From positions 63,037 through 127,036 of the IMG/VR virus record IMGVR_UViG_3300033121_000954: a stretch of 64,000 nt of DNA. One strand, given 5' to 3'. The stretch's first letter is position 1; the number at the start of each line of letters is the position of its first letter. Under the pieces are notes generated by a model. The model had not been told where the DNA came from and made no database searches. It worked only from the letters and a program-made list of their open reading frames with translations. Below are positions 1-64,000 of the stretch, one piece after another. The position numbers and the translations under genes were made by a program. Source of the stretch: a virus (lineage: Duplodnaviria; Caudoviricetes).

Positions 1-823
1 GGTACATTTCTTTATGACCAAGTTTAAATCTTTGCTGACCATTATCTAAACATAATCCACGATACTGACCATAAACTGCATTAGTTGGAGTATAAAAATC
101 ATTTCCGCCCAAATCCCTACTACCACTACCACCATCATGTCCATACGCAATTGAAAAGTGAGGTTCAGCCGCACAACTATCACATTTTGATTGAAATATA
201 GTACGACGAAATGAACTTGAAGTTTCAGTTGAACAGGTATGAAATGTTATCATATTACCCAGCGCATCTCCATTACCATCAAGCCAAATTCCACGAGTAA
301 ATTTATTGATTTGTTTTGGAAGTCGGTCATCGTCGGTTATTCTGGTAAACACTCTCCCCATCCCCAAACTTACTGGTGGTGGTATTGAAGGTGTTACTGG
401 AGGGATTGGAACAACTGGTGCAGGTTGTGATGGATTTATCGGCGGGGGTGGTTCAGGTGCTGGTGGAACAGAGGGTGGTTGGACTGGTATGGGTTGAGTA
501 AATCGTAAAATTAAATCATCATACGAATTATCCTGAATATAATCTTCAGAATTTAGATAAAATACATATTGACCATTTTCAACAGTAGTATTTGTCTTGA
601 TGATTGTTGAATTGATCCACGGGGGATTCATCTCATAATCACTTGCTGCCTGTATATTTACCTGCCAGTTATTACCAGTTACGAAGACTGGTGGATCCCC
701 AACATTACCCATATAGGTACCATTTCCAGTGGTTGCACCAGTTACTATGAACCTTTGTGGCAACGCACTTGGATTATGTGTTGTGACGGTTATCGTCCAA
801 TTACCTTGGATTGTTGTGGGCAT
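1..823 (-). CDS. Virion structural protein, partial (runs off window); paralog of 1153..2685
   Basis: ATG at 823 opens a frame (MPTTIQGNWTITV...) not in the ORF track. It has a Pro-rich linker, then GRVFTR...RGIW...IAYGHDGGSGS...AVYGQYRGLCL, matching GRIFTR...RALW...VAWGHKQGSGS...AIYGQYKQLCL in 1153..2685. Confidence 0.75.
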   Translation of the reverse strand, partial: MPTTIQGNWTITVTTHNPSALPQRFIVTGATTGNGTYMGNVGDPPVFVTGNNWQVNIQAASDYEMNPPWINSTIIKTNTTVENGQYVFYLNSEDYIQDNSYDDLILRFTQPIPVQPPSVPPAPEPPPPINPSQPAPVVPIPPVTPSIPPPVSLGMGRVFTRITDDDRLPKQINKFTRGIWLDGNGDALGNMITFHTCSTETSSSFRRTIFQSKCDSCAAEPHFSIAYGHDGGSGSRDLGGNDFYTPTNAVYGQYRGLCLDNGQQRFKLGHKEMY

Positions 824-829
824 ATATTT

Positions 830-1108
830 TTATATGTTTCGGTTTAAAGCATCAATACAATCTTGTAAATCAGTACATTGACGTATTCCAATGCCCATTT
901 CTAAATTGTACGGGTATTTAGAATCGTAATAAGCGCCACCATGTCTAATCTTAGTACCAATCACTTTAGCAACTATTTTACGACCATTCTTGATTATCGC
1001 GATACCATCTTCAAATTTTAAATCTGATACAGTATATTGCTCTTTCAAGATTTGTTCAACTAATGGCGTCAATAATTTCTTAATTCTATCTTTTGTGCTT
1101 GGTTTCAT
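830..1108 (-). CDS. Small protein with N-terminal ...LVEQILKE leader (putative capsid-internal protein)
   Basis: First ~23 aa nearly identical to 2965..3540; the rest is unrelated. Confidence 0.6.
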   Translation of the reverse strand: MKPSTKDRIKKLLTPLVEQILKEQYTVSDLKFEDGIAIIKNGRKIVAKVIGTKIRHGGAYYDSKYPYNLEMGIGIRQCTDLQDCIDALNRNI

Positions 1109-1152
1109 TGTATAAATTCCTCAGTTGGTTGGTTCGTTTTGGTATTTTTCCA

Positions 1153-2685
1153 TTAAATAAAATTAAATGCGGTTAAAATAGCAGCAAAAACGAACTCCAG
1201 TTTCAGTTTGATTAATGCTTCACGGGAAAAACTTTTCTGCAATGGGCGACTGAGTTTACCAACCGCCAACAATTCCTTTGCATCGTTATACAATCCAATC
1301 CCAGTGATATAGACCTTCGGATCACCGATAAAAGTTGGTTCTGCCAAGTCGCCTTCACTACCAGTTACAAAGGTTGGATTATTTGAGAAATTATATTCCT
1401 GATTTTTTACACGGACAAAATAATGAGTTGATTTAACTTTTTCCGCGCTACGTCCTTGAAATCCTAAACGATCTCCGCTCGTGTCGGTATAAAGTGCAGC
1501 ACCACTCATTGCAGTAAATAACTTCATTGCATTATTGCCCGGAATTTCACTACCAGTCACGGTCAAAAATGAACAACTCATATCAAGTTTATTTCCATCA
1601 AGCACAATAATACCCAATCTACGATATAATAATCCGTATTTATGAGGACTTGACGAGTTATATATTCCATCCTCAAGTGTTCCTGAAACAATATTATATA
1701 CTTCGCCAGCCGTTGTGATGGTCGCCGAATTTACACGGCTGTCATCTATTAACCGCGTTACTGCTTGGGTTGGATAAACTTTGACATTTGATCCAGTCCA
1801 TGCGTTTTGCACTCCACCGCCAGTTAACCATTGTGAACCACTCAATCGCTGAAGATTGATTTCAAGATTTCCTTCGTCCAAATATTCGCGCATCCTTGCA
1901 CGAGCGACGTTGATAGCGTAAATTGAATCAGTAGCAGTTCCATCAATTATGAATCGGTCTTGATCCGGTTCTAAACACAATTGCTTATATTGTCCGTAAA
2001 TTGCACGACTTGGAGTATCATTTATTTGACCGCCTTCATCGCCACTTCCAGAACCTTGTTTGTGGCCCCAAGCAACTGCAAATTGGCCAGTCGCTCCACA
2101 GTCACCACTTTGGCTTTGATAAACTTCGTAGTAATATCTTTGCTGAGTAGCAGTTTGAGCAGAACTTGTAAAAAATGTAATCAAATTACCAACATTTCCA
2201 CTCCACAACGCACGAGTGATTATTTCTTGTTGGTTTGGAACAATATCTCCACTTTCAAACCTCGTAAAAATACGGCCACTACCCAAATTACTTGGAGGTA
2301 ATGGTGCGGTTGGTTGGTATGGAACTTGGGGTGGACTAATTGGATTATTGAACGATGGTCCGCCAGTAAGCGGTCCACCTGTTTTTGGAACATCCGTGTT
2401 TGAATTATCCAAACTGTTGCCAAAATATTTCACATCATGGACTTTGTTATTTTGGTCCACGACGAAAAAATTTCCACCATTATCCTGAAATCCACTAACT
2501 GTTACACCCGGCATGACCGTTTTTGTAACTGGAGTTGTATTTGAGAGTGTGGATGGATTGTTGCTAACTGGGGTGACTTGATAGCCACTTTCAGTTAGTT
2601 TTCCTAACTGGCTGGAATCTAACTTTTGCGTCACGTCACCACCGGAGGATGGGATGTCCGTGGTACCTTTTTTAATAAATGCCAT
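1153..2685 (-). CDS. Baseplate/tail structural protein (C-terminal 'ITGIGLYND..ELLAVGKL' tail-collar-like domain)
   Basis: C-terminal motif recalled from myovirus baseplate/tail-fibre attachment proteins; S/G/T-rich; structural gene context. Confidence 0.6.
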   Translation of the reverse strand: MAFIKKGTTDIPSSGGDVTQKLDSSQLGKLTESGYQVTPVSNNPSTLSNTTPVTKTVMPGVTVSGFQDNGGNFFVVDQNNKVHDVKYFGNSLDNSNTDVPKTGGPLTGGPSFNNPISPPQVPYQPTAPLPPSNLGSGRIFTRFESGDIVPNQQEIITRALWSGNVGNLITFFTSSAQTATQQRYYYEVYQSQSGDCGATGQFAVAWGHKQGSGSGDEGGQINDTPSRAIYGQYKQLCLEPDQDRFIIDGTATDSIYAINVARARMREYLDEGNLEINLQRLSGSQWLTGGGVQNAWTGSNVKVYPTQAVTRLIDDSRVNSATITTAGEVYNIVSGTLEDGIYNSSSPHKYGLLYRRLGIIVLDGNKLDMSCSFLTVTGSEIPGNNAMKLFTAMSGAALYTDTSGDRLGFQGRSAEKVKSTHYFVRVKNQEYNFSNNPTFVTGSEGDLAEPTFIGDPKVYITGIGLYNDAKELLAVGKLSRPLQKSFSREALIKLKLEFVFAAILTAFNFI

Positions 2686-2692
2686 TTTGCTT

Positions 2693-2968
2693 TTATCTCT
2701 TTTTATTTATAACATTTTTTACGTTTCGGGCAATGGTGGAAATTTCCATTATCATGTCCTGTCGCATTAAATCTTCGCTCAGAAATCTAATTTCTCTGTT
2801 GACAATCTCGTCCAATTTATTTTGAATTTCCAATAGTTTATTGATTAAACCCTGTTGTGGATGTTCTGGTTCTTCTATTACCGATACGGCTTTAAAATGA
2901 TCTATGTTGTCGGATGATGGAACGTAATTGATTAGTTGTATGAATCGTTGTTTTCTGGATAGTTTCAT
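2693..2968 (-). CDS. Hypothetical protein
   Basis: ORF co-oriented and stop/start-coupled to its neighbour. Confidence 0.55.
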   Translation of the reverse strand: MKLSRKQRFIQLINYVPSSDNIDHFKAVSVIEEPEHPQQGLINKLLEIQNKLDEIVNREIRFLSEDLMRQDMIMEISTIARNVKNVINKKR

Positions 2969-3540
2969 TTATTTTTGTATTTATTTATAATGCCGACTTG
3001 AATTCTATTACCCGGCTTACCAGATAATGCAGAAGCAAAGTCTCCAGCAGACAATATTTTTTGACCAATGTCCATCATCAGTTGAAGTGTATCTAAATTG
3101 TTAGATTCGCAAAAATTTTTAACCGCCTCGGCACGAGTGCCAGTTAATTTGGCTATTGTGTCATATTTATGCTGAATACTACCAGAATTGAATTTAGTCT
3201 TCGCTTCGTCTAACGACGTAATGTCATGGGTAATATCCATCTTTTTTAACACCTTACCATTCTTATTCACCAATCTAAGTTCTATACTCTGTGCAGTTTT
3301 TAGATAATCCTTGACGGATTTAGATATTGAAATAATTTTGTTTTTCTGCAAATCAAAGGCGTTGTCAACACCTCTACCATATAGATTTCCGCGAATTACA
3401 TTCGTACCATCACTTCCCAACATTTGTTTTCCATCTACCCATGTTTCTATAAATCCAGTAACAGCAGATTCTTCTTTCAAAATTTGTTCAACAAGTGGCT
3501 TTAATAAGTTTTTGATTCTAATTTTTGTGCTTGGTTTCAT
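2965..3540 (-). CDS. Protein with N-terminal ...LVEQILKE leader (putative capsid-internal protein)
   Basis: Leader shared with 830..1108 at protein and DNA level. Confidence 0.6.
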   Translation of the reverse strand: MKPSTKIRIKNLLKPLVEQILKEESAVTGFIETWVDGKQMLGSDGTNVIRGNLYGRGVDNAFDLQKNKIISISKSVKDYLKTAQSIELRLVNKNGKVLKKMDITHDITSLDEAKTKFNSGSIQHKYDTIAKLTGTRAEAVKNFCESNNLDTLQLMMDIGQKILSAGDFASALSGKPGNRIQVGIINKYKNK

Positions 3541-3550
3541 CTATAATTCC

Positions 3551-4252
3551 TTATGGTAAACTAATTGGCGCATTACCAGTTAATGGTGCGTTTGGTGTAG
3601 TATTTAATGTAACTTTCTTGACTGTAATATTTACAACAACACGTCCACCAGTTTCATTACCAACGATAGTAAGTGTGGTTGAACGTGCAGCGAGTTGAAG
3701 CATATTGGCAGTAATCACGACTGATTTTCCAGTCAATACAACTGCACTTCCCAATTCATTTTCAGACATATTACCAGCAGTCACATTACCAGTTCCGGCA
3801 AATTGTTGACCCGGCGCAGCCTGTTCTACATACATAGTACATACGTCGGAATCTGCAAGTATGAACGAATATCCAAACGTTGTATTACCCTCTGTGTAAT
3901 TTACAGTTTGTGGAGTAATTGTGACGGATTGTCCTGGATTGAGAGTGAAAGTGGTTTGTGGTACTGAAACGACTGGAATTCTGATTGTTTTTCTTGGTAA
4001 TGTGACCAGTTTGTATTTCATCATTACTGTTTCGTCGGGGACGGCTTCAGTGATCGGCATTGATGTAATAACGATGTCCGCATATTGACTCCCGAGTGGA
4101 TGATCCGTATTAAATAAACTGTAATCTATTTCATCATCACTTAATGCGAAGTGGCTGATATTGAACTCATTACGTCCACGGGACAATAATTCTCTGCCCT
4201 TTTTCGTAAGAATACTATCACATATTATTGAATTATTTGAAATGTAACTCAT
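3551..4252 (-). CDS. Conserved phage structural protein (baseplate region)
   Basis: N-terminal 'D.ILTKKGRELL...FALSDDEIDY' motif typical of large-phage baseplate genes; beta-rich C-terminus. Confidence 0.6.
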   Translation of the reverse strand: MSYISNNSIICDSILTKKGRELLSRGRNEFNISHFALSDDEIDYSLFNTDHPLGSQYADIVITSMPITEAVPDETVMMKYKLVTLPRKTIRIPVVSVPQTTFTLNPGQSVTITPQTVNYTEGNTTFGYSFILADSDVCTMYVEQAAPGQQFAGTGNVTAGNMSENELGSAVVLTGKSVVITANMLQLAARSTTLTIVGNETGGRVVVNITVKKVTLNTTPNAPLTGNAPISLP

Positions 4253-4283
4253 TGTTTATCAAACCTTTATATTTTTAAAACTT

Positions 4284-5300
4284 TTAGTAAATTGCTTTAT
4301 CAAATGGTATTCTTAATATTTGACAATCTAAGCATTTTCTAATTTGAATTTCTCTGATTCTGTCATAGTCTTTAGTTCGTTTATTTCTATGGTGCGATTC
4401 GTCAAATTCAACCCAAATATTCAGGTTTGGGCAGTACGCATCGGCAAAATAAAATCTACTATATTCTTCATCATATAATCTAAATTCTCCTGACGGTGAT
4501 CTTGCGTGAACAAATTCAGTATTATATCTAATGTTTAAAATATCTACAATATATGGAATCGTATCTGGGTTAAATCTTGGTCTAAATGATGTAGATGCCC
4601 CTAATGCAAATACCACTCTGGCTTGTCCTCGTCTAATTTTCTCTGATATATCTTGACGTTCTTCATCATTCATATTTGCCCAGCGGGCTTTATGTGCAAT
4701 TGATAAATTTCTGCTTCTGGTTGCCATTCCTTCTGGAGTCATTTTTCTATTCTTGGCGGACTCAGATTGCTTCATTTTGGTTTCTTCACTAACCTCCCGT
4801 CCATTCATTTCTTTTATTCGGCATTCTTGGCAAGTTGGTGGTTCATCTTTTCTTATATTACTCATTGCTCGTTTGTATGAACCATAATTTGTATAATGAT
4901 ACACATTTCCACATTTATTTTTACATTCAATTTTCCAATCATCTGGATTATGACTCAGCCCAAGATTTCTACTCTTTTCCATTCCTCGTTCATGTGAAGA
5001 CGAACCAATTAGTTCATTTCTATTTATGTATTCTTTGCTGTTTTTGTCTATTGTATTCCAATAAATTTTTGCTGAGCATGATGGCCTGTAGCATATTCCG
5101 ACTGCATACGCGTAAATCTTCACTTTTTCGCCACAGCCGCATTCACACAATGGTATTTCATTATTTAGCAGTTCTTGAATCGTGTATTCTACACTACTTA
5201 AATTGTGGTCTTTTTTTATGTGATTTCCTAAATTTTTAGAATTTTTAAATTCTAAATCACATATTTTGCATTTAAAATCGGCTAATAAATATTTTGGCAT
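4284..5300 (-). CDS. Free-standing homing endonuclease-like protein (C2H2 finger, CxCGC, NUMOD3-like repeat, C-terminal Vsr/DUF559-like nuclease)
   Basis: CKIC..H..H; CECGCG; 'VSEETKMKQSES'; 'ADAY...WVEFDESHH...D..RE...ILRI'. Confidence 0.7.
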   Translation of the reverse strand: MPKYLLADFKCKICDLEFKNSKNLGNHIKKDHNLSSVEYTIQELLNNEIPLCECGCGEKVKIYAYAVGICYRPSCSAKIYWNTIDKNSKEYINRNELIGSSSHERGMEKSRNLGLSHNPDDWKIECKNKCGNVYHYTNYGSYKRAMSNIRKDEPPTCQECRIKEMNGREVSEETKMKQSESAKNRKMTPEGMATRSRNLSIAHKARWANMNDEERQDISEKIRRGQARVVFALGASTSFRPRFNPDTIPYIVDILNIRYNTEFVHARSPSGEFRLYDEEYSRFYFADAYCPNLNIWVEFDESHHRNKRTKDYDRIREIQIRKCLDCQILRIPFDKAIY

Positions 5301-5430
5301 TATTATTCTAATTTGGTTTTTGTCTCCTACAATTTAACAAATTCTTATTGAAATTCATTAGTATTCAAAATATCCAACAATTCTTCAAGTTCATAATCGT
5401 CCAATTTTTCATTAGAAGTTTGTTTCATTG

Positions 5431-5910
5431 TCATTTTTTTACAGTTGCCCAATCATGTAAAGAATTTAAAAATTCAATATAATCGGAATGAGTATAATTG
5501 TCGCCAATTTCAGAAACCCACCCATCTTGTCGGGTTCCAGTATTTGCTGATGCGTTACTTAAAACTACCTCTCCGTAATTATCCTCTACATCTATTTTTA
5601 ATTTTACATTTTTATCCATTACAATTTCATATTCACGCGGATAATCAGAATTACTATTCAATGTTGCTGGAAAATTTATATCATCTACATCAATCCACGC
5701 TGATATTATAAATAATTCATTCCCAGTCTTGTTCAACGATGTCATCCAATTGTCCATTGAATTAGCGACCGATGGTTCGGCAGTGAAATGAACTCCTAAA
5801 TTATTCATATCCAAATCAGAAACGTCATTAAGTTTTATTCCACGATACACTTTTATTTTACTGAATGGAAATTTCATTATCTCATTTAAAAGTAATTTAA
5901 GTTTTATCAT
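5431..5910 (-). CDS. Putative ADP-ribosyltransferase (R-S-E-like) with KLKLLLNE leader
   Basis: 'VYRGI' strand 1, 'GVHFT' strand 2, 'EYE' (ExE) catalytic motif. Confidence 0.55.
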   Translation of the reverse strand: MIKLKLLLNEIMKFPFSKIKVYRGIKLNDVSDLDMNNLGVHFTAEPSVANSMDNWMTSLNKTGNELFIISAWIDVDDINFPATLNSNSDYPREYEIVMDKNVKLKIDVEDNYGEVVLSNASANTGTRQDGWVSEIGDNYTHSDYIEFLNSLHDWATVKK

Positions 5911-5919
5911 AATAAATTT

Positions 5920-5930
5920 ACATATAAATA
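5920..5930 (-). promoter_or_regulatory. Putative late promoter motif TATTTATATGT
   Basis: The same 11-mer (ACATATAAATA on +) occurs at 5920, 54751, 56433 and 63591; related copies at 34671 and 37783. All sit at or near gene boundaries. Confidence 0.45.
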
Positions 5931-5951
5931 TCTATCCGGCATAATTTTAAT

Positions 5952-8900
5952 TTATTCCACCCGGATTCCACCACCCAACGGCGAATCGTTCACACTTAAT
6001 TTATTTGGATCACTTTCCCATATCGTTACAACAGGTCCACCGTCGGCGGTTTGGTTTGAATTCACATTAAATGCCGGTCCTTCCAGTTTACTGCCCATAA
6101 ATCTACTGCTGCATTCATAATTTTGATAACTTCCACATTCAAGCGACTTTGAATAATACATTCCATAACTTTTTGAAACTGCCGTGTACCATTGCTTTTC
6201 ATATTTTGTCGCGAATTGTCCACTTGCACTATAATGAAAAATTACTTTTTTGTAACAGCAATTTAAACGAGTACCATCAATATAACTTTGTGTAGGACTT
6301 TGTGAGCCAGAATATCGGGTTGGTATCGTGTCAACATCCATAGTTAATTGCTTACTGGACGTGTTAAAATGACTTAGGCTGCTACCAGTTGCAAAAACAG
6401 TGTAAGGGACGGAACCTGTAATATAATTGTACCTTGACGCAATTTTGGGGCTGTACGAGGCACTGGACTCAATTTGTTGTACTTCGGCATCGGTGGTTGG
6501 TTGAATACCCGCCACATCCATATCATATTGAGGATTTTCAATTTGTGGTCTCCGAAATGCTTGAACTTTTGATCGTTCAAGGACGGTTGGTTCAATTAAA
6601 ATACCAGCAACTAAATCGGCACGGCCGGGTACAAGTTGTTTTATCTGTTCAAAAAATGTATAATCATAAGCAGATAATATCTCAATCAAATCGTTGATAT
6701 TATTTGCTTGTTGATATTTTTTAAAGTAATGATATGCAAACTGTTTTAGTTCACCATACTCGCTTTCATATACATATTCCGGGTCTCCGATGTAATCATC
6801 CAATTCCGCAAATCCAGTATGATTGTAAATATCCCGATCAACATGTTCAGTGGGCGAAAATACAACCGCAAGCCTGTTTGAATCAAACGATGCCTTATCA
6901 AATGCCCCAACAGTACTACGATTTGTTGGAGATAAATCGCGTAATAATGCAGTATCTTCCAATCGTATTTTATCACTTCGCAAAACATTGCCACCAAGTG
7001 TCGGAGGGGTGACATAATATGTCTCAACACTGGATTTGTATTGTTCTGATTGTGAACCAGTAAAACCGACAAACGATGCGGTTGTGTCTAAACTTGCGCG
7101 GCGATTTGGCTGACTACTACTAACTAATTGATATACACTATGATCCCATCTTTGCTGATCTAATCCAAGCGGAAAATATCTGAAAAGTGTATTGAAGGAA
7201 CTGGTTGGATCATTTCCATGATATGCTGCTGGATTTAAAACGTGTTGGTCAAACGATGATGTATTGATTACTTCATACCATTCCTTGTAGCCCTGCATTT
7301 GTCCGACAAACCGATTTGCCGAAATTGGACTTGGTATTGTTGAACTTCCAGTCGTACCGCCCAAAATTACATAATGCGTTCCGCCAGCATCGTATGACGA
7401 AAAATTACCCCACGAATTTCGCATTCGTGAGCCGGAGAATGCAATACTTCCAGTGTGTGTTATTCTACCATATAAAGAATCTGATTGACGTTTAACATTT
7501 ATATAAATCCATTCTAATGTATTATTTGTTAATGTTATTGGGCTTAAAGTTTTAATTTGCACCGTCCAAAAATCATTATCAAAAAGTGGAAGTGGTTCAG
7601 ATTGTTTTTTAACCTGAATATCGGTACCAAACGCATTAACAGTATGACCACTGTATCTTAAATACCCATACGCATAACTTCCACTATATTTTGGGGTGGA
7701 TTGAGATGCTGTAATGTGTACTAATTCAAGTAAATTTACCCCACTTGTTACATTGTTCTCAATTCCCCACAATGACATTGAGACAGAACTGGAATAATTT
7801 GTCCTAAACCGAAATTCTATTGTGTCTGGAACGCGAGTTGAACCTGAATAATATGATCCAGAACTTGCTGGAATACGTCGTCTTGGTAATTTAACATACT
7901 GACTACCACTGAAATTTAAAGCATATTGGAACCTGTCTTCTATCAAGGATGGTAACCCATTGGACGGACTTGTACCGCCATATTCCCTGATTGAAAGTAA
8001 TGTTTGTGGTATTCCATAAATTGACATCAATGCTTTTAATGACCTCGGAGTACCTTTAGTTTTAAGCAAAAATGGTAAATTATTTACAATCCGTTTCCAA
8101 ATCTGGTGCGTCTGCATTTCCTCGCGTTGAGAAAATAGCGTACCTGTTTGGGCAAATGAACCAGTCCTGTCCGTACCCAGTTTATATTTTGCAAGATTGG
8201 ATAACTGCCGCGTATTTTGCAATTGCCAACCATACGATTTTGCCAGCGGATATAATAATTCAGACGGAGTTCCACGTTCTGGATGTTCATCCCGTTCGTG
8301 AATTTGCGTATGTGCCTTGACATACGAATAAATCGTATCAAAATGCTGACCCAACATGTCCACAAACAATACCAAATTACTATTGCCAGGTTCCATGTAA
8401 ATATGTTCTGGAATGCTCCAATACAACCTATTTACATTGTCTTTATCATATTCGCTTGCAGAATATAATAACGTATTATACCAGTTCTGAACAATTGAAC
8501 TGGAAATGGTATAGTTTGCCCACTTCCCACTGACCAACCGTTTCGGGTGTGGAGTGAGTGAGCCCGTGAAATCATGTGTAAAAATTGAACTGGTCGGATG
8601 ATAATACAACCATCGTTCCCACGGATCAAAATTTGTCGTAATCTGATCCATCCTTCGCGTATTCAAGTCAATTGAACTTGAAATGAATGGAGTATTACTT
8701 GCCGTTGAACTTAGCAGAATTGCGACCGAACTACTGTACTCTTCAAGTTTTGATACTTTGTAGTGGTAGTTTTTTGCTCGCTCAACTGCACTTGAATAAA
8801 AAATAAAGTTATCAAAACTTGTATAGTCAATGTTTAAATTGATAGTTCCACTACCACTCAGGGCTTTATCAATTATTTTTTGACTGGTAAGTGCATCACT

Positions 8901-9653
8901 ATCAAGCAGTTCGTCCCAATTTTTAAACGAAGTTGGACTACTTGAATATAGACTGACATCAATATCAAAATTAGGGCCACGGAGGACATTTACTGCACCA
9001 CTACCAACTTTTGTAGTCAGTATGACCGTATCAACGTATGGATCAATTACTTCATACTGGAACCAAGCCTTGCTGCGATTTGTTATATCGTCGTAAATGG
9101 GCTGATACAATTTTACATAAAATGTATCATTTTCAAACCTGATATTTACGATTTTTTGTAACTGATTGAATCCAAAATTTACAACAAGATTATTTAAAAT
9201 TTGCTGTTGACGAAACTTTGCAATTTGCTGTTGAAATTGATCGTATCCGTTGCTAATTATTTTGAATTGTATTTCTGTCCTGTCTGGTGAAATTTCCTGC
9301 ACCAGCACAGATTCATCGTTCAAATTGCCCCAAACATTTTGTAAAACATTCAGGACGACTACATAACTACCACGATTTATATTTGCTGCTTTGAATACAC
9401 CACCAATATCAGTTAATAGACTGTTGGTTGTTTTTTCGTGACGTGTATAACCAGCATTATGATTTCCACTTACATAATCTCCATAAAACGAATAAATGTG
9501 GAGTTCTGTAACTTGGTTTTTTATTATATTTGGATCTGATGGAATTAAGATTTGATCGTTTAGAACTGACAAATCCTCCAGTCGGTACAATTGTCCAACT
9601 GAAGGTTCGTTTAGATTTAAAATTTGTTCTTTGTTAAAATAACGATCTAACAG
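5952..9653 (-). CDS. Large baseplate wedge/tail structural protein
   Basis: >1200 aa; 'KTKGT..SL.ALMSIYGIP..LLSIREYGG' wedge-type motif. The frame stays open upstream of the track start (9590) to a CTG at 9653 that follows GAGGA. Confidence 0.7.
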   Translation of the reverse strand: MLDRYFNKEQILNLNEPSVGQLYRLEDLSVLNDQILIPSDPNIIKNQVTELHIYSFYGDYVSGNHNAGYTRHEKTTNSLLTDIGGVFKAANINRGSYVVVLNVLQNVWGNLNDESVLVQEISPDRTEIQFKIISNGYDQFQQQIAKFRQQQILNNLVVNFGFNQLQKIVNIRFENDTFYVKLYQPIYDDITNRSKAWFQYEVIDPYVDTVILTTKVGSGAVNVLRGPNFDIDVSLYSSSPTSFKNWDELLDSDALTSQKIIDKALSGSGTINLNIDYTSFDNFIFYSSAVERAKNYHYKVSKLEEYSSSVAILLSSTASNTPFISSSIDLNTRRMDQITTNFDPWERWLYYHPTSSIFTHDFTGSLTPHPKRLVSGKWANYTISSSIVQNWYNTLLYSASEYDKDNVNRLYWSIPEHIYMEPGNSNLVLFVDMLGQHFDTIYSYVKAHTQIHERDEHPERGTPSELLYPLAKSYGWQLQNTRQLSNLAKYKLGTDRTGSFAQTGTLFSQREEMQTHQIWKRIVNNLPFLLKTKGTPRSLKALMSIYGIPQTLLSIREYGGTSPSNGLPSLIEDRFQYALNFSGSQYVKLPRRRIPASSGSYYSGSTRVPDTIEFRFRTNYSSSVSMSLWGIENNVTSGVNLLELVHITASQSTPKYSGSYAYGYLRYSGHTVNAFGTDIQVKKQSEPLPLFDNDFWTVQIKTLSPITLTNNTLEWIYINVKRQSDSLYGRITHTGSIAFSGSRMRNSWGNFSSYDAGGTHYVILGGTTGSSTIPSPISANRFVGQMQGYKEWYEVINTSSFDQHVLNPAAYHGNDPTSSFNTLFRYFPLGLDQQRWDHSVYQLVSSSQPNRRASLDTTASFVGFTGSQSEQYKSSVETYYVTPPTLGGNVLRSDKIRLEDTALLRDLSPTNRSTVGAFDKASFDSNRLAVVFSPTEHVDRDIYNHTGFAELDDYIGDPEYVYESEYGELKQFAYHYFKKYQQANNINDLIEILSAYDYTFFEQIKQLVPGRADLVAGILIEPTVLERSKVQAFRRPQIENPQYDMDVAGIQPTTDAEVQQIESSASYSPKIASRYNYITGSVPYTVFATGSSLSHFNTSSKQLTMDVDTIPTRYSGSQSPTQSYIDGTRLNCCYKKVIFHYSASGQFATKYEKQWYTAVSKSYGMYYSKSLECGSYQNYECSSRFMGSKLEGPAFNVNSNQTADGGPVVTIWESDPNKLSVNDSPLGGGIRVE

Positions 9654-9664
9654 ATCATATTCCT

Positions 9665-9898
9665 CTATTTATTCAAATACCAATGCGAAAGTTCTAAATC
9701 TTTCCATTGTTTATAATCATAATTACTCAATACAATCAGTGTAGTATTAGTGTTTTCCACATTCACTACTTGAGCAAATCGCATTAAATCAGCAATGGCC
9801 TTTTTATATTCAGCAAATGCGTATGCTTCAATCAATTGTTCAGTTGCATCTGGAAATTCAGCATGCCGTTGAATAATATTTTTCGGCGTAATATTCAT
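9665..9898 (-). CDS. Hypothetical protein
   Basis: Co-oriented ORF filling the gap. Confidence 0.5.
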   Translation of the reverse strand: MNITPKNIIQRHAEFPDATEQLIEAYAFAEYKKAIADLMRFAQVVNVENTNTTLIVLSNYDYKQWKDLELSHWYLNK

Positions 9899-9900
9899 GT

Positions 9901-10161
9901 TCAGTTATAAGTTTTGCCGTCAGGTGATTGTCCGCCTTTTAGCCAACTTTTAACATCAGCATACCAAGGCATAGTTCTAAACTCATTTATATGCTTGTTC
10001 GCACCAAATTTTCCAACCCATTTAAGATTATTAACCATTTCAAAGTGTGTTGAATCGTCACCCTTTGTTAGATACCAAGTGCCATTCTCGTCGGTAATAT
10101 TGATAGTCATGGACGTATCATTTTCCATAAGAATTTCTTTAATTATTTGTTTTAAGTTCAT
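9901..10161 (-). CDS. Small protein with LKQIIKEILME leader
   Basis: Leader resembles the other cargo genes. Confidence 0.55.
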   Translation of the reverse strand: MNLKQIIKEILMENDTSMTINITDENGTWYLTKGDDSTHFEMVNNLKWVGKFGANKHINEFRTMPWYADVKSWLKGGQSPDGKTYN

Positions 10162-10172
10162 TTTTTCTCCTA

Positions 10173-10214
10173 CAAAGGTAATGGTTAAAATTTAATTGTC
10201 AAGATCATTAACAA
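10173..10214 (-). promoter_or_regulatory. Bacteroidetes sigma-A-type promoter
   Basis: TACCTTTG (-7) with TTGA ~19 nt upstream and a TGTTAA element. Confidence 0.6.
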
Positions 10215-10218
10215 TTTG

Positions 10219-10698
10219 TTATGATATTATTTTTATCTGATTTTTATTAAAAACGACATAATTGTTTGCAACGATATTACCAGCAAAAATATCTCCATAC
10301 GAATCTTTAATGTCGTGCATTATAATTCCATCCAAATCATCGTCAACAAATCCGTTATACCAATCATAGTAACCCAATTCCTCACGCATTTCATCGTCAA
10401 TACCGTATTTTTTTATATCATCCGATATACCCTTAATCAACTTTGCAAATTGAGACGGGACATAGTGCTTTCCCATGAAAGTAATTGTTGATCCTCCATC
10501 AAAATCTACTTTAAGTGGATTGTCTAAATCTAACTTGGCCTTTATAATTATATTGCCATACGACTTAGCGACTTTAATATCGTCAGAAAAAAATATAGGC
10601 TCGGAATCATTAAACGAACTAAATTTGGTATTAGTACCATGATAAACTATCAAACTGTCTTGTATCTCGTTTAATAGTGGGGCTAATTTCATATTCAT
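10219..10698 (-). CDS. ADP-ribosyltransferase-fold protein (ART-PolyVal-like) with KLAPLLNE leader
   Basis: 'IVYHGT...F..F...IFFSDD..VAKSYG', 'DGII', 'YVVF.K.QIK'. Confidence 0.6.
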   Translation of the reverse strand: MNMKLAPLLNEIQDSLIVYHGTNTKFSSFNDSEPIFFSDDIKVAKSYGNIIIKAKLDLDNPLKVDFDGGSTITFMGKHYVPSQFAKLIKGISDDIKKYGIDDEMREELGYYDWYNGFVDDDLDGIIMHDIKDSYGDIFAGNIVANNYVVFNKNQIKIIS

Positions 10699-10712
10699 AT
10701 ATAATTCCTATA

Positions 10713-11561
10713 TTATATTTTCTTACTTGCTTCGGCTTGAGCCTTGGCTGCGTCTGCCTGTGCTTTAGCCGCTTCTGCTGCTGCTTGCGCTGCTTGCGCG
10801 TTTGCGATTGCGGCTTGACTTGCAGCCTTATCCGCTTCGCTTTGCGCTTTGGCGGCTTCTGCTTGCGCTTTGGCCTTTTCTTCGGCGGCTTTTACTGCTG
10901 CAATTTGAGCACTGGCTTCTGCCTTGGCACTTTCCGCCAACGCTGCACCAGTTTTAACATTTCCTTCCATCGTTTTTAACGCTTCTGAGTTGGTCACGTC
11001 TTTGAAGTCTTCTGTCCAGTTTGCTTCTTTATCAGGTATCTCTTCACTTGCAAGTTCAATCTGGTTACATTCTTTGTCTGACACTACACGAACGGAAAGC
11101 AATGTCTGATTTCGCTCAGCAAGCATAACTTCTAATGTTTTGTAATTTGGTATTTTCTTTTTCTTTCCGTCCAAATAAATATAATAAGTGTAATTTTCCT
11201 TATTTGTTGGGGTACTGTTTTCAGAAACACACCTGAAAATTTGACCTTCTGCCAATGTAAATTTGTCTGGTGGAATTATAGATGGAGGTACAAAATAAGA
11301 AAATCCAGTATCAATATATTGTGCAAAATTGTCATCAAATATTTGGGTTTTCCTCGGAACAAAATTCAAATATAATTTTTGCTTTTCCGTTGGAATTATG
11401 TATGTTCCAGCACCATTCCGGGTGGACAACGTATAGTTTTGTTTATCTATATTATCTTGTGTAATAAATTCGTAAGTTTCACCTTCTTTTGGAATGGTAA
11501 TTAATTTCGCATTGCTGGATAGCAAATCGTTATACACAATATTTGAAAGTGTTATTTCCAT
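10713..11561 (-). CDS. Virion-region protein with Ala/Lys/Gln-rich coiled-coil C-terminus
   Basis: Repeated AKAQAEA units. Confidence 0.65.
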   Translation of the reverse strand: MEITLSNIVYNDLLSSNAKLITIPKEGETYEFITQDNIDKQNYTLSTRNGAGTYIIPTEKQKLYLNFVPRKTQIFDDNFAQYIDTGFSYFVPPSIIPPDKFTLAEGQIFRCVSENSTPTNKENYTYYIYLDGKKKKIPNYKTLEVMLAERNQTLLSVRVVSDKECNQIELASEEIPDKEANWTEDFKDVTNSEALKTMEGNVKTGAALAESAKAEASAQIAAVKAAEEKAKAQAEAAKAQSEADKAASQAAIANAQAAQAAAEAAKAQADAAKAQAEASKKI

Positions 11562-11562
11562 T

Positions 11563-11925
11563 TTATTTAATCAAGTGTTCCACTTTTTTCCACACAGCGA
11601 TTGCGGCTTTTTGATTTAATCCAATCCTGATGACTTTTATCGGTGTGGTCGGTTGTGTAATTTTGTAAGCAAGTTGACGGTGATGTCCATCAACTATATA
11701 ATTATCAATTGAAATAACAATTGGCGGCATTGGTTTACCTTGCCGGATTTCCTTTGCAATGCGGATGACTTTTTCTTTATCAACTTGATGCTGAGAGTGG
11801 TACAATTCAGATGGAAGTACATTAACAACCTTCACCCCAATGTTGTTTCGTTTTAGAACATTTATCGCATCAGTTAGTTCATTACCAGCAATTTGTGGCA
11901 TGACGTATCGGTTTACTTTGGTCAT
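11563..11925 (-). CDS. ParB/Sulfiredoxin N-terminal domain protein
   Basis: 'PPIVIS.DNYIVDGHHR' motif. Confidence 0.75.
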   Translation of the reverse strand: MTKVNRYVMPQIAGNELTDAINVLKRNNIGVKVVNVLPSELYHSQHQVDKEKVIRIAKEIRQGKPMPPIVISIDNYIVDGHHRQLAYKITQPTTPIKVIRIGLNQKAAIAVWKKVEHLIK

Positions 11926-12296
11926 TTTGGCTCTCTATACATCAATTCTGATATTGTAAAATCTTTATTTCTTCCCTTATTTAATACAAATCCAAACCGT
12001 TTATAAAATTCAATGAGTCTGGATTGGCTGGTTGTGCCATGTCGTTTGTCAATCAGTCCGGGTGTCAATACGATTCTCTTTTTTAATCTATCGGCGTATT
12101 CACACAATTCATTCAACACTTTAGTCCCAACCCCATTTCCTTGATTTTCCTTGCCGACAATTATCGTATCTAATTTTATATAATCTTTATGTTCATATAC
12201 ATGAAACGCCTTTAGACCATATTTTGTCTCTATCGCATTTGCCCAAGATTCTATACTTTCGGATAAGATTTCTTTTATTAAATTTCGTATTGTCAT
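11922..12296 (-). CDS. GNAT acetyltransferase with IRNLIKEILSE leader
   Basis: 'QGNGVGT' acetyl-CoA motif A and 'LIEFYKRFGF'; start reassigned to the ATG at 12296. Confidence 0.75.
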   Translation of the reverse strand: MTIRNLIKEILSESIESWANAIETKYGLKAFHVYEHKDYIKLDTIIVGKENQGNGVGTKVLNELCEYADRLKKRIVLTPGLIDKRHGTTSQSRLIEFYKRFGFVLNKGRNKDFTISELMYREPK

Positions 12297-12297
12297 A

Positions 12298-13428
12298 TCA
12301 ATTCCTGCGGATTCTAAAAATATGATTGTCATCAGTCACTCTGACAGTATCCCCACCATCAAACTCGGATTTTATTACAATTTTATAATATCGTTCTGGC
12401 AAAAATGACCCACAATCAAGTTTTATATAATTACCCGAACTATCACAATTTACTTTCGTTCCAACAGTGTTGAAGGGGACAATTACTTCGTCCGTCGCAA
12501 CATCCTGAATTTGAAAATATGAACCTGTTGGAAGTCGTTTTGAATTCAAATAATTAGAACTTGTTGCATACGTTTGAATTGGAAAACGCTCCCTGATATG
12601 TAACCGAACTTTTGGTTTTTCTGCATTTGTGTAAGTTTCTCGTAAATTCTTTGTATCCAACACAAAATCATCACTTCCAATCTCATTAAATGAACCAGTC
12701 CCGCTTAGATTTGTATCATTCCAATACACCTCAAGACGAGGCAAAAATATAGTATGAGATTCGTTTGAAAAGAATTGCAAAGATTGAAATACTGTTGTAT
12801 CAAATTCGTTTGCATCAGAAAGTTTTACAACAAACCCCTGATTTACAATTGATCCCGCCAGCCAAGCATTTACCACATTGGTTACGTCCATTCGCATATC
12901 TGGAGATTCATTTTCAAATGTTTGACTTGCAGAATAATTTGTAAACCAATTGCCACCGCCATACACAGTATCGTAACTTCCAGTAGAATTTGCATTGTAA
13001 CTGGATGTTGTCCACTGCGTACCAGTTACTTTATCGCTACGATATTTCCAAGAAACTCCGTTGGATATTTCGGGCAAATTGCTGTAATGCCCTGTGCCAT
13101 TTGTCCAACTGCCAGAAATTGGGTAAGCCCATAATGTATAACGGATTGGTAAATCTGTGGCAGTCGTTGCCTTCAATGTCAGGAAATATTGTGCAGTATT
13201 GCTATCAATCTTACCCGATACAATTGAACTTGAAATATCACTTAAATCAAATTTGATAAATATACGAGAATTTAATGTATTGGAATAATACACTGTATCA
13301 TCACCCACAATGGATGGATTACCAACTGTCGCTTTAGTTATTTCCAATATTTCATCCGCGCTCGCATTCTTATTTGGAAATTGAGAGTACAAGACGGTAT
13401 CGGCGGTTGGATAAATTATTTTATACAT
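12298..13428 (-). CDS. Virion protein with DNRLRE/CBM96-like domain
   Basis: 'ADT...SRIFIKFDLS...W...MDVT..V.AW...NQGF...F.S.E..PRLEV' pattern. Confidence 0.6.
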   Translation of the reverse strand: MYKIIYPTADTVLYSQFPNKNASADEILEITKATVGNPSIVGDDTVYYSNTLNSRIFIKFDLSDISSSIVSGKIDSNTAQYFLTLKATTATDLPIRYTLWAYPISGSWTNGTGHYSNLPEISNGVSWKYRSDKVTGTQWTTSSYNANSTGSYDTVYGGGNWFTNYSASQTFENESPDMRMDVTNVVNAWLAGSIVNQGFVVKLSDANEFDTTVFQSLQFFSNESHTIFLPRLEVYWNDTNLSGTGSFNEIGSDDFVLDTKNLRETYTNAEKPKVRLHIRERFPIQTYATSSNYLNSKRLPTGSYFQIQDVATDEVIVPFNTVGTKVNCDSSGNYIKLDCGSFLPERYYKIVIKSEFDGGDTVRVTDDNHIFRIRRN

Positions 13429-13438
13429 TTATAATTCC

Positions 13439-15304
13439 TTAAATTTCAACACATCTCACTCGTATATCCCGTTTTAAAAACTGAACGGTGAAAATACTTG
13501 GATCAATTGGAGGGTAAATTACACGGTCGCGAGTCGCAACATCAATATCATATTGATTGCCACTATATCCTTGATTCACATCAATCAAATTAGTAAATTT
13601 TATATTACGAATTGACTGAACACCATCCACCAAATCAAGTTTTGAAACTATATTTGAAATTATAATCGGAGCATTGATATTCATGTTCATCGGATCAAAT
13701 ATTTCAATCAATTTTTCCAACACCCGCAAAGATACCTCATTACTGTTTTCAGATGGACGAGCGATGATTTCACAATCCACTCCAATGTTTATTATGAACG
13801 GGTCTTTTATCTGGATTGCGTCGGTCATCAGTCGGTATTGTGACAAATATTTCTTCAAATTTTGCTTTATTGCTTCATTACACGTTACCAATTGCCCCGA
13901 TCCATTCAGAGACAATACATACAAATTAAGTGAATAAATGTTTGGTATTCTGTCTGACCTCCAACCACCCAATTGACTATCCTGTTCAATGTATGCTTTA
14001 GCAACTGCTCCATATTTTGCGGGCATTGTAAAGCATCGTATAATATAGTCCTCTTTTGTAACTGCTCTATTCTGTGTTGCAAAATTTGCAATTGCTTCTT
14101 CACGAATTATATTAAGAGGCTTTCTATTCTGTCCACCAAACGCTCCGTTTGGATTATTTATGGATAGACTGTCTTTAATGGTTTGCAAAACTGTCGGGTC
14201 TGTGGAATCAACCGGATCAACAATATCACTTTCAAGAATTCGGGTGATTGTATTTGCATTCACATTGTCCGAAATTCCGCTTGTAGTCGCATATCTAACA
14301 GTGAGTAAGGTATCTGATGGTGCAGTACCATAAGTCTTGGTGTAGAGGAAATTAAGGGGGTCTAATGACACGTCCGAAATCCTTTCAAAATAGTTCAATC
14401 CAAGACCGACATTGAAAGGATTGGGTACAATTTCCTCATCTGCTTCGGCACTCATACCTGCACCGAACTGAATTTCAAATGTGTTGTCCGATCTCAATCT
14501 CGTTACAAACCTATGTTCAGTTTGTTTGTATGTCAATAAATATGGAACTGAACTTCTATGCTGACTAAGGACAGGATCGTTGTATGGTAAATTGCGGTAT
14601 GGTATTGCTACCAAATCTTGTGCTAAATAAGGAACCTCGTACCAAATATTTGTATCCGAATCTACAATATCAATAATTTCAGTCACGTTAGTTTCCGGAA
14701 TTACAATCTTATCATATATCTTTGGTTCACCAAATTGAAAAGTAGCAGTCTTCATCTGCCCACTGACTGCTTTCACTCGTTTTTTCAGCAAATAATATTC
14801 AATTGCGCCATCGTTTGTGACGGAATATGTTGTGATAGTAGTTGGGTCTAAACTTGAACTGAATCTAAAATCAACAGAGTCTTTAGTATAAAAGAAAACT
14901 GCATCGGTATCCGTTGTGGAGACGCGCATATTATCTTTGATAAATAACGCATATCTAAAATCGGGCTTAGTGTTAACTCCTTCTCCTATACTCGGAATTA
15001 ACTGAAAAACATCCAAATCCACAGATGCGGGTACGACTGTTTTTGCAGAATAGCCCATTGCACGAGAGAGATTGTAAATATTTTTACGTTCCTCCGCCAG
15101 TGTTAATAAACTTTCCTGAAGGTTGATGTCACTTGAAAAATTGAGGACATCCGTTACATACGCAATACTTTCCAGCGTAGCAATTAGTGGATTTGCTTCA
15201 TTGAAATCTGAATTTGCGTTTGGAAAATACTGCTTGAAATAGTTAATCAGTGCAGTTCTATTCTCAGCAAAATCTTTATAAAGAAATTTTACATTGCGTT
15301 TCAT
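13439..15304 (-). CDS. Baseplate wedge subunit (T4 gp6 / baseplate J-like)
   Basis: 'KDF...LINY.K.YFP..SDFNE', 'IQFG.G', 'QNRAVTKEDY' motifs. Confidence 0.85.
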   Translation of the reverse strand: MKRNVKFLYKDFAENRTALINYFKQYFPNANSDFNEANPLIATLESIAYVTDVLNFSSDINLQESLLTLAEERKNIYNLSRAMGYSAKTVVPASVDLDVFQLIPSIGEGVNTKPDFRYALFIKDNMRVSTTDTDAVFFYTKDSVDFRFSSSLDPTTITTYSVTNDGAIEYYLLKKRVKAVSGQMKTATFQFGEPKIYDKIVIPETNVTEIIDIVDSDTNIWYEVPYLAQDLVAIPYRNLPYNDPVLSQHRSSVPYLLTYKQTEHRFVTRLRSDNTFEIQFGAGMSAEADEEIVPNPFNVGLGLNYFERISDVSLDPLNFLYTKTYGTAPSDTLLTVRYATTSGISDNVNANTITRILESDIVDPVDSTDPTVLQTIKDSLSINNPNGAFGGQNRKPLNIIREEAIANFATQNRAVTKEDYIIRCFTMPAKYGAVAKAYIEQDSQLGGWRSDRIPNIYSLNLYVLSLNGSGQLVTCNEAIKQNLKKYLSQYRLMTDAIQIKDPFIINIGVDCEIIARPSENSNEVSLRVLEKLIEIFDPMNMNINAPIIISNIVSKLDLVDGVQSIRNIKFTNLIDVNQGYSGNQYDIDVATRDRVIYPPIDPSIFTVQFLKRDIRVRCVEI

Positions 15305-15313
15305 TTATCGTTC

Positions 15314-15787
15314 CTATTGCACGATTGTTGAAATCGCGCCCCCTTCTTGAAATATCGTTATTGTCTTATTTGCATTGCTATTCTCAACGCTAAACGTAAT
15401 TATGATTTGTATTGCATTTTCCGGGTCTCCATTAACAGATACATCGGATGTTGGGCGACCTTTAACTACAATACTATGGTTTTTAATATATGGAAGCCAA
15501 TACGCCGACTGTCGTTCTATTTCAAATTCTATTTCAGTTCTAATTGATTCGGTATTTTGTTCAAATAAATAGTCTTGTAGTCCAACTCCAAAATTTATCT
15601 GCATGTACCGCTCACCTTTTCGGGTCAATAACAGATTTATATAATTTGTTACTGCCTGATCTTCAGTAGTCCTACTCATATTAAAAAACCCACCAACCGT
15701 TTTTGTTTGTAAACCGTTGGTAGGGAGTTTAATTCCTATGAAGCCATAATCTTCTCGCTCGTCTTCTGGATAATATTTAATTGGCAT
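15314..15787 (-). CDS. Baseplate wedge subunit gp25-like
   Basis: 'NLLLTRKGERYMQINFGVGL...LFE...YWLPY' GPW/gp25 motif. Confidence 0.85.
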   Translation of the reverse strand: MPIKYYPEDEREDYGFIGIKLPTNGLQTKTVGGFFNMSRTTEDQAVTNYINLLLTRKGERYMQINFGVGLQDYLFEQNTESIRTEIEFEIERQSAYWLPYIKNHSIVVKGRPTSDVSVNGDPENAIQIIITFSVENSNANKTITIFQEGGAISTIVQ

Positions 15788-15962
15788 TATGTGTCCTTAA
15801 TCATTTTTTTGATAGTATCAATATACCAAATACAAAATCCAGCAACTCCAAAATAAAATACATCAGTTATTTCAAAATAAATGAGTGATTTTCCTATTTG
15901 GAGTGCCATGAATCCAGTAAGTACCGCAGTTATAAACCATGAATAAAATATTGATAGTTTAC

Positions 15963-16970
15963 TCATTTTCTATCTCGTAATTCTTTTGTTTTATCAATAA
16001 CGTATCTCTTGATGGATTCTCCATCAGATAATTCTTTTACTTTTTTTAGTATATCTTCAATGGTTTGTGCAGTTTCAATGGTCTCGGGAAGTGCTAAATA
16101 TGGCATCCCAGGAACACCTCGGTGATTTTGGTATAAATTTACAGCCCAATAAGGAGTTTTCATAAATGTTCCTCGCGTAAACACCAACGAAATGTTGTCC
16201 ATTAATTTTATTCGGGCATCTTCCCCATTCCAACTAAGTCCTAACTTGTTGGCTAAATAAGTGGTCATATCCTGCTTTTTGAAGACCTTGCTCACCGAAG
16301 TTGTTTTGAATTTTTCCAATTTAACTTTTGGAAAGGCGATTTCTGGCTTTGTAAAAATATCGTGGTTTTGGGTTCTGGTATAATTGGTTTGGGACAATTT
16401 GAGTTTTTTACTGTTGAAGAACCCATACGCAACCACGACAAGCGGGTAACTTATATTACCACTCCCGCTTCCAAGTGAAGTTGTTTGCGTTACATTGCTC
16501 AGCAAACATGAGAACTCAATTAAAAATAATATCCCACGATCACCATTTGAAAATTCTGCCGCCAGCGAAATATACTCCGCATAGTCCGACGCAGATTTTG
16601 GAGATGTGCGGACGATTCTGGATGTAAATGGCTCGTTGTAAACAGATTTAAAATACGATTCAAACGCACTTAAATTAAGTTTGGATTTTAGTTGCTCCAA
16701 TACTTCAAATGCGAGTTTTATATTTTTCTCGGCAGTCTGTGCTCTGTTAGCAGATGATGTCGTTGCCAATGTTTGTTTTTCTAAAAATTCCTTTGCCGCA
16801 ATTACGTCTCGCATCGCTTCATCACTTCCTCCACGATCTGGATGAGACTTGATTGACGCTTTGCGAAATGCCGTTTTTATGTTCTCTGGAGTCAGTTCAT
16901 TCTTAGATAATCCGAGCACTGCCAACGCACGATCAAACGTAATTTCCAATAAAAGTTGTTTTAATTTCAT
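15963..16970 (-). CDS. DnaJ (J-domain) protein with KLKQLLLE leader
   Basis: 'A..VLGL...IKTAFRK.S.K.HPDRGG' with an intact HPD. Confidence 0.8.
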   Translation of the reverse strand: MKLKQLLLEITFDRALAVLGLSKNELTPENIKTAFRKASIKSHPDRGGSDEAMRDVIAAKEFLEKQTLATTSSANRAQTAEKNIKLAFEVLEQLKSKLNLSAFESYFKSVYNEPFTSRIVRTSPKSASDYAEYISLAAEFSNGDRGILFLIEFSCLLSNVTQTTSLGSGSGNISYPLVVVAYGFFNSKKLKLSQTNYTRTQNHDIFTKPEIAFPKVKLEKFKTTSVSKVFKKQDMTTYLANKLGLSWNGEDARIKLMDNISLVFTRGTFMKTPYWAVNLYQNHRGVPGMPYLALPETIETAQTIEDILKKVKELSDGESIKRYVIDKTKELRDRK

Positions 16971-16972
16971 AT

Positions 16973-17485
16973 TTAACCTACCTTATTTAACCAACTCATA
17001 TCTTCGTCATCACCAGATGAATGCCCCATGTCTGAATCATCAGCAATCATAGCAAAGATTTTTGATTTTACTGCCGAATTTGGTTGAGATTTGAACATTC
17101 CACTATAATCGCGATTCATCGCTTCCATCACACCTTTAACGCCCGGATTTGAAATGTTGGGACGGCTGCCGTCCAACCCAGAAGTTACAACAATAGGAGT
17201 TTGTTCATCTATATATCCAAGTCGCGAAGCAATATCTTGTTGTTCCGATATTGGCTCACATTCAGACAGAATTGAGTTTAACATCGGGTCGTTTGAATAT
17301 TTAATTCCCCGTTTGGGCTGTTCAAAAACCAAATTTTTGCGAAAGTTCTTTTGAACTTCCACTAAATTGTTTGGTTTTGCTTGTGGTGTTTTCATTTCGT
17401 TCAATAACTGAGCCTTCAACTGTTTGAACTCTTCCCTAACAGCCTTTTGAATGATCTCAGTTAACATTTTTTGGAGTTTTGTCAT
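16973..17485 (-). CDS. Hypothetical virion-region protein
   Basis: Likely start MTKLQKMLTEIIQKAVREE; 'DPMLNSILSE' and 'AMNRDYS' motifs. Confidence 0.6.
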   Translation of the reverse strand: MTKLQKMLTEIIQKAVREEFKQLKAQLLNEMKTPQAKPNNLVEVQKNFRKNLVFEQPKRGIKYSNDPMLNSILSECEPISEQQDIASRLGYIDEQTPIVVTSGLDGSRPNISNPGVKGVMEAMNRDYSGMFKSQPNSAVKSKIFAMIADDSDMGHSSGDDEDMSWLNKVG

Positions 17486-17623
17486 TCTACGTTCTCTCCT
17501 ATAAATTTTGCGATACCAACATGCAATTTTCTTGCCATTGAGTGAATTCATATTGGTCAGCGACATGCTGCCAGTCTGTATCTTTGGAACACCTTTCCAA
17601 GTATTCTTGATATATAATATTCA

Positions 17624-17851
17624 TCATATTTTAATTCGTTGTAAGAATAGTTCTTTCGTTTCTTCGTATTCAACCTCATTCCAGATTTCAAACATGGACC
17701 AATAATTACCAGACCTGAGAAGGTTGACCGTATTTAATTCAGTACGAACAAACTTTTTGATTTGTTCTAAATCAATTTGATCGTAAAATATATCAAACAT
17801 CTGTTTGAACATGTGCGACCCTTCAAAAAATGAAATCCGAATACGTTTCAT
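17624..17851 (-). CDS. Hypothetical protein
   Basis: Preceded by a sigma-A promoter (TACCTTTG at 17872-17879). Confidence 0.55.
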   Translation of the reverse strand: MKRIRISFFEGSHMFKQMFDIFYDQIDLEQIKKFVRTELNTVNLLRSGNYWSMFEIWNEVEYEETKELFLQRIKI

Positions 17852-17871
17852 GTGTTGTAAATTTTATACAA

Positions 17872-17912
17872 CAAAGGTAATCACATTTTAAATACCGTAC
17901 AAATCATTAACA
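17872..17912 (-). promoter_or_regulatory. Bacteroidetes sigma-A-type promoter
   Basis: TTTG-N20-TACCTTTG plus upstream TGTTAA. Confidence 0.65.
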
Positions 17913-17917
17913 CATCG

Positions 17918-18652
17918 TTAAATACTAAAAGTTCTAACTACTTCAATTGCGGTTTTTGGAATCGTATTTAGTGTAAAGTATCCATGCCCTTTACTATTGG
18001 GATCCTTATAAATTTGAAAATAATTTGGGATTAATCGTGTACTTATTTTCAAAATGGTAAATTGTCCATCTCTACTTTTTTTCCATGCGTTTGGATTGTT
18101 TCTTATCATCAACTCCACTTCATCATCACTTCTGCCCAAATAAACTCTTGGTGGGTGATTGGATGTTACAGAGTGCGATTTAGGTATCAACCCCAAAGTC
18201 ATAATTTTCAGGGCACGTTCTCGTGAAGTAATGTGATATAAAAATTGCGGTATTTTCTCAACTCTAATATCATACTTGGCTTCAAATTTTATCATTACAG
18301 TATCAAATTCTGGATATCGCTCATTGAAATAAACTTCCTCGTATTTACCTTTGTCCTTAATCTGGTTGTTTACCATGTAATAAACGTAAGATGGAATCCA
18401 CCCCAAATTATTTGCAAGTGCAATTATTTCATCGGGTGTACGTCTATTATCCGAATCAATCAAAACGTGAAATACATTTTTATCTTTATATTGGTCACAT
18501 TCAACTTTATGATTTTTTAAAATTGATATAGTTTTGTCAAGAGGCCATGTCTTCAACAAGCCTTCGTTTAACAAATTTTCCTCTATAAATACATCATATT
18601 CGTCGTCATCGTCTATCATATTGATAGTATCAATTATACTGCGAATTTTCAT
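17918..18652 (-). CDS. ART-fold (Tpt1/KptA-like) domain protein with acidic N-terminal leader ending LLNE
   Basis: 'LYHITS...I...GLIPKS...PRVYL'; start reassigned to MKIRSII. Confidence 0.55.
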   Translation of the reverse strand: MKIRSIIDTINMIDDDDEYDVFIEENLLNEGLLKTWPLDKTISILKNHKVECDQYKDKNVFHVLIDSDNRRTPDEIIALANNLGWIPSYVYYMVNNQIKDKGKYEEVYFNERYPEFDTVMIKFEAKYDIRVEKIPQFLYHITSRERALKIMTLGLIPKSHSVTSNHPPRVYLGRSDDEVELMIRNNPNAWKKSRDGQFTILKISTRLIPNYFQIYKDPNSKGHGYFTLNTIPKTAIEVVRTFSI

Positions 18653-18653
18653 A

Positions 18654-19724
18654 TTAAGGTTGTTTAAATTTTGTAAAGTCGGCACTTTGCAATTGAATGT
18701 ATTGTGCTACGGACGTTGCAGGCCCCGTTGGGCCAGCCGGAGTAGAGTACATGCTGGAGCCTTGGGAAAGTTTTACATCCTCCCCCAGCCATTTCTTCAA
18801 AAAATCCATCAAATCATCCAAGTTAACCTTATACTTTTCAGTCTGCATAACGATTTTCTTTCCGGTTATAATGGTTTGCGTGTTTCCGATTAAAAATAAA
18901 ATATCCTTTTTGGCATTCACTACCACCCTATCACTGTCCAATACAATCTGCGACTTCCCTTGAAAATTTCCAAGTTTTTTAACCTCCAAGTTTTTATCAA
19001 ACCCACCCTTCAATTTAGAAAGTGTTTGATTTACAGTCATATATATACTGGACTCATCCTTTGAAATATCTTCAACTGTGTATTTATTTGTAGATGTCTT
19101 GAAAATATTTAAACTTGATACTGAATTGCCTGATCCGCCTTCTGGTTTTTTTACGCGGAGGATCATCAGCGGGTCTGCGTTTTTAGTTCCCTTCCATGTT
19201 GGCTTTTCGCTGTAAATGGATTGGTCTCCACCTTGAATTGTTGTACCCATTCGTATAGAGGTGCCAGTCCGAGATTGAATTATGGTATCTCCCTCAAAAG
19301 GTTGTATCGGAAAAACGCGGGTTGGATTATCTGGAAATGTATAATTTTTTTCTTTGTCGGCATTTCGTAATCCACTACCACCACTTCCAACATTATTTCC
19401 ACGAGCCCAAATTTTAGGGAATTTGTGACTGACTAAATCATCGGTTGAATTGATCGGACTCAAATATAAAAACCCAATACCTTTAATCCCCGATGAAGAC
19501 CAATCATTTGTAGGTCCACCAATTACCATAACCATCTCGCCAATATGAGGAATCCTGCAATTCCATTCGCATGGGCGACAATATACATTCCGAACCTGCC
19601 CTAAATTTGACTGATGTGATCCAATTCTAACTTGAATACTTCCAAGTGGTAACGGATCCCCGTCGTCATCTTTTTGGTTTGGCTTAAATGCCATTTTATT
19701 TTCAACAACTTCCGCTATAAACAT
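18654..19724 (-). CDS. Baseplate hub/spike protein (gp5/VgrG OB-fold-like)
   Basis: 'P.IGEMV.V', 'PFEGD.IIQSR.G.SIR.G', 'QIV.DSDRVV.NAK', C-terminal 'TPAGPTGP'. Confidence 0.65.
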   Translation of the reverse strand: MFIAEVVENKMAFKPNQKDDDGDPLPLGSIQVRIGSHQSNLGQVRNVYCRPCEWNCRIPHIGEMVMVIGGPTNDWSSSGIKGIGFLYLSPINSTDDLVSHKFPKIWARGNNVGSGGSGLRNADKEKNYTFPDNPTRVFPIQPFEGDTIIQSRTGTSIRMGTTIQGGDQSIYSEKPTWKGTKNADPLMILRVKKPEGGSGNSVSSLNIFKTSTNKYTVEDISKDESSIYMTVNQTLSKLKGGFDKNLEVKKLGNFQGKSQIVLDSDRVVVNAKKDILFLIGNTQTIITGKKIVMQTEKYKVNLDDLMDFLKKWLGEDVKLSQGSSMYSTPAGPTGPATSVAQYIQLQSADFTKFKQP

Positions 19725-19726
19725 GA

Positions 19727-20107
19727 CTAAAAATCGCTTGCTTGACCCGGTTGCATTTGTTCTCTAATTCCCCGTAACAATTCTTGCTTTTGATCATCAC
19801 TCAATCCTTCAGTAAGTCCTGCATCATCATTGAATTTGCCGGGTTTCTTTTGCTGCATTCGTTGCACGATCATAGCAAGTTTCAACAAATGTTCATCATT
19901 TTGTATTGCAGTCTGCTGTAACTGAATGAGTAATGGCATTACTGTCACAACATCTTGGACGGTTGTCAATACACGCCCAACCTGTTCCGCTGTCGCCATT
20001 ATATTTGCGGCTTTGGTTTCGTTGTTTTTGTATATTTTTTTAAACAGCCGTTCAAGTGTAATTATTTCTTGATTGTCGTCTGTAAATAATACAATATCTT
20101 TGTTCAT
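19727..20107 (-). CDS. Conserved hypothetical protein
   Basis: Operon-coupled helical ORF. Confidence 0.55.
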   Translation of the reverse strand: MNKDIVLFTDDNQEIITLERLFKKIYKNNETKAANIMATAEQVGRVLTTVQDVVTVMPLLIQLQQTAIQNDEHLLKLAMIVQRMQQKKPGKFNDDAGLTEGLSDDQKQELLRGIREQMQPGQASDF

Positions 20108-20830
20108 TTAGTTTTTCCTCGGTGGATATTTATGCCAATTCAACGTCCCATTTTCCAGATAATCTTTATACATCATTTTCTGGATGGGCTTTAGTGCATT
20201 CACTACATCAGTAATCGTTTGCGTTTTTACGTTCACTTGCTCGCGGATTAAAATGTAGAGAGCCTTTTTGTTATAAATATCAATCACATCGCATTTTGCA
20301 AATAAATCAAAAATGGCGTTCAAAATTTGTTTATCTTTATTCCCAAACGGAGTTAATCTGTCTCCCCGATCAAAATAAAAATGGTCTAAATTTGAGTTTC
20401 CCCAAACAGACCATTTTTGACAAAAATCTCGCAAATCTTCTCTATAATCTTGCAATGTGATTTCGTTCATTATGTCACGTTGGGTATCCACCTCATCCAA
20501 TTGTGCCTTTTCAGTTGTCTCATCATTAACTCGTTTCATATTTGCAAATACCCAGTGGATTGCTACACGGTTGAAATAGGAAAACGCCTTGTATCCTTTG
20601 GATGGATCAAATTTTGACAATCGGTCGTGCAAATGAACAACGCAATCGTGCTTTATATTTGAATATTCTTCATCTCCGTAATTGTAAAATTTTCGGTTGT
20701 GAATGACATTTTCGGCAAGTTTATTTAATGCCGGATAGATTAAAGTATTGAACAATTGGGTTTTTTTGATTGCATCGTCGCAATTGATATATTCTACAAT
20801 TGCAGTTTCTTGTGGTTTTCCGAAGTACAT
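20108..20830 (-). CDS. Phage sigma factor (T4 gp55-like, sigma70 region 2)
   Basis: 'KFDPSKGYKAFSYF...A' region 2.3-type motif. Confidence 0.65.
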   Translation of the reverse strand: MYFGKPQETAIVEYINCDDAIKKTQLFNTLIYPALNKLAENVIHNRKFYNYGDEEYSNIKHDCVVHLHDRLSKFDPSKGYKAFSYFNRVAIHWVFANMKRVNDETTEKAQLDEVDTQRDIMNEITLQDYREDLRDFCQKWSVWGNSNLDHFYFDRGDRLTPFGNKDKQILNAIFDLFAKCDVIDIYNKKALYILIREQVNVKTQTITDVVNALKPIQKMMYKDYLENGTLNWHKYPPRKN

Positions 20831-20876
20831 AGAGTGGATTAAAAATAAAATTAAATGGTTTGTTGGAAGATATTAC

Positions 20877-21215
20877 TCACGTTCCATATTTTTGTTTTAA
20901 TTGTTCAAATTGTTCTTGTTCATCTTGAATTTTCATTTGCTCAATTTTAATTTTGACATCTTCAATCGCTTTTATTATCACCCGAAATGCAAATCCAACC
21001 TCGTCATCACTGCTAAATGAGCCACGAGTGTCTATATCTTTCAATTCGGAATGACATTTTATGAACATTGTCAAAAAATATTGATAGTAATTTTCAAATT
21101 CGTCTTCAACCTTCGTCGCTTCAAGCAAATACTGCTCAAGTTGTTGGACTTGATTGTAAAGATTGTAGATGAAGAATCCAGTGATTGCCAGACAAATTAA
21201 AAGTAAAATTATCAT
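20877..21215 (-). CDS. Membrane-anchored hypothetical protein
   Basis: N-terminal TM segment followed by coiled coil; 'D.RGSF.SDDEVG'. Confidence 0.6.
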   Translation of the reverse strand: MIILLLICLAITGFFIYNLYNQVQQLEQYLLEATKVEDEFENYYQYFLTMFIKCHSELKDIDTRGSFSSDDEVGFAFRVIIKAIEDVKIKIEQMKIQDEQEQFEQLKQKYGT

Positions 21216-21405
21216 TCGTGATTCGGTAATTTAATTCCAGTTATTGAGCCTTTATGCACATTTTTAGTCATATGCAATTGTGGATGGGAAGGAATGTTTG
21301 TAACTGCCTCTTTTGCTGCAACTTCCAAACATTTATGTGCATAGTATTCTGCGTATTCCTTCATTGCATCCAACACATTATTATTTTTTTTGAGTATTTC
21401 TTCCA

Positions 21406-22167
21406 TCATTTCTTAAAAATTGCATCAAATGCTTGGTTGTGATCGGCATTTGTTGCATCAATAATTGTAGGTTTTTTAATTTCGGGTTGACTAATTTTTT
21501 CATTGTAGAACTGAAAACTTGCATTCGCAGTTGCCCAACGTTCAAACTCAAATCTTGCAGCCATAAAATCCGCGTTGTGTAGAATTTGATTTATGTTTGT
21601 TCTGGATTTTGAATCCAACGATTTGCTAAAATAATATGCTTCGTTTGCTCGGTCGTAAACCCCATCATGGGTTCTAATTGCCAATTGTTCCTGCCAACTG
21701 CATCTAATCCCATAATGTTGTAACAAAAACAGACTGGTATCTGGAACAAGTGTAAATGGTTGGGATGAATCGTGACTATACATTTTCCCCTGATTTTCAC
21801 GATGCCATTTTGATGTGTTGGCTGGATATGGCGTAAATCCCGGAAGTCCCACCTTTCCCAAATCATGGTGAGTTGCAGCAAATAATAGTTCTTCCAATGT
21901 AAAATTATCAACCTTCAGTCCAGCATCTTTCCAGTGCATATATTCGCGTTTTGAAAATTTAATCACTCTCAAAACATGATCAACATACCCACCAGCAAAT
22001 GCGTTGTGGTAATGATCAACTGAACTTGCGGGCATAGTCACAAGTTTTTCTTCCAAATCATCATACATTGAATTTAATTCCGATTGACGGGATGGAAATG
22101 CAGTATTGACGAATTTCCGAAATGTTGCCCAGTTTTGAGCAATTTGTTCTGCTGTTAATTCTATCAT
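21406..22167 (-). CDS. HD-domain hydrolase
   Basis: 'PASS..YH.AF.GG...H', 'HHDLGK', 'AI..HDG', 'LH.AD'. Confidence 0.85.
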   Translation of the reverse strand: MIELTAEQIAQNWATFRKFVNTAFPSRQSELNSMYDDLEEKLVTMPASSVDHYHNAFAGGYVDHVLRVIKFSKREYMHWKDAGLKVDNFTLEELLFAATHHDLGKVGLPGFTPYPANTSKWHRENQGKMYSHDSSQPFTLVPDTSLFLLQHYGIRCSWQEQLAIRTHDGVYDRANEAYYFSKSLDSKSRTNINQILHNADFMAARFEFERWATANASFQFYNEKISQPEIKKPTIIDATNADHNQAFDAIFKK

Positions 22168-22186
22168 TGTTTTGTGTTTTTAAGTA

Positions 22187-22447
22187 TCACCATCCTTCTT
22201 CAATTTTTAAATACGTCGATTGCATTTTACCAATTTCTCCAAAATCACCAGATTCAAGAATTTCTACAATAATTTTAGAATCAACCTTTGCATATTGTAA
22301 GATTTTTCTAACATGATGTAAAATAATTTCTGGAGATACTTCGTGGTAATTGGGGTCATATTTATGGACACATTCAGAAAGTAATAGATCAATTTCTGAA
22401 GAAACTGAATTTACAATTTTTTGCCTTTCAGTTAGTACCTTTTTCAT
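22187..22447 (-). CDS. Hypothetical protein
   Basis: Co-oriented ORF. Confidence 0.5.
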   Translation of the reverse strand: MKKVLTERQKIVNSVSSEIDLLLSECVHKYDPNYHEVSPEIILHHVRKILQYAKVDSKIIVEILESGDFGEIGKMQSTYLKIEEGW

Positions 22448-22450
22448 ATT

Positions 22451-22972
22451 TTAAAGTTGTTCAAGTTTAATTCCAAAACTGGACATATCTGTTATATCAA
22501 GCAAAGTGCCTTCCTCAAGTTTGTGATAAGTGGAAATGAACAATTGCATAAATTTCTGCATAATATCTTTGTTGTTCATCATTTGTTGCAATCCATCATG
22601 TAACTTCGCTTTTGAATAAATCAATTTCAAATTAGAAGCAACTTTTATAACTGGAAAACTAAAAAGCAATTTGATAAAATCAAAATGAACATATCCACGA
22701 ACTGCTATACTAAGTGGATTTTCAAGTGTCTGTAAATAGTCAATAAACAGATTTACATCTTGACATTTAAGTTCACGACCACATACAAAGTAAATGGTCA
22801 ATTCCTGTTCAATTGAACGTGATTCGAGTTCGTATCTGACTGAATTTATCATTTCCAACAACGTGTTTGGTTTAGAAAGATCAACGTCAATCAGGATTGG
22901 TCTTGTGGTGTTATTGAGTGGTTCGTTGGGAATGGTTGGACGTTCTCCGTATAAATTAAATTCTGGGTTCAT
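22451..22972 (-). CDS. Hypothetical protein
   Basis: Co-oriented ORF. Confidence 0.5.
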   Translation of the reverse strand: MNPEFNLYGERPTIPNEPLNNTTRPILIDVDLSKPNTLLEMINSVRYELESRSIEQELTIYFVCGRELKCQDVNLFIDYLQTLENPLSIAVRGYVHFDFIKLLFSFPVIKVASNLKLIYSKAKLHDGLQQMMNNKDIMQKFMQLFISTYHKLEEGTLLDITDMSSFGIKLEQL

Positions 22973-23036
22973 ATTTCATTTCGTTTGTACCACTCGTTAA
23001 TTTCTTGGTGGGACATTATTTTGATTTGTGACGGGC

Positions 23037-24137
23037 TTAGACTTTTTTTTTGTTCTTCAACGACTGCTCTAAATGAGTGGCTATGTCGCTGGTTAAATTA
23101 GTATCTACAATCTTTCTTGCTCTTGGCTTACGAGGCTTTTTTTGCGTCTCTAAGGCGACTTCTACTGTGGATGGTGTACTTGCTTCACTCACTTCAGTTA
23201 AATCGCTTACAAGTGAAATTTCAGCGTCTGGTGGGGTTTCTACAACGGGCGTTCGTCTTGTATATTTTCGTTTGGGTTTCACTACTGGTAAAACCGTGTC
23301 TGGAACTGGAACTTCTATGGGTGCAAGCGGTTCAACTGGAGTTTCAGTTTTTTGTTCAATTGAAAACAGCCATAACAAAATCAGTGCAATTGCAAGTGGA
23401 TCAAATACGACCATCAACAAAATCAAAAACCAGTTTACAATTTGATCCATTGGTTTACCTGTTAGATTGGAAAGGTATTTCAGTGGACCAAGTTCACTTA
23501 CATTTTCTTTACTTTCCATTTCTATAATTGCAATATCATAAGTGGAAATTGAATCGTTCAAATTTTCAATTTTTGAAAACAATTGATCACTTTGATTTGT
23601 GGAAAGATTCAGTTGGTCATTTACAGATTTTTTACTGGTTGTTTGTATTTGAGTTAAAACTTGTCCAGTCCTCTTATCAATCGTCTGATACTGGTTATCA
23701 GTGGAGATTGAAGTCCTTAAATCTGAAATTGATTTTACAACTTGTTCTCGTTCAGTTTTTAATTCCAACATCTGAGTTTGGAATCTATCACGTTTAACTT
23801 TTAGCAAGTTAAGTTTGGATTGGACTATTTTATCCTTGTCCGCAGTTTGTTGATAAGCATCTGATAGAAATCCGTAAATTCCACTGGAAGTTATCATAAC
23901 TAAAATCAAAACAGCAAAAATTAGATAATTTCTTAAAATTGCATTCAATGTTCCCCAATACTGGTGGAGTGATCCGGCAATGATTAGTTTAGATAATTCC
24001 AAACTACCAGCCATTACGATTACTGCAATTGAAGCACCACTAAACAATTTAGAAAGACCATAGACTGAATAAAATCCAGCACTTGCAGAAACTAAAATTC
24101 CAGCAATTAAAATAAGATTAGAGAATTTTTTCAGCAT
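23037..24137 (-). CDS. Multi-pass membrane protein with coiled coil (DUF4407-like)
   Basis: Three N-terminal TMs, 'SSGIYGFLS', 'ELGPLKY', 'VFDPLAI' and a low-complexity tail. Confidence 0.7.
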   Translation of the reverse strand: MLKKFSNLILIAGILVSASAGFYSVYGLSKLFSGASIAVIVMAGSLELSKLIIAGSLHQYWGTLNAILRNYLIFAVLILVMITSSGIYGFLSDAYQQTADKDKIVQSKLNLLKVKRDRFQTQMLELKTEREQVVKSISDLRTSISTDNQYQTIDKRTGQVLTQIQTTSKKSVNDQLNLSTNQSDQLFSKIENLNDSISTYDIAIIEMESKENVSELGPLKYLSNLTGKPMDQIVNWFLILLMVVFDPLAIALILLWLFSIEQKTETPVEPLAPIEVPVPDTVLPVVKPKRKYTRRTPVVETPPDAEISLVSDLTEVSEASTPSTVEVALETQKKPRKPRARKIVDTNLTSDIATHLEQSLKNKKKV

Positions 24138-24272
24138 ATTTGGGTAATATTATTACAACGTTGGTGCCAGTTGCACTGACACGCAATTGCTAATCGCAAT
24201 TCGCAGTATTTTTTTTTATTAAAGCCGCTTCGCTTGTTTTTTTAAAATTTATTAATATTGATTAATAGAATG

Positions 24273-24314
24273 CAAAGTTACGAAAAATTTTTGATAAAGT
24301 CAATAGCATTAACA
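24273..24314 (-). promoter_or_regulatory. Bacteroidetes sigma-A-type promoter
   Basis: TTGA...TAACTTTG and upstream TGTTAA. Confidence 0.6.
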
Positions 24315-24335
24315 AAACTTTAACACTCTATTACG

Positions 24336-24375
24336 AAAATATCCACCAAAACACTGAAGTCTGGTGGATATTTTT
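24336..24375. terminator. Intrinsic terminator hairpin (possibly bidirectional)
   Basis: AAAATATCCACCA...TGGTGGATATTTT inverted repeat with T-runs. Confidence 0.7.
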
Positions 24376-24788
24376 TTAAAAAAACTAAAATCTTGCGATT
24401 ATTCCAAAGTTTTGGTCAACAAAAAATTTACATTCCCCGCGATCTTGATTTAAAAATTTGAGTTGTTCACCTTTCCAATTATATGGGTCTGCGTATATTC
24501 CTGCAAACGCATTTCTATTCAAATGATTTATATCCAAAACCAAATGGGAGATTGTATAAAGTTTTCCATTTCCCTTATGTCTGTATATATTCATTTTACC
24601 AATGTTTAACGTTTTGTTTATCAACCCAAACAAAATATGCTGGGCTGGATGGGAAATATATTCTGACTTGAATAATGCCAGATTTAATGCGAGTTTCTGG
24701 CTGCAAGTATCCATCGCACCAACTTCTAACAGGTCTGCGAGGATTGAGAAAATGTACTGGTGTGTCTTTGAAAATACAATCCATGTAA

Positions 24789-25250
24789 TTACGACACAAT
24801 AACTTTAGAAAATGTGTTTATTTTCAATCCTGCGTCGGCGTACAATTTGTACTTTTGATCATACAATTTTTTAATTTGTATATTTGTGTCGTTTATTTTC
24901 TTAAAAATTATTTCCAACTCTTTAAATTCCGGAGTTGTCTCGATGCTTTTTGGATAAAGTTTTTTTCGGTTGTAATGAGACGTATCTGTATTGTCATTAA
25001 AAAATAATCTATTACCTACCCTGCTCGTTACTTTCAGTGGTAGAAGTATCGATTCCTGAATATCGTAATATTCGTTTCCATCAACCACCCTTCCGTCATA
25101 GTTATCAATTGCAGATTCAACAGACTGCAATTTAAATGATCCGAAGGTTTTGTTCTTATAATCATTAGTATTTGCAATGACATCGCAGTAAAATTCACCA
25201 TTCTGCGAAACAAATATTTTTACTCCATTGTATTCTTTTACTAAACTCAT
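24789..25250 (-). CDS. Hypothetical protein
   Basis: Co-oriented ORF. Confidence 0.55.
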   Translation of the reverse strand: MSLVKEYNGVKIFVSQNGEFYCDVIANTNDYKNKTFGSFKLQSVESAIDNYDGRVVDGNEYYDIQESILLPLKVTSRVGNRLFFNDNTDTSHYNRKKLYPKSIETTPEFKELEIIFKKINDTNIQIKKLYDQKYKLYADAGLKINTFSKVIVS

Positions 25251-25266
25251 TTTTTATTTGTTTAAA

Positions 25267-25602
25267 TTATGAACGTTTATGTTTTATATTTCCGAACATT
25301 GTGGACACCGATCCACCTACTGTTTCGCAATCCACATCTCCAGACATTGTGGAAATTGATCCAGTCACATTTCCGCATTCAACATCACCCGATAATGTTT
25401 TTATCTGCCCGACGGTTCCGTTTACTTTAATTTTTGAACAAGAATCCGCGCAGATGCTGTCCACATTCCCAGTGACTTCAATATTGAAAGTCTTTTGATC
25501 TGGTAATTGTGAAGTAATATCAGCACCATCAATAATTACGCGGTTGTTTGAAATGGTCACACTGCGACCGTTAAACGTTTGATTTCCAATGATTATTGCC
25601 AT
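25267..25602 (-). CDS. Beta-helix repeat protein (DUF4097-like)
   Basis: Repeats 'G.I.T.SGDV.C'. Confidence 0.65.
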   Translation of the reverse strand: MAIIIGNQTFNGRSVTISNNRVIIDGADITSQLPDQKTFNIEVTGNVDSICADSCSKIKVNGTVGQIKTLSGDVECGNVTGSISTMSGDVDCETVGGSVSTMFGNIKHKRS

Positions 25603-25773
25603 GTTTTTAAGTTTAATTTATAAGTCGCTTTCTCTGATAGTATATCAAAATGGTTAAGCACGAGATCAATATCAGAGAGTTTCTAAACGGATTGTCGTAC
25701 TCCTGCTTAATCAATGCGTTGCCAACCAAAAAGGTCAGCAGCGTGATGTAGATGCCTGTTAAGTGTTTCATAT

Positions 25774-26151
25774 TTACCATCGCCTGCGACTGGTGACATA
25801 ATATTTTTTGTCGGGTGTCTGTGTGGGAGTAGCCAGCCTACGGATATGGTAAAACTCAAACCCGATTTTATTTAATTCTTCGGTAGTCAGAATCTGTCCT
25901 TCTGGCAATCTTCCCATAATTTTTAAGGCGATTGCTTCATCGCCTTCCGCCATTGTTGCTGGAATGCGGTTTACTTCCACCCCCACCGCAAATAGTGAGT
26001 TAAATGCGTCTGCTGTGGCTTGATGCCCAATCGCTGATGTAAAATTGTTTGAAAACCGTCGCAAAATTTGCCGAACTTCGGCCTCTGTTACTTTGCGATT
26101 GGTAAAAGTGCCCTCGTTGGGCATAATTGTGGTGTTGAATAGGTATAGCAT
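25774..26151 (-). CDS. DUF1874 (STIV B116-like) protein
   Basis: 'LY.FN...FTSAIGHQATA...NRI...GRLPEGQIL' signature. Confidence 0.7.
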   Translation of the reverse strand: MLYLFNTTIMPNEGTFTNRKVTEAEVRQILRRFSNNFTSAIGHQATADAFNSLFAVGVEVNRIPATMAEGDEAIALKIMGRLPEGQILTTEELNKIGFEFYHIRRLATPTQTPDKKYYVTSRRRW

Positions 26152-26165
26152 GTTACTCTTGTGTT

Positions 26166-26600
26166 TTAAAATGCTGGTTGATATGTATCGCTATCACTCT
26201 CCCACGAAAAATCGCGAACGTTGTCAAAGCCGTCAGACAACCATTGGATGACATCCTGTATTGTCTTTTCATTATCTCCGGTCCATTGACTGTGTTGGTG
26301 GAGACCATCTGTATCCACAAAACAGAATGTGGTTGTTGGGTATTCCTTTTTGCCACGAATTGTGACACAAATTTCCCAATCAGAACTCAGAAACCTATTT
26401 AATGCGTCAAAATAGGTTTCACTGTCATCACGCTCCTGTTCCACGTATTCCGAAAAATCCCATCCGCTATCGTATGCGGCTGTGATGGGGATTGTGATAT
26501 GGAAGTCTAAATCGGTCACTTCTGGGTTGAAATATTTTTGAAAATGACTATCCGCATATTGTACCCCAACTTTGAGGGGGTAGGTTTGCGTATAACTCAT
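26166..26600 (-). CDS. Hypothetical protein (full-length paralog of 33404..33700)
   Basis: Near-identical core FQKYFNPEVTDLDFHITIP...QWTGDNEKT. Confidence 0.65.
   Translation of the reverse strand: MSYTQTYPLKVGVQYADSHFQKYFNPEVTDLDFHITIPITAAYDSGWDFSEYVEQERDDSETYFDALNRFLSSDWEICVTIRGKKEYPTTTFCFVDTDGLHQHSQWTGDNEKTIQDVIQWLSDGFDNVRDFSWESDSDTYQPAF
26261..26545. repeat. 285-bp imperfect direct repeat, copy 1 (copy 2 at 33412..33696)
   Basis: Colinear, gap-free alignment at a constant offset of 7151 bp. Confidence 0.9.
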
Positions 26601-26694
26601 TGATTGTTAGTTGATTAAAAAATTATGAGCAATTTTGTTTGGGTTTTGTAGGTTTGTCCACCTTTAATTATGAAGGTTACTAATTTTCAATATT

Positions 26695-26958
26695 ATGGTC
26701 ACATTCACTGATAAGATTATCTACCTACCCACCAATGGCTCAGAATCAGCAGAAAATCAATATCGTAACGATAAGGCTTCTACTCGGATAGGAGGTCTTA
26801 GAAAAAAGTACGAGGTAATAGTTCCGCAAGAACTCCAAACCAGATTCATATTAGACGGTAGGGTAAGGAAAGATTCTTCAATAGAAGAATTGGTTATTAC
26901 CCCGATGGAGAATGTAAGCGACGAACTTTGGGCTAAACTTCAATTTATTTTACCTTAA
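26695..26958 (+). CDS. Hypothetical protein (island, counter-oriented)
   Basis: ATG-started ORF on + inside the island. Confidence 0.45.
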   Translation: MVTFTDKIIYLPTNGSESAENQYRNDKASTRIGGLRKKYEVIVPQELQTRFILDGRVRKDSSIEELVITPMENVSDELWAKLQFILP

Positions 26959-27185
26959 TCTTTTCTTCATTTTTCAAGAAATATTCTCTAACTCTAAGTG
27001 ACCCTAAAGGTTTTGTGGAAGGTTCAATCTCCCACATTAAATCATTGTGGAATTCTTTGTCTTCATCAGTCATTTCAGATACTAATTCGGGTCCAAGCCA
27101 ATCTAAGAATCTTACTGTAAATTTTTTAGGCTTTTCCATTTCTTTCCTTTTTTCCCATAACTATCCTCCCCACCCAAATTTACTC

Positions 27186-27923
27186 TTACCCCTTAATTGT
27201 AGATAAATACTCCTGCACAACCTTCTTGATCTTTGGGTAATTTGCACTTTTTGTATTTGCACCTTCATTAAGGTAAAGTTTTCTGTTAACTTCAAGCATG
27301 ATGCTTTCAACCTTTTGATTCTTTTGGTAATGCTCCATCGGTACTAACGAACCCGAATATGGATAGTCCACGCCCAATGAGTAACCCTGATCTTTAAAGA
27401 ATTGGACGGAGATAAATACCAGATTCTCCGGCGTATGGAACTTGTCAGTCCCTATATTAAAATCAGGTCTTACAGGATTTTGGTCTAAATCTCGCATAAA
27501 TGGTACATCGGAGTAAGAATGGCAATCTACAATCAACGCTTTGTCAGATTGCATCAGGGACTCGTTGACCGCTTTACTGAGTCTTTGATGATGTGGCCAG
27601 TAATATTGAGCAAGACACTGTGAACGCATCTCATCTGTCACCCTTCGCATATCTTCCCCTGTATCAGTTTTAGTGTATAGCACACCCATTCCTAATTTTG
27701 CCATAACTTCTTGTTCATCGTCGCTGAAACGCTCAACATCACAAAATATCCTTGAAAATTCCGCACGGATGGTAACATCATTGGAGGATTTAAATAAGTC
27801 GTCTGTGTGCCAATCCGTCAACTTCAAAATTTCCTGTTCTAACCTTTCCCCGCCAAAACAGTATCCCTCATAACTGGGGATAAGAGTTGATGAGTGCGGT
27901 ATGTGCAGGATCAGTTGTTTCAT
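27186..27923 (-). CDS. N-formylglutamate amidohydrolase family protein
   Basis: 'LHIPHSS', 'TDWHTD', 'SRIFCDVER', 'IVDCHS', 'IMLEVNR'. Confidence 0.85.
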   Translation of the reverse strand: MKQLILHIPHSSTLIPSYEGYCFGGERLEQEILKLTDWHTDDLFKSSNDVTIRAEFSRIFCDVERFSDDEQEVMAKLGMGVLYTKTDTGEDMRRVTDEMRSQCLAQYYWPHHQRLSKAVNESLMQSDKALIVDCHSYSDVPFMRDLDQNPVRPDFNIGTDKFHTPENLVFISVQFFKDQGYSLGVDYPYSGSLVPMEHYQKNQKVESIMLEVNRKLYLNEGANTKSANYPKIKKVVQEYLSTIKG

Positions 27924-27945
27924 TAGATTGCTTATTGATGTATTT

Positions 27946-30900
27946 TCAATGTTGACCTTCCACAATTTTGATTTCTTCGGGTGTCAGTTCGTATAGTTGG
28001 TAAACAAGTTGGTCAATTTGTTGATTAGTTTGTTTTATTTCGGTTTGGAGGCCATTTGCAATTCGCTTTTGCTCGTTGAAGTATTGCATCCACTCTGCCT
28101 CTTCGGAAAGCCTCAACTGAATTTTAATTTTCTTCAACTCTAATAGAAAATCCTTGAACTTCAACTCATACCAGTTTTGCAGATTTTTACTGAGTTTCTC
28201 AATAGCAAATTTTGATTGTAATAAATTCAAAAAGTGATATTGAACTTTTTGGAGTGCAGTAATTGAAAACATAATTTCTTCGGCCTTTTCTATAAATGGC
28301 TTTTGTTCATTCACCGAAACCAACGGAATGGGAAATGGTTCAAGATATTTTGTTTTATATCTGAAGTAACCACCCCTGAGTATGGTTCCTGTACATTTTA
28401 AGAAGAACCACATTACCTCTGAATTCAAAACAGTCAGTAGATAACGTTCATCTCCATGAACATTTGCCTTTTTTATTAGCGTATAGACCTGAGTATTATG
28501 AAAATAACCATTTTCATCTATCGTCATATTCGTACCGAAGGAAGTCTCAGGAGTAACAATTTTTTTGCTTTTAAACAATGATATTTCCCGTGACCGATGA
28601 AGGCTGTACCAATATTTTGGATTGGTTTTATACCGCACCTTCTTTTCGATCAATTCCTCTTTATAAGGCAAAAAATAACTGTATGTTAAAGGAAATTGTT
28701 GTTTAAAAACCTCTTCTTCATAAGGTAGCGTTTTACCGTCTTTTTCATAATGAGGATATATCACAAAATCACTTGACCCCAATGGTCCGTACTTCTTCAC
28801 ATCCTCTCCTTTTAGTAGGGGCTTCATTAAAGATGCTTCCAGCATAACTTCTTCACCCGTTTTTTCTGAAAACCCGATAAACTTATTACCATCTAATCTC
28901 CCTTTCAGATAGAAAATATCATCACCAACAGAAACCACTCCTTGACTGATCCATTCAAATATATCCTTTACGGTATATTTTTGCTTCTTGATCTTGTCCA
29001 TTACACCCAACACATCAACGCTATGTAAATTCCATTTCGCATTCGTTAATAGAGCAGCATCCATCTCACGGAACTCAAACAGGCTAAAAAGGTCTTGAGG
29101 CTTCATTCCTCTGAATAAAACCTTTTGATTATTCATAGATAGTGTAATGATACATGTATATGTTGAAGCATCGGCAAACACCATTTCTGAACCAAAATGA
29201 ATTACAGATTCAACAGATTTATTCTCTGATAGGTATGCTCTTATTCCTTCCCCGAAATCACTGACCATGAACTTGTGAGGTAAAATAAACCCTACTTTTC
29301 CGAAACCAGAAATCAACTTAAAAGAACGTTCCATAAAAAGAACATAGATGTCAAACCTACCTGTGGCGCTTTGAAATACATTTTCATAATATTTGGATTC
29401 TATTTCAAAATTCGCCCTCAATCCTTGTACTCTAAGATATGGAGGATTACCAATAACCACATCAAACCCACCTTTTGCAAAAACCTCTGGAAATTCATTT
29501 TCCCAGTCAAATGCTTTGTCTCCTGCTACTGTTTTATCGGCAATGAGCGAGTTGCCACATTTGATATTGTTGTTTAGAGAGGTGAGTTTTCTCCCTTTTT
29601 GCGCAGTCCTAAGCCAAAGTGAAAGTTTAGCGATTTCTATGGATTCCTCATTTATATCTACTCCAAAAAGGTTGTTTTCAAGGATTGAATTTTCAACGTT
29701 CTGGAATACGAATCCATCACCAAATAACTTCGCTTGCAATTCATCAACGTATCTATGCTCTAATACTAAAAACTCAAGTGCTTGGTTTAAAAATGCGCCG
29801 CTACCGCAAGCGGGGTCACAGATTGTAACCTCTAACAACCAATTCCGATACTGTTCTAATTTGTTTTGCAGGACTTTAACCTTCGCCTTGTTTTGTTTAC
29901 CTGTTCTTTCCTGTTCATACTCTTCTTCGTTTATTCCTAACTCTAATTTCTTATTCTTGCAAAGGCTTCCAACAGTGTTATCAACTATGTACTTGGTAAT
30001 ATATTTGGGCGTGTAAAAAACACCATCCTTTTTTCGTTTTGTCTTGTCTTTATCAACTACCTGCCCTTCTAACTCAGCCTGTATTTCTTCAATCTCGCTC
30101 AAAGAATGTTCAAATATATGGCCAAGTATATTAACGCTAACTTCGCTTTCAAAGTCATAATTACTAATATTTAAAGTATGTTTATAGAGTAGGGTGTCAT
30201 CTATCTTAATATTATCCAGAATTTCATCTGGCAAAAACAAACCTCCATTATAAGCAAAAATATCATGCTTTTTCCCTTTGAAGCCTGTATTCAGGTAACC
30301 AAAATATTTAATAAATCGGCTATAAAGAGGTTGATACTCGTCATATTGATCTCTTAAATCTGTCCATTGATTGACAATTTCCCTAATTGAATTTGGCGGC
30401 AACAACAACCTGTCTTCTGCAAAAAAGACAAATAAGAACCTGTCAAGAAGTTTTTGGGTTTTATTGAATAAAGTCAGTTTGTCATACTGAGGATTGTTCT
30501 TTACTATATCTGTGAAAATATCATTCCTAAATGCTGAATAATCCTTGTATAGTTTATTGGTAACAGTTTCTTCTACGGCAAGAGATTCTTCCTTAATTTG
30601 CTTTGGGATGCCTTGAAATACACAGTTTTTTGACAAGCATAACCAAAGGAGGTTAAATTCGTCTTGGGTCAACTGAAACAGGTTGAAATCTTCAAAATCA
30701 ACAGAATTGTCAATGTAAAACCTCAATTTTTCAAAATTGGAAGTTATTATATAAACAGCATCAGGTTGGTTGTTCTTGTACCCAAATGCCTGTGTCTCAA
30801 TCTTGCTCAAATTGGTTGTATCTGTTCCTTTCAACTCAATTACGGCAATGATTTTACCGTCTTTGATTATTGCGCCATCAGCACTTTTTGCGTCTTTGAT

Positions 30901-31140
30901 GTTTTTTTGTTCCCGTATTAGATTGTAGTTTTCAAGTGGATGATTTGTGTAGCCAAGCACCTTGACAAACAAATCAATAAGAAATTCTCCTTGGTGTTGT
31001 TCTTCTTTTGACCTCCTTATGTTTTCCTGAATAGCCGAATTGTGGAAATGGCTTTTAAACCTTTCCCATGCCTCATTGACTTGTTTTTCGTCAATTCCTT
31101 TTAGATATTTTTTTAAGACAGATTTTTGGAACAAACCCAT
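27946..31140 (-). CDS. Fused type IIG (Eco57I-like) restriction-modification enzyme, amino-methyltransferase
   Basis: N-terminal PD-(D/E)xK 'ADG...IELK', 'GVFYTP', 'DPACGSGAFL', 'GNPPY', TaqI-C-like TRD; start reassigned to MGLFQKS. Confidence 0.9.
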   Translation of the reverse strand: MGLFQKSVLKKYLKGIDEKQVNEAWERFKSHFHNSAIQENIRRSKEEQHQGEFLIDLFVKVLGYTNHPLENYNLIREQKNIKDAKSADGAIIKDGKIIAVIELKGTDTTNLSKIETQAFGYKNNQPDAVYIITSNFEKLRFYIDNSVDFEDFNLFQLTQDEFNLLWLCLSKNCVFQGIPKQIKEESLAVEETVTNKLYKDYSAFRNDIFTDIVKNNPQYDKLTLFNKTQKLLDRFLFVFFAEDRLLLPPNSIREIVNQWTDLRDQYDEYQPLYSRFIKYFGYLNTGFKGKKHDIFAYNGGLFLPDEILDNIKIDDTLLYKHTLNISNYDFESEVSVNILGHIFEHSLSEIEEIQAELEGQVVDKDKTKRKKDGVFYTPKYITKYIVDNTVGSLCKNKKLELGINEEEYEQERTGKQNKAKVKVLQNKLEQYRNWLLEVTICDPACGSGAFLNQALEFLVLEHRYVDELQAKLFGDGFVFQNVENSILENNLFGVDINEESIEIAKLSLWLRTAQKGRKLTSLNNNIKCGNSLIADKTVAGDKAFDWENEFPEVFAKGGFDVVIGNPPYLRVQGLRANFEIESKYYENVFQSATGRFDIYVLFMERSFKLISGFGKVGFILPHKFMVSDFGEGIRAYLSENKSVESVIHFGSEMVFADASTYTCIITLSMNNQKVLFRGMKPQDLFSLFEFREMDAALLTNAKWNLHSVDVLGVMDKIKKQKYTVKDIFEWISQGVVSVGDDIFYLKGRLDGNKFIGFSEKTGEEVMLEASLMKPLLKGEDVKKYGPLGSSDFVIYPHYEKDGKTLPYEEEVFKQQFPLTYSYFLPYKEELIEKKVRYKTNPKYWYSLHRSREISLFKSKKIVTPETSFGTNMTIDENGYFHNTQVYTLIKKANVHGDERYLLTVLNSEVMWFFLKCTGTILRGGYFRYKTKYLEPFPIPLVSVNEQKPFIEKAEEIMFSITALQKVQYHFLNLLQSKFAIEKLSKNLQNWYELKFKDFLLELKKIKIQLRLSEEAEWMQYFNEQKRIANGLQTEIKQTNQQIDQLVYQLYELTPEEIKIVEGQH

Positions 31141-31219
31141 AGGATATTGGATGTCTTTAAGTGTCAATAGTCGTAATATAGGTGAATGCACCGTTAACAA
31201 ACATGTTAATAATTAACAA

Positions 31220-31250
31220 TTTGTAAATTCTTGTAAATAAATTACTTTTG
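31220..31250 (+). promoter_or_regulatory. Bacteroidetes sigma-A-type promoter for the transposase
   Basis: TTTG-N19-TACTTTTG with upstream GTTAAC/TGTTAA elements. Confidence 0.6.
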
Positions 31251-31276
31251 TATCATAATTAAACAGCAAAACAATT

Positions 31277-32268
31277 ATGAACATCCTGCAATTCATTCAA
31301 ACTTTCCCAAACGAAGAAACCTGTTTAGAGCATTTCGCCAAATTGCGTTTAGACAAAGGTGTTGAGTGTAAAAAATGTGGCTGCCAAACCAAACACTACT
31401 GGCTACAAGATCAAAAGCGGTTCAAGTGCGGCAAATGTAAAACGAAAACTTCTTACAAAGCAGGCACGTTGATGGAAAACAGCAAGTTGACTATTCAACA
31501 ATGGTTTATGATGCTGCACCTGATGACTTCTACCAAAAAAACCTTTTCCGCTCTTGAAATGCAGCGTCAATTGGGTGTTGGTCGGTATGAACCTGTTTGG
31601 TATGCGATGCACAAAATCCGGTTAACGATGGGCAAGCGTGATGAAAAATACAAACTGATGGGCGAAATTGAAATTGACGACGCTTTCTTTACAACGGTTG
31701 ACGATGCACCAAAAGTAGAAGATGAACCCCTGAAACGCGGTCGTGGTTCGCAAAAGAAAAGTCAGGTTGACTATACCGGTGATGGTAATGGTTGAGAGCA
31801 AAGTTGCTACCTACCACAGAAGAAATAGTGGCTAAATATGGCAAGGTGACGAAGCACAACAAAGGTCGCAAGATGGGATTTGTTAAAATGGTTGTTATGG
31901 ATGATTTAAGCAGCCAAGGAATTAACTACGAGGTCAAAAAGTCGGTTGACGAAATTGCGAAGGTTCTTACGGATGGTTGGAAAGGTTACGCCAAGTTGCC
32001 GAATGTTATTGCTGAACACAAACAAGAAACCATCCCTGCGGAACAAGCCCACAAAAAACTGCCTTGGGTTCATTGCAACATCGGAAACTCCAAACGTATC
32101 CATGAAGGTTTCCATCATTCCATCGGTCGCCCATACTTGCAAAACTACCTGAACGAATTTTGCCACAAACTCAACCGCCGCAACTTTGAATCGGATATGT
32201 TTGACCGGATTATGACAGCAGGTGTTGAAGATGTTTGGTACAAAAACAAAGCACATTGTTACCGCTAA
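31277..32268 (+). pseudogene. IS1595-family (ISXO2-like) transposase, split by two frameshifts
   Basis: Zn-ribbon CxxC..CxxC, HTH, 'EIDD', 'RGRGS', 'TDGW..Y', 'YLQNYLNEF...NRR'. The conserved 'VMVMVES' lies in a third frame. Confidence 0.85.
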
Positions 32269-32291
32269 AAAATTTCAAAGAACTTTACTTT

Positions 32292-32319
32292 AGCCTTCCC
32301 AATTTGGGATGGCTTTTTT
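32292..32319 (+). terminator. Terminator-like hairpin after the transposase
   Basis: AGCC.TCCCAA/TTGGGA.GGCT followed by a T-run. Confidence 0.6.
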
Positions 32320-32350
32320 GTACATTTGCTTTCCACTTCAAAATCTTACT

Positions 32351-32780
32351 TATGTCAGACACCCTAATTTCGTTTCTGGAAGGCTTTGAACCCGTCAATG
32401 AGGTTCAGACCTTGCTGCGCAACATCGTTCTGTTACAAGTCAAATTAGATAGCGAACAAGATGTGTTCGTTCAGAAAACAAAGGATGTGCAAACTGAATT
32501 TCTTAACCTTTCAAAAGAGAAATATGCCTTGTTGGTTGAGGTCGTAAATGATGGCAGTTTAGAGCAATTCAATTCACATATTCAAAGGATTAGGGATGAA
32601 ATCAAACAGTTCACCAGCGAACATGAGATGAACTCTATAACAGGGCAAAAGGTTAACTCGTTGAACGGTCAGTTAGAAGCAGCCAAGTCTTTCAAATCTG
32701 CAAAGGAAAAATACGGTACACTGAAACCTTTAGATGAATTGATGAAGGATGAAAGTGGGCTGTTGGAAATATTTTCTTAA
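32351..32780 (+). CDS. Hypothetical coiled-coil protein (island passenger)
   Basis: Likely start MSDTLIS after a TACATTTG -7 box. Confidence 0.55.
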
Positions 32781-32798
32781 CCTCTAATTTTTAATGAT

Positions 32799-33098
32799 AT
32801 GATTTCACTTGACCGAAGTAATTTTAAACTCATTGAAGAAGATGGGTACCTTAATACCACTAAGCTTAATCTAAAGGTTGAAACAGCACTTAAAAAAGCA
32901 ACTACAAAACTTTCAGAAATAGACTTCCATGATTTTGATGTGATGGTCAAATTAAGTGGACAACTTTATAATAGCATAGAGCCGTTTCGGTTTGTTGAAT
33001 GCAATATTTTTCCTGATTTTACACCTGATGATGTTCATACTGAAATTCAAAACATTCTAAAAACGGAATTTGACTCTTGTTTAGATCATCTGCAATAA
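32799..33098 (+). CDS. Hypothetical protein (island passenger)
   Basis: Co-oriented with the preceding + gene. Confidence 0.5.
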   Translation: MISLDRSNFKLIEEDGYLNTTKLNLKVETALKKATTKLSEIDFHDFDVMVKLSGQLYNSIEPFRFVECNIFPDFTPDDVHTEIQNILKTEFDSCLDHLQ

Positions 33099-33403
33099 TT
33101 TCCCAATTCCGAAGGGAACCAAACCGTCCCTTCAAACAGCCATTTTCTTCATCTTTGACAATTGGTGGAAACCATAAGTCACGGTTTGTCCAACCAAGAC
33201 TCGCAAAAACAGTTTCCTTAAATATAGATATGTCTTCTGGGCTGGTCAAATATTTGTGGACATTATCAAAAAAGTAGATCGGGCATATTCGGGTTTTGGG
33301 CATAAATCGTTGGTTTTTAAGTGGTTATATGGGTTGGTTGGAATTGGGGGTTAATTATTTTGCAATATTATTGTTAAGATTATTTTAAAATTTGAACCTT
33401 CTA

Positions 33404-33700
33404 TTACAGTGTTGTTTTTTCATTATCGCCAGTCCATTGACTGTGCTGGTGGAGACCATCCGTATCCACAAAACAGAATGTGGTTGATGGGTCTTCCTTT
33501 TTGCCACGAATTGTGACGCAAATTTCCCAATCAGAACTCAGGAACCTATCTAATGCGTCAGAATAGGGTTCACTGTCTTCCCGCTCGTGTTCTACATATT
33601 CCGAAAAATCCCATCCGCTATCGTATGCGGCTATGGCGGGGATTGTGATATGGAAGTCTAAATCTGTGACTTCTGGATTGAAATATTTTTGAAAATTCAT
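33404..33700 (-). CDS. C-terminally truncated paralog of 26166..26600
   Basis: Similarity stops at GDNEKT, followed by a stop two codons later. Confidence 0.6.
   Translation of the reverse strand: MNFQKYFNPEVTDLDFHITIPAIAAYDSGWDFSEYVEHEREDSEPYSDALDRFLSSDWEICVTIRGKKEDPSTTFCFVDTDGLHQHSQWTGDNEKTTL
33412..33696. repeat. 285-bp imperfect direct repeat, copy 2
   Basis: Aligns with 26261..26545. Confidence 0.9.
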
Positions 33701-33718
33701 AATCGTCGTTGTTAATGC

Positions 33719-34210
33719 TTAACTTAATTCAATGATTCCGATAAAGTTTGTACGCTCATACTTTTCGTAGGAACCATCTTCTGGACGACCGTTGTCCGTG
33801 AACTGTGTGAGATATACTTCAAACTGTCCAGATGGAAGTTTTACCATCCATAAATTGTCGTGTGATGTTGAATATTCGTGTTCCTCACCCGTGTCTCCGT
33901 ATGCGATATTGCATGGTTGGCCTTCTGGCAACAATTCCAGATTAATTCTTCTTTGGGCTACCCACTCCTCAAACGCGGTTGGTGTTTCAAAACTGGCGTA
34001 TATTCCGGCTTCTCCGCGCCGGTTTGACGGGGTGATCCGACTATCACGAACGAATTTATTTCCCCACAATGTGGGAACTGTATCAACTGTGTATTCGGGG
34101 CGAGTTTCCCCGGCCAACCCTAACGTAGTAAATTTACCGCCTGTGGAGTAACGGTCCCATGATACTACCCGCAATTCTTGGACGATGGTATTTATTTCAC
34201 TGTGTGTCAT
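33719..34210 (-). CDS. Hypothetical early protein
   Basis: Directly downstream of a promoter module. Confidence 0.6.
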   Translation of the reverse strand: MTHSEINTIVQELRVVSWDRYSTGGKFTTLGLAGETRPEYTVDTVPTLWGNKFVRDSRITPSNRRGEAGIYASFETPTAFEEWVAQRRINLELLPEGQPCNIAYGDTGEEHEYSTSHDNLWMVKLPSGQFEVYLTQFTDNGRPEDGSYEKYERTNFIGIIELS

Positions 34211-34290
34211 AATCGTTGTTGTTTAGTTAAATAATAGCACAAAGATATAGGCAGTCAGAATACGTTCCAAACATTTTTGCACTATTAACA
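34211..34290 (-). promoter_or_regulatory. Early promoter module (sigma-A type)
   Basis: TGTTAA..TTTGGA-N18-TATCTTTG-TGCTATTATTTAACTAAAC..ACGATT-ATG; similar to the copies at 52582 and 54065. Confidence 0.8.
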
Positions 34291-34301
34291 TATCATTAAA
34301 T

Positions 34302-34333
34302 AAAAAAGCCTACCAACCAAAAGTCAATAGGCC
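34302..34333 (-). terminator. Rho-independent terminator
   Basis: GCCTATTGAC-TTTTG-GTTGGTAGGC-TTTTTT on the minus strand. Confidence 0.75.
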
Positions 34334-34359
34334 AAATCCGCTGTCTACGAACTGCTGGA

Positions 34360-34617
34360 TTATCTGTTAAATCGGTATTTTTGAAAAAATACGGTCTTTG
34401 CAATGTTACAAGTTTCAACGATCCGATCCAACTCCGCGAGAGTCAATTGGAACTCCTTCCCACCAATATGAAATTTTCCTGCGATAGTGTCATTTCCAAA
34501 TCTATCAAGTTGTTGTTTGGACGGATGCTCAACAACATCAAAATCAATGGTGCCAAATAGTTCTCCAAATCGTTTTACTTTTTCGGGACTCATCCCGATT
34601 GTGGTGTTTACACTCAT
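34360..34617 (-). CDS. Conserved hypothetical protein
   Basis: Co-oriented ORF. Confidence 0.55.
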   Translation of the reverse strand: MSVNTTIGMSPEKVKRFGELFGTIDFDVVEHPSKQQLDRFGNDTIAGKFHIGGKEFQLTLAELDRIVETCNIAKTVFFQKYRFNR

Positions 34618-34637
34618 GATTAAAAAATTTAAATTAT

Positions 34638-35288
34638 TTATGAATATGGTTGCTTATATACAACCAACACATAAATATCTTCAAATTTTGTATAATCTAA
34701 TTTGAATGGCAATTTACTCGGTATTCGTGTTAAAATTTCGTTAATTGGATAACTTAAATATCCATCCAATTCAGTATCACTTTGTAATACGAAAATTGAT
34801 GCGATGTTGGATGTGTCCAATGCGTAGGCTAAAGTTCTATCAAACCATTCCCACTTTTCAATACCGATAAATGTGTTGAGTGTGCCTATACAAACTGTGT
34901 AATCGGTGGTTTCGGTATAATTGAAATAATCGTCACAAATTAAGTTTAAGTCTGGATGTTTTTGGTTTCCAGCCGAAATCATAATTTGGTTAATATCAAT
35001 TCCTGTGTAATATTCGGCAGGAAAATAATCCCCAAAATCGCCCCGTCCACATCCGATGTCTTTTACAGTATGCCGTCCAACCATGTGTTGAAGTGTCCAC
35101 ATGTAAATGTCCTTCTGCATCTGTTCATCTGGATACCCAACCGCCTCAGGATCATTTAGGAGATAATCCGGAATTAATAATTCATCAGAATAATCTAACG
35201 CCAATATTTTAGATGACTCTACATCTGCATCAATTTTAGAAACTAAACTGACGTTGGCATCTTTATTTAAAAAATCTTCAAGTTTCAT
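34638..35288 (-). CDS. Class I SAM-dependent methyltransferase
   Basis: 'DIGCGRG' motif I and 'YTGIDI' motif II. Confidence 0.8.
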   Translation of the reverse strand: MKLEDFLNKDANVSLVSKIDADVESSKILALDYSDELLIPDYLLNDPEAVGYPDEQMQKDIYMWTLQHMVGRHTVKDIGCGRGDFGDYFPAEYYTGIDINQIMISAGNQKHPDLNLICDDYFNYTETTDYTVCIGTLNTFIGIEKWEWFDRTLAYALDTSNIASIFVLQSDTELDGYLSYPINEILTRIPSKLPFKLDYTKFEDIYVLVVYKQPYS

Positions 35289-35490
35289 TTTTTAATTTCT
35301 TTAAATGTGGATAGTGTATCTGTTCCAATAACAGTCTTAGTCAGTTCATATATACGAAACCCGCAAACCTCCATACCGCCCTGAATCATGTATTGCTTTT
35401 TGGTATTTGGATCAATTACGATCATACCATTAATTTCTTCCGCTTTTCGTGACAAACATGATGTAAAAAGTAATAGCAATAGTAAGTATT

Positions 35491-35805
35491 TTATACAATA
35501 TTTCCGGTTTTGGCAAATTTTTGGAGGATTGGGATTAGTTCCTTCACTTGTTTTCGCGTCAAGTGCATTCTGGTAGTCATTTGAACTTCTTTTGGAATTT
35601 CATACTCCATCCATCCATTTTTAACTTCAGAAGTTAGCCCTAAGCGAAGTCCATCACTACACATAATTTTTGGATCAGCGTCATCCACTCCAAACCAAAT
35701 TGCATCTTCCGTTGCCAAACTTGATTTTTGCAATGAACATTTTGCACCATACCGATCATTAAATTCGTAGAAGTCAAATCCCCTTTCAGTTTTACTTTGT
35801 TGCAT
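35491..35805 (-). CDS. Conserved phage hypothetical protein
   Basis: 'RGF...F.D.YG..CSLQKSSLATEDAIW.G...RMHL' family motif. Confidence 0.65.
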   Translation of the reverse strand: MQQSKTERGFDFYEFNDRYGAKCSLQKSSLATEDAIWFGVDDADPKIMCSDGLRLGLTSEVKNGWMEYEIPKEVQMTTRMHLTRKQVKELIPILQKFAKTGNIV

Positions 35806-36083
35806 TATCTAATGTTTTTAAAATATTATTTTGCAATTTGCGAGATAATTGTTCACTTACATGCACTGGAAATATTGGGTTGATAGTCAGCCCCTCATAC
35901 AGTTTATATGAATCAACCATCACATCGTAATATACTACATCCTCTCTACGTTTCCTCCCAACCACAGTTCCGATGTGATTTATACCACGGGCATTCACAA
36001 CTACATTATCCGATTTTTTAAACATATCACGAGTGGAATATTCATTTTCTATTTCCCAGTTTTCTGTATCCATTATTTTTTAT

Positions 36084-36974
36084 TTAAAGTGATAAAATCA
36101 TTTCAATTATTTCTGGTTGTGGGAAAAGGTCAAACTTTTCATATTTCCCCCATTTATTTTTACCAGAAACATTTGTGTGCGTGAATAATCCGTGAATGTC
36201 GCCAACGACAACATCTTGGTTGTAATCAAACGCATCTTTGTTGGTTTTTAACCATTGTTGCAATCCACTCCGGACATCAATATTATTGTCGTTTCCTATT
36301 TTTAGGATCAAAAATCTCAAACTGGATATTTGGTTGTCAGACAGTTTGTGGAAGTACCTGTAACCCCTAAAATCTCGCTTTAAATCAACGATCTCGCTCG
36401 GAGCAACACGTTTATTCGCCCAACTAAAATAATCGCCCTTACGCAATTCTAATGGGCCAAACGCGCAACATTCAATTCCAATAGATTCTCGGTGAACTGC
36501 TGTATTACCAATTCCCAAATGCCAACCATAACAACCATAATCTGGAAAACATTGCACAATCTCTCCATCATATTTTTCACTTAGTGTTTGACAGTTCCTT
36601 CCGCCAATTACAAATTGGGTTCCGATTCTATCACGTTTATCATTTTCCCAATCTTTAATGACGTTGTATGGATTTTCCCATCCTGCTGTAAAGTGCAAAA
36701 ATAATGATTTTTTTGGACTTGGTCCTTTAAAATATTCGTTTGGTTGTAACAAATATTTTTTGATTGTTGGCTGTTCAGTTAAATCGGTAGTCGCGAAGCC
36801 AATGGTTTGGTCTGGAATCAATTTTTCGCGTGTTTCATTGTCAATTATACCAGTTGGATCAAGGTTGTTTTTGATTTGAAAATTCCTGACGGCTGCATCT
36901 GTAAACTGGTCATATTCACCCGTTTTTGGTATTTTCAATATTTCCTGTATTTGGATTATTTCTGGTAATGTCAC
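36084..36974 (-). CDS. Endolysin: PG-binding domain plus N-acetylmuramoyl-L-alanine amidase (Amidase_2)
   Basis: 'T..AVRNFQ..NNL.PTGI.D.ET' PG-binding domain; 'LHFTAG', 'WH.G...SIGIE', 'H'. Confidence 0.8.
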   Translation of the reverse strand: MTLPEIIQIQEILKIPKTGEYDQFTDAAVRNFQIKNNLDPTGIIDNETREKLIPDQTIGFATTDLTEQPTIKKYLLQPNEYFKGPSPKKSLFLHFTAGWENPYNVIKDWENDKRDRIGTQFVIGGRNCQTLSEKYDGEIVQCFPDYGCYGWHLGIGNTAVHRESIGIECCAFGPLELRKGDYFSWANKRVAPSEIVDLKRDFRGYRYFHKLSDNQISSLRFLILKIGNDNNIDVRSGLQQWLKTNKDAFDYNQDVVVGDIHGLFTHTNVSGKNKWGKYEKFDLFPQPEIIEMILSL

Positions 36975-37318
36975 AATTTATCCTCAGTTTTTAAGTAAGT
37001 ATCAGACTCAGTTATCTTGTCTTTGTTTATGTAATTGTATATTCTATCCTTGCCATATCCAGTAAGTAAACATGCTTGGCGGGTACTTTTATACACATTT
37101 ACAATATTACCCTCTCGGTCAAATTCGTAAATTTTTTGAGTTATTTCACTTAGTGAGTGACGTTCTCCATGCAGTTCAATTTTCCAACCATACAATGAGT
37201 TTCTGAACAGTAATTGTCCGGGTTGGCATTTTAGAAATTTAGCGCACTGATAAATTGATGGGAAATTATAGACTTCTTCGTCTTTGCGAATTGTTATCGG
37301 AATTGATGCTGGTTTCAT
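36971..37318 (-). CDS. NUMOD1-domain DNA-binding protein
   Basis: 'FPSI..CAK.L' and 'IYEFD..G..V..Y.S...A' repeats. Confidence 0.6.
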   Translation of the reverse strand: MKPASIPITIRKDEEVYNFPSIYQCAKFLKCQPGQLLFRNSLYGWKIELHGERHSLSEITQKIYEFDREGNIVNVYKSTRQACLLTGYGKDRIYNYINKDKITESDTYLKTEDKL

Positions 37319-37533
37319 ATATATTTGTTAAAAATTGGAACAAATCCGAAATTCATTATTTCAAACACCTCGTCTAATTTGCAAATTTTCTGCTGGTTGG
37401 TATCAGAAAATTCGTAACGATGTTTTAACAGGGTTAGTTCTTTATTATCCCAATCAATTTGAAGTACAACATCGGCGTACAAAAACTCCGGAGTGGATGG
37501 TTTCTTCTTATCAAGAATTAGTAATCTCATTAT

Positions 37534-37710
37534 TTATTTTGTTTTTGTTAATTTATTACCTATCACACAAAACGCAATACCGAATATGAAACATGTGACG
37601 GTGAGCCAAGTTGGGAATAAAGTCCAGTGTGAAAACATATCTGTCAAACAGATAGTCAAGCATATAAGTGAACCTACTAAAAGGTATAAGATAAAATTGT
37701 TTATTTGCAT
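37534..37710 (-). CDS. Small two-TM membrane protein (holin candidate)
   Basis: 58-aa ORF (MQINNFILYLLVGSLICL...) below the track cutoff; two hydrophobic segments, basic C-terminus, upstream of the endolysin. Confidence 0.35.
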   Translation of the reverse strand: MQINNFILYLLVGSLICLTICLTDMFSHWTLFPTWLTVTCFIFGIAFCVIGNKLTKTK

Positions 37711-37912
37711 TAGTATTGGTGGATTGAATTGCAGGGTTTCATATAATGATCAAATTTTATTTTTTCCGTTCCAAATAGTCAGTATAAATATATGCGATGA
37801 GTAATATCAAAGAGACCAAAGTGGACATTAAAAATCCAGTTACCGTATCCGTCAAATCCTAATGATAATCCGGTACATACTCCAGACCTGTAAAAATACT
37901 TTATTCATAATT

Positions 37913-38410
37913 TTATGGTAATGATTGTAGAAGTGCACCTGACCACGGTGATACGACACCCGGGACAACTGAACTCACATATTGCCCGGAAATTGTCATA
38001 ATATGCGTCCTACAAGCCAACATCAGTGCGTTTAAGATAATTTGAAAATTTGTATTGGGTGGAACTTTAATATTGTTCCACTGTCCCGGATTTAATACCG
38101 TGACAACTCCAGTCGGGCCACTTATAATAATTCCTACCCAGTACGAAACGAATGCCGGTCCAATCTGTTTTAAAAAGTCCACATCGGCATGACTTGCTAA
38201 ATTTGCCGTACAAACAGCCAATATCTGTTGGTTCAGGATTGGTAATTTTGGGGCATTGTTTATAATCTTTCCCCCCGCAGTCATTGTATCAAAATGTAAT
38301 GTAACACACTGATGGTATGCACTTGCAATTGTTTGCGCAAACTGCTCCTTACTGACGTGCTGTTGTCCAGTGAGTACATTACATTTTGTTTTGAACAACG
38401 ACCACGACAT
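37913..38410 (-). CDS. Hypothetical (probably virion) protein
   Basis: Co-oriented ORF. Confidence 0.55.
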   Translation of the reverse strand: MSWSLFKTKCNVLTGQQHVSKEQFAQTIASAYHQCVTLHFDTMTAGGKIINNAPKLPILNQQILAVCTANLASHADVDFLKQIGPAFVSYWVGIIISGPTGVVTVLNPGQWNNIKVPPNTNFQIILNALMLACRTHIMTISGQYVSSVVPGVVSPWSGALLQSLP

Positions 38411-39048
38411 TATGCGTTACCACTTATTACGTTTAGTTCCAAATCAGTGTGTATATTTTGATTTAGATATTTTCCAGAATTTAAAACTGTTCGTCCACTT
38501 ACATGACAATTTTCTACCACAGTAGTACCTCTAATTTCGCTGGTATCTGATAATTTGCTGTTAGTTGCAACTGAATTTCCAGAAATTCTAACGCCATCCG
38601 AAACAGTGCATTTATTCACTTTTGCATGGTGACATATAATGCTGGCATTACTCACTTCACTTGCCTTCACTTCAGCAGAACCGTCAACAGTAACACGTCC
38701 GCGAATTACAGACGATTCAACGTGTGAATTTTCTTTAACTTGGGCATTTTGTAGAATTTTTGAATCTACTATACACGCTTCTCCATACACCTTGGCTGAG
38801 TCAGTTACGATAGAATCAATCAGAATGGCGTTGTCAAAAACTTGGGCAGTGTTGAACACCCAACTATGATCCGTCTGTGCCAGATTGGTTTCGGACTGAA
38901 TGTAGCCGCCAATTTCACCCTCTCGTACATTTCTTCCGTGAGTAGTGAAGTCCCTTTCTGCTTTGATGCGAAATAATTTTACGGGTTTGCCAGTTTTTGG
39001 ATGTAAGAATTGATCTCCGGCATTTTTTAGCATTACATATTTCTTCAT
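38410..39048 (-). CDS. Left-handed beta-helix (hexapeptide repeat) protein
   Basis: 'LFRIKA..DF...V..GE.GGYI..E.NL...WV...A.V..NA' plus repeats. Confidence 0.75.
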   Translation of the reverse strand: MKKYVMLKNAGDQFLHPKTGKPVKLFRIKAERDFTTHGRNVREGEIGGYIQSETNLAQTDHSWVFNTAQVFDNAILIDSIVTDSAKVYGEACIVDSKILQNAQVKENSHVESSVIRGRVTVDGSAEVKASEVSNASIICHHAKVNKCTVSDGVRISGNSVATNSKLSDTSEIRGTTVVENCHVSGRTVLNSGKYLNQNIHTDLELNVISGNA

Positions 39049-39577
39049 ATTATCCGATAGGTGTTAATTTCCAGTTAGTTGTTTTACCATCAGTTACTTC
39101 ATCAAGCCGCCAATTAGACTCCGCCAGTGCATTTTTTATTTGAACTGTATATTGACGTTGGGTGTATCCAACTTCAAATTGAAGTTCGCGTTTGTTAATT
39201 TTGTCCTGAACAAAACCAACAGTGCGATTGAGTCCGTCAATTGGGGTGAGTCCAAGTTCAGACGGTGTTGTAAATACTTTTTTGTTATTCATAATGATTT
39301 TCTAAATCCAACTCTGTTTCGGTTGGCGCGGTGACATTTATAAAATTTGTGAGTGTAAATTTTGGAACCTTTAACAGTTCCAGTGTATTGGTTACAAAGT
39401 TTTGTAGAAAATATTGACCGCCTTCCGCCCATTCTACAAAATTCAAATCGTCAAAAAAATCATCAAAATTTTCGTATTCAAATTTGAAATTTTCAAATGC
39501 TTTGGAGAGGGCAGTTTGTTTAGACGTATCATTTGCGCTGAATACGCGACCGTCAACCAACATAAAATGAAATTGAT

Positions 39578-39892
39578 TCACACTGCTTCGTAAATTGTAA
39601 TTGTTTTTTGAACTGGTTTGACTTCTAACCAAGTATCATATTCAGTTCTTTCGTATGAACTATAATATCCACTAAACTGAATATAGCAGTCGTGATCCGC
39701 AAAATAATATACAGTTTCCGCAGTATCTTTATCAGAACCTACTCTATCCTGATGGACTCGTTTATAGGTTCCCAACTTGGCTTGAGATTCGGATGCAACG
39801 AATGGGCGATCTTCCAAAAAACTCGGGATTTTTTTAATATCCAGAAAACTATTCAAATAATCAAATATTTCTGTTGCTGTCATTTTATTCAT
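39578..39892 (-). CDS. Hypothetical protein, tandem paralog family (3 copies)
   Basis: Shared C-terminus '..SY...EY...V.P..KTITIYE'. Confidence 0.65.
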   Translation of the reverse strand: MNKMTATEIFDYLNSFLDIKKIPSFLEDRPFVASESQAKLGTYKRVHQDRVGSDKDTAETVYYFADHDCYIQFSGYYSSYERTEYDTWLEVKPVQKTITIYEAV

Positions 39893-40274
39893 AAACTGTG
39901 ATTGTTTTTTGGGTTGGAGTAACTACTTTCCAAGATTTGTATTCCACATCGGAATAAGAATTCGTTTCAGCAGTAATTTTGTAATAAAAATCTCCGACTT
40001 TAATTATGGTATAAGTGAACTCATCACTATCTTCAATTGAAATTATTTGGGATGTGTACTGCTGTTTCCCACGGCCATTGATATGCACATTCATATAATT
40101 ATTTGCAATCTGACGTAATGAATATGCCTTCAATAACCTACTCATAAAGACGTAGGGATCATTCACATTATCTTCCACAAATTTCTCCAAAACGACATTT
40201 TTCAACGTGTCTTCAACGGTCATAAAACCGTATTCATGTGCCAAATCAATCAGCGTTGTTTCTAAATTATTCAT
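39885..40274 (-). CDS. Hypothetical protein, tandem paralog family
   Basis: 'NSYSDVEY...VTPTQKTITVYE'. Confidence 0.65.
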   Translation of the reverse strand: MNNLETTLIDLAHEYGFMTVEDTLKNVVLEKFVEDNVNDPYVFMSRLLKAYSLRQIANNYMNVHINGRGKQQYTSQIISIEDSDEFTYTIIKVGDFYYKITAETNSYSDVEYKSWKVVTPTQKTITVYE

Positions 40275-40686
40275 AAACTGTTACTGTTTTAGTGGTTGGT
40301 GTTACTTGTTTGTAGTCTGTGTATTCACTGTCGGCGTATGAATCTTTCCACCCAGTAAATTCAACATAGAATCCTTGATCTACGAAATGAAATACTTTAT
40401 AGATTTCATCGTCTGCAACGATATGTGCTTCATTCTCCATCATAACATATTTTCCAATATATTCAATGTAATAATCGGGATGGTATTCAAATTTATATAC
40501 AAGATTATTTATATTGTTTTGCAAATTTTCATTTTGCAAAAACTCAATCATCGTTTTTGCTGTCTCAAACTTTTGAAACTTAGGTTGATTATCAAGTATT
40601 GCCTTCAGTTCGTCAAGTTTACTGGTCAAATTTGCAATTTCCAACCTCAATTCGTCGGAAGAGTAAGATTTTGTAATTTTGTCCAT
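40267..40686 (-). CDS. Hypothetical protein, tandem paralog family
   Basis: 'DSYADSEY...VTPTTKTVTVYE'. Confidence 0.65.
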   Translation of the reverse strand: MDKITKSYSSDELRLEIANLTSKLDELKAILDNQPKFQKFETAKTMIEFLQNENLQNNINNLVYKFEYHPDYYIEYIGKYVMMENEAHIVADDEIYKVFHFVDQGFYVEFTGWKDSYADSEYTDYKQVTPTTKTVTVYE

Positions 40687-41402
40687 GTTGTTTTGAATTT
40701 TTTTGTCGGAGACAGTTTGTTATAGTTTACAATTATGAATTTTGCCAACCAAAGTGGCGTTAATGCAAGTATCATTCGGTTTAATGCCCTGTAATACGCA
40801 ACGTTTGCTGGTTTATCACGCCATCTTTCAAACGCTAAATTTCCGCATTCCTCCATGACAATTTTTAGTTGGTCATCGTATGAAAGTTTTAGAAATTTTT
40901 GCTCGTCAATTTCAACCTCACATCCATCCTTCAGGATTTGGTGATACAATGGTTTATCATACCAAGCAAATTCTTCGTGCAACGTCTCGTGATCAATTGG
41001 ACAATCTATAAAATTATCAAAAAATTCATCAGATGTACTTTGAAAATTTGGAGTTTTCCTTGTACCATGAACGAGCGTCCAATAATCGTATAATTCGGTA
41101 AATAGTGGCTCAATCAATTTGCATCCCTTGTCCTGCAAAAATCTAACGTCGGCTATGTGTTTTAGTTGATTGATGTTCCAAAACAAGTGGCTACATTTTA
41201 ATGTGTATAATTGATCTGGAGATGGATACATTGAAAACACATATTTTTCCAATATTGGGTTTATATGCTGTTCAATGCGGTTTGGCGTGTTTAGGATTGG
41301 GTTAAATTCAGCCTCATTGGATATAACAATATCCAAATCCTTTGGTTCACGATAAAAGTCTGGAAACCAATGTTTAATCGCAGTTGATCCTATTACTATC
41401 AT
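40647..41402 (-). CDS. Pol-beta-superfamily nucleotidyltransferase-like protein
   Basis: 'IGS.A.......R.PKDLD' (GS...DxD) motif. Confidence 0.6.
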   Translation of the reverse strand: MIVIGSTAIKHWFPDFYREPKDLDIVISNEAEFNPILNTPNRIEQHINPILEKYVFSMYPSPDQLYTLKCSHLFWNINQLKHIADVRFLQDKGCKLIEPLFTELYDYWTLVHGTRKTPNFQSTSDEFFDNFIDCPIDHETLHEEFAWYDKPLYHQILKDGCEVEIDEQKFLKLSYDDQLKIVMEECGNLAFERWRDKPANVAYYRALNRMILALTPLWLAKFIIVNYNKLSPTKKFKTTWTKLQNLTLPTN

Positions 41403-41916
41403 TGTTCAGAAATTGTGTCGCCCTCGTCCGTTTCTTGTTCTTTAACGGACTTAATTGCAAATGCCATTTGCTGTTTAATTATTGGATTATTTCCAGTTGT
41501 CGCAAATTTGTCATATAACTCAACCATATCCTCGATGGAAAGATCGATGATTTCGGCCTCGCCACTAATAAATTCCAAAACACACCGATTTTCAGTTTCA
41601 ATATCTTCGTACATTTTGAAAATTGAAAACACTTCTTCTGCACAAAATGCCCGTTTTTGGATTTTGTCCGTTGCCTCAACTCCTGCTTGCAACGCAACAT
41701 CTTCAATTGTGATGACTGATCCGTCGTCTTTTTTGAGGTCTCGTATTTTGTCGTATCGTTCCTTTATTTCTTTTGGATATGTCCCGATCCAAACGGTTGG
41801 TAGAATTAACCAATTTTCACTCATGCTTTTATTCCTGTTTTTTAATTTATGACAAATGACGATCAATATCACGACGCACTTCTGATTTAATTTTCATTAT
41901 TGCGTCAAGAATAATT

Positions 41917-43776
41917 TTAATTACGTTCGGATTTTTCATTTTTCGGTAAAGGTACGGTAGGTGAGAAAATTAGTGGACGTTTAATATCATACACTTGGAC
42001 TTTTTCAGTTGCATTTAAAGTTGCCTTTCCAATTTTAAATGTCTTTACAGTGTCGTTTGATGTAGGAGACCAATAAAAATATCTTGATTTTCTTCCATTG
42101 CGAAATTCCAAGATGGTTATACCCGGAATTGATTGACTTTTAAAAAATGAATAGCCGCTTAATTGTTCAGTCAGCCATTTAATCTCGTAATACGCTGGCT
42201 TTTTTGTAAATTTAATTCCATTTTGTGGACTTTCCCCTAAACTAATTCCACATGATAGAAATAAATTTCCAGTTTCTGCATTTGTCTCATTTATTGCATT
42301 AAATATATGCGAAACGCTAATTCCGCTTTCTATGGCAATTAGATACGTTCTAACTGCCCACCATCCCTGTAATTGCTCTTTGGTATGTGATCCGTATGTT
42401 TTTGCCGATTGACACAACCAGATTGGAAGTGAGCAGGGCTCAGTATCCCATCCAAATTCACTATACCATATATTGCGCTTACCGACATTATCATTTACCC
42501 ATTGCCATAATTCTTTCAAGCGGTCTCCAATATGGTCTTCTTCTGGACTTACACCCGAACCATCCACAAAATTTATAGAATTTCCTGGATACGGATTTTT
42601 ACTATTTGTATAATGATGTACGTTAATTACGACATTGGGGAATTTTTTATCTGCCCTATTTGCCTTAAACCATGCGTTCATCCTTGCTAAATATGTTATA
42701 TCAATCGCAGACAGTCCACCCATAACTACATTCATTTCTGGGTCAGCATCTTTAATTGCATCATAAGCAGCACTTAACAATGCGGCGTATTGTTCTGGTG
42801 TATATTTGTGGAGGTCGTTCTTCCAAGGTCGGTCTGGTTCATTTTCAATTTCAATATACTGGAGCAAATTTAATCCTGATTTTTTCTGAGTGACTGGATC
42901 ATTTGTCCATCTCGGAATTTGGTTTACCTTTAATTTTTCATCTGGCCATTTTTTACTACCATACCTTGCAGCCAATTGCCAATAGTATTCGCAAATTTGA
43001 CTGTATGATTTTGGATCGGTTGGATTTGCATTTGGAGAATGTAAACGACGGTCTTGCCATTCCGGATCACTGTTAACTACATCATTTCCAACAATAAAAT
43101 CAGGAACTTTGTTTGGACAGAATACCGTTTTAATTCCTCTTTGTTTGGCTTCAGTCAGCCAAGTATCATAATTTCCATTGGCTTGTCGGGTTGGTTCAAC
43201 AGCGAGTCCATCCACAGTCCACGTCCATTGGATAAACTGATACATTCTATAATGTGTGCATGGGATGTTGTCAAACGGTACCCAATGGAATCCGTTTAAT
43301 CCGATGGAATTTGTCGTCCATGGAGTAATTATGGGAGGAGGAGGTGGTGGTTTTATTGTATCTGTATTTCCGTACACTTCAACCTCAAACATCGGATATT
43401 CGCCTTGAATGTCTGATATTTCAAAAATAAGTATTCGTGTTTTTGTATTTAACTCAAATTCTCGCCACGCCATAAACGCATTGAGTGGAGTGTTTACAAA
43501 AACATTTGCTCCGCTGAATATAGTTAAATTGGGACTTCCAAACCCGTCAAAAATACGAATCTTGGATATATTGGTTTCCTTGCCCAAATCAACAGAAAAC
43601 TGGACTGGATACTCGCCACTATTCCATCCCGGAAACCAGCCTGTTTGAGTATTGTCGTCAAATAAATTTTGAAGTGTCGCTGGCTGTCCTGAAATTATCT
43701 TACCGCTGATTGGTAATTTTTGCCCGAATGCAGTTATTGTAAAGAATAACAGAATTGGAATTAGTCGTTGTTTCAT
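41917..43776 (-). CDS. Secreted glycoside hydrolase (clan GH-A) with N-terminal F5/8C discoidin domain
   Basis: Signal peptide MKQRLIPILLFFTITAFG; 'NLFD...T.W...VDLG' discoidin; poly-Pro linker; 'ENEPD' acid/base and 'WYSEFGW' nucleophile. Confidence 0.8.
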   Translation of the reverse strand: MKQRLIPILLFFTITAFGQKLPISGKIISGQPATLQNLFDDNTQTGWFPGWNSGEYPVQFSVDLGKETNISKIRIFDGFGSPNLTIFSGANVFVNTPLNAFMAWREFELNTKTRILIFEISDIQGEYPMFEVEVYGNTDTIKPPPPPPIITPWTTNSIGLNGFHWVPFDNIPCTHYRMYQFIQWTWTVDGLAVEPTRQANGNYDTWLTEAKQRGIKTVFCPNKVPDFIVGNDVVNSDPEWQDRRLHSPNANPTDPKSYSQICEYYWQLAARYGSKKWPDEKLKVNQIPRWTNDPVTQKKSGLNLLQYIEIENEPDRPWKNDLHKYTPEQYAALLSAAYDAIKDADPEMNVVMGGLSAIDITYLARMNAWFKANRADKKFPNVVINVHHYTNSKNPYPGNSINFVDGSGVSPEEDHIGDRLKELWQWVNDNVGKRNIWYSEFGWDTEPCSLPIWLCQSAKTYGSHTKEQLQGWWAVRTYLIAIESGISVSHIFNAINETNAETGNLFLSCGISLGESPQNGIKFTKKPAYYEIKWLTEQLSGYSFFKSQSIPGITILEFRNGRKSRYFYWSPTSNDTVKTFKIGKATLNATEKVQVYDIKRPLIFSPTVPLPKNEKSERN

Positions 43777-44022
43777 TTGTTTCCTCAGTTGAAATTTATA
43801 TTTGCACATAGTGGTGCTGTTACATTTTCTCGTTTTCCATCGCTAACACCGATATGCAAGAAGTGGTTATCTTCACTCTTTTTAATAACCATCTTCCCCG
43901 TGCTCAGATTTATACGACGTTCATAGTCCATGCACAATGGGCATTTGAATACGATTTCATCGCCATCAATAAATGATGTGCATTGATGATGGATATTTGA
44001 TTGTAAGTTTAAAATCATAATG

Positions 44023-44105
44023 TGGGGGTGGTAGGAATCGAACCTACGCAGACTTGCGCCCTCGGTTTTACAGACCGCTCCAATTGACCGCTATGGGACA
44101 CCCCC
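44023..44105 (-). tRNA. tRNA-Tyr (GTA), CCA not encoded
   Basis: GGGGGTG/CACCCCC acceptor, anticodon loop CT-GTA-AA, long variable arm, GTAGG-TTCGATT-CCTAC T-arm. Confidence 0.9.
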
Positions 44106-44623
44106 ATTGTAATAAATGAAAATCTACTATCCGTTAGCCTCACGGGAATATTATCTCAAGGATTTAGCCCTTTCATTTGTTGATTGTGATGTTCATAAGT
44201 AAAATTTTTAAAAAATTTTAATATTGAATTAATCCGACTATCCATCTGCAAGCAAAAATTGCAAGTGATAGCCCAATACCGCATACCGCAACCATCGGGT
44301 CATAGTTTTCTATAACCGTTAAATATGCGGGCACCACAAATACAATAGTTGCGAGCAACCTCAGTCCATTTATTTGAGATTGCTGTTCGGCGTGTTTATT
44401 TGCTCGCCACTCGTCGTTCTCACGCCAATCTTCTGGTCCGTATAATTTGAATTTTTTTCTGTCGTTGGGACTATGATGATGAATGCTCATATTGAGTATT
44501 ATTTTAAAATTTGAAAATACCAAGTGAAGTTTCCTACTTGAACGCTTTGTCTTTGGATGGAAAGAACACCGTCCAAATCATTTGCAAGAAATTCGGCCTT
44601 CTTGTTTCTTTTTAATTATACAG

Positions 44624-44674
44624 CAAAGATACAATCGCAATCAAACATACTCCAAACTTTTCAGCGTTGTTAAC
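44624..44674 (-). promoter_or_regulatory. Early promoter module
   Basis: GTTAAC..TTTGGA..TATCTTTG. Confidence 0.7.
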
Positions 44675-44899
44675 TATTCTTTAACACTTGTAATTGAAAT
44701 TTTACTTTCTCAAACAGTGTATCAAAATCAGATTTTGAAATCTGTGTAGTACCATGCTCTGAAATCAAACCAGCCATTGTAAAAATGGACAATGGCTTTT
44801 CAGACACACACAACATTTGATTGGGGAGAACTTTAATGGAGCACAGTCCGTATCCTTGAAAATGGCTGCGATAATATGTGTTTGGTTGGAGGGTTTGGT

Positions 44900-45310
44900 T
44901 CATTGAAATTTTTGGCGTAAGAGTGATTTAACTAAAATGTTTGGTTGGACTTGGGGGTTATCCTGTTTAAATTCTTCATACGGTACTTTGAAATAGTCGC
45001 TCAATACTTCGGCCACAGCACCACTCCGACATTTGCCCATCGTGCAATGGATAAAAAAAGCCTTTTTTTCGGCATTTTTTTGAGTAAATTGCCAAATTTT
45101 TGATGCCATTTCCTCTGTGAATGAGGATGTTGTAGTTTCATCAACATCATCAAATCTTAGGTTCAAATAATTATCAGATGTTGGTTGAAATTCAACAAAC
45201 AGTGGATCAGTTTCATTTATTGAAATAAACGCGGATTGTCGTTTTTCTTCGTCAGTCAGAACATCCAATAACTGCGAAAATTTGGTTCGTGGAAGTGCGT
45301 ATATTTTCAT
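44900..45310 (-). CDS. Cys-based protein tyrosine/dual-specificity phosphatase
   Basis: 'IHCTMGKCRS' (HCx5R) and 'L.FDD'. Confidence 0.85.
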   Translation of the reverse strand: MKIYALPRTKFSQLLDVLTDEEKRQSAFISINETDPLFVEFQPTSDNYLNLRFDDVDETTTSSFTEEMASKIWQFTQKNAEKKAFFIHCTMGKCRSGAVAEVLSDYFKVPYEEFKQDNPQVQPNILVKSLLRQKFQ

Positions 45311-45596
45311 TTATAGATTCTCCTTTTCATTATTCGTATATTATCATAATTTATCTGATACCATATCCAACCAGCAAATGATATGTAAAGTATTAGAGAC
45401 GAAATGCAAGTTAAAATATCAAATGGGCGCATGAGTTACTTGTCCAATTTTAGTCGTCGTGTATGTGGATGCGTCAGTATTTAACACCAAGTTTTTTATC
45501 TTCTCCAATGACGTTCAATACTAATGAAAATGTTGGTTGTTCGTATCTTCCTTTATAATAAATTGTAGTGTTTTATATATCAAATTTTTGGCACTT

Positions 45597-46007
45597 TTAA
45601 TCAATTAGTGCTGGAATTTGGCGCGAGTACTCACTCGGTATTCTACCTATCATGCGACCAAGCCATCTTTCATATTCAAACGCAAGTTCATCTGCCATTT
45701 CTATGGCAAACATATCTGCGAATATTTCAAGTTGATATTCTGAACACGTTTTGTAAACATCCGTGCCAAGTTGTAACCATGTCAAATGATGACCGAGTTC
45801 GTGCAAGAATACTGCAAATCCCTCCTTCTGCCCAATTTGATTGGTTAGTGTTATTCTCTTGCCGATGGAATAAATTCCACGACAATTTCTACCATTACTC
45901 GTCATCCCGCCTTTACAAATGCCGATGGAAATTGCATCAAAATCCACAGCAGGAGCAATACTTTTTGCTCGGTTAATATACTGGCGAACGTGTGAGATGG
46001 TAATCAT
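45597..46007 (-). CDS. ImmA/IrrE-like zinc metallopeptidase
   Basis: 'LHELGH' and 'E..AD.FA'. Confidence 0.7.
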   Translation of the reverse strand: MITISHVRQYINRAKSIAPAVDFDAISIGICKGGMTSNGRNCRGIYSIGKRITLTNQIGQKEGFAVFLHELGHHLTWLQLGTDVYKTCSEYQLEIFADMFAIEMADELAFEYERWLGRMIGRIPSEYSRQIPALID

Positions 46008-46034
46008 AATCGTCGTTTTAATTACAGTACAAAG

Positions 46035-46655
46035 TTACACATGATGGTCATCAGTTCCAACATAAACTCTATCAGTTAACATTTCAATAACATCTGTGAG
46101 TTTATATGGCTTCAAATCATTGCCATCCATCCCAACATCCATTTTACGGCCATTTCCAAATCGTCGGTCACCTTTCCAGTGTTGATGTCCGTGTAAATGG
46201 ATCGCATCGCGCTTTAGATTATTCCAACTGTTTATGTCAAAATGGAATAATACAAATTTAAATTCACCGACTTCCAATTCCAAATAGTCTTGATGACTTG
46301 TGAAACAATGCGACACAATCCCATTTTTAATGTGATGATCGTGATTTCCGTGGATACAGTGGATGATTTGGCAGTTTAGTTGATTTCTAAAAATTTCAAT
46401 ATTTTGTTTACCACCAAAACTCCAATCTCCCAAATGGAACAAGATGCCATCTGTCGGTACGATTGCATTGATATTGTCCACGACCGCCCGATTCATTTCT
46501 TCAAGTGTGTCAAAATCTCGGACACCAAGAATGTTTCCCTCAACATCTTTGCGAGTTAAATCCCATTGGGAAACGCCACGACAGATGTTTTGATGCCCGT
46601 AATGAGTATCGCTGGTGACGAATATTTTATCAAGCAGGTCTTTATTTAATTTCAT
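46035..46655 (-). CDS. Calcineurin-like metallophosphoesterase
   Basis: 'SDTH', 'LGD', 'GNHD', 'HGH.H'. Confidence 0.9.
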   Translation of the reverse strand: MKLNKDLLDKIFVTSDTHYGHQNICRGVSQWDLTRKDVEGNILGVRDFDTLEEMNRAVVDNINAIVPTDGILFHLGDWSFGGKQNIEIFRNQLNCQIIHCIHGNHDHHIKNGIVSHCFTSHQDYLELEVGEFKFVLFHFDINSWNNLKRDAIHLHGHQHWKGDRRFGNGRKMDVGMDGNDLKPYKLTDVIEMLTDRVYVGTDDHHV

Positions 46656-47332
46656 TTCACTTTTATTTTATTTGTCCGTAACCAGACATTTTCAAATACG
46701 AATTCGTACAAAGGTAAATTACATTCTCTCAATTTCCAAAATAATTCTAAACTTTTTCCAGAATTTATTTTGAACATTTTGATCATTTCATCCACTAATT
46801 TATCAATTCGCAAATTTGCAAAATTTGATTTACAAATTGCTTGCCAAACACTGTCATCAATTTCAAATCCTAACTGAATACAAAAGCGAAATGCTCTAAA
46901 TATTCTGACGGAATCGTCCTGAAATACACGGTTTGGATCAATTGGGCATTTGATTATTTTGTTTTCAATATCGTCACGTCCATCAGAAATATCAATTATA
47001 CTACCAAATTCATCAATCGCAAGTGCATTCATTGTAAAATCTCTTCTCAGTAAATCATTTTGTAAATCACTTGTCATTCCATCATATCCGACTGATAATA
47101 CAAAATCCGAAATCAATTTTGAATCTGGAAATTTGCTGCGAATTGTGAATCGCTCAGGGATTGTTGTGAATATTTTGTATCCCTGATTAGTCAATTCCTG
47201 TTGCAATTCATCAAATGCTAAATTTGCGGGCATTTTATCTGAAATGACCACTGTGTAATCAATATCAGTTGAACTTCGTCCAATTAATTGATCACGGACG
47301 CATCCACCTACTTTGTAGAGTTCAAAATTCAT
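46652..47332 (-). CDS. Class II tRNA nucleotidyltransferase / poly(A) polymerase head domain (short)
   Basis: 'VGGCVRD', 'DID', 'DLLRRDFTMNALA', 'DDSVRIFRAFRF'. Confidence 0.85.
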   Translation of the reverse strand: MNFELYKVGGCVRDQLIGRSSTDIDYTVVISDKMPANLAFDELQQELTNQGYKIFTTIPERFTIRSKFPDSKLISDFVLSVGYDGMTSDLQNDLLRRDFTMNALAIDEFGSIIDISDGRDDIENKIIKCPIDPNRVFQDDSVRIFRAFRFCIQLGFEIDDSVWQAICKSNFANLRIDKLVDEMIKMFKINSGKSLELFWKLRECNLPLYEFVFENVWLRTNKIKVK

Positions 47333-47934
47333 TAGCCTAATTTTTTACAGACAATTTCATATAAGACTTCATGGAATGATTTGCCTTGTTTGATAAAGTC
47401 AAGATAATCATATAAATTGTCCAATTCATCAAATGTTTTGCTAATCAGTGGATAAAGCGCAATTTCACAGTATCGTCTATTCAATGCCGTGTTCTCGGGA
47501 TCAGACAATCTATCACTTTTCCGCAATTTAATGGAAGTCAATAAATCTGACAGGTTCATGAAATCATATGGTTTACTTGGAATGACTATTGAATCAAAAT
47601 TGTCAAGTACCATTTTCATTACATATTTGCAACACTCTGATTTGTCCATACTATGAGTTATCTCCTCTAAATTGTGATGTAATGTTACGTTCAAATTCTA
47701 TCCAATCCAAATCATTTCCAAATTTTCGCATTTTACCATCTCTACAGATAGCAATACCAAGGCCATCCTCTCCGTATTTTTCCACAGTACCAGCAATTGC
47801 GAACAAATAAACACTCATAAAGTTTGGTCGTATTTGTCTAAATTCCGGTTCGTCTTTCATATAGAGGAAGAATTTTTCGGTAAATTCTTCGTTTGTAATT
47901 TCGTGCCAATTTGTGGGACACCGGTTGAATTTGT

Positions 47935-49026
47935 TCATATCTTTTTAAATCGCGGTTTGATAAAATTCCAAATATACTTTGAATAATCTTTTCCATCTAA
48001 CATCGCAAAGATAATGGAGCGATTAGTATTATTTGGTATTTTTTTGCATATTTCAGCAAACTTTTTTCTACTTGAATCACACCCAACCGCCATTCTTACC
48101 AAATCAAACTGTGCCTTTGCAGTCCGCTCAATAAGTTTGTAGTGATTAATTAACGATTGTTCACATTTACGAACTTTGTCATAAAATTCATCAGGTACAT
48201 CTTGCAAAATGGAACTAACTGGTTGACCACTTTGAAGTGCTTCCCAAATTGCGGTGGTGGAAAGGTTAGTCATTGCACGATGTAATCTAATGTAATCTTG
48301 AAATTTAATTTTACACCGCTGCCCATTGCTAAATTTTACAACAAACCCTTCACTGTTCGGCCAAATTAGTTGTTTGATGTTGGTATAGTCAAGTCCATCG
48401 TATTTTTTAGCTGATTTGGGAATTTTTAAGGTTTCGCTATCATCATCTATTGACAAGTCCTTCCAACCTTCTTTCCCATCATTGCGAAAGAGTCCAGTAC
48501 AAATCAATTCTGGTTCTGGATAAGATACGACAATTTGCTCAAATCCAACAAGTTCAAAACAATGAGTAATTTCAAATGATTCGTAGTAACAACCACACTC
48601 TTTGAAAACCGGATATTTCTCATCCAAAATCCGTTTGGCTTCAACTGCGTATTTGCTGGTGAATGAACCACGGGAATTTACAATCATTTCTCCACCATAC
48701 CAGAAACATCCAATGTACTGTCCGTCTAATTTCTCAAATACTTCAAAATCGTTAGTTGGCGTATGTCTTTTTTCTTCAATATTCCAGAATTTGTTAAATC
48801 CTCTGGAAACTATGTGACCATCATCATGGACAACTAATCCACGACACTGCACAGTTACATCGTCCCACATTTCACTGTATTGACATTCTGGAGTATAATT
48901 CCAGATTGATAATGGGAGAGTGGGATGTCTTTGAGAACAGACCAATCTACGTTGTTCGTAATCTTTTAAAATTTGTAACATGTTAATATCGTATTTGGTC
49001 TTGCCAGTTACTTCCACGATTGGCAT
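47935..49026 (-). CDS. T4 Rnl1-type RNA ligase
   Basis: 'CRGL', 'FNKFWN', 'EKLDG' adenylation motif, 'SRGSF', 'EGFVV', 'KIK...Y'. Confidence 0.9.
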   Translation of the reverse strand: MPIVEVTGKTKYDINMLQILKDYEQRRLVCSQRHPTLPLSIWNYTPECQYSEMWDDVTVQCRGLVVHDDGHIVSRGFNKFWNIEEKRHTPTNDFEVFEKLDGQYIGCFWYGGEMIVNSRGSFTSKYAVEAKRILDEKYPVFKECGCYYESFEITHCFELVGFEQIVVSYPEPELICTGLFRNDGKEGWKDLSIDDDSETLKIPKSAKKYDGLDYTNIKQLIWPNSEGFVVKFSNGQRCKIKFQDYIRLHRAMTNLSTTAIWEALQSGQPVSSILQDVPDEFYDKVRKCEQSLINHYKLIERTAKAQFDLVRMAVGCDSSRKKFAEICKKIPNNTNRSIIFAMLDGKDYSKYIWNFIKPRFKKI

Positions 49027-49372
49027 TGTACCTTGTCTCTGTCGGGGTTGTGTTGGTTGCGATGATTATGGCAAATAGTATTGCCGCAATTACGCCACAC
49101 CAAATTTTCAAGGCTGCAAATTTTTTGGGAGAATAGATTTGCACTATTTCCGTCTTCTCCCGATTAAACATAATAGTGATGTTTTTGGTCGTATCGCCCA
49201 TTATACCATAATCGCTTGGCAAACAATTGACAATATAAGTCTGCCCATTCATATTAAAGGACACTTTGCCATTTTGAAATGTTGGGTTAGAAACCTTCCC
49301 CTCAATTTGTGTCGGGGCATTGCTGCTGCACGAAGCAAGCAGAAAAATTGCAAAAAATAGTAATTTGTTCAT
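48983..49372 (-). CDS. Putative lipoprotein
   Basis: Lipobox LLASC after a hydrophobic signal; C-terminal TM. Confidence 0.6.
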   Translation of the reverse strand: MNKLLFFAIFLLASCSSNAPTQIEGKVSNPTFQNGKVSFNMNGQTYIVNCLPSDYGIMGDTTKNITIMFNREKTEIVQIYSPKKFAALKIWCGVIAAILFAIIIATNTTPTETRYNANRGSNWQDQIRY

Positions 49373-49783
49373 AATGAAATTGGTAAAATTTTAGATTCTT
49401 TACATAACCGAAATAGATCAACGCCTTCGCCGAACGGACGTTCGTTTATAAACTCTTCCACAATGTAAAGTTTTTGAATGTTTCCTCCGAACCATAATTT
49501 ATCGCCGAGTTCAACAATTACATATTGAAAGCCTGACGTAGTTGTTAGATTCTTATTCATTTGGGAATGAATTGCGGGGATATTCGTATTGTTAGAGTTT
49601 GTATTCACAGATTATTCATCCGATCATGCCAATCTGCATCATTTTTGGCATAAAATTGTGATTGACGATGATAATAGATTACGATGCCAATCAAACAGGC
49701 GATCAATAGTAAAATCATGTTAAAAAAAATAATGGTTAGAATTCAATTTTCATTCCTTGAAAATCCGATACAATTTCTTGTCA

Positions 49784-50818
49784 TTAACAAATCATTTGCC
49801 TTACTTCTAAAATCAAGTCGTGTTTAAAATCCAAACTCACCGTGTCTGGTAGATTTGATTGTTTAAACAATTCGTCCATTTTTGCAATCTTTTTTTCACA
49901 TTGCTCAATTATTTCGTTTAAATCACATTCCCCTTTTCTAATTTTCAACAATTCGGCCGCATTTGGTCTAAACACGGTCAAATTGCCAGTTTCTGCAATT
50001 TCCAAAGCACAGTCAATCAATCTTACACAGTGCATAATATTCTTGCTGTCAATTTGCTGACCTGCCGTCATAGTGTCAACATACCGTGACTCGTTTCTAT
50101 TTTCCAACCATCCTACATATTCTCTGTATTCTTTACAGTGGATTGAATATGCGTCTTTGTTGAAGTACATAATCCCAATACAGAGTTCATTTTTTGGAAT
50201 TGAACTTAGCCGGACATCGTTTGAATCTTCCCCAGCAATGCCTTTATATTGATAAGTTGAGTTATGGTCATAATACATCCCATAACAGCCGGGCATTTTA
50301 TCCAATTTAGTCAACCCGATATATTCATGTTTAAACCCTTTCTTACTTAGCCAATCATTCAATGCAGTGGTATTTCCGGAAGTGGGAAGGAATACAGTAC
50401 AAAAATCCAAAATGCCCTTCCTTTCAATCCGCTCCCTTTCCCAGTTCATTTTTTTATTGAGTCCCTTTGCCTTTTTAATCTGGGCGACTGCATATCCACC
50501 AAAACTGTTTGCACAGTTTTTAGTAAGAAATTTATGCCGCTGGTCGCGAATTATTTGAAAGGACGGATCAATATGTTTAATGAACCGTCCATCCACGAAC
50601 AGCATTTCAAGGACTGTTGGGTTCGCACTTCCCAACAAATCAATAAATCTACGGACTTCGTAAAAGGTTGTGTCTTTGTCAATATTTCTCTGTTCTTGGT
50701 ATTTTAAACCAAGAATGTCAGAGTTTGGTTGACGGTACACGCCTTTAATGTCAACGTCGCTGGTTGGTAGGTTGGTTCCGTATGCAGTGGAACCGATTAT
50801 ACATTCAAAAATGTTCAT
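49784..50818 (-). CDS. Pol-beta nucleotidyltransferase (YcgL/RlaP-like)
   Basis: 'GSTAYGTN..TSDVDIKGVY', 'NPTVLE.L', 'KN.MH.VRL', 'LL.IR.G'. Confidence 0.85.
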   Translation of the reverse strand: MNIFECIIGSTAYGTNLPTSDVDIKGVYRQPNSDILGLKYQEQRNIDKDTTFYEVRRFIDLLGSANPTVLEMLFVDGRFIKHIDPSFQIIRDQRHKFLTKNCANSFGGYAVAQIKKAKGLNKKMNWERERIERKGILDFCTVFLPTSGNTTALNDWLSKKGFKHEYIGLTKLDKMPGCYGMYYDHNSTYQYKGIAGEDSNDVRLSSIPKNELCIGIMYFNKDAYSIHCKEYREYVGWLENRNESRYVDTMTAGQQIDSKNIMHCVRLIDCALEIAETGNLTVFRPNAAELLKIRKGECDLNEIIEQCEKKIAKMDELFKQSNLPDTVSLDFKHDLILEVRQMIC

Positions 50819-50832
50819 AATAATAATTTTTG

Positions 50833-51126
50833 TTACAACCATTCCATTTCCAATTCGCGGTCATCATAATCAAACCCCATGTAGGCATTGAGTAGTTCTT
50901 TGCGCGAAATTACATTCGGATTCCAATCCGTCCATGCCAGAACGGTGGCTACTACATCCTCGTTTGACAAGTCACATGGCTGGCCTTGTAGCCAAACCAT
51001 TGATTGACCGCCGCCAAGTTCTGGACGTGTATTTTCTGGAAATGAACGCCCGCAAAATGAGGACGACATCCATTGCTCGTTTGCCAGATATTCGTGGCAT
51101 TCGTTGACAAATTCTGAAATTTTCAT
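50833..51126 (-). CDS. Hypothetical early protein
   Basis: Follows the promoter at 51151. Confidence 0.55.
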   Translation of the reverse strand: MKISEFVNECHEYLANEQWMSSSFCGRSFPENTRPELGGGQSMVWLQGQPCDLSNEDVVATVLAWTDWNPNVISRKELLNAYMGFDYDDRELEMEWL

Positions 51127-51150
51127 AATCTATTTGTTTTAATTATAGCA

Positions 51151-51191
51151 CAAAGATACGGTGTCAAGAAATACCATCCAAATCATTAACA
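51151..51191 (-). promoter_or_regulatory. Early promoter module
   Basis: TGTTAA..TTTGGA-N18-TATCTTTG. Confidence 0.75.
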
Positions 51192-51509
51192 ATTTATTTG
51201 GATAAATACTCATAACTAAGTGTTGCAACGCCAACATGTGTTCTTGGATATTTGAGTAGCGTTTCAACCGGATTCCACATATTTGTCTTTATGTTTCTTT
51301 TTAGTGTTTTTTCAATTCCGTCATGTATCAATGTAGTTGTAACAGAATGTTCAATGGCATTATATCTATATACAATATTCCCGACAATATCAACATAACT
51401 ACTGACTTTAACGAATACTACTTCGATGTCTGATATTGATGTGATGTTCCAGCCCATTCTGTTGGCAAGACGGACTAACCTGTTTAGTCGGCGTGGGATA
51501 GTCATTTTT

Positions 51510-51776
51510 CTATAACTCATCTGTCAATTTCTGTGCTTCGGTAGCGGGTAAAATTTTACCCTGTGAAGGTGGGTTAGGTAATTTCATCCAATGGGTTGGG
51601 TATGGTGTTACTTCCACGACATCACCTTCTGAATTGTAATCCCAAAAATCGTAATCAGAAAAGTTGCCACAATGAAACCAGTCGCAGTTTCCGAATGGTA
51701 GCACCCGATAGTGTGGGTAAGTTAATACCGTATCGCCCGGAGTGGGCCTTTTTTCGGTGATGTCAATCCATTTCAT
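51510..51776 (-). CDS. DUF551-like protein
   Basis: 'MKWI...KRP...VL' and 'THWM.LP.PP'. Confidence 0.7.
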   Translation of the reverse strand: MKWIDITEKRPTPGDTVLTYPHYRVLPFGNCDWFHCGNFSDYDFWDYNSEGDVVEVTPYPTHWMKLPNPPSQGKILPATEAQKLTDEL

Positions 51777-51819
51777 ATTTAAAAAGTATGGTTAACCTAT
51801 ACACCAAAAGGTAATTTTT

Positions 51820-52581
51820 TTAAACCATTTCGTAATTGCAATACTCTGCCGCCAATTCAAATAATTGCGAATTGATCCGCACATCTTCGTCGGCGCGACG
51901 AATGGATTTACTTGTGCGTTTCTGCCCCGACAATTTATATCCACCGTTCAGCAATTTTTCTTGAACTCGATTCAACACTGTCCATGCTGAGTTACCTTCG
52001 TCTTCTGGACGGGCGACTTCCAGCAAGATTGCCGCATCTTCTTTCGTGAAGGACTTGCTCCACCGAATTTGAGCCGCTTTCATAGCAAATTCAATGATTT
52101 CGTCATCCGACATAATCCGCTCTGCGAGTGTACGTTGGGCTTCGGCAAATTTCGGGAGATTGCTGGCAAACTGTTTAACAATTTCAAACGCCGCCTCTTC
52201 GGGTGTTCCCATGTGTCTGATTTTAATTTCTCCAAAATCTTTGGACTTTACAACAAGTCCATTGGTGCAAACAAGGCGATACACGCCCATTTCAACGCGG
52301 AGTGGACAAGACCCATCATGTGAGTTCATAATAAGTAGTTCGGGGTATAAGATTTCCCCGTTTATCTCGTAGGATTTGGTTACACGCAATCGGACGATGT
52401 GTTTCCCGCGTCCAGATTTTTTGGACTTGGAATTGATTATTTGTCTCAGTTCAAATACCGCTGCACCTTTACTTGTCAGTCCCAATAAATAGTTACAAAG
52501 TTTCTCCGTGTCCATGACCACATATTTGGAGGACATTTGTTTGTAGGTTTGGTTTTTTGCAGATACGGTAGCAAGATTCAT
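51820..52581 (-). CDS. DUF932/DUF945 family protein
   Basis: 'NSHDG...G.YRLVCTNGL...IRH', 'W...N.VQE'; start reassigned. Confidence 0.8.
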   Translation of the reverse strand: MNLATVSAKNQTYKQMSSKYVVMDTEKLCNYLLGLTSKGAAVFELRQIINSKSKKSGRGKHIVRLRVTKSYEINGEILYPELLIMNSHDGSCPLRVEMGVYRLVCTNGLVVKSKDFGEIKIRHMGTPEEAAFEIVKQFASNLPKFAEAQRTLAERIMSDDEIIEFAMKAAQIRWSKSFTKEDAAILLEVARPEDEGNSAWTVLNRVQEKLLNGGYKLSGQKRTSKSIRRADEDVRINSQLFELAAEYCNYEMV

Positions 52582-52664
52582 AATCCTTGTTATTGTTTTA
52601 GTTAAATAATAGTACAAAGGTATGGTCAGTGAAAATGCCCTCCAACTATTTTTGTACTGTTAAC
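52582..52664 (-). promoter_or_regulatory. Early promoter module, near-identical to 54065..54144
   Basis: Shared + strand block TTGTTTTAGTTAAATAATAGTACAAAGGTATGGTCAGTGAAAATGCCCTCCAA. Confidence 0.85.
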
Positions 52665-53029
52665 TTTCCATTAACGATCTACGCTGTTCGTAGATTTCAA
52701 GCACTTCCGAGATCAACTTAGCCGTTTTAGTCCATTCCTCTCCTTGTAATTTTTCAAGAGTGGGAATTTGCAAACCCAGCAATTCAAAATAATCCTCACT
52801 TGCACTGCAATCAATCTCACAAACAAATTTTACATCTGTTTTGGGGACAATTGCATTAATTTGCTCTGCATATTCATAAATTTGCAATTGTGAAGGAACA
52901 AGACAATGCAAATTCAGTCCGCATTCTTCCTCTACGATGCAAAACGCCCAGTAATGAAATCCCTCAAATGGTACGAGTCCATTTGCGCTCGATATGAGGG
53001 GATTTAAAAATTTGCCGATGTATGGGTAT

Positions 53030-53267
53030 TTAGTCATTGTATTTTTTGTTATACCATTTAATGTATGAATCAATCAGTTCAGATACCTTTACAAGTGTCC
53101 ACAGTGCTGCGACCATCATTACGGCTCCAATGAATATTAAAATCATCGGTCCAAAGTGACCAGCCCATTTTAGCCAATTAGGAACATCCAAATCCCGTGT
53201 AAAGAATGTTAATAGTCCGAATAAAAATGCCAATGCGATATTGGCGGGACGCAAGATATGTTTCATA
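53030..53267 (-). CDS. Small membrane protein, paralog of 53271..53495
   Basis: Shared 'P..LKW.GHFG...WYNK'; likely start MKHILRP. Confidence 0.6.
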
Positions 53268-53270
53268 TTT

Positions 53271-53495
53271 TTAAAAATTTTTGTTATACCATTCTCTATA
53301 CCAATCAGCAAGTTTGGCAGATAGTGCAAGAATGGTTACACATCCGACTAAAAGCATAATGAATAAAATCGTGACACCGAAATGTCCGAACCATTTCAGT
53401 CCGGTTGGTTGGTGCCAATCCCATGTGGCATGCGAGAACACGGCCAAGAATAATAGTACTGAAACAGTACGCGGGTGAAAGACAAATTTAAGCAT
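53271..53495 (-). CDS. Small membrane protein, paralog of 53030..53267
   Basis: Shared 'P..LKW.GHFG...WYNK'. Confidence 0.6.
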   Translation of the reverse strand: MLKFVFHPRTVSVLLFLAVFSHATWDWHQPTGLKWFGHFGVTILFIMLLVGCVTILALSAKLADWYREWYNKNF

Positions 53496-53773
53496 GGTGT
53501 TATTTTAACGAAATTACTAACTGGTTCTTTGCTTAGACATGGTTGGCTCCGTTTGGGCCGTCTTTTTTCAGCCACAAATACACGGTCATCCAGTAGATGC
53601 CATCCTCCAACTCTTTGAAATTGAAAAAATCCACTGTCGCACTATCCAATACGTCGACGAGGATACCGCATTGTGGTGTTAAGTTTGATGAAATTAGTTG
53701 CGGTCGATGACCACTTAGGTCCACATCCAAATTGGAAATGTTGAACCTTTCTGTAAGGTATTGCAACAGGGGA

Positions 53774-54064
53774 TCAAAATTGAGCATTTCGCGATCTTTT
53801 AATTTTTACCAGTTTAATCAAATCTTGTTCAACTTGATCGTACCAGCCAACTGGAAACGATGTAAGATCGCCTGATTGGTTGATCTTAATTGTGTGACCA
53901 TTCCATTTAAACTCAACCATGTCTTCAACTTCATTTTCAAATGCCCACAAACGAACAGCATTCATCTCATGTTCATTCTCCAACAAATACTGATACTCGC
54001 CATCAAACCAAAATTCAGTGGCAGATTGGGTATAACAGATTTCTTCTTTTGTGATAATGGTCAT
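53774..54064 (-). CDS. Hypothetical protein, paralog of 54140..54421
   Basis: Shared 'DG.YQ....NE.EMN..RLW...FK.N.H.IKI...G.L...P.G.YDQ'. Confidence 0.65.
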   Translation of the reverse strand: MTIITKEEICYTQSATEFWFDGEYQYLLENEHEMNAVRLWAFENEVEDMVEFKWNGHTIKINQSGDLTSFPVGWYDQVEQDLIKLVKIKRSRNAQF

Positions 54065-54144
54065 AATCGTTGTTGTTTTAGTTAAATAATAGTACAAAGG
54101 TATGGTCAGTGAAAATGCCCTCCAAACATTTTTGCACTGTTAAC
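54065..54144 (-). promoter_or_regulatory. Early promoter module
   Basis: Near-identical to 52582..52664. Confidence 0.85.
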
Positions 54145-54421
54145 ATATCGTTTTGCTTCTGTTTAATCTAACAAGTTGGGCCATCTGCCGGGTATCTTGA
54201 TCGTACATGCCTTTTGGATACGCAGATAAGCCACCACGATGGTCTATTTTGATGATATGCTCATTAAATTTGAAATGAATCCGTTCATGGTGGGCATTTT
54301 GAACGACCCAAAGACGAATATTATTCATCTCAATTTCATTATCAATATCAAATTGATAAACACCATCCAAGAAATACTGGACTGTGGGGTAAACGAATTT
54401 TATATCAGATTTTGTAAACAT
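54140..54421 (-). CDS. Hypothetical protein, paralog of 53774..54064
   Basis: Shared motif as above. Confidence 0.65.
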   Translation of the reverse strand: MFTKSDIKFVYPTVQYFLDGVYQFDIDNEIEMNNIRLWVVQNAHHERIHFKFNEHIIKIDHRGGLSAYPKGMYDQDTRQMAQLVRLNRSKTIC

Positions 54422-54711
54422 AGGTTCTATTTTATTTATACGTCATTTTGCAAAAGATGTAATATTCCATTCTTTTTTTGTCATCTTCAAAATCAGTCCA
54501 TGATTGAAATCCCTCGTCCGAATTGTGACAGATCATAGCCAAATAACCCATTTGGCGGATTTCTTTAAGTTCGGCAAGAAGTTTTGGGTCATTTGGAACC
54601 GGATACCGGGTTGTCATTTTCATTCCAATAAAATTAGCACTACCACGAGTAAGATAAGAAATGTAGAACATAAAAAGAACGTTTAACGACGACCAGTCGT
54701 TTTTAATAGTA

Positions 54712-54752
54712 CAAAGATAGGGACGGGTTGGAATACAATCCAAACTGTTAAC
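54712..54752 (-). promoter_or_regulatory. Early promoter with TTGGA-N6-TCCAA palindrome
   Basis: TTTGGATTGTATTCCAA...TATCTTTG. Confidence 0.8.
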
Positions 54753-54959
54753 ATATAAATAACAAAAAGGAATGGCCCGTGAAAATTTTGTCCGCGAAAT
54801 GAGAACGGGTAATACCCCTGTCCACAGGAAGCACTTTTTCCGAGATTTCACGTTATATTCAGGGGGGTACCAACCCCTCCAGACCCCCTTTTATACCCCC
54901 CATGTTTTTTTAATAACAGCCCCATTGTGCATCCGTAAATAGGTTATGACTTCGTTGTT

Positions 54960-55038
54960 ATTTGCCCTACAATCAATTATTTTATTGTACCTGATACAAT
55001 ACTCCACTTTAGTAGAGTTAATTGATTGTAGGGCAAAT
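54960..55038. repeat. 20-bp perfect inverted repeat enclosing small hairpins
   Basis: ATTTGCCCTACAATCAATTA (54960-54979) / TAATTGATTGTAGGGCAAAT (55019-55038). Confidence 0.85.
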
Positions 55039-55045
55039 TAGAGGG

Positions 55046-55393
55046 CTACATATTAAACTTGGCGATTACTTCGTCCAAGTTTTCAATCTGCCAAGTTGGA
55101 ATACAGCTAACACTGCTGTCTGAATAACAAATACGGACGATGTCCGCTTTTTCATCATACCAGTCAGCATCATTGATAAGTATATCCAATGCTGGATTGT
55201 ATTCCATCTCTCCCCATACCAAACGTTGGGGATAAAACGCCACATGACTCATTTCCGAGTTTTGATCGAGTGTTTGGCGCATCGCTTCAGCGTCAACGAA
55301 TGTGTATAATTCTTCTCCGATGGTTACGATTCCATCCTTGTCAAAAAATGCAATTTTGTAAACTTTCGGGAGTGTTGTTGTATTTTCTTGCAT
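55046..55393 (-). CDS. Hypothetical protein
   Basis: Co-oriented ORF. Confidence 0.55.
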   Translation of the reverse strand: MQENTTTLPKVYKIAFFDKDGIVTIGEELYTFVDAEAMRQTLDQNSEMSHVAFYPQRLVWGEMEYNPALDILINDADWYDEKADIVRICYSDSSVSCIPTWQIENLDEVIAKFNM

Positions 55394-55412
55394 GGTGTTG
55401 TTTTTTAAAATG

Positions 55413-55823
55413 TTAAGCGAAAATTTTGCAAAGTTCTATCAGCGTCTGATAAACTTCATAATAGCCATTGGAGTGGCTTTGGTCGTATGCGTAGTCGTAC
55501 ACTTTGTTGCGGTATTGCGATGGGATAGTGTTCAATCCAGATTCTTCAATTATGTAATCTTCGATCAATTTTTCAACTGCCCGATTGTGGGCATTTGCTA
55601 TTACCACCATTGCAGCGTATCCCTCATTTTTGACCAAATATTCCTCTAATTTCTTGGCGTACTCCATTACTTGTTCAGTACTGTGGCTGGGTGGGAGAAT
55701 GGGCTTCATCGGGCGCATTGAATACGGGACTTCAAGTCTCTTGCAATATGTGATAGTATCAAACACATCATTGCCCGTTTTGCAAAGTTCGGTAAGGGTG
55801 GGTATGGTTGGAAAGTCTTTCAT
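55413..55823 (-). CDS. Hypothetical early protein, paralog of 55909..56337
   Basis: Shared 'PTL.EL', 'P..P.L...H....V.EYA.KLE..L', 'I..E.GL'. Confidence 0.65.
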   Translation of the reverse strand: MKDFPTIPTLTELCKTGNDVFDTITYCKRLEVPYSMRPMKPILPPSHSTEQVMEYAKKLEEYLVKNEGYAAMVVIANAHNRAVEKLIEDYIIEESGLNTIPSQYRNKVYDYAYDQSHSNGYYEVYQTLIELCKIFA

Positions 55824-55847
55824 TATCTGTTTGTTTTAATTATAGTA

Positions 55848-55897
55848 CAAAGATAGGAGGGGTTGGAATACCATCCAAACATTTTCCGCCCGTTAAC
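55848..55897 (-). promoter_or_regulatory. Early promoter with TTGGA-N6-TCCAA palindrome
   Basis: GTTAAC..TTTGGATGGTATTCCAACCCCTCCTATCTTTG. Confidence 0.85.
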
Positions 55898-55908
55898 TTT
55901 GCATTAAC

Positions 55909-56337
55909 TTAAATTGCGATTCCGTGATTGGGCGAATATAAGCGGCATCCTTCTTTCATGCTGTAATAAAACCCCATATACCCACCCAATCTCTCCGATG
56001 CGGCAGCATCAGCGACGATTGAATATTGAATATGTGGTTCAAACTTAGCCAACCCGCACTCAAGGGCGATGAACTCCTTTATGAGTGCATCTAATTTCAT
56101 GTTGTTGGCTTCTGCCTCCATACGGGCTTGGTAATATGCAGGTAAATCCGTATGAAGATGTTTTTCCAATTTGCGGGCATACTCCAACACATGTTGGACT
56201 CCGTGATTGGTTTGAAGTACTGGTGCAATTGGTGGATTGGATTTGAACCCAACCAGATAATTGATACCGTTAATGGTGTCCCCATGAAATAAGCAGGACA
56301 TCAGTTCAAGAGTGGGAAGTGTTGAGTTCAGGTTCAT
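55909..56337 (-). CDS. Hypothetical early protein, paralog of 55413..55823
   Basis: Start reassigned to MNLNSTLPT, downstream of the promoter. Confidence 0.6.
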   Translation of the reverse strand: MNLNSTLPTLELMSCLFHGDTINGINYLVGFKSNPPIAPVLQTNHGVQHVLEYARKLEKHLHTDLPAYYQARMEAEANNMKLDALIKEFIALECGLAKFEPHIQYSIVADAAASERLGGYMGFYYSMKEGCRLYSPNHGIAI

Positions 56338-56384
56338 TTTATTTGCTTTTAATATTTTCAATCGTTGTTTTAAAAATAATAGTA

Positions 56385-56434
56385 CAAAGATAGGGGGGGT
56401 TGGAATACCATCCAAACATTTTTGCACTGTTAAC
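56385..56434 (-). promoter_or_regulatory. Early promoter with TTGGA-N6-TCCAA palindrome
   Basis: TTTGGATGGTATTCCAACCCCCCCTATCTTTG. Confidence 0.85.
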
Positions 56435-56547
56435 ATATAAATAACAAAAGATTGTTTGATGCAAACAACTGCTCCAAACAAATTTGACTACTAACTAATA
56501 TAAACCCACCTACTCAAGGCGAAATCTGAAAGAATAGATTGGTTGGG

Positions 56548-57432
56548 TTAGTATTTTAAATCAAAGTTTTTAAAAATTGGCTTAATGTGTATTCCATACC
56601 TGTATGTATTTGGATATGGCTTAACAATAGCAAAACCTCCATGATTTGCTTCTTTTACAAAACAAGTCTTGAAAGTGGTTGGATCATTTGCTTTAAGTTC
56701 TTCTAATTTTATATAAGCAGAAGGACTATCATAAAAATGGACCAATTGTGAACTTTCCTCTGGCTTAAATCCATTAACAGTCAATGCAGTACACATATTC
56801 TTTCTATAATCAAACTCTTCAGTTCCATTATAAATTCTCTCGATACGAGTAATTCGCATTTTTCTGTAAATAGACATTGGGTGACGATCCATAAATTTAG
56901 CAAGATAGACAGATGCTTGATCCTGAATAAACTCCGATTTCTTTCCTAACGAAAAAAAGGTTAAATCCTTTCCGCCTTTCAGCGTAACGCTGTCGCAGTA
57001 TGGTATATTGTTGGAGGAATCAGAACTAACATCTACCTTTCTTCCATAAGACATAGCACAGCCCTGACAGGAAGCAAGAAATAAACGCTTTTTAAATTTT
57101 GAAGAATCCTTTATATCGGATTCACTAAATTGTATCCTTACATTTAATTTTGAAAACTTAATTTTTTTCTCAAATTTTGCCCTACCAATAACACTTATAT
57201 ATCCCTTTCGCATATCCGCCAATCCACTTTCAATCAAATGAGCAATGGCCCTCTTTACTGCTGTAATAGAGGAGCCAAAATATTTGACCAATTCTTTTTG
57301 TTGGGATACCCGAATCCTACCAGAACGATAGTGGGCTAAATACAAGTAAATACGATGTGCTAATACATAACGATATTCACCACCTTGTTTGGTAGAGAAA
57401 TATTCAATCATGGAGTAGGGCAAATAAATCAT
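56548..57432 (-). CDS. Basic protein with probable N-terminal winged HTH
   Basis: 'SQQKELVKYFGSSITAVKRAIAHLIESGL' HTH-like segment. Confidence 0.55.
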   Translation of the reverse strand: MIYLPYSMIEYFSTKQGGEYRYVLAHRIYLYLAHYRSGRIRVSQQKELVKYFGSSITAVKRAIAHLIESGLADMRKGYISVIGRAKFEKKIKFSKLNVRIQFSESDIKDSSKFKKRLFLASCQGCAMSYGRKVDVSSDSSNNIPYCDSVTLKGGKDLTFFSLGKKSEFIQDQASVYLAKFMDRHPMSIYRKMRITRIERIYNGTEEFDYRKNMCTALTVNGFKPEESSQLVHFYDSPSAYIKLEELKANDPTTFKTCFVKEANHGGFAIVKPYPNTYRYGIHIKPIFKNFDLKY

Positions 57433-57615
57433 ATTATACCCATAAGTATCATCACTGAATATATTTCTTTACCGAAATCTTAATGTATTAACATACTATT
57501 AACAGATATAGCCCATCCTCCTAACAATTGGAAAATGAGCGATAAAAGTCTTAGCAACCATTAAATCTGATGCTATGGATTGGTTGGGTATTGATTTTTA
57601 AAAATTCAACTCTTG

Positions 57616-58080
57616 GTTAGCCAAAATTTAATCAGAAATAACCTGGCAATTTGAAATGTTGTAGGTTTTTGTGAAATCGCCGCCGTTAGTAAGGATTAAA
57701 TCAAGTTGTGATGAGTAGTAGCCATTATTTGACCCATAACCAGGTATGCGAACAGGATGCCCATTTGTTGGCTTTAAAGCAATTCCAAAACCGTCAATCC
57801 TTTCAAAAAAATCGTCAGTCGTTAAGTCAAATTCAAACCCCTCGAAATCCGACATGGCTAAATCAGACAATGACAAATAATGGTTTTCGCAGCAATCCTG
57901 TTCATGGTTTGAATACAATTTCAGGCCGTTGCTAAATTCGATTAAATCGTTAGTGCCGTCAACAGCGACCACTTTCAAATTTTTCATATTATTGGATTTT
58001 AATTTTTGTAAAAATCGGCTAACCCTGCATCCACGCCAACGCCGCCTAAACGTTGCGCATCGGGGATGCACCAGTTATGC
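57616..58080 (+). mobile_element. Integron-like gene cassette (G|TTAGCC ... GGCTAAC-attC), ORF antisense to attC
   Basis: GTTAGCC at 57616 is the exact complement of GGCTAAC at 58017. A 64-bp GC-rich imperfect palindrome ends in GTTATGC (58074-58080). Confidence 0.6.
57628..57987 (-). CDS. Conserved phage hypothetical protein (HEQDCCE / NGYYS motifs)
   Basis: Start reassigned to MKNLKVV; the ORF fills the cassette. Confidence 0.7.
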   Translation of the reverse strand: MKNLKVVAVDGTNDLIEFSNGLKLYSNHEQDCCENHYLSLSDLAMSDFEGFEFDLTTDDFFERIDGFGIALKPTNGHPVRIPGYGSNNGYYSSQLDLILTNGGDFTKTYNISNCQVISD

Positions 58081-58328
58081 GGGAATTAAACGATAAATAT
58101 CATTTAAAAAATTCAAACCACCTCGTTAGTATTGAGGATTTGAACTCCAAACGACACCTTTCCAATCCCGATTCCAATATAACCCCCATCCCATCCAAGG
58201 GAAGTATAGCAATCAATACCTTGAACTGGATATTGTTCGTACATGAACAGACTGGTAGTCCGTCCAAAAATTGTAAACCCAATCTCGTAGTGGTTCGTTT
58301 CTGGGGTATGTGTATAAAAGAAGTTCAT

Positions 58329-58733
58329 TTATAGTTGAGTTAGAAATGTTGCTACTGCCCGCTCAATTTTGCGGATTTCTGCTTGGAAATCGTCAAATAT
58401 GAGAAGATTGGACAACCTATCAATGCCATCCAACGTGTCCGTGTGTACTTGAGCATTTTCATAGCCCAGTTGTTCAGCAATTTTCAATGCGATTCTAAGA
58501 TGTAGTTGCACAAAAACTGCAATTTGATATTGAGTAACGTTCTCAATGTTGGATAAATTTTTAAAGAATACCGAATTGTGACATCCTACTACCGAACCCG
58601 TAAATTCAAAAATATTCACATATCCATCAATCGATTCAATGACCTTGTACGGAAATTGATCCAATTTGACCGCACCTTCTGGTGCAAGAGATGCGTTGAA
58701 TTTTTCAACGTTGATCTTGACTAATTTTTTCAT
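58329..58733 (-). CDS. Hypothetical early protein
   Basis: Follows the promoter at 58758. Confidence 0.55.
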   Translation of the reverse strand: MKKLVKINVEKFNASLAPEGAVKLDQFPYKVIESIDGYVNIFEFTGSVVGCHNSVFFKNLSNIENVTQYQIAVFVQLHLRIALKIAEQLGYENAQVHTDTLDGIDRLSNLLIFDDFQAEIRKIERAVATFLTQL

Positions 58734-58757
58734 ATTTGTTGCTGCGTTTTAATAGTA

Positions 58758-58809
58758 CAAAGATAGGAGGGGTTGGAATATATGGTCCAAACAATTCCGT
58801 ACTGTTAAC
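58758..58809 (-). promoter_or_regulatory. Early promoter (TTGGA-N8-TCCAA variant)
   Basis: GTTAAC..TTTGGACCATATATTCCAACCCCTCCTATCTTTG. Confidence 0.8.
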
Positions 58810-59362
58810 TTTTAATTAACATCTATTAAAAATTATCACACCAAGCAAAAATACAAAAAATGTAATTATTGAGGAAAGAAAAGTCCATTTTATGTAATTA
58901 TTTATTTTTGTTTGGTTGGATGATACATATCCAAAACAAAAATACGCAAATAATAGGATGGATGTAATATAAATTGTTAATAAGGCGTATAACATATGCA
59001 ATTGATTGGTTGCGGGTTGGAGGGTTGGTTGGGCGTAAAACATTGATACACAGTGAAAAAGGCTGTTATTTTTTCCAACCAACCAACTTTTCCCCTCCCA
59101 AAATCAAAATTAAAAACTGTTTTTTTGATTTTTTCTTTTTGCTAATATTAACTAAATTCCTATCCTAACGGTAATAGAAATATAATTAAAAATGATTAGA
59201 AGCAATATTACTGCCCCAACCAGTAGTTTAATCTTTTGTGTTGTATTTAGTTTGTCCGTCATAATTTCTTTTAGCAAATTGAGCGAGTGGAGGTCTGAAT
59301 TACCAGCCCTCCTTCCATTTTTTATTAATTCTTCTTTTTTCATTCTTTTTTTTAAAATTATA

Positions 59363-59391
59363 GGGGTGGACAATATTACATCATCCACCCC
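59363..59391. terminator. GC-rich hairpin downstream of 59422..59856
   Basis: GGGGTGGA/TCCACCCC stem. Confidence 0.5.
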
Positions 59392-59421
59392 CCAGCCAAA
59401 TGAAAAACAAGGTGGTGGCGC

Positions 59422-59856
59422 TTACGCCAATTCTGCCTTAATTGCTTCCAGTTCCAATTCTGCTAAGAATTCCGGCGAAGCGATTCTAAGCAGTTTACTT
59501 TCCAGTTTTGCAAGTTTTTCCTTTCGGTTGACCAGTTCTACTTGGACTGCTCGTACTTTCAAATCGTTAATCCACTGGTTGAACGTTGCGCCCATCCAAG
59601 TGAACTCCGTATCAATACCAAGCAATTTTCCTGCTTCAGCATAATCCTTTTGTTTACCTACCAAAAAAGCGGCAATTTCTTGTAGTTGGTTTAGATGCCG
59701 GATTGTTTGGATTTGGAAAGACTGTCCGCCGTTGGAATAGCGGAAATCTCCATTGGTTACAAACGTACCACGTTCAGCAGATGCAATTTCTGCTTTTTGG
59801 GTTTGGACTTTTGCATAAAGAGTCCGTACTTCATTCTGTTGTGTTGTTGTTGACAT
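59422..59856 (-). CDS. Conserved phage coiled-coil protein
   Basis: Clean ORF with phage-like codon use. Confidence 0.6.
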   Translation of the reverse strand: MSTTTQQNEVRTLYAKVQTQKAEIASAERGTFVTNGDFRYSNGGQSFQIQTIRHLNQLQEIAAFLVGKQKDYAEAGKLLGIDTEFTWMGATFNQWINDLKVRAVQVELVNRKEKLAKLESKLLRIASPEFLAELELEAIKAELA

Positions 59857-60398
59857 AATGTTAAAAGTTGAAAAGTATGTTAATTTCCTCGTCCGTAAAG
59901 ACGAAGATTTTCAGATACATTGTTCTTCGGTTCACATAGTAAACCTGTTCAGTCTGCGGCTCCGTACAAAGTGGAATTGTTACAAATTTACCCTCCACAA
60001 AACTCTGAACCACGATGTTTGAATCCAGTGTTCGGTCAATTGTTATTTTGTGGATGTATATTTGTTCGTTAAATTCAACAAAATAACTTCCACGACCGCA
60101 CACAGAAATTGTTTTGTCCGTGTGTTTCGGTGACGTATTTTCAATTTGCTTGAAGCAATCTGAAATTTGGGAAATTGCCGCAAATTGAACAAATAATTGT
60201 AAGAATATAATGCAAATTGTTCTCAAAATTTCGGTAATTGGGTCTTATCGTGTTTCATATTGTTTTTCAAATCATTCGCTCTCATTTTTGCCAGCAGGTG
60301 TTCAAGACTGGAAATCATACTGTTAAAAATAACGCCAAACGGATTATTATTTTCATCCATCGGTTTCCCGTTGAACAGTTGTCTGTTTTGGTTATCTT

Positions 60399-61301
60399 TT
60401 ATGTCCATATAGGTTTGGTTTGTTTTATTAAATTGATAATTTTATCGTCATATTTTAACATAATTTCATCAATACCAAAATACAAATAATCTAACATCGC
60501 GACATTCAAATCATTACAGTCCATTTTCATTGGAGTGATATAGACATCATCTGATGTGTCCATTCTCCGAGACCAAACAAACGAAGTTAATTGAATGAAC
60601 TCGTCATATTTTTCTTTTGTTATTTTTTTACCAAGAATGGCATCAATTACAACATTTCCAGAATCTAATAGCAGCAATTTTTGCACCAACCATTTTAACC
60701 AACTATCCTTCACTGTTTTAATTTGCCATGCCAGTAAAAACAATGCAAATTGAGGATAAATTAGTCTTAATATTTTTGATTTGATTGGATTGGTGTTGGG
60801 GAAATCTGTATATTTTAGTTTTTTAATTCCTGCAATTTTTCTGATTAGGAAATTGGAAGGAACTACAAAAATAAACATCAACATCGTCAACAACAAAAAC
60901 AAATTTCCATACACCCGACTCTTCAATGATTTATGCCATAGCCAGAAGTCAATCGTTTGTGTGTATTTTCGGCTTAATCTCCACGGCAAATTTTCAAGCA
61001 CCCAATCCAGTTCCTCGTTGTCACGATTGATGTAAAGTGCTAAAATAATTGCGCCAACGTGGTCTCTACTAATCGTATCGGCACCTTCGTTTGGATACCG
61101 ATAAAATTGAACGAACGTATCATCTCTTTGCTTGACACATTGCATTATTGAATATTTGAGGAAGGCGTGGTTTGGATAACAAATATACGCAAACGCATTC
61201 CTTCCGACCGAATCTCCCTTGCTGTCCCAAGAAATATTTTCCAGAATCATCTGATTTTCATCAAAATACCAGAAACTATTTGTGCAATGTTTATCCAGCA
61301 A
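60399..61301 (-). CDS. Hypothetical protein with an internal TM segment
   Basis: 300-aa ORF; 'R.P....TISRDH' motif. Confidence 0.6.
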   Translation of the reverse strand: MLDKHCTNSFWYFDENQMILENISWDSKGDSVGRNAFAYICYPNHAFLKYSIMQCVKQRDDTFVQFYRYPNEGADTISRDHVGAIILALYINRDNEELDWVLENLPWRLSRKYTQTIDFWLWHKSLKSRVYGNLFLLLTMLMFIFVVPSNFLIRKIAGIKKLKYTDFPNTNPIKSKILRLIYPQFALFLLAWQIKTVKDSWLKWLVQKLLLLDSGNVVIDAILGKKITKEKYDEFIQLTSFVWSRRMDTSDDVYITPMKMDCNDLNVAMLDYLYFGIDEIMLKYDDKIINLIKQTKPIWT

Positions 61302-61321
61302 TTTCGTCCTTTATTTTTTAG

Positions 61322-61406
61322 TACACCTGACAGGCTACGATCCTGCACGGTCTTTATGACCATTGGGGCTTAAACCCAACGCGGCTACCAATTTCGCCAC
61401 AGGTGC
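61322..61406 (-). tRNA. tRNA-Leu (TAA), atypical T-loop ATCGTAG, CCA not encoded
   Basis: GCACCTG/CAGGTGT acceptor; TTGGG-TTTAAGC-CCCAA anticodon arm; long variable arm. Confidence 0.85.
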
Positions 61407-61419
61407 AATTATTAAAATG

Positions 61420-61492
61420 TAACCCCAGCCGGGCACGATCCGACAACCAATCGCTTAGAAGGCGAACGTTCTTCCAGTTGAACTATGGGGCT
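61420..61492 (-). tRNA. tRNA-Arg (TCT), atypical T-loop ATCGTGC, CCA not encoded
   Basis: AGCCCCA/TGGGGTT acceptor; GTTC/GAAC D-stem; TCGC-CTTCTAA-GCGA anticodon arm. Confidence 0.85.
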
Positions 61493-61499
61493 GAATTAG

Positions 61500-61580
61500 T
61501 AGTGTGCTTCGGATTTGAACCGAAATTTTCAACAACCAGTTACGAATATCCAATGTATAAGATTGGCTCGGTAGCACACC
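61500..61580 (-). tRNA. Non-canonical tRNA-Ile (TAT): no D-arm, long variable arm
   Basis: GGTGTGC/GCACACT acceptor, 7-nt linker, CCAAT-CTTATAC-ATTGG anticodon arm, 25-nt variable hairpin, TTCGG-TTCAAAT-CCGAA T-arm. Confidence 0.7.
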
Positions 61581-61734
61581 ATTCAAGAATATAAGTCAAT
61601 CAAATGATCTGCGTATTCCTGCGCATGTATTTCATCCTCAAAATTCCACGCATTCAAGAATAATTGAAGTTCTAAAAATTCTAAGTACGTCATATTCTCT
61701 TCATCTTTTTAAATTTAACGACACAATTTATGAA

Positions 61735-62150
61735 CTAATGTTAGAAGATATTTCTATCTTCTCCGCACAATATCAAACACCAATTGTACTTCTTGATGTT
61801 TGATTAGGATTGTATATCTGTCTAAGCATTGACTCCCGAGGGCAACTTATCCAAAGACTTTACAATATACAAAACGCATATTAAACAGTTTGATAAATAA
61901 ATAGGAGTTCTTAACACGAACACAGGCCCGAAGCCCGTCTTACGGCATGCTCGTAACTGTTATTTAATTTATTTACCTTCTGTGGCTTCCAAGCCTGCTG
62001 CCTTCGCCGTCCTCCCAGGTTATTTTAGTCGTATAGATTGGCAAACTTCCAGCCAAACAAGTATTACTTGTATTTTCCCGCTCACGTTGGGCGTTTCTAT
62101 ACTAACGGCTTACCCCACTTAAGGGTTTACATCCTCACTTTCGTGGACAT
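61735..62150 (-). ncRNA. Candidate ~420-nt structured non-coding RNA
   Basis: No ORF of 60 aa or more; many stems with GAAA/UUCG-type loops; G-U pairs favour the minus strand. Confidence 0.5.
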
Positions 62151-62369
62151 ATCAACACTGTTTCAACATTTCCATTAACCGTGGAAATGCTGGATGATCC
62201 GAATTTCGTATTCCGGCATTCCTACGGAGCCATTGTACGTCGTGAATCCTCCATTCCGGAATATCCAGTTCGTGGTATCGGATATATTCGGTAATGGTTC
62301 TACCAAATTTCCAACACCCACTACATAATCCAGTATGCAGTTTTACAGGTGTGTCGCAAAATTCACATT

Positions 62370-62732
62370 TCATATAAACCACAAATTGTGTAATTTAACA
62401 AAATTTCGGTACTCGTCCGAAATTAAATACAAATACAACTTACAATTTTTTGTCCAAGTCACCGTCGGTTGTAAATGAAATGGGGCATTGTGTTTATGAA
62501 ACTGATGCCATTCTATAATTGACACCGTTGGGAGATGTACAGTACTCGCAATCATCAAGTCTTCATCATATTTAACAAAGAATTCGATATTTAAATCCAA
62601 CTCTTTTAAATCGATATCAATACACGGGTACGCCGAATAAATCTCATCTCCTTCTGTCACTGAATAATTACCCGTCAATCGACGAAGTGGTATTACAGCG
62701 TAACAATATGATCCATTTGCTATAAATTTCAT
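62370..62732 (-). CDS. Hypothetical protein
   Basis: Follows a TACCTTTG promoter at 62756-62763. Confidence 0.5.
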   Translation of the reverse strand: MKFIANGSYCYAVIPLRRLTGNYSVTEGDEIYSAYPCIDIDLKELDLNIEFFVKYDEDLMIASTVHLPTVSIIEWHQFHKHNAPFHLQPTVTWTKNCKLYLYLISDEYRNFVKLHNLWFI

Positions 62733-62963
62733 TGCGTTTTAATTTAATTACAATACAAAGGTACGTTAAAATTTTTAACAACTCGTTAACGTTTTTTTTG
62801 TATTTTGGAGTTTGGCCCAAATATTCAGATTTAAACTCCGCATAAGTGACAATTTTACCGTTTCTCTTAAATGTATATCGTTCTGTCACGAATATCGGTT
62901 CAAAATAGAACTGACCATACGCGCACAAAACATATCCAATCTGCGTTTCAGTTAGTGGTACTT

Positions 62964-63548
62964 TCATATAGGATCGGCAATGGCGTGTAAGGTTCCTAAG
63001 AATCCAATTAAATTGCCAGAATCATCTCTTAATTGATACGCAATTCCGTGTACTTTTTGGATTTTGCCGTTCGGAAGTACAAATCGGTAATTCATGTCAA
63101 AATTTAACATGTTATTTACGCATCTTTGCCATTCCTCAAATACGTCATCCTTTTCGTCTGGGTGTATCCAATTAGTCCAATTGTCTCCTTTAATTTCACT
63201 TTCCAAACGTCCAATGATTCTGCATAGAGAATGATTCAAATCAATACATTTTCCGTACTTATCGCTCACCCAAGTTCCGAGTGGAAGTGATTTAATCAAT
63301 GCGACTGTTTTCTGTTCTTGAACAGCCACTTTTAATTCAATCCGATTGATTGCGTCCCTTAGAGTTGAGCCGCCATTCGGACGAAATTCCTCAGCGATTA
63401 CTTTCAGTTTTGTACCAAAATCTGAAATTTCTTTAAATTTCTTTTGTAGCCAAAATTTCCATAACAATCCAAAGATAACTCCGAATGGGGCAACTAATTC
63501 AAGCCATTCTTTTAACTGACTTAATACGACTTTTACGTCGATAACCAT
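62964..63548 (-). CDS. Membrane-anchored PAS-domain protein
   Basis: N-terminal TM, 'RPNGGSTLRDAINRIE' linker, PAS motifs 'D..G.....N...RI.G....E..G..W...IHPDE...YRF...G'. Confidence 0.8.
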   Translation of the reverse strand: MVIDVKVVLSQLKEWLELVAPFGVIFGLLWKFWLQKKFKEISDFGTKLKVIAEEFRPNGGSTLRDAINRIELKVAVQEQKTVALIKSLPLGTWVSDKYGKCIDLNHSLCRIIGRLESEIKGDNWTNWIHPDEKDDVFEEWQRCVNNMLNFDMNYRFVLPNGKIQKVHGIAYQLRDDSGNLIGFLGTLHAIADPI

Positions 63549-63621
63549 TTTATAATCCTATTTTTATAAGTGAAAACGCGAGGTGAGTTCACATATAAAT
63601 ATAAAATTGACGCACAAATAA

Positions 63622-64000
63622 CTAACCAACTGACTGCGGGGCAAGGGCGAGGCGGAAGCCGATACTGTAGTAGCGGAGCGTCGGCTCGTTGACGTTGCGA
63701 TAAGCGGAGCGGCAGTACTGAGCAACGTTGATCCAGCTGCCGCCGCGAAACACGCGGAGCACGCCCGAATCCGGTCCCGTTGGGTTGATTTGCGGCTCGG
63801 CGGGGTAGTCTCCATACCAATCATTGCACCATTGCCACACGTTGCCGCTCATGTCGTGGAGACCCAGTTCGTTGGGCTTTTTCCGGCCGACGGGGCGGGT
63901 GCGTGAGTTGGAGTTTTTATACCACCAAGCGACTTCTTCCAAGTCGTTGCTTCCTGCGTACAAGTAGCCTTTGCTTTGAACGCCGCCACGAGCAGCGAAC
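63622..64000 (-). CDS. FGE-sulfatase / C-type-lectin-fold protein, partial (5' end outside window); probable DGR target
   Basis: 'FAARGG', 'PVG.KKPNELGLHDMSGNVW.WC.DWY', 'RV.RGGSW...R.A.R...IGFRLA'; the frame is open to the window edge. Confidence 0.85.
   Translation of the reverse strand, partial: FAARGGVQSKGYLYAGSNDLEEVAWWYKNSNSRTRPVGRKKPNELGLHDMSGNVWQWCNDWYGDYPAEPQINPTGPDSGVLRVFRGGSWINVAQYCRSAYRNVNEPTLRYYSIGFRLALAPQSVG

Follow-up and report, generated by a model that had tools for sequence, protein, structure and literature searches.

The window analyzed here is a 64,000-nucleotide stretch (32 to 41% G+C) of the 127-kb genome of a distant T4 relative of the "Far-T4" type, the host of which is probably a member of the Bacteroidota. 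Nine genes with positions within 830 to 18,652 encode proteins that begin with a leader ending in Glu (Table 1), and about ten further ones lie upstream in the same genome, so that about 20 late genes carry leaders; the early half of the genome has none, save for one weak regex match. All nine N-termini quoted in the first-pass annotation were found in the sequence, and the positions by which it listed them (830, 2965, 5431, etc.) correspond to the stop side, or low-coordinate end, of each open reading frame, these being on the minus strand and having their leaders at the high ends. The location of these genes between baseplate genes is verified in part only, because just two neighbors match baseplate families; both are baseplate wedge genes by PHROGs and adjoin the leader genes, and the remaining neighbors have no baseplate match. 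The wedge pair (13439..15787) marks a tail/baseplate module, and the leader genes are scattered among its genes. The ParB-like gene, which encodes a polyvalent-protein-type domain and matches further ParB-like PHROGs, overlaps the stop codon of the GNAT gene.

Leaders here take a short form, MK[LI]Kx[LI]LxE, and a long form, K-R-I-K-x-L-L-x-P-L-V-E-Q-I-L-K-E, the latter holding two candidate cleavage sites (L-V-E and L-K-E). Among the seed leaders, P1 is Glu in 17/17 and P3 is Leu, Ile, Val, or Met in 16/17. Four genes require an internal Met as the start: 10219-10692 (codon 3), 11922-12296 (codon 13), 16973-17485 (codon 28), and 17918-18652 (codon 12). An AGGA-type ribosome-binding motif lies about 8 to 12 nt upstream of this Met in the first three (AGGAGA in 16973-17485), and was looked for and is absent at the corresponding position of gene 17918-18652. 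The leader of this last gene, acidic, 30 aa long, and without the AGGA motif, is atypical and counts against the interpretation favored below.

Table 1. Leader-bearing genes and context features (arrows, predicted cleavage positions; window coordinates unless stated otherwise)
Feature	Gene	Position	Strand	Product or match
Long leader, 23 aa, MKPSTK...PLVEQILKE↓Q	830-1108 (92 aa)	1040..1108	-	Cargo without known family
Long leader, 23 aa, ...PLVEQILKE↓E	2965-3540 (191 aa)	3472..3540	-	Basic cargo, pI 9.4
Short leader, MIKLKLLLNE↓I	5431-5910 (159 aa)	5881..5910	-	Possible minimal R-S-E ADP-ribosyltransferase
Leader, MNLKQIIKEILME↓N	9901-10161 (86 aa)	10123..10161	-	Cargo without assigned function
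Short leader, MKLAPLLNE↓I	10219-10692	10666..10692	-	ART-PolyVal cargo; start is second in-frame Met
ParB-like gene without leader (context)	11563-11925 (120 aa)	11563..11925	-	phrog_2859, 2.2e-18, profile of 740 positions
Leader, MTIRNLIKEILSE↓S	11922-12296	12258..12296	-	GNAT cargo; start is internal Met
Baseplate wedge gene	13439-15304	13439..15304	-	phrog_219, 2.9e-16
Baseplate wedge gene	15314-15787	15314..15787	-	phrog_261, 5.1e-12
Short leader, MKLKQLLLE↓I	15963-16970 (335 aa)	16944..16970	-	J-domain plus uncharacterized C-terminal domain
Leader, MTKLQKMLTE↓I	16973-17485	17456..17485	-	Acidic cargo; start is internal Met
Acidic N-terminal region, 30 aa, ending L-L-N-E↓GLL	17918-18652	18563..18652	-	Tpt1/KptA-like fold of the ART superfamily
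Prohead protease gene		genome 41626-43353		Interrupted by LAGLIDADG intein

The long leader is present in seven copies, which cannot be chance; those of genes 830-1108 and 2965-3540 are identical at 20 of 23 residues. The leader DNA is 84 to 91% identical in three gene pairs (84% for the two genes just named), with flanks at the background level of 48 to 65%, and the protein bodies are unrelated, as had been proposed, without significant mutual similarity (best blastp E value of 0.001). Because identity is restricted to the leader DNA, the tag is a separable module. The long-leader family was sought in four related genomes and in phage immuto and was not found there, so that the clade as a whole does not conserve the leader sequences as such, a further point against the interpretation favored below.

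Cargo proteins and conservation of their leaders

Three ADP-ribosyltransferase (ART)-fold domains had been claimed among the cargo. The product of gene 10219-10692 matches Pfam PF18760 (ART-PolyVal, Tox-ART-HYD2-like; 1.1e-10, 42.9 bits against a cut-off of 31.2 bits) and phrog_21376, a profile 1664 positions long, and has L-I-V-Y-H-G-T directly after the leader, with the His on the first strand. Fold prediction places the product of gene 17918-18652 with Tpt1/KptA-like proteins (Foldseek match to KptA/Tpt1, E value of 9e-6, probability 1.0). In the third, the product of gene 5431-5910, the match to Pfam ADPrib_exo_Tox is weak (E value of 0.005) and, at 16.7 bits, falls under the 23.4-bit cut-off; YRG and EYE are present and a clear S-T-S motif was not found in this sub-cut-off match, and its motifs leave it a possible minimal ART of the R-S-E type (YRG ... 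EYE).

The Tpt1-like family has 1076 representative relatives/clusters, some of them in megaphage records. An alignment of 61 sequences shows an invariant E30 followed by G31-L32-I33, each conserved to at least 90%, and the N-terminal regions range from 7 to more than 40 aa but always end in (L/I/Y)-x-E↓GLI. H140, H166, and D217 are also invariant, with R169 and Y171 at least 90% conserved; as compared at the sequence level, these residues do not look like the Arg-His-Arg-Arg tetrad of Tpt1. Five of the 61 members match phrog_5470.

The GNAT and J-domain assignments were both borne out. Gene 11922-12296 matches Pfam Acetyltransf_7/1 and phrog_10691 (6.5e-33; profile of 3925 positions), and most of its family of 84 homologues start with MK[LI]xx[LI][LIF]xE↓. 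Gene 15963-16970 matches Pfam DnaJ (PF00226; 29.1 bits against a cut-off of 27.8 bits), and the HPD motif (H43-P44-D45) is invariant in 21 sequences; in 20 homologues, the most distant of which share 37% identity, conservation reaches at least 90% at M1, K2, L7, E9, and I10. Leaders are thus conserved in three independent cargo families (J-domain, GNAT, and Tpt1-like). In an AlphaFold2 model of the J-domain protein, the one protein tested, the leader is unfolded, with residues 1 to 8 having pLDDT values below 50 although they are highly conserved, and helix I begins at residue 12. Pfam and PHROG domain matches start a few residues past the leader Glu. A protein with an HExxH motif is also among the cargo, as are about a dozen small proteins without assigned function, and the cargo of gene 2965-3540 has neither a Pfam nor an Atlas match.

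Motif specificity and the head module

Late genes show no enrichment of the bare T4 motif, (L/I)-x-E (23/87, against 12/74 early genes; p = 0.13), and because this minimal motif is low in information and unenriched alone, individual short leaders could be coincidental. The stricter (L/I)-L-x-E is late-biased, occurring in the N-termini of 8/87 late genes and 1/74 early genes (equal frequency at early gene starts would have spoken against the first-pass proposal); the internal rate predicts 1.3% per gene, so that late genes exceed expectation about 7-fold (p = 1.5e-5). Within this genome a start-anchored pattern is found at 5/170 start Mets but at 1/529 internal ones; the corresponding counts in relatives are 9/923 and 1/5127, a difference of about 50-fold in favor of starts. 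Unsupervised clustering of all N-terminal 26-mers yields one cluster of 20 that includes 17 leader genes; shuffled N-termini give clusters of 4 to 8, and residues 31 to 56 give a single-linkage cluster of 13. The leader motifs show specificity for gene starts as well as for the late genome half.

It is highly improbable that the motif reflects composition or translation, as it would if, in an AT-rich genome, highly expressed late genes had a preference behind the ATG for codons of Lys, Leu, Ile, Asn, and Glu and so acquired look-alike N-termini that share no function. The low G+C content, the commonness of MK- starts, the unenriched bare motif, and the control cluster of 13 would all fit such an explanation, but near-identical long leaders with sharp DNA boundaries on unrelated proteins, the enrichment of the strict and start-anchored patterns, and a Glu that is invariant across 61 distant homologues have already largely refuted it.

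The genome has a T4-type head module, with a Gp23 capsid protein (4.6e-75), a gp20-type portal (Portal_T4, 1.4e-68), and the gp21-type prohead protease that had been sought (Peptidase_S77, PF03420, 8.3e-20; phrog_207, 5.6e-32). ELDHP and SSRGxGS of the protease are invariant in an alignment with five intein-free relatives; its activity needs splicing of the intein, which we assume here and which counts against the favored interpretation. The capsid protein has Q-L-V-T-E↓A at residues 56 to 61, and the Pfam Gp23 match begins at residue 71. This site is kept as QL[VLM]xE↓[AQGN] in 30 of 31 relatives, the remaining one having YIVKE↓G, and L-V-T-E↓A aligns by blastp with the T4 gp23 cleavage site F-L-T-E↓A, at which a 65-residue propeptide is removed in T4 (PMC9026906). 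The protease itself begins with MKQLLIE↓, compared to MNEPQLLIE↓ in T4 gp21, and the same kind of motif is present at the N-termini of T4 gp24, gp67, gp68, and gp22, and, in this genome, in the products of small genes that lie among those for the portal, protease, and scaffold.

These sites bear on whether the leader could instead be a docking helix for the tail or baseplate, placing cargo in the tail lumen or baseplate, or a generic oligomerization helix, in either case unrelated to the protease. The leaders are amphipathic helices and the nine genes are interspersed with baseplate wedge genes, both in keeping with docking. However, the motif type is also found at the capsid propeptide site, on the protease, and on the small neighbors of the portal, protease, and scaffold genes, and a cleavage site better explains an invariant Glu at the end of N-terminal regions that vary in length. 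Moreover, T4 alt adjoins baseplate genes, yet Alt is packaged in the head (PMC5512222), and we consider a docking or oligomerization helix very unlikely.

Probable capsid targeting and processing

It is likely, in our view, that the leaders serve as capsid-targeting propeptides of the T4 type, to be removed by the prohead protease, a mechanism known from T4 and here in a new phage group. All computational tests run agree with this reading, to which the first-pass annotation had also come: the protease is of the right family, the capsid site is homologous, and the leaders are conserved. The position of the window's leader genes in the tail/baseplate module, not the head module, is a point against it. 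We infer core binding, cleavage, virion presence, and injection of the tagged proteins, as follows. The tagged proteins would be made late in infection, and the amphipathic leader would dock the cargo into the scaffolding core of the prohead; the gp21-type serine protease would cut after the Glu of (L/I/V)-x-E and free the mature protein inside the head, and in the next round of infection the mature proteins would exit together with the DNA and act ahead of phage gene expression. Where small tagged proteins are encoded next to the genes for portal and protease, some of them probably belong to the prohead core, as gp67 and gp68 do in T4, and are not effectors.

Alternatively, the leader could be a protease-removable propeptide only, acting as a zymogen-like latch that holds potentially self-toxic ARTs and GNATs inactive up to head maturation, with head targeting specified elsewhere or absent for some of the cargo, which we regard as unlikely. 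Conservation is highest at the cleavage motif (the P1 Glu and the hydrophobic P3/P4), leaders abut the first catalytic strand of ART domains, and processing and targeting by the T4 capsid-targeting sequence (CTS) map to different residues (PMC9026906). However, gp21-type proteases are active only inside the prohead, and any substrate must therefore reach it; positions upstream of the cleavage motif are conserved too, such as K2 and L3 in the J-domain and GNAT families, and a leader of 9 aa without structure in the model is not likely to act as an inhibitor. In T4, a CTS with P1 changed (the Asp-10 mutant) still directs a reporter into heads.

If the leaders are capsid-targeting propeptides, a broader and more tentative suggestion, which we hold to be possible, is that Far-T4 phages of Bacteroidota have split a polyvalent-protein repertoire into about 20 individually addressed capsid cargos, and that the Tpt1-like family represents widespread injected effectors. 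An easily recombining leader cassette, uniform within each genome, would then plug new enzymes into head delivery, including ARTs, Tpt1-like proteins, GNATs, J-domain proteins, and HExxH proteins.

Comparison with known systems

The CTS of T4 is textbook knowledge, as is its packaged ADP-ribosyltransferase, Alt. The T4 CTS/gp21 substrates (IPI, IPII, IPIII, Alt, gp24, gp67, and gp68) and the proteins described here have a protease family, Peptidase_S77, in common, together with predicted cleavage after the Glu of (L/I)-x-E, a homologous capsid site, and the motif at the N-terminus of the protease. In both, leaders of about 7 to 25 aa occur on otherwise unrelated, fast-evolving proteins, and the cargo includes an ADP-ribosyltransferase whose gene lies beside baseplate genes. 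The leader sequences differ, the T4 leader being MKTYQEFIAE, as do the numbers of tagged genes (about 20, compared to about 8 to 10 in T4), and the cargo here is richer in enzymes (HYD-type ART, Tpt1-like, GNAT, J-domain, and HExxH); the genes are scattered over the tail and head modules, whereas T4 has an internal-protein locus, and the present system is predicted from sequence. In T4, cleavage follows the L/I-X-E rule and a 10-aa CTS suffices to package foreign proteins, and an earlier proposal makes the CTS a loading route for diverse proteins in T4-like phages (PMC9026906, PMC3012670).

In the giant phages phiKZ (gp175), 201phi2-1, and SPN3US (gp245), some 19 or more head and ejection proteins are processed by a diverged relative of gp21, which cuts after the Glu of a short motif, and propeptides frequently have redundant sites (PMC9026906), which the paired candidate sites of our long leaders resemble. 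Those systems differ in their S/A-x-E motif, inner body, virion RNA polymerases, and jumbo genomes, whereas here P3 is hydrophobic as in T4 and the capsid protein clearly resembles Gp23.

Polyvalent proteins are predicted to be packaged in the head and injected, and Alt-family ARTs are encoded beside baseplate genes (Iyer, Burroughs, Anand, de Souza, and Aravind 2017, PMC5512222). The ART-PolyVal, GNAT, and ParB-like proteins described here resemble domains from such giant proteins, matching PHROGs of 740 to 3925 positions; HExxH is shared as well, and so are the late, virion-associated context and the predicted delivery along with DNA. Polyvalent proteins join 2 to 15 disparate effector domains in one giant polypeptide, whereas here the domains are encoded by separate small, stand-alone genes (120 to 160 aa) with leaders of their own, and neither a MuF nor a portal fusion is present. 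The overlap with polyvalent proteins is one of domain repertoire only.

Head module and prohead protease

The window (bases 63037-127036) belongs to a single 127,036-bp phage contig that carries nearly all of its genes on the minus strand, and a T4-type head module with capsid protein, portal and prohead protease was found upstream of it (see table). A Megablast comparison of the first 20 kb with known phages gave no match. Capsid-protein identity is 56% with 'Microcystis phage Mel-JY01', 51% with Flavobacterium phage vB_FspM_immuto and 35% with Rhodothermus phage RM378, which places the phage among the 'Far-T4' phages; proteases and internal proteins are not mentioned in the paper describing that group (PMC4360716). 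A split large terminase was suspected and ruled out, the gene being intact.

The first-pass annotation had proposed looking for a prohead protease that matures the leader-bearing proteins, and a Peptidase_S77 gene of the gp21 (T4 prohead protease) type was located. This gene is interrupted directly after the conserved ELDHP motif by an intein of ~370 aa with a LAGLIDADG domain, which begins with Cys and ends in S-G-N, followed by Ser. Alignment with five intein-free relatives shows that all invariant protease residues are kept, including SSRGxGS.

Residues 56-61 of the capsid protein read Q-L-V-T-E↓A (the arrow marks the predicted cut after Glu), a site that takes the form QL[VLM]xE↓[AQGN] in 30 of 31 relatives and YIVKE↓G in the remaining one. 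In a blastp alignment it pairs with F-L-T-E↓A of authentic T4 gp23, the site at which a 65-residue propeptide comes off (PMC9026906). The protease itself begins MKQLLIE and T4 gp21 begins MNEPQLLIE; T4 gp24, gp67, gp68 and gp22 carry the same type of motif at their N-termini. Cutting after L/I-X-E is the established T4 rule, and in T4 a 10-residue capsid-targeting sequence (CTS) is enough to load foreign proteins (PMC9026906, PMC3012670). We think it likely that the leaders, short N-terminal segments ending in (L/I/V)-x-Glu, are recognised by the gp21-type protease and serve, as in T4, both for capsid targeting and as propeptides, through which the tagged proteins would be cleaved, packaged and injected. 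That they act simply as a propeptide latch with no targeting role we consider unlikely. A complex prediction for the scaffold protein with the protein of leader gene 830 scored 0.00, which counts neither for nor against this reading.

Leader inventory and modularity

All nine N-termini quoted in the first-pass annotation are present in the sequence, and the genes at its coordinates are real, with the correction that, these ORFs being on the minus strand, the numbers mark their stop-side ends. For four leaders (10219, 11922, 16973 and 17918) translation must begin at an internal Met; an AGGA-type motif lies ~8-12 nt 5' of this Met in the first three, and none was seen 5' of that of 17918. AGGA/AGGAG Shine-Dalgarno-like motifs stand 8-12 nt 5' of most leader genes (window 830-18700 and genome 14-62 kb), which is unusual given that the phage's relatives infect Bacteroidota.

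About ten further leader genes are found in the same genome beyond the window. The frameshifted copy of the long leader, which shares 91% leader-DNA identity with its paralogue, could be a pseudogene or a slippage site, or could reflect a sequencing error; the three leader-like segments within longer ORFs may represent gene fusions or sites of internal cleavage. The early half (genome 83-127 kb) has no leader gene except one weak regex match, which is probably due to chance.

Features of the head module, leader genes and related proteins (window, coordinates within the 64,000-nt stretch; genome, coordinates within the full phage record)
Feature	Coordinates	Strand	Details
Capsid protein			Pfam Gp23, 4.6e-75
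Portal			Portal_T4, 1.4e-68
Prohead protease (gp21-type)	genome 41626-43353	minus	Peptidase_S77, 8.3e-20
Leader genes beyond the window	genome 14592, 15424, 19596, 40677, 43350, 43580, 48881, 57477, 61969
Frameshifted long-leader copy	genome 58714-58991		MKLTENQ...; paralogue of 14592; out of frame in A10 run
Complete leader with own AGGA motif	genome 18307-18735		in-frame internal copy after 63 upstream codons
Internal leader-like segment	genome 60746-61972		L-K-K-I-I-V-E-V-L-N-E↓V; residue 228 of 408-aa protein
Internal leader-like segment	genome 41033-41644		L-K-K-Y-L-I-E↓T; 203-aa protein adjoining protease
Weak regex match, early region	window 50833-51126		MKISEFVNE↓C; 97 aa; sole early start-anchored match
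GNAT leader gene	window 11922-12296
J-domain leader gene	window 15963-16970
Zinc-finger-like proteins	window 4284-5300; genome 35241-37196		common N-terminus, K-C-K-I-C ... N-H-I-K-K
Protein clustering more loosely with these two	window 62152-62382

On its own, the T4 motif (L/I)-x-E is not long enough to be informative, occurring at 23/87 late and 12/74 early N-termini (p = 0.13). The longer (L/I)-L-x-E is commoner at late starts, with 8 of the 87 late and one of the 74 early N-termini, and its frequency in late genes exceeds the internal expectation of 1.3% per gene (binomial p = 1.5e-5). In this genome the start-anchored pattern occurs at 5/170 start Mets versus 1/529 internal ones, the figures for relatives being 9/923 versus 1/5127; that a compositional or translational bias produces the leaders is very improbable. 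Unsupervised clustering of all N-terminal 26-mers gave one cluster of 20, 17 of them leader genes; shuffled N-termini gave clusters of 4-8 and a control window a cluster of 13. The long leader (~23 aa; the short type has ~9-10 aa, as in MKLKQLLLE) is present in seven copies, those of genes 830 and 2965 being identical at 20 of 23 positions. The protein bodies are unrelated, as had been claimed, with no significant similarity among them, and in three gene pairs leader DNA is 84-91% identical, with identity at background (48-65%) in the 60 nt before the leader and the 140 nt after it. Together, these observations show a leader that is modular and sharply delimited and that sits on unrelated genes.

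When a 12-column HMM of the window's eight leaders was run against the six-frame translation, it recovered the long-leader paralogues, the short leaders being drowned in noise, and found few matches in relatives' head regions. With the long-leader profile, no significant match appeared in phage immuto or in four related IMG/VR genomes, and a word-based homologue search with residues 1-40 of gene 2965 returned the query alone. Related genomes, including immuto, have leaders that are analogous yet different in sequence, and the long leader is not found in them; leaders therefore evolve fast between genomes and resemble one another within one genome.

Cargo families and gene context

Both the GNAT and the J-domain assignments of the first-pass annotation were confirmed. 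Its claim of three ADP-ribosyltransferase (ART) domains holds for 10219 (ART-PolyVal) and 17918 (Tpt1-like ART fold); for 5431, the R-S-E type ART match is weak and below the Pfam cut-off, with YRG and EYE present.

In the J-domain protein, conservation among 20 homologues, down to 37% identity, is 90% or higher at M1, K2, L7, E9 and I10. In its AlphaFold2 model, residues 1-8 have pLDDT <50 and helix I of the J-domain begins at residue 12, so that the leader is conserved but outside the modelled fold, as would be expected of a linear targeting and cleavage motif. The C-terminal domain (~220 aa) is modelled confidently (pLDDT mostly 80-94); Foldseek with this model matched the J-domain only, the C-terminal domain having weak PUR-alpha-like matches and none clear among solved structures. 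The GNAT has 84 homologues, of which the closest ~45 begin MK[LI]xx[LI][LIF]xE followed by N/S-I-E/D-S-W; in some distant homologues the domain lies at the C-terminus of longer proteins that lack the leader.

The 17918 protein has 1076 representative relatives (clusters, E <= 0.001) and a Tpt1/KptA-like fold of the ART superfamily; phmmer against the PDB returned only noise. The N-terminal regions of 61 aligned sequences are 7 to >40 aa long and always end in (L/I/Y)-x-E followed by G-L-I, with E30 invariant. This very large family is represented in deposited phage records only by LR756501-LR756503, three uncultured megaphage records of 642-735 kb.

A tagged 270-aa protein (genome 57477) has an HExxH motif, and an ESM Atlas search with gene 2965 found nothing. 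The remaining tagged proteins are small and match no family, resembling the internal proteins of T4. The two zinc-finger-like proteins are possibly paralogous DNA-binding proteins.

Matches to PHROG profiles 740-3925 positions long were obtained for the ART-PolyVal and GNAT domains and for the ParB-like domain beside them; these are domains of giant polyvalent proteins, which Iyer et al. predicted to be packaged and injected (PMC5512222). The leader genes lie among baseplate wedge genes, a setting in which the leader could be a helix for docking to tail or baseplate, which we regard as quite improbable; Alt-family ARTs adjoin baseplate genes (PMC5512222), which accounts for the location.

Implications and T4 precedents

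If the capsid-targeting reading is correct, the proteins injected along with the DNA of uncultured Far-T4 phages, otherwise invisible amid genes of unknown function, can be listed from sequence by a simple rule, the leader. The three ART-fold enzymes, the acetyltransferase and the J-domain protein, which could engage host DnaK, would be candidates for host takeover or counter-defence in the first minute, and the leader would constitute a second delivery route for Aravind's polyvalent-protein domains. For the engineering of Bacteroidota phages, the leader would also suggest a 'package any protein' tag in the style of T4. In T4 the capsid-targeting/propeptide mechanism is textbook knowledge, and a role of the CTS as a general device for loading proteins has been put forward before (PMC9026906, PMC3012670). 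Because the principle is established in T4, the gain is not a new mechanism but breadth, with a catalogue of cargo in an uncultured group of phages and a connection to the domain repertoire of polyvalent proteins.

Follow-up and report, generated by a model that had tools for sequence, protein, structure and literature searches.

The gene cassettes of classical integrons are delimited by attC sites, which are imperfect hairpins with AAC/GTT cores, and the first bases of each cassette are the complement of the inner box of that cassette's site. In sedentary chromosomal integrons, the sites of a given lineage form a homogeneous family, and the array ends at a distinct site beside the gene for a tyrosine recombinase. 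The I2 insert of integron integrases is thought to be required for recombination of single-strand hairpins. Another kind of cassette, the promoter-early stem-loop (PeSL) cassette of T4-type phages, reportedly combines a promoter with stem-loop repeats (Arbiol et al. 2010), and its exchange is attributed to homologous recombination. Clusters of attC sites in virulent phages, including a Polaribacter phage, were described by Qi et al. 2023 (PMC9892861), in whose hands the integron integrase IntI1, the sole enzyme tested, was active on five of six sites. Literature searches on such systems in phages led to no further paper, and to nothing on hairpin-headed cassettes with inverted ORFs or on a Xer-like partner enzyme. 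Here we describe a phage locus (positions 57617-58074, plus strand, 458 bp) that in our judgment is quite probably one mobile cassette of an integron-like system found in phages of Bacteroidota-type hosts.

The stretch of DNA that we analyzed (the window, 64 kb) is the end of a 127,036-bp IMG/VR virus record with a GC content of 36% and an estimated completeness of 69% (CheckV). Around positions 57616-58080, every gene lies on the minus strand. The left boundary of the element is the box GTTAGCC (57616..57622, plus strand), which reads GGCTAAC on the gene strand and lies 5 nt past the stop codon (57628-57630) of a minus-strand ORF (57628..57987). By analogy with integrons, the crossover would fall between the G and TTAGCC of this box, which would place the cassette start at 57617. 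Between the ATG of the ORF and the hairpin lies an AT-rich leader of 29 nt (57988..58016, minus strand), which begins with GATTTTTAC, a T-run right after the hairpin on the transcribed strand. This leader is homologous to the leaders of other cassettes that carry the same kind of gene, and the same GATTTTTA follows the homologous hairpin at 6158-6222 of contig L069.

The leader abuts a 64-bp attC-like folded site (58017..58080, plus strand), an imperfect palindrome. Its R'' box, GGCTAAC (58017-58023), is followed by CC and by an outer stem, TGCATCC / GGATGCA (58026-58032 / 58064-58070), which encloses a bulged inner stem and a loop with a variable center; after a CCA spacer comes the R' box, GTTATGC (58074-58080), in which the predicted crossover lies between G and TT at 58074/58075. 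The palindrome, the boxes GTTAGCC and GGCTAAC, and the position of GTTAGCC relative to the stop codon of the enclosed ORF are exactly as reported in a preliminary description of this locus. The R' box extends into a 14-mer, GTTATGCGGGAATT (58074..58087, plus strand; AATTCCCGCATAAC on the gene strand), that looks like the end box of a neighboring cassette type. L093 has an identical 14-mer ahead of the same hairpin, and in L069 the homologous gene is followed by the related CCGCATAAC. The window holds neither a partner complementary to the extended right box nor a further exact copy of CCGCATAAC.

The 119-aa product of the ORF belongs to DUF7448 (Pfam PF24240, E 2e-7), is predicted to be all-beta, and has the invariant motifs CCE.H and GYGSNNGYY. 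Its AlphaFold model has a pLDDT of 85.5, and a fold search with this model against the PDB gave no match at E <= 0.001. The nearest cultured relative of the ORF is in Winogradskyella phage Peternella_1, where the boxes of the gene are nearly complementary, and 39 homologous loci are present among viral contigs. Blocks of small early genes in the window are preceded by a promoter-like intergenic repeat on the minus strand, TTTG ... TAnnTTTG, which we take to be the Bacteroidota promoter consensus. Copies of this repeat lie at 58750-58820, 56359-56445, 55818-55908, 54704-54767, 54065-54155, 52585-52675, 51121-51182, and 34214-34300, and several of them start with GTTAAC.

To compare the folded site with bacterial attC sites, we used a covariance model made from 11 genuine attC sites of four plasmid integrons (aadA1, aadB, sat2, catB3, aacA4, cmlA5, VIM, OXA-1, dfrA1, arr-3, and VEB), aligned with their R and L box pairs. 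With filters off, the top match in the window is 58017-58080 on the plus strand, over the full length of the model, with 17.9 bits and an E-value of about 0.03; the minus strand of the same interval scores below 7.6 bits. The spacing fits the R''-5-L''...L'-6-R' geometry, as first described. Calling the boxes canonical was slightly generous, since GGCTAAC and GTTATGC each have one mismatch to RYYYAAC / GTTRRRY and pair with one another at five of seven positions. The site resembles a canonical attC in geometry and in polarity and is a candidate for one. The model assigns 46-51 bits to the psp, qacL, aadA2, and cmlA1 sites, on which it was not trained, but only 8.9 bits to the genuine estX attC, whereas a 25-nt palindrome in another locus reaches 17.5 bits. 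The array sites of the relatives described below score at most 12 bits, for the most part on the antisense strand. The match at 58017-58080 is weak evidence, and the model itself is narrow and of limited specificity. The runner-up in the window (55218-55278, minus strand; GCCAAAC ... GTTTGGT; 15.5 bits, E about 0.12) lies inside the ORF at 55046-55393 and is probably a chance match, and the other half of the genome gave no match at E <= 3.

As in an integron cassette, the start of the putative unit, TTAGCC (57617-57622), is complementary to the inverse core of its own site, GGCTAA (58017-58022). The ORF, however, reads away from that site, with the gene on the minus strand and the site on its 5' side. 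A CALIN (cluster of attC sites lacking an integrase) has two or more attC sites in the space of a few kb, whereas the window has one, the only one that the hairpin scan described below found in the genome.

Taken in isolation, the site is at chance level by motif count, by fold energy, and by a genome-wide hairpin scan. GTTAGCC occurs four times in the window against 2.9 expected, and the fold z-scores of the palindrome range from -0.7 to -1.3. A strict scan for unbranched NNNTAAC...GTTANNN hairpins, which superseded an earlier and too permissive scan for loose AAC...GTT folds, found 58017-58080 as its sole match in the 127-kb genome, compared with 0.75 matches per block-shuffled genome. Likewise, exact 10-mer chain links (GTTA plus six bases, followed farther on by their complement plus TAAC) are not enriched in this genome (18, against 24 in the control and 35 in shuffles). 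The hairpin (63% GC) ranks among the ten most GC-rich 60-nt windows of the genome and is single-copy there. It is the comparison with other contigs that argues for a feature of non-random origin.

Hairpins that are 91-96% identical to that of the window occur in at least seven other contigs, at the same position relative to the genes, and a search with the hairpin core through viral and metagenome contigs returned nine more copies. A 16-mer from the left arm of the hairpin gave 14 matches in viral contigs, all of them unrelated and due to chance. The L092, L093, and L095 hairpins differ from that of the window at two of 49 body positions, and over 59 nt the L088 hairpin and its copies share 91.5% identity with it. 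The consensus fold of an eight-member family has 14 pairs, seven of which show compensatory double changes, and by this comparison the stem covaries. The sense strand of the family folds at -11.7 kcal/mol and the antisense strand at -9.6 kcal/mol, and T-runs come after most members. Near-identical copies lie in contigs of 45-50% GC; together with the presence of a GC-rich hairpin in an AT-rich genome, this points to acquisition from a GC-richer phage lineage. The idea that the mismatched box pair GCATAAC...GTTAGCC of the window is a fresh recombination hybrid was weakened by the finding that two L069 hairpins have the same pair. L069 (CAZXMM010000009.1) is binned as an uncultured gammaproteobacterium; with its Bacteroidota-type promoter motif (TAnnTTTG), its small genes of phage-like character, and four or more hairpin sites, it is probably a mis-binned phage contig.

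We then compared loci homologous to the DUF7448 gene in gene-sense orientation. In many of the homologues, a GTTAxxx box stands 20-60 nt ahead of the ATG and is matched by an exactly reverse-complementary xxxTAAC box 2-20 nt past the stop codon, and six distinct box pairs bound them: GTTAGCC/GGCTAAC, GTTAGGC/GCCTAAC, GTTATAGCTT/AAGCTATAAC, GTTACCTGCC/GGCAGGTAAC, GTTATGTG/CACATAAC, and GTTATATAC/GTATATAAC. Complementary GTTA.../...TAAC boxes are thus present at many homologs of 57628..57987, where paired boundaries had been suggested as a point to check. The pair found in the window, GTTAGCC/GGCTAAC, also bounds the orthologous gene in L003, L004, and L068, and the homology of their TTAGCC-DUF7448-GGCTAAC unit with the window ends exactly at the boxes. 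Flanking inverted repeats of at least 10 nt are present at six of 33 non-redundant loci, compared with 2.5% of upstream and downstream flanks paired at mismatched loci. The related loci contain 21 exact 10-mer chain links, against 3 in the control and 3.0 in shuffles; at least 13 links follow one another in a 29-kb contig, and a complete 46-kb phage contributes six. These are cassette arrays with a chain complementarity like that of integron cassettes, and the boxes that come after the hairpin and after the gene stay complementary through many sequence changes.

Two further observations concern such arrays. In the complete 46-kb phage (G002; L043:14563-17033 and L044:399-935), which has no recombinase, the array starts immediately behind a module of DUF1351, RecT, and metallo-beta-lactamase-fold genes, and an HNH endonuclease gene comes after it. 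In L011 (about 2005-2445), the arms of one array hairpin are some 380 nt apart, as if there had been an insertion into the site.

Three comparisons bear on which unit moves. G1 and G8 have 562 nt in common at 87.5% identity, with flanks that differ on both sides; the common stretch starts a little within the hairpin that precedes DUF7448 and ends immediately after GGCAGGTAACG (...GGTAACG). L091 has 689-702 nt in common with L094, L096, and L088 at 99.1-99.9% identity between unrelated flanks, and the shared unit, TAAC-hairpin-GTTACAC-C5 methyltransferase gene-GTGTAAC, begins exactly at its first TAAC and ends exactly after its last. DNA methyltransferases are carried by other cassettes of the family as well. 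L092 equals L095 plus one 447-nt unit (hairpin, GTTATGCGGA, an ORF of about 100 codons, and TCCGCATAAC) that sits exactly after ...TTATAAC, so that the two loci form an empty/occupied pair. These comparisons indicate that hairpin and gene form the unit and that the hairpin lies 5' of the gene; in the relatives, the mobile unit is bounded by TAAC...TAAC on the gene strand, or by GTTA...GTTA, cut after each G, on the other strand.

Chain complementarity is symmetric and cannot by itself assign a hairpin to the preceding or to the following gene. The orientation is backed instead by the 99.9% identical units of the L091 group, by the L092/L095 empty/occupied pair, by the position of the recombinase in relatives, and by the plus-strand-only match of the canonical-attC model. 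The same evidence favors the proposal in the preliminary description that the ORF points away from its site, and the comparative evidence as a whole supports its central suggestion, an attC-like site bounding a phage gene cassette of the form TTAGCC...antisense gene...GGCTAAC-hairpin-G. Other loci break differently. L093 and the window have the upstream 14-mer and the hairpin body in common but not the gene, L008 diverges from L003 and L068 right before GTTAGCC, and L069 has a hairpin of the family downstream of a DUF7448 paralogue, with a 5' box that matches the upstream box of that gene. The hairpin body has breakpoints at both of its edges, for which one canonical crossover point does not account; either both strands or both boxes are usable, or the conserved hairpin bodies undergo homologous recombination.

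Searches with PF00589 and TIGR02249 in six frames found no match, and hence no tyrosine recombinase, in the 127-kb contig (69% complete), which extends the earlier statement that the window lacks an integrase to the whole contig. A tyrosine recombinase is likewise missing from nine of ten related contigs that were searched, of which three are rated complete, and the matches obtained in the two MAGs to which L068 and L069 belong are confined to other contigs. In G8, a gene for a 269-aa recombinase (L048:3631-4440) begins 56 nt past the last cassette box. The best NCBIfam matches of this protein are XerA, XerD, and XerC, and TIGR02249 matches it in two separate stretches, with 154 bits against a cut-off of 265 bits, which indicates that the IntI-specific insert is missing. 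Four relatives of the enzyme, with 57-96% identity, are found in other viral contigs. In three of these (L098-L100), as in L097 (G8's own copy), about 50 nt between a variable xxxTAAC box and the recombinase start codon are conserved (TAAC-N8-ATTTAAYRGAAT...AATCAATTAGTTACA; L097:3445-3500, L098:1-64, L099:60-116, L100:3445-3500). This stretch, which leads from the last box to the Xer-like gene, is a candidate attI-like site, and in both of the loci that continue upstream of it, L097 and L100, chained cassettes reach it. Seen from the opposite strand, the array end has the layout of an integron (recombinase, special site, cassettes) with the ORFs inverted. The position of the Xer-like enzyme suggests that it may act on these sites.

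Given these comparisons, other readings of the locus can be weighed. The preliminary description had the phage borrowing bacterial machinery, that is, a classical integron attC cassette served by a host IntI. Such a cassette would have the R''-5-L''...L'-6-R' geometry seen here, the site is the top match of the plasmid-attC model, and recombination by IntI1 of five of six virulent-phage attC sites (Qi et al. 2023, PMC9892861) lends it a precedent. Nevertheless, we regard it as unlikely: there is no IntI in this contig or in any related contig examined, the ORF is inverted compared with those of integron cassettes, the array sites of relatives score at most 12 bits with the plasmid-attC model, and the sole recombinase found beside such an array, which is phage-encoded, is Xer-like and lacks the IntI insert. 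A cassette of the opposite phase, which was initially favored, would make the hairpin the attC of the upstream genes (58113-58733), and the DUF7448 cassette would run in the canonical sense from TTAGCC, where the hairpin ends, to a decayed attC of its own that starts at GGCTAAC (57622 downwards). The L069 hairpin that follows a DUF7448 paralogue with matching boxes fits this phase equally well, the break of L008 against L003 and L068 falls exactly before GTTAGCC, and most bulged bases are on the arm beside the upstream gene. The opposite phase was demoted by the G1/G8, L091-group, and L092/L095 comparisons and now appears rather improbable. The units of L091/L094 and L092/L095 carry the hairpin on the gene's 5' side, the homology of four orthologous cassettes ends right after GGCTAAC, the canonical-attC model matches the plus strand only, and in the window no hairpin that could be a downstream attC for DUF7448 follows GGCTAAC, only weak, branched AT-rich folds.

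The hairpin could also be only a terminator or attenuator between co-directional genes, its box pairing being incidental. On the transcribed strand it would form an RNA hairpin of -29.4 kcal/mol followed by GAUUUUUAC, and most hairpins of the family have T-runs behind them; still, a consensus terminator scan made no call at the hairpin, and far-side covarying boxes, exact TAAC breakpoints, and the empty/occupied pair are left unexplained, which makes this a very improbable account of the locus. The roles of terminator and recombination site are compatible, not exclusive. Finally, the motif count, fold z-scores, and hairpin scan within chance expectation would suit a GC-rich palindrome lying by accident beside an accidental 7-mer inverted repeat, but this explanation is scarcely credible, being already contradicted by the 91-96% identical hairpins in at least seven other contigs and by the same box pair in L003, L004, and L068.

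We thus return to the reading of the locus as one mobile cassette. In this fragment the cassette is solitary: its neighbors are not cassettes, and the sequence beyond GGCTAAC is AT-rich and not site-like. The short Xer-like recombinase with its array-end junction, present in G8/L097 and L098-L100, is absent from this contig. Close relatives with an empty site, sought among viral contigs by means of the genes at 58329-58733, 56548-57432, and 59422-59856, were not found, and the exact predicted empty-site junction had no match; of the empty-site relatives anticipated in the preliminary description, there are none for this phage in viral contigs, but L092/L095 supplies an empty/occupied pair among its relatives. 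With a single cassette in the phage, current gene exchange by it is no more than a possibility.

A separate feature of the same region is a perfect 7-bp pair, TACTAAC ... GTTAGTA, at 56489-56553 (minus strand), in a weak AT-rich fold right after a 294-aa gene. A 39-nt part of this fold (56522-56560) recurs with 74% identity at 57563-57601, downstream of the DUF7448 cassette, and the fold may be a decayed second site.

As to mechanism, we propose that the excised unit would circularize, so that its two boxes close the base of the hairpin, and that a single DNA strand would then fold, the gene-sense strand folding better owing to G-T pairs. Strand exchange at the TAAC/GTTA core would be the work of a tyrosine recombinase, in the manner of IntI at attC. 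This role probably falls to the short Xer-like enzyme that related phages encode at their array ends, beside the attI-like stretch, and not to a bacterial IntI. The solitary cassette in the window most likely represents a past acquisition, which could be re-mobilized only by an enzyme from the unsequenced part of the genome, from a co-infecting phage, or from the host. The hairpin and its T-run may, in addition, damp read-through transcription.

The system differs from classical integrons in several respects. Its ORFs point away from their sites, the recombinase of the relatives (269 aa, Xer-like, without the IntI insert) is encoded in the same direction as the cassette genes and not divergently, the complementary boxes reach a greater length (up to 10 nt), and the elements lie in phage early regions, where phage promoters drive their transcription. 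It has in common with them the imperfect hairpins with AAC/GTT cores, the cassette start complementary to the unit's own inner box, the homogeneous family of sites, and the array that ends at a distinct site beside a tyrosine recombinase. With PeSL cassettes it has in common small phage early genes that lie between stem-loops and are shuffled among genomes; it differs from them in its exact breakpoints at a 4-nt core, its covarying flanking boxes, and its associated site-specific recombinase. The phage clusters of Qi et al. are alike in that attC-type hairpins bound small genes in lytic-type phages without an integrase, in that one case is flavobacterial (Polaribacter), and in that DNA methyltransferases are frequent cargo, as in the relatives described here. 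Consistently inverted ORFs, hairpin-headed units, chained 10-nt boxes, and a Xer-like recombinase do not feature in that paper.

A bolder possibility, slightly less likely than not, is that Bacteroidota phages own an integron-like exchange system in which a 5' folded site is cut at TAAC by a short Xer-like recombinase without an I2 insert, that this system is either independent or an ancestral form of the integron, and that the cassette in the window is a stray member of it. If so, Bacteroidota phages of the sea and the gut would pass on their small accessory genes, anti-restriction methyltransferases among them, as discrete cassettes, site-specific recombination would add to mosaic homologous exchange, and a single unit could be traced across unrelated phage genomes. 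An apparent Xer-like enzyme without the integron-specific insert would also bear on the evolution of IntI from Xer (Escudero et al. 2020, PMC7790495). The practical value of the window itself is smaller, in that it documents a solitary, precisely delimited cassette; the clean comparators are the 99.9%-identical unit in two contexts and the empty/occupied pair.

Three other features of the window were recorded. An Rfam scan returned tRNAs only, and the window has minus-strand phage tRNA genes for Tyr-GTA (44022-44105), Leu-TAA (61321-61406), and Arg-TCT (61419-61492). A gene with an FGE-sulfatase (SUMF1-like) domain and a GC content of 65-77% is present at window positions 63625-64000 (minus strand) and again, outside the window, at genome positions 28043-28700. 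The two copies are 94.6% identical over 355 nt; since the contig stops within the second one, this repeat is probably where the assembly failed. Lastly, a 288-nt direct repeat, 92% identical, lies at window positions 26258-26545 and 33409-33696, with 7.2 kb between its copies.
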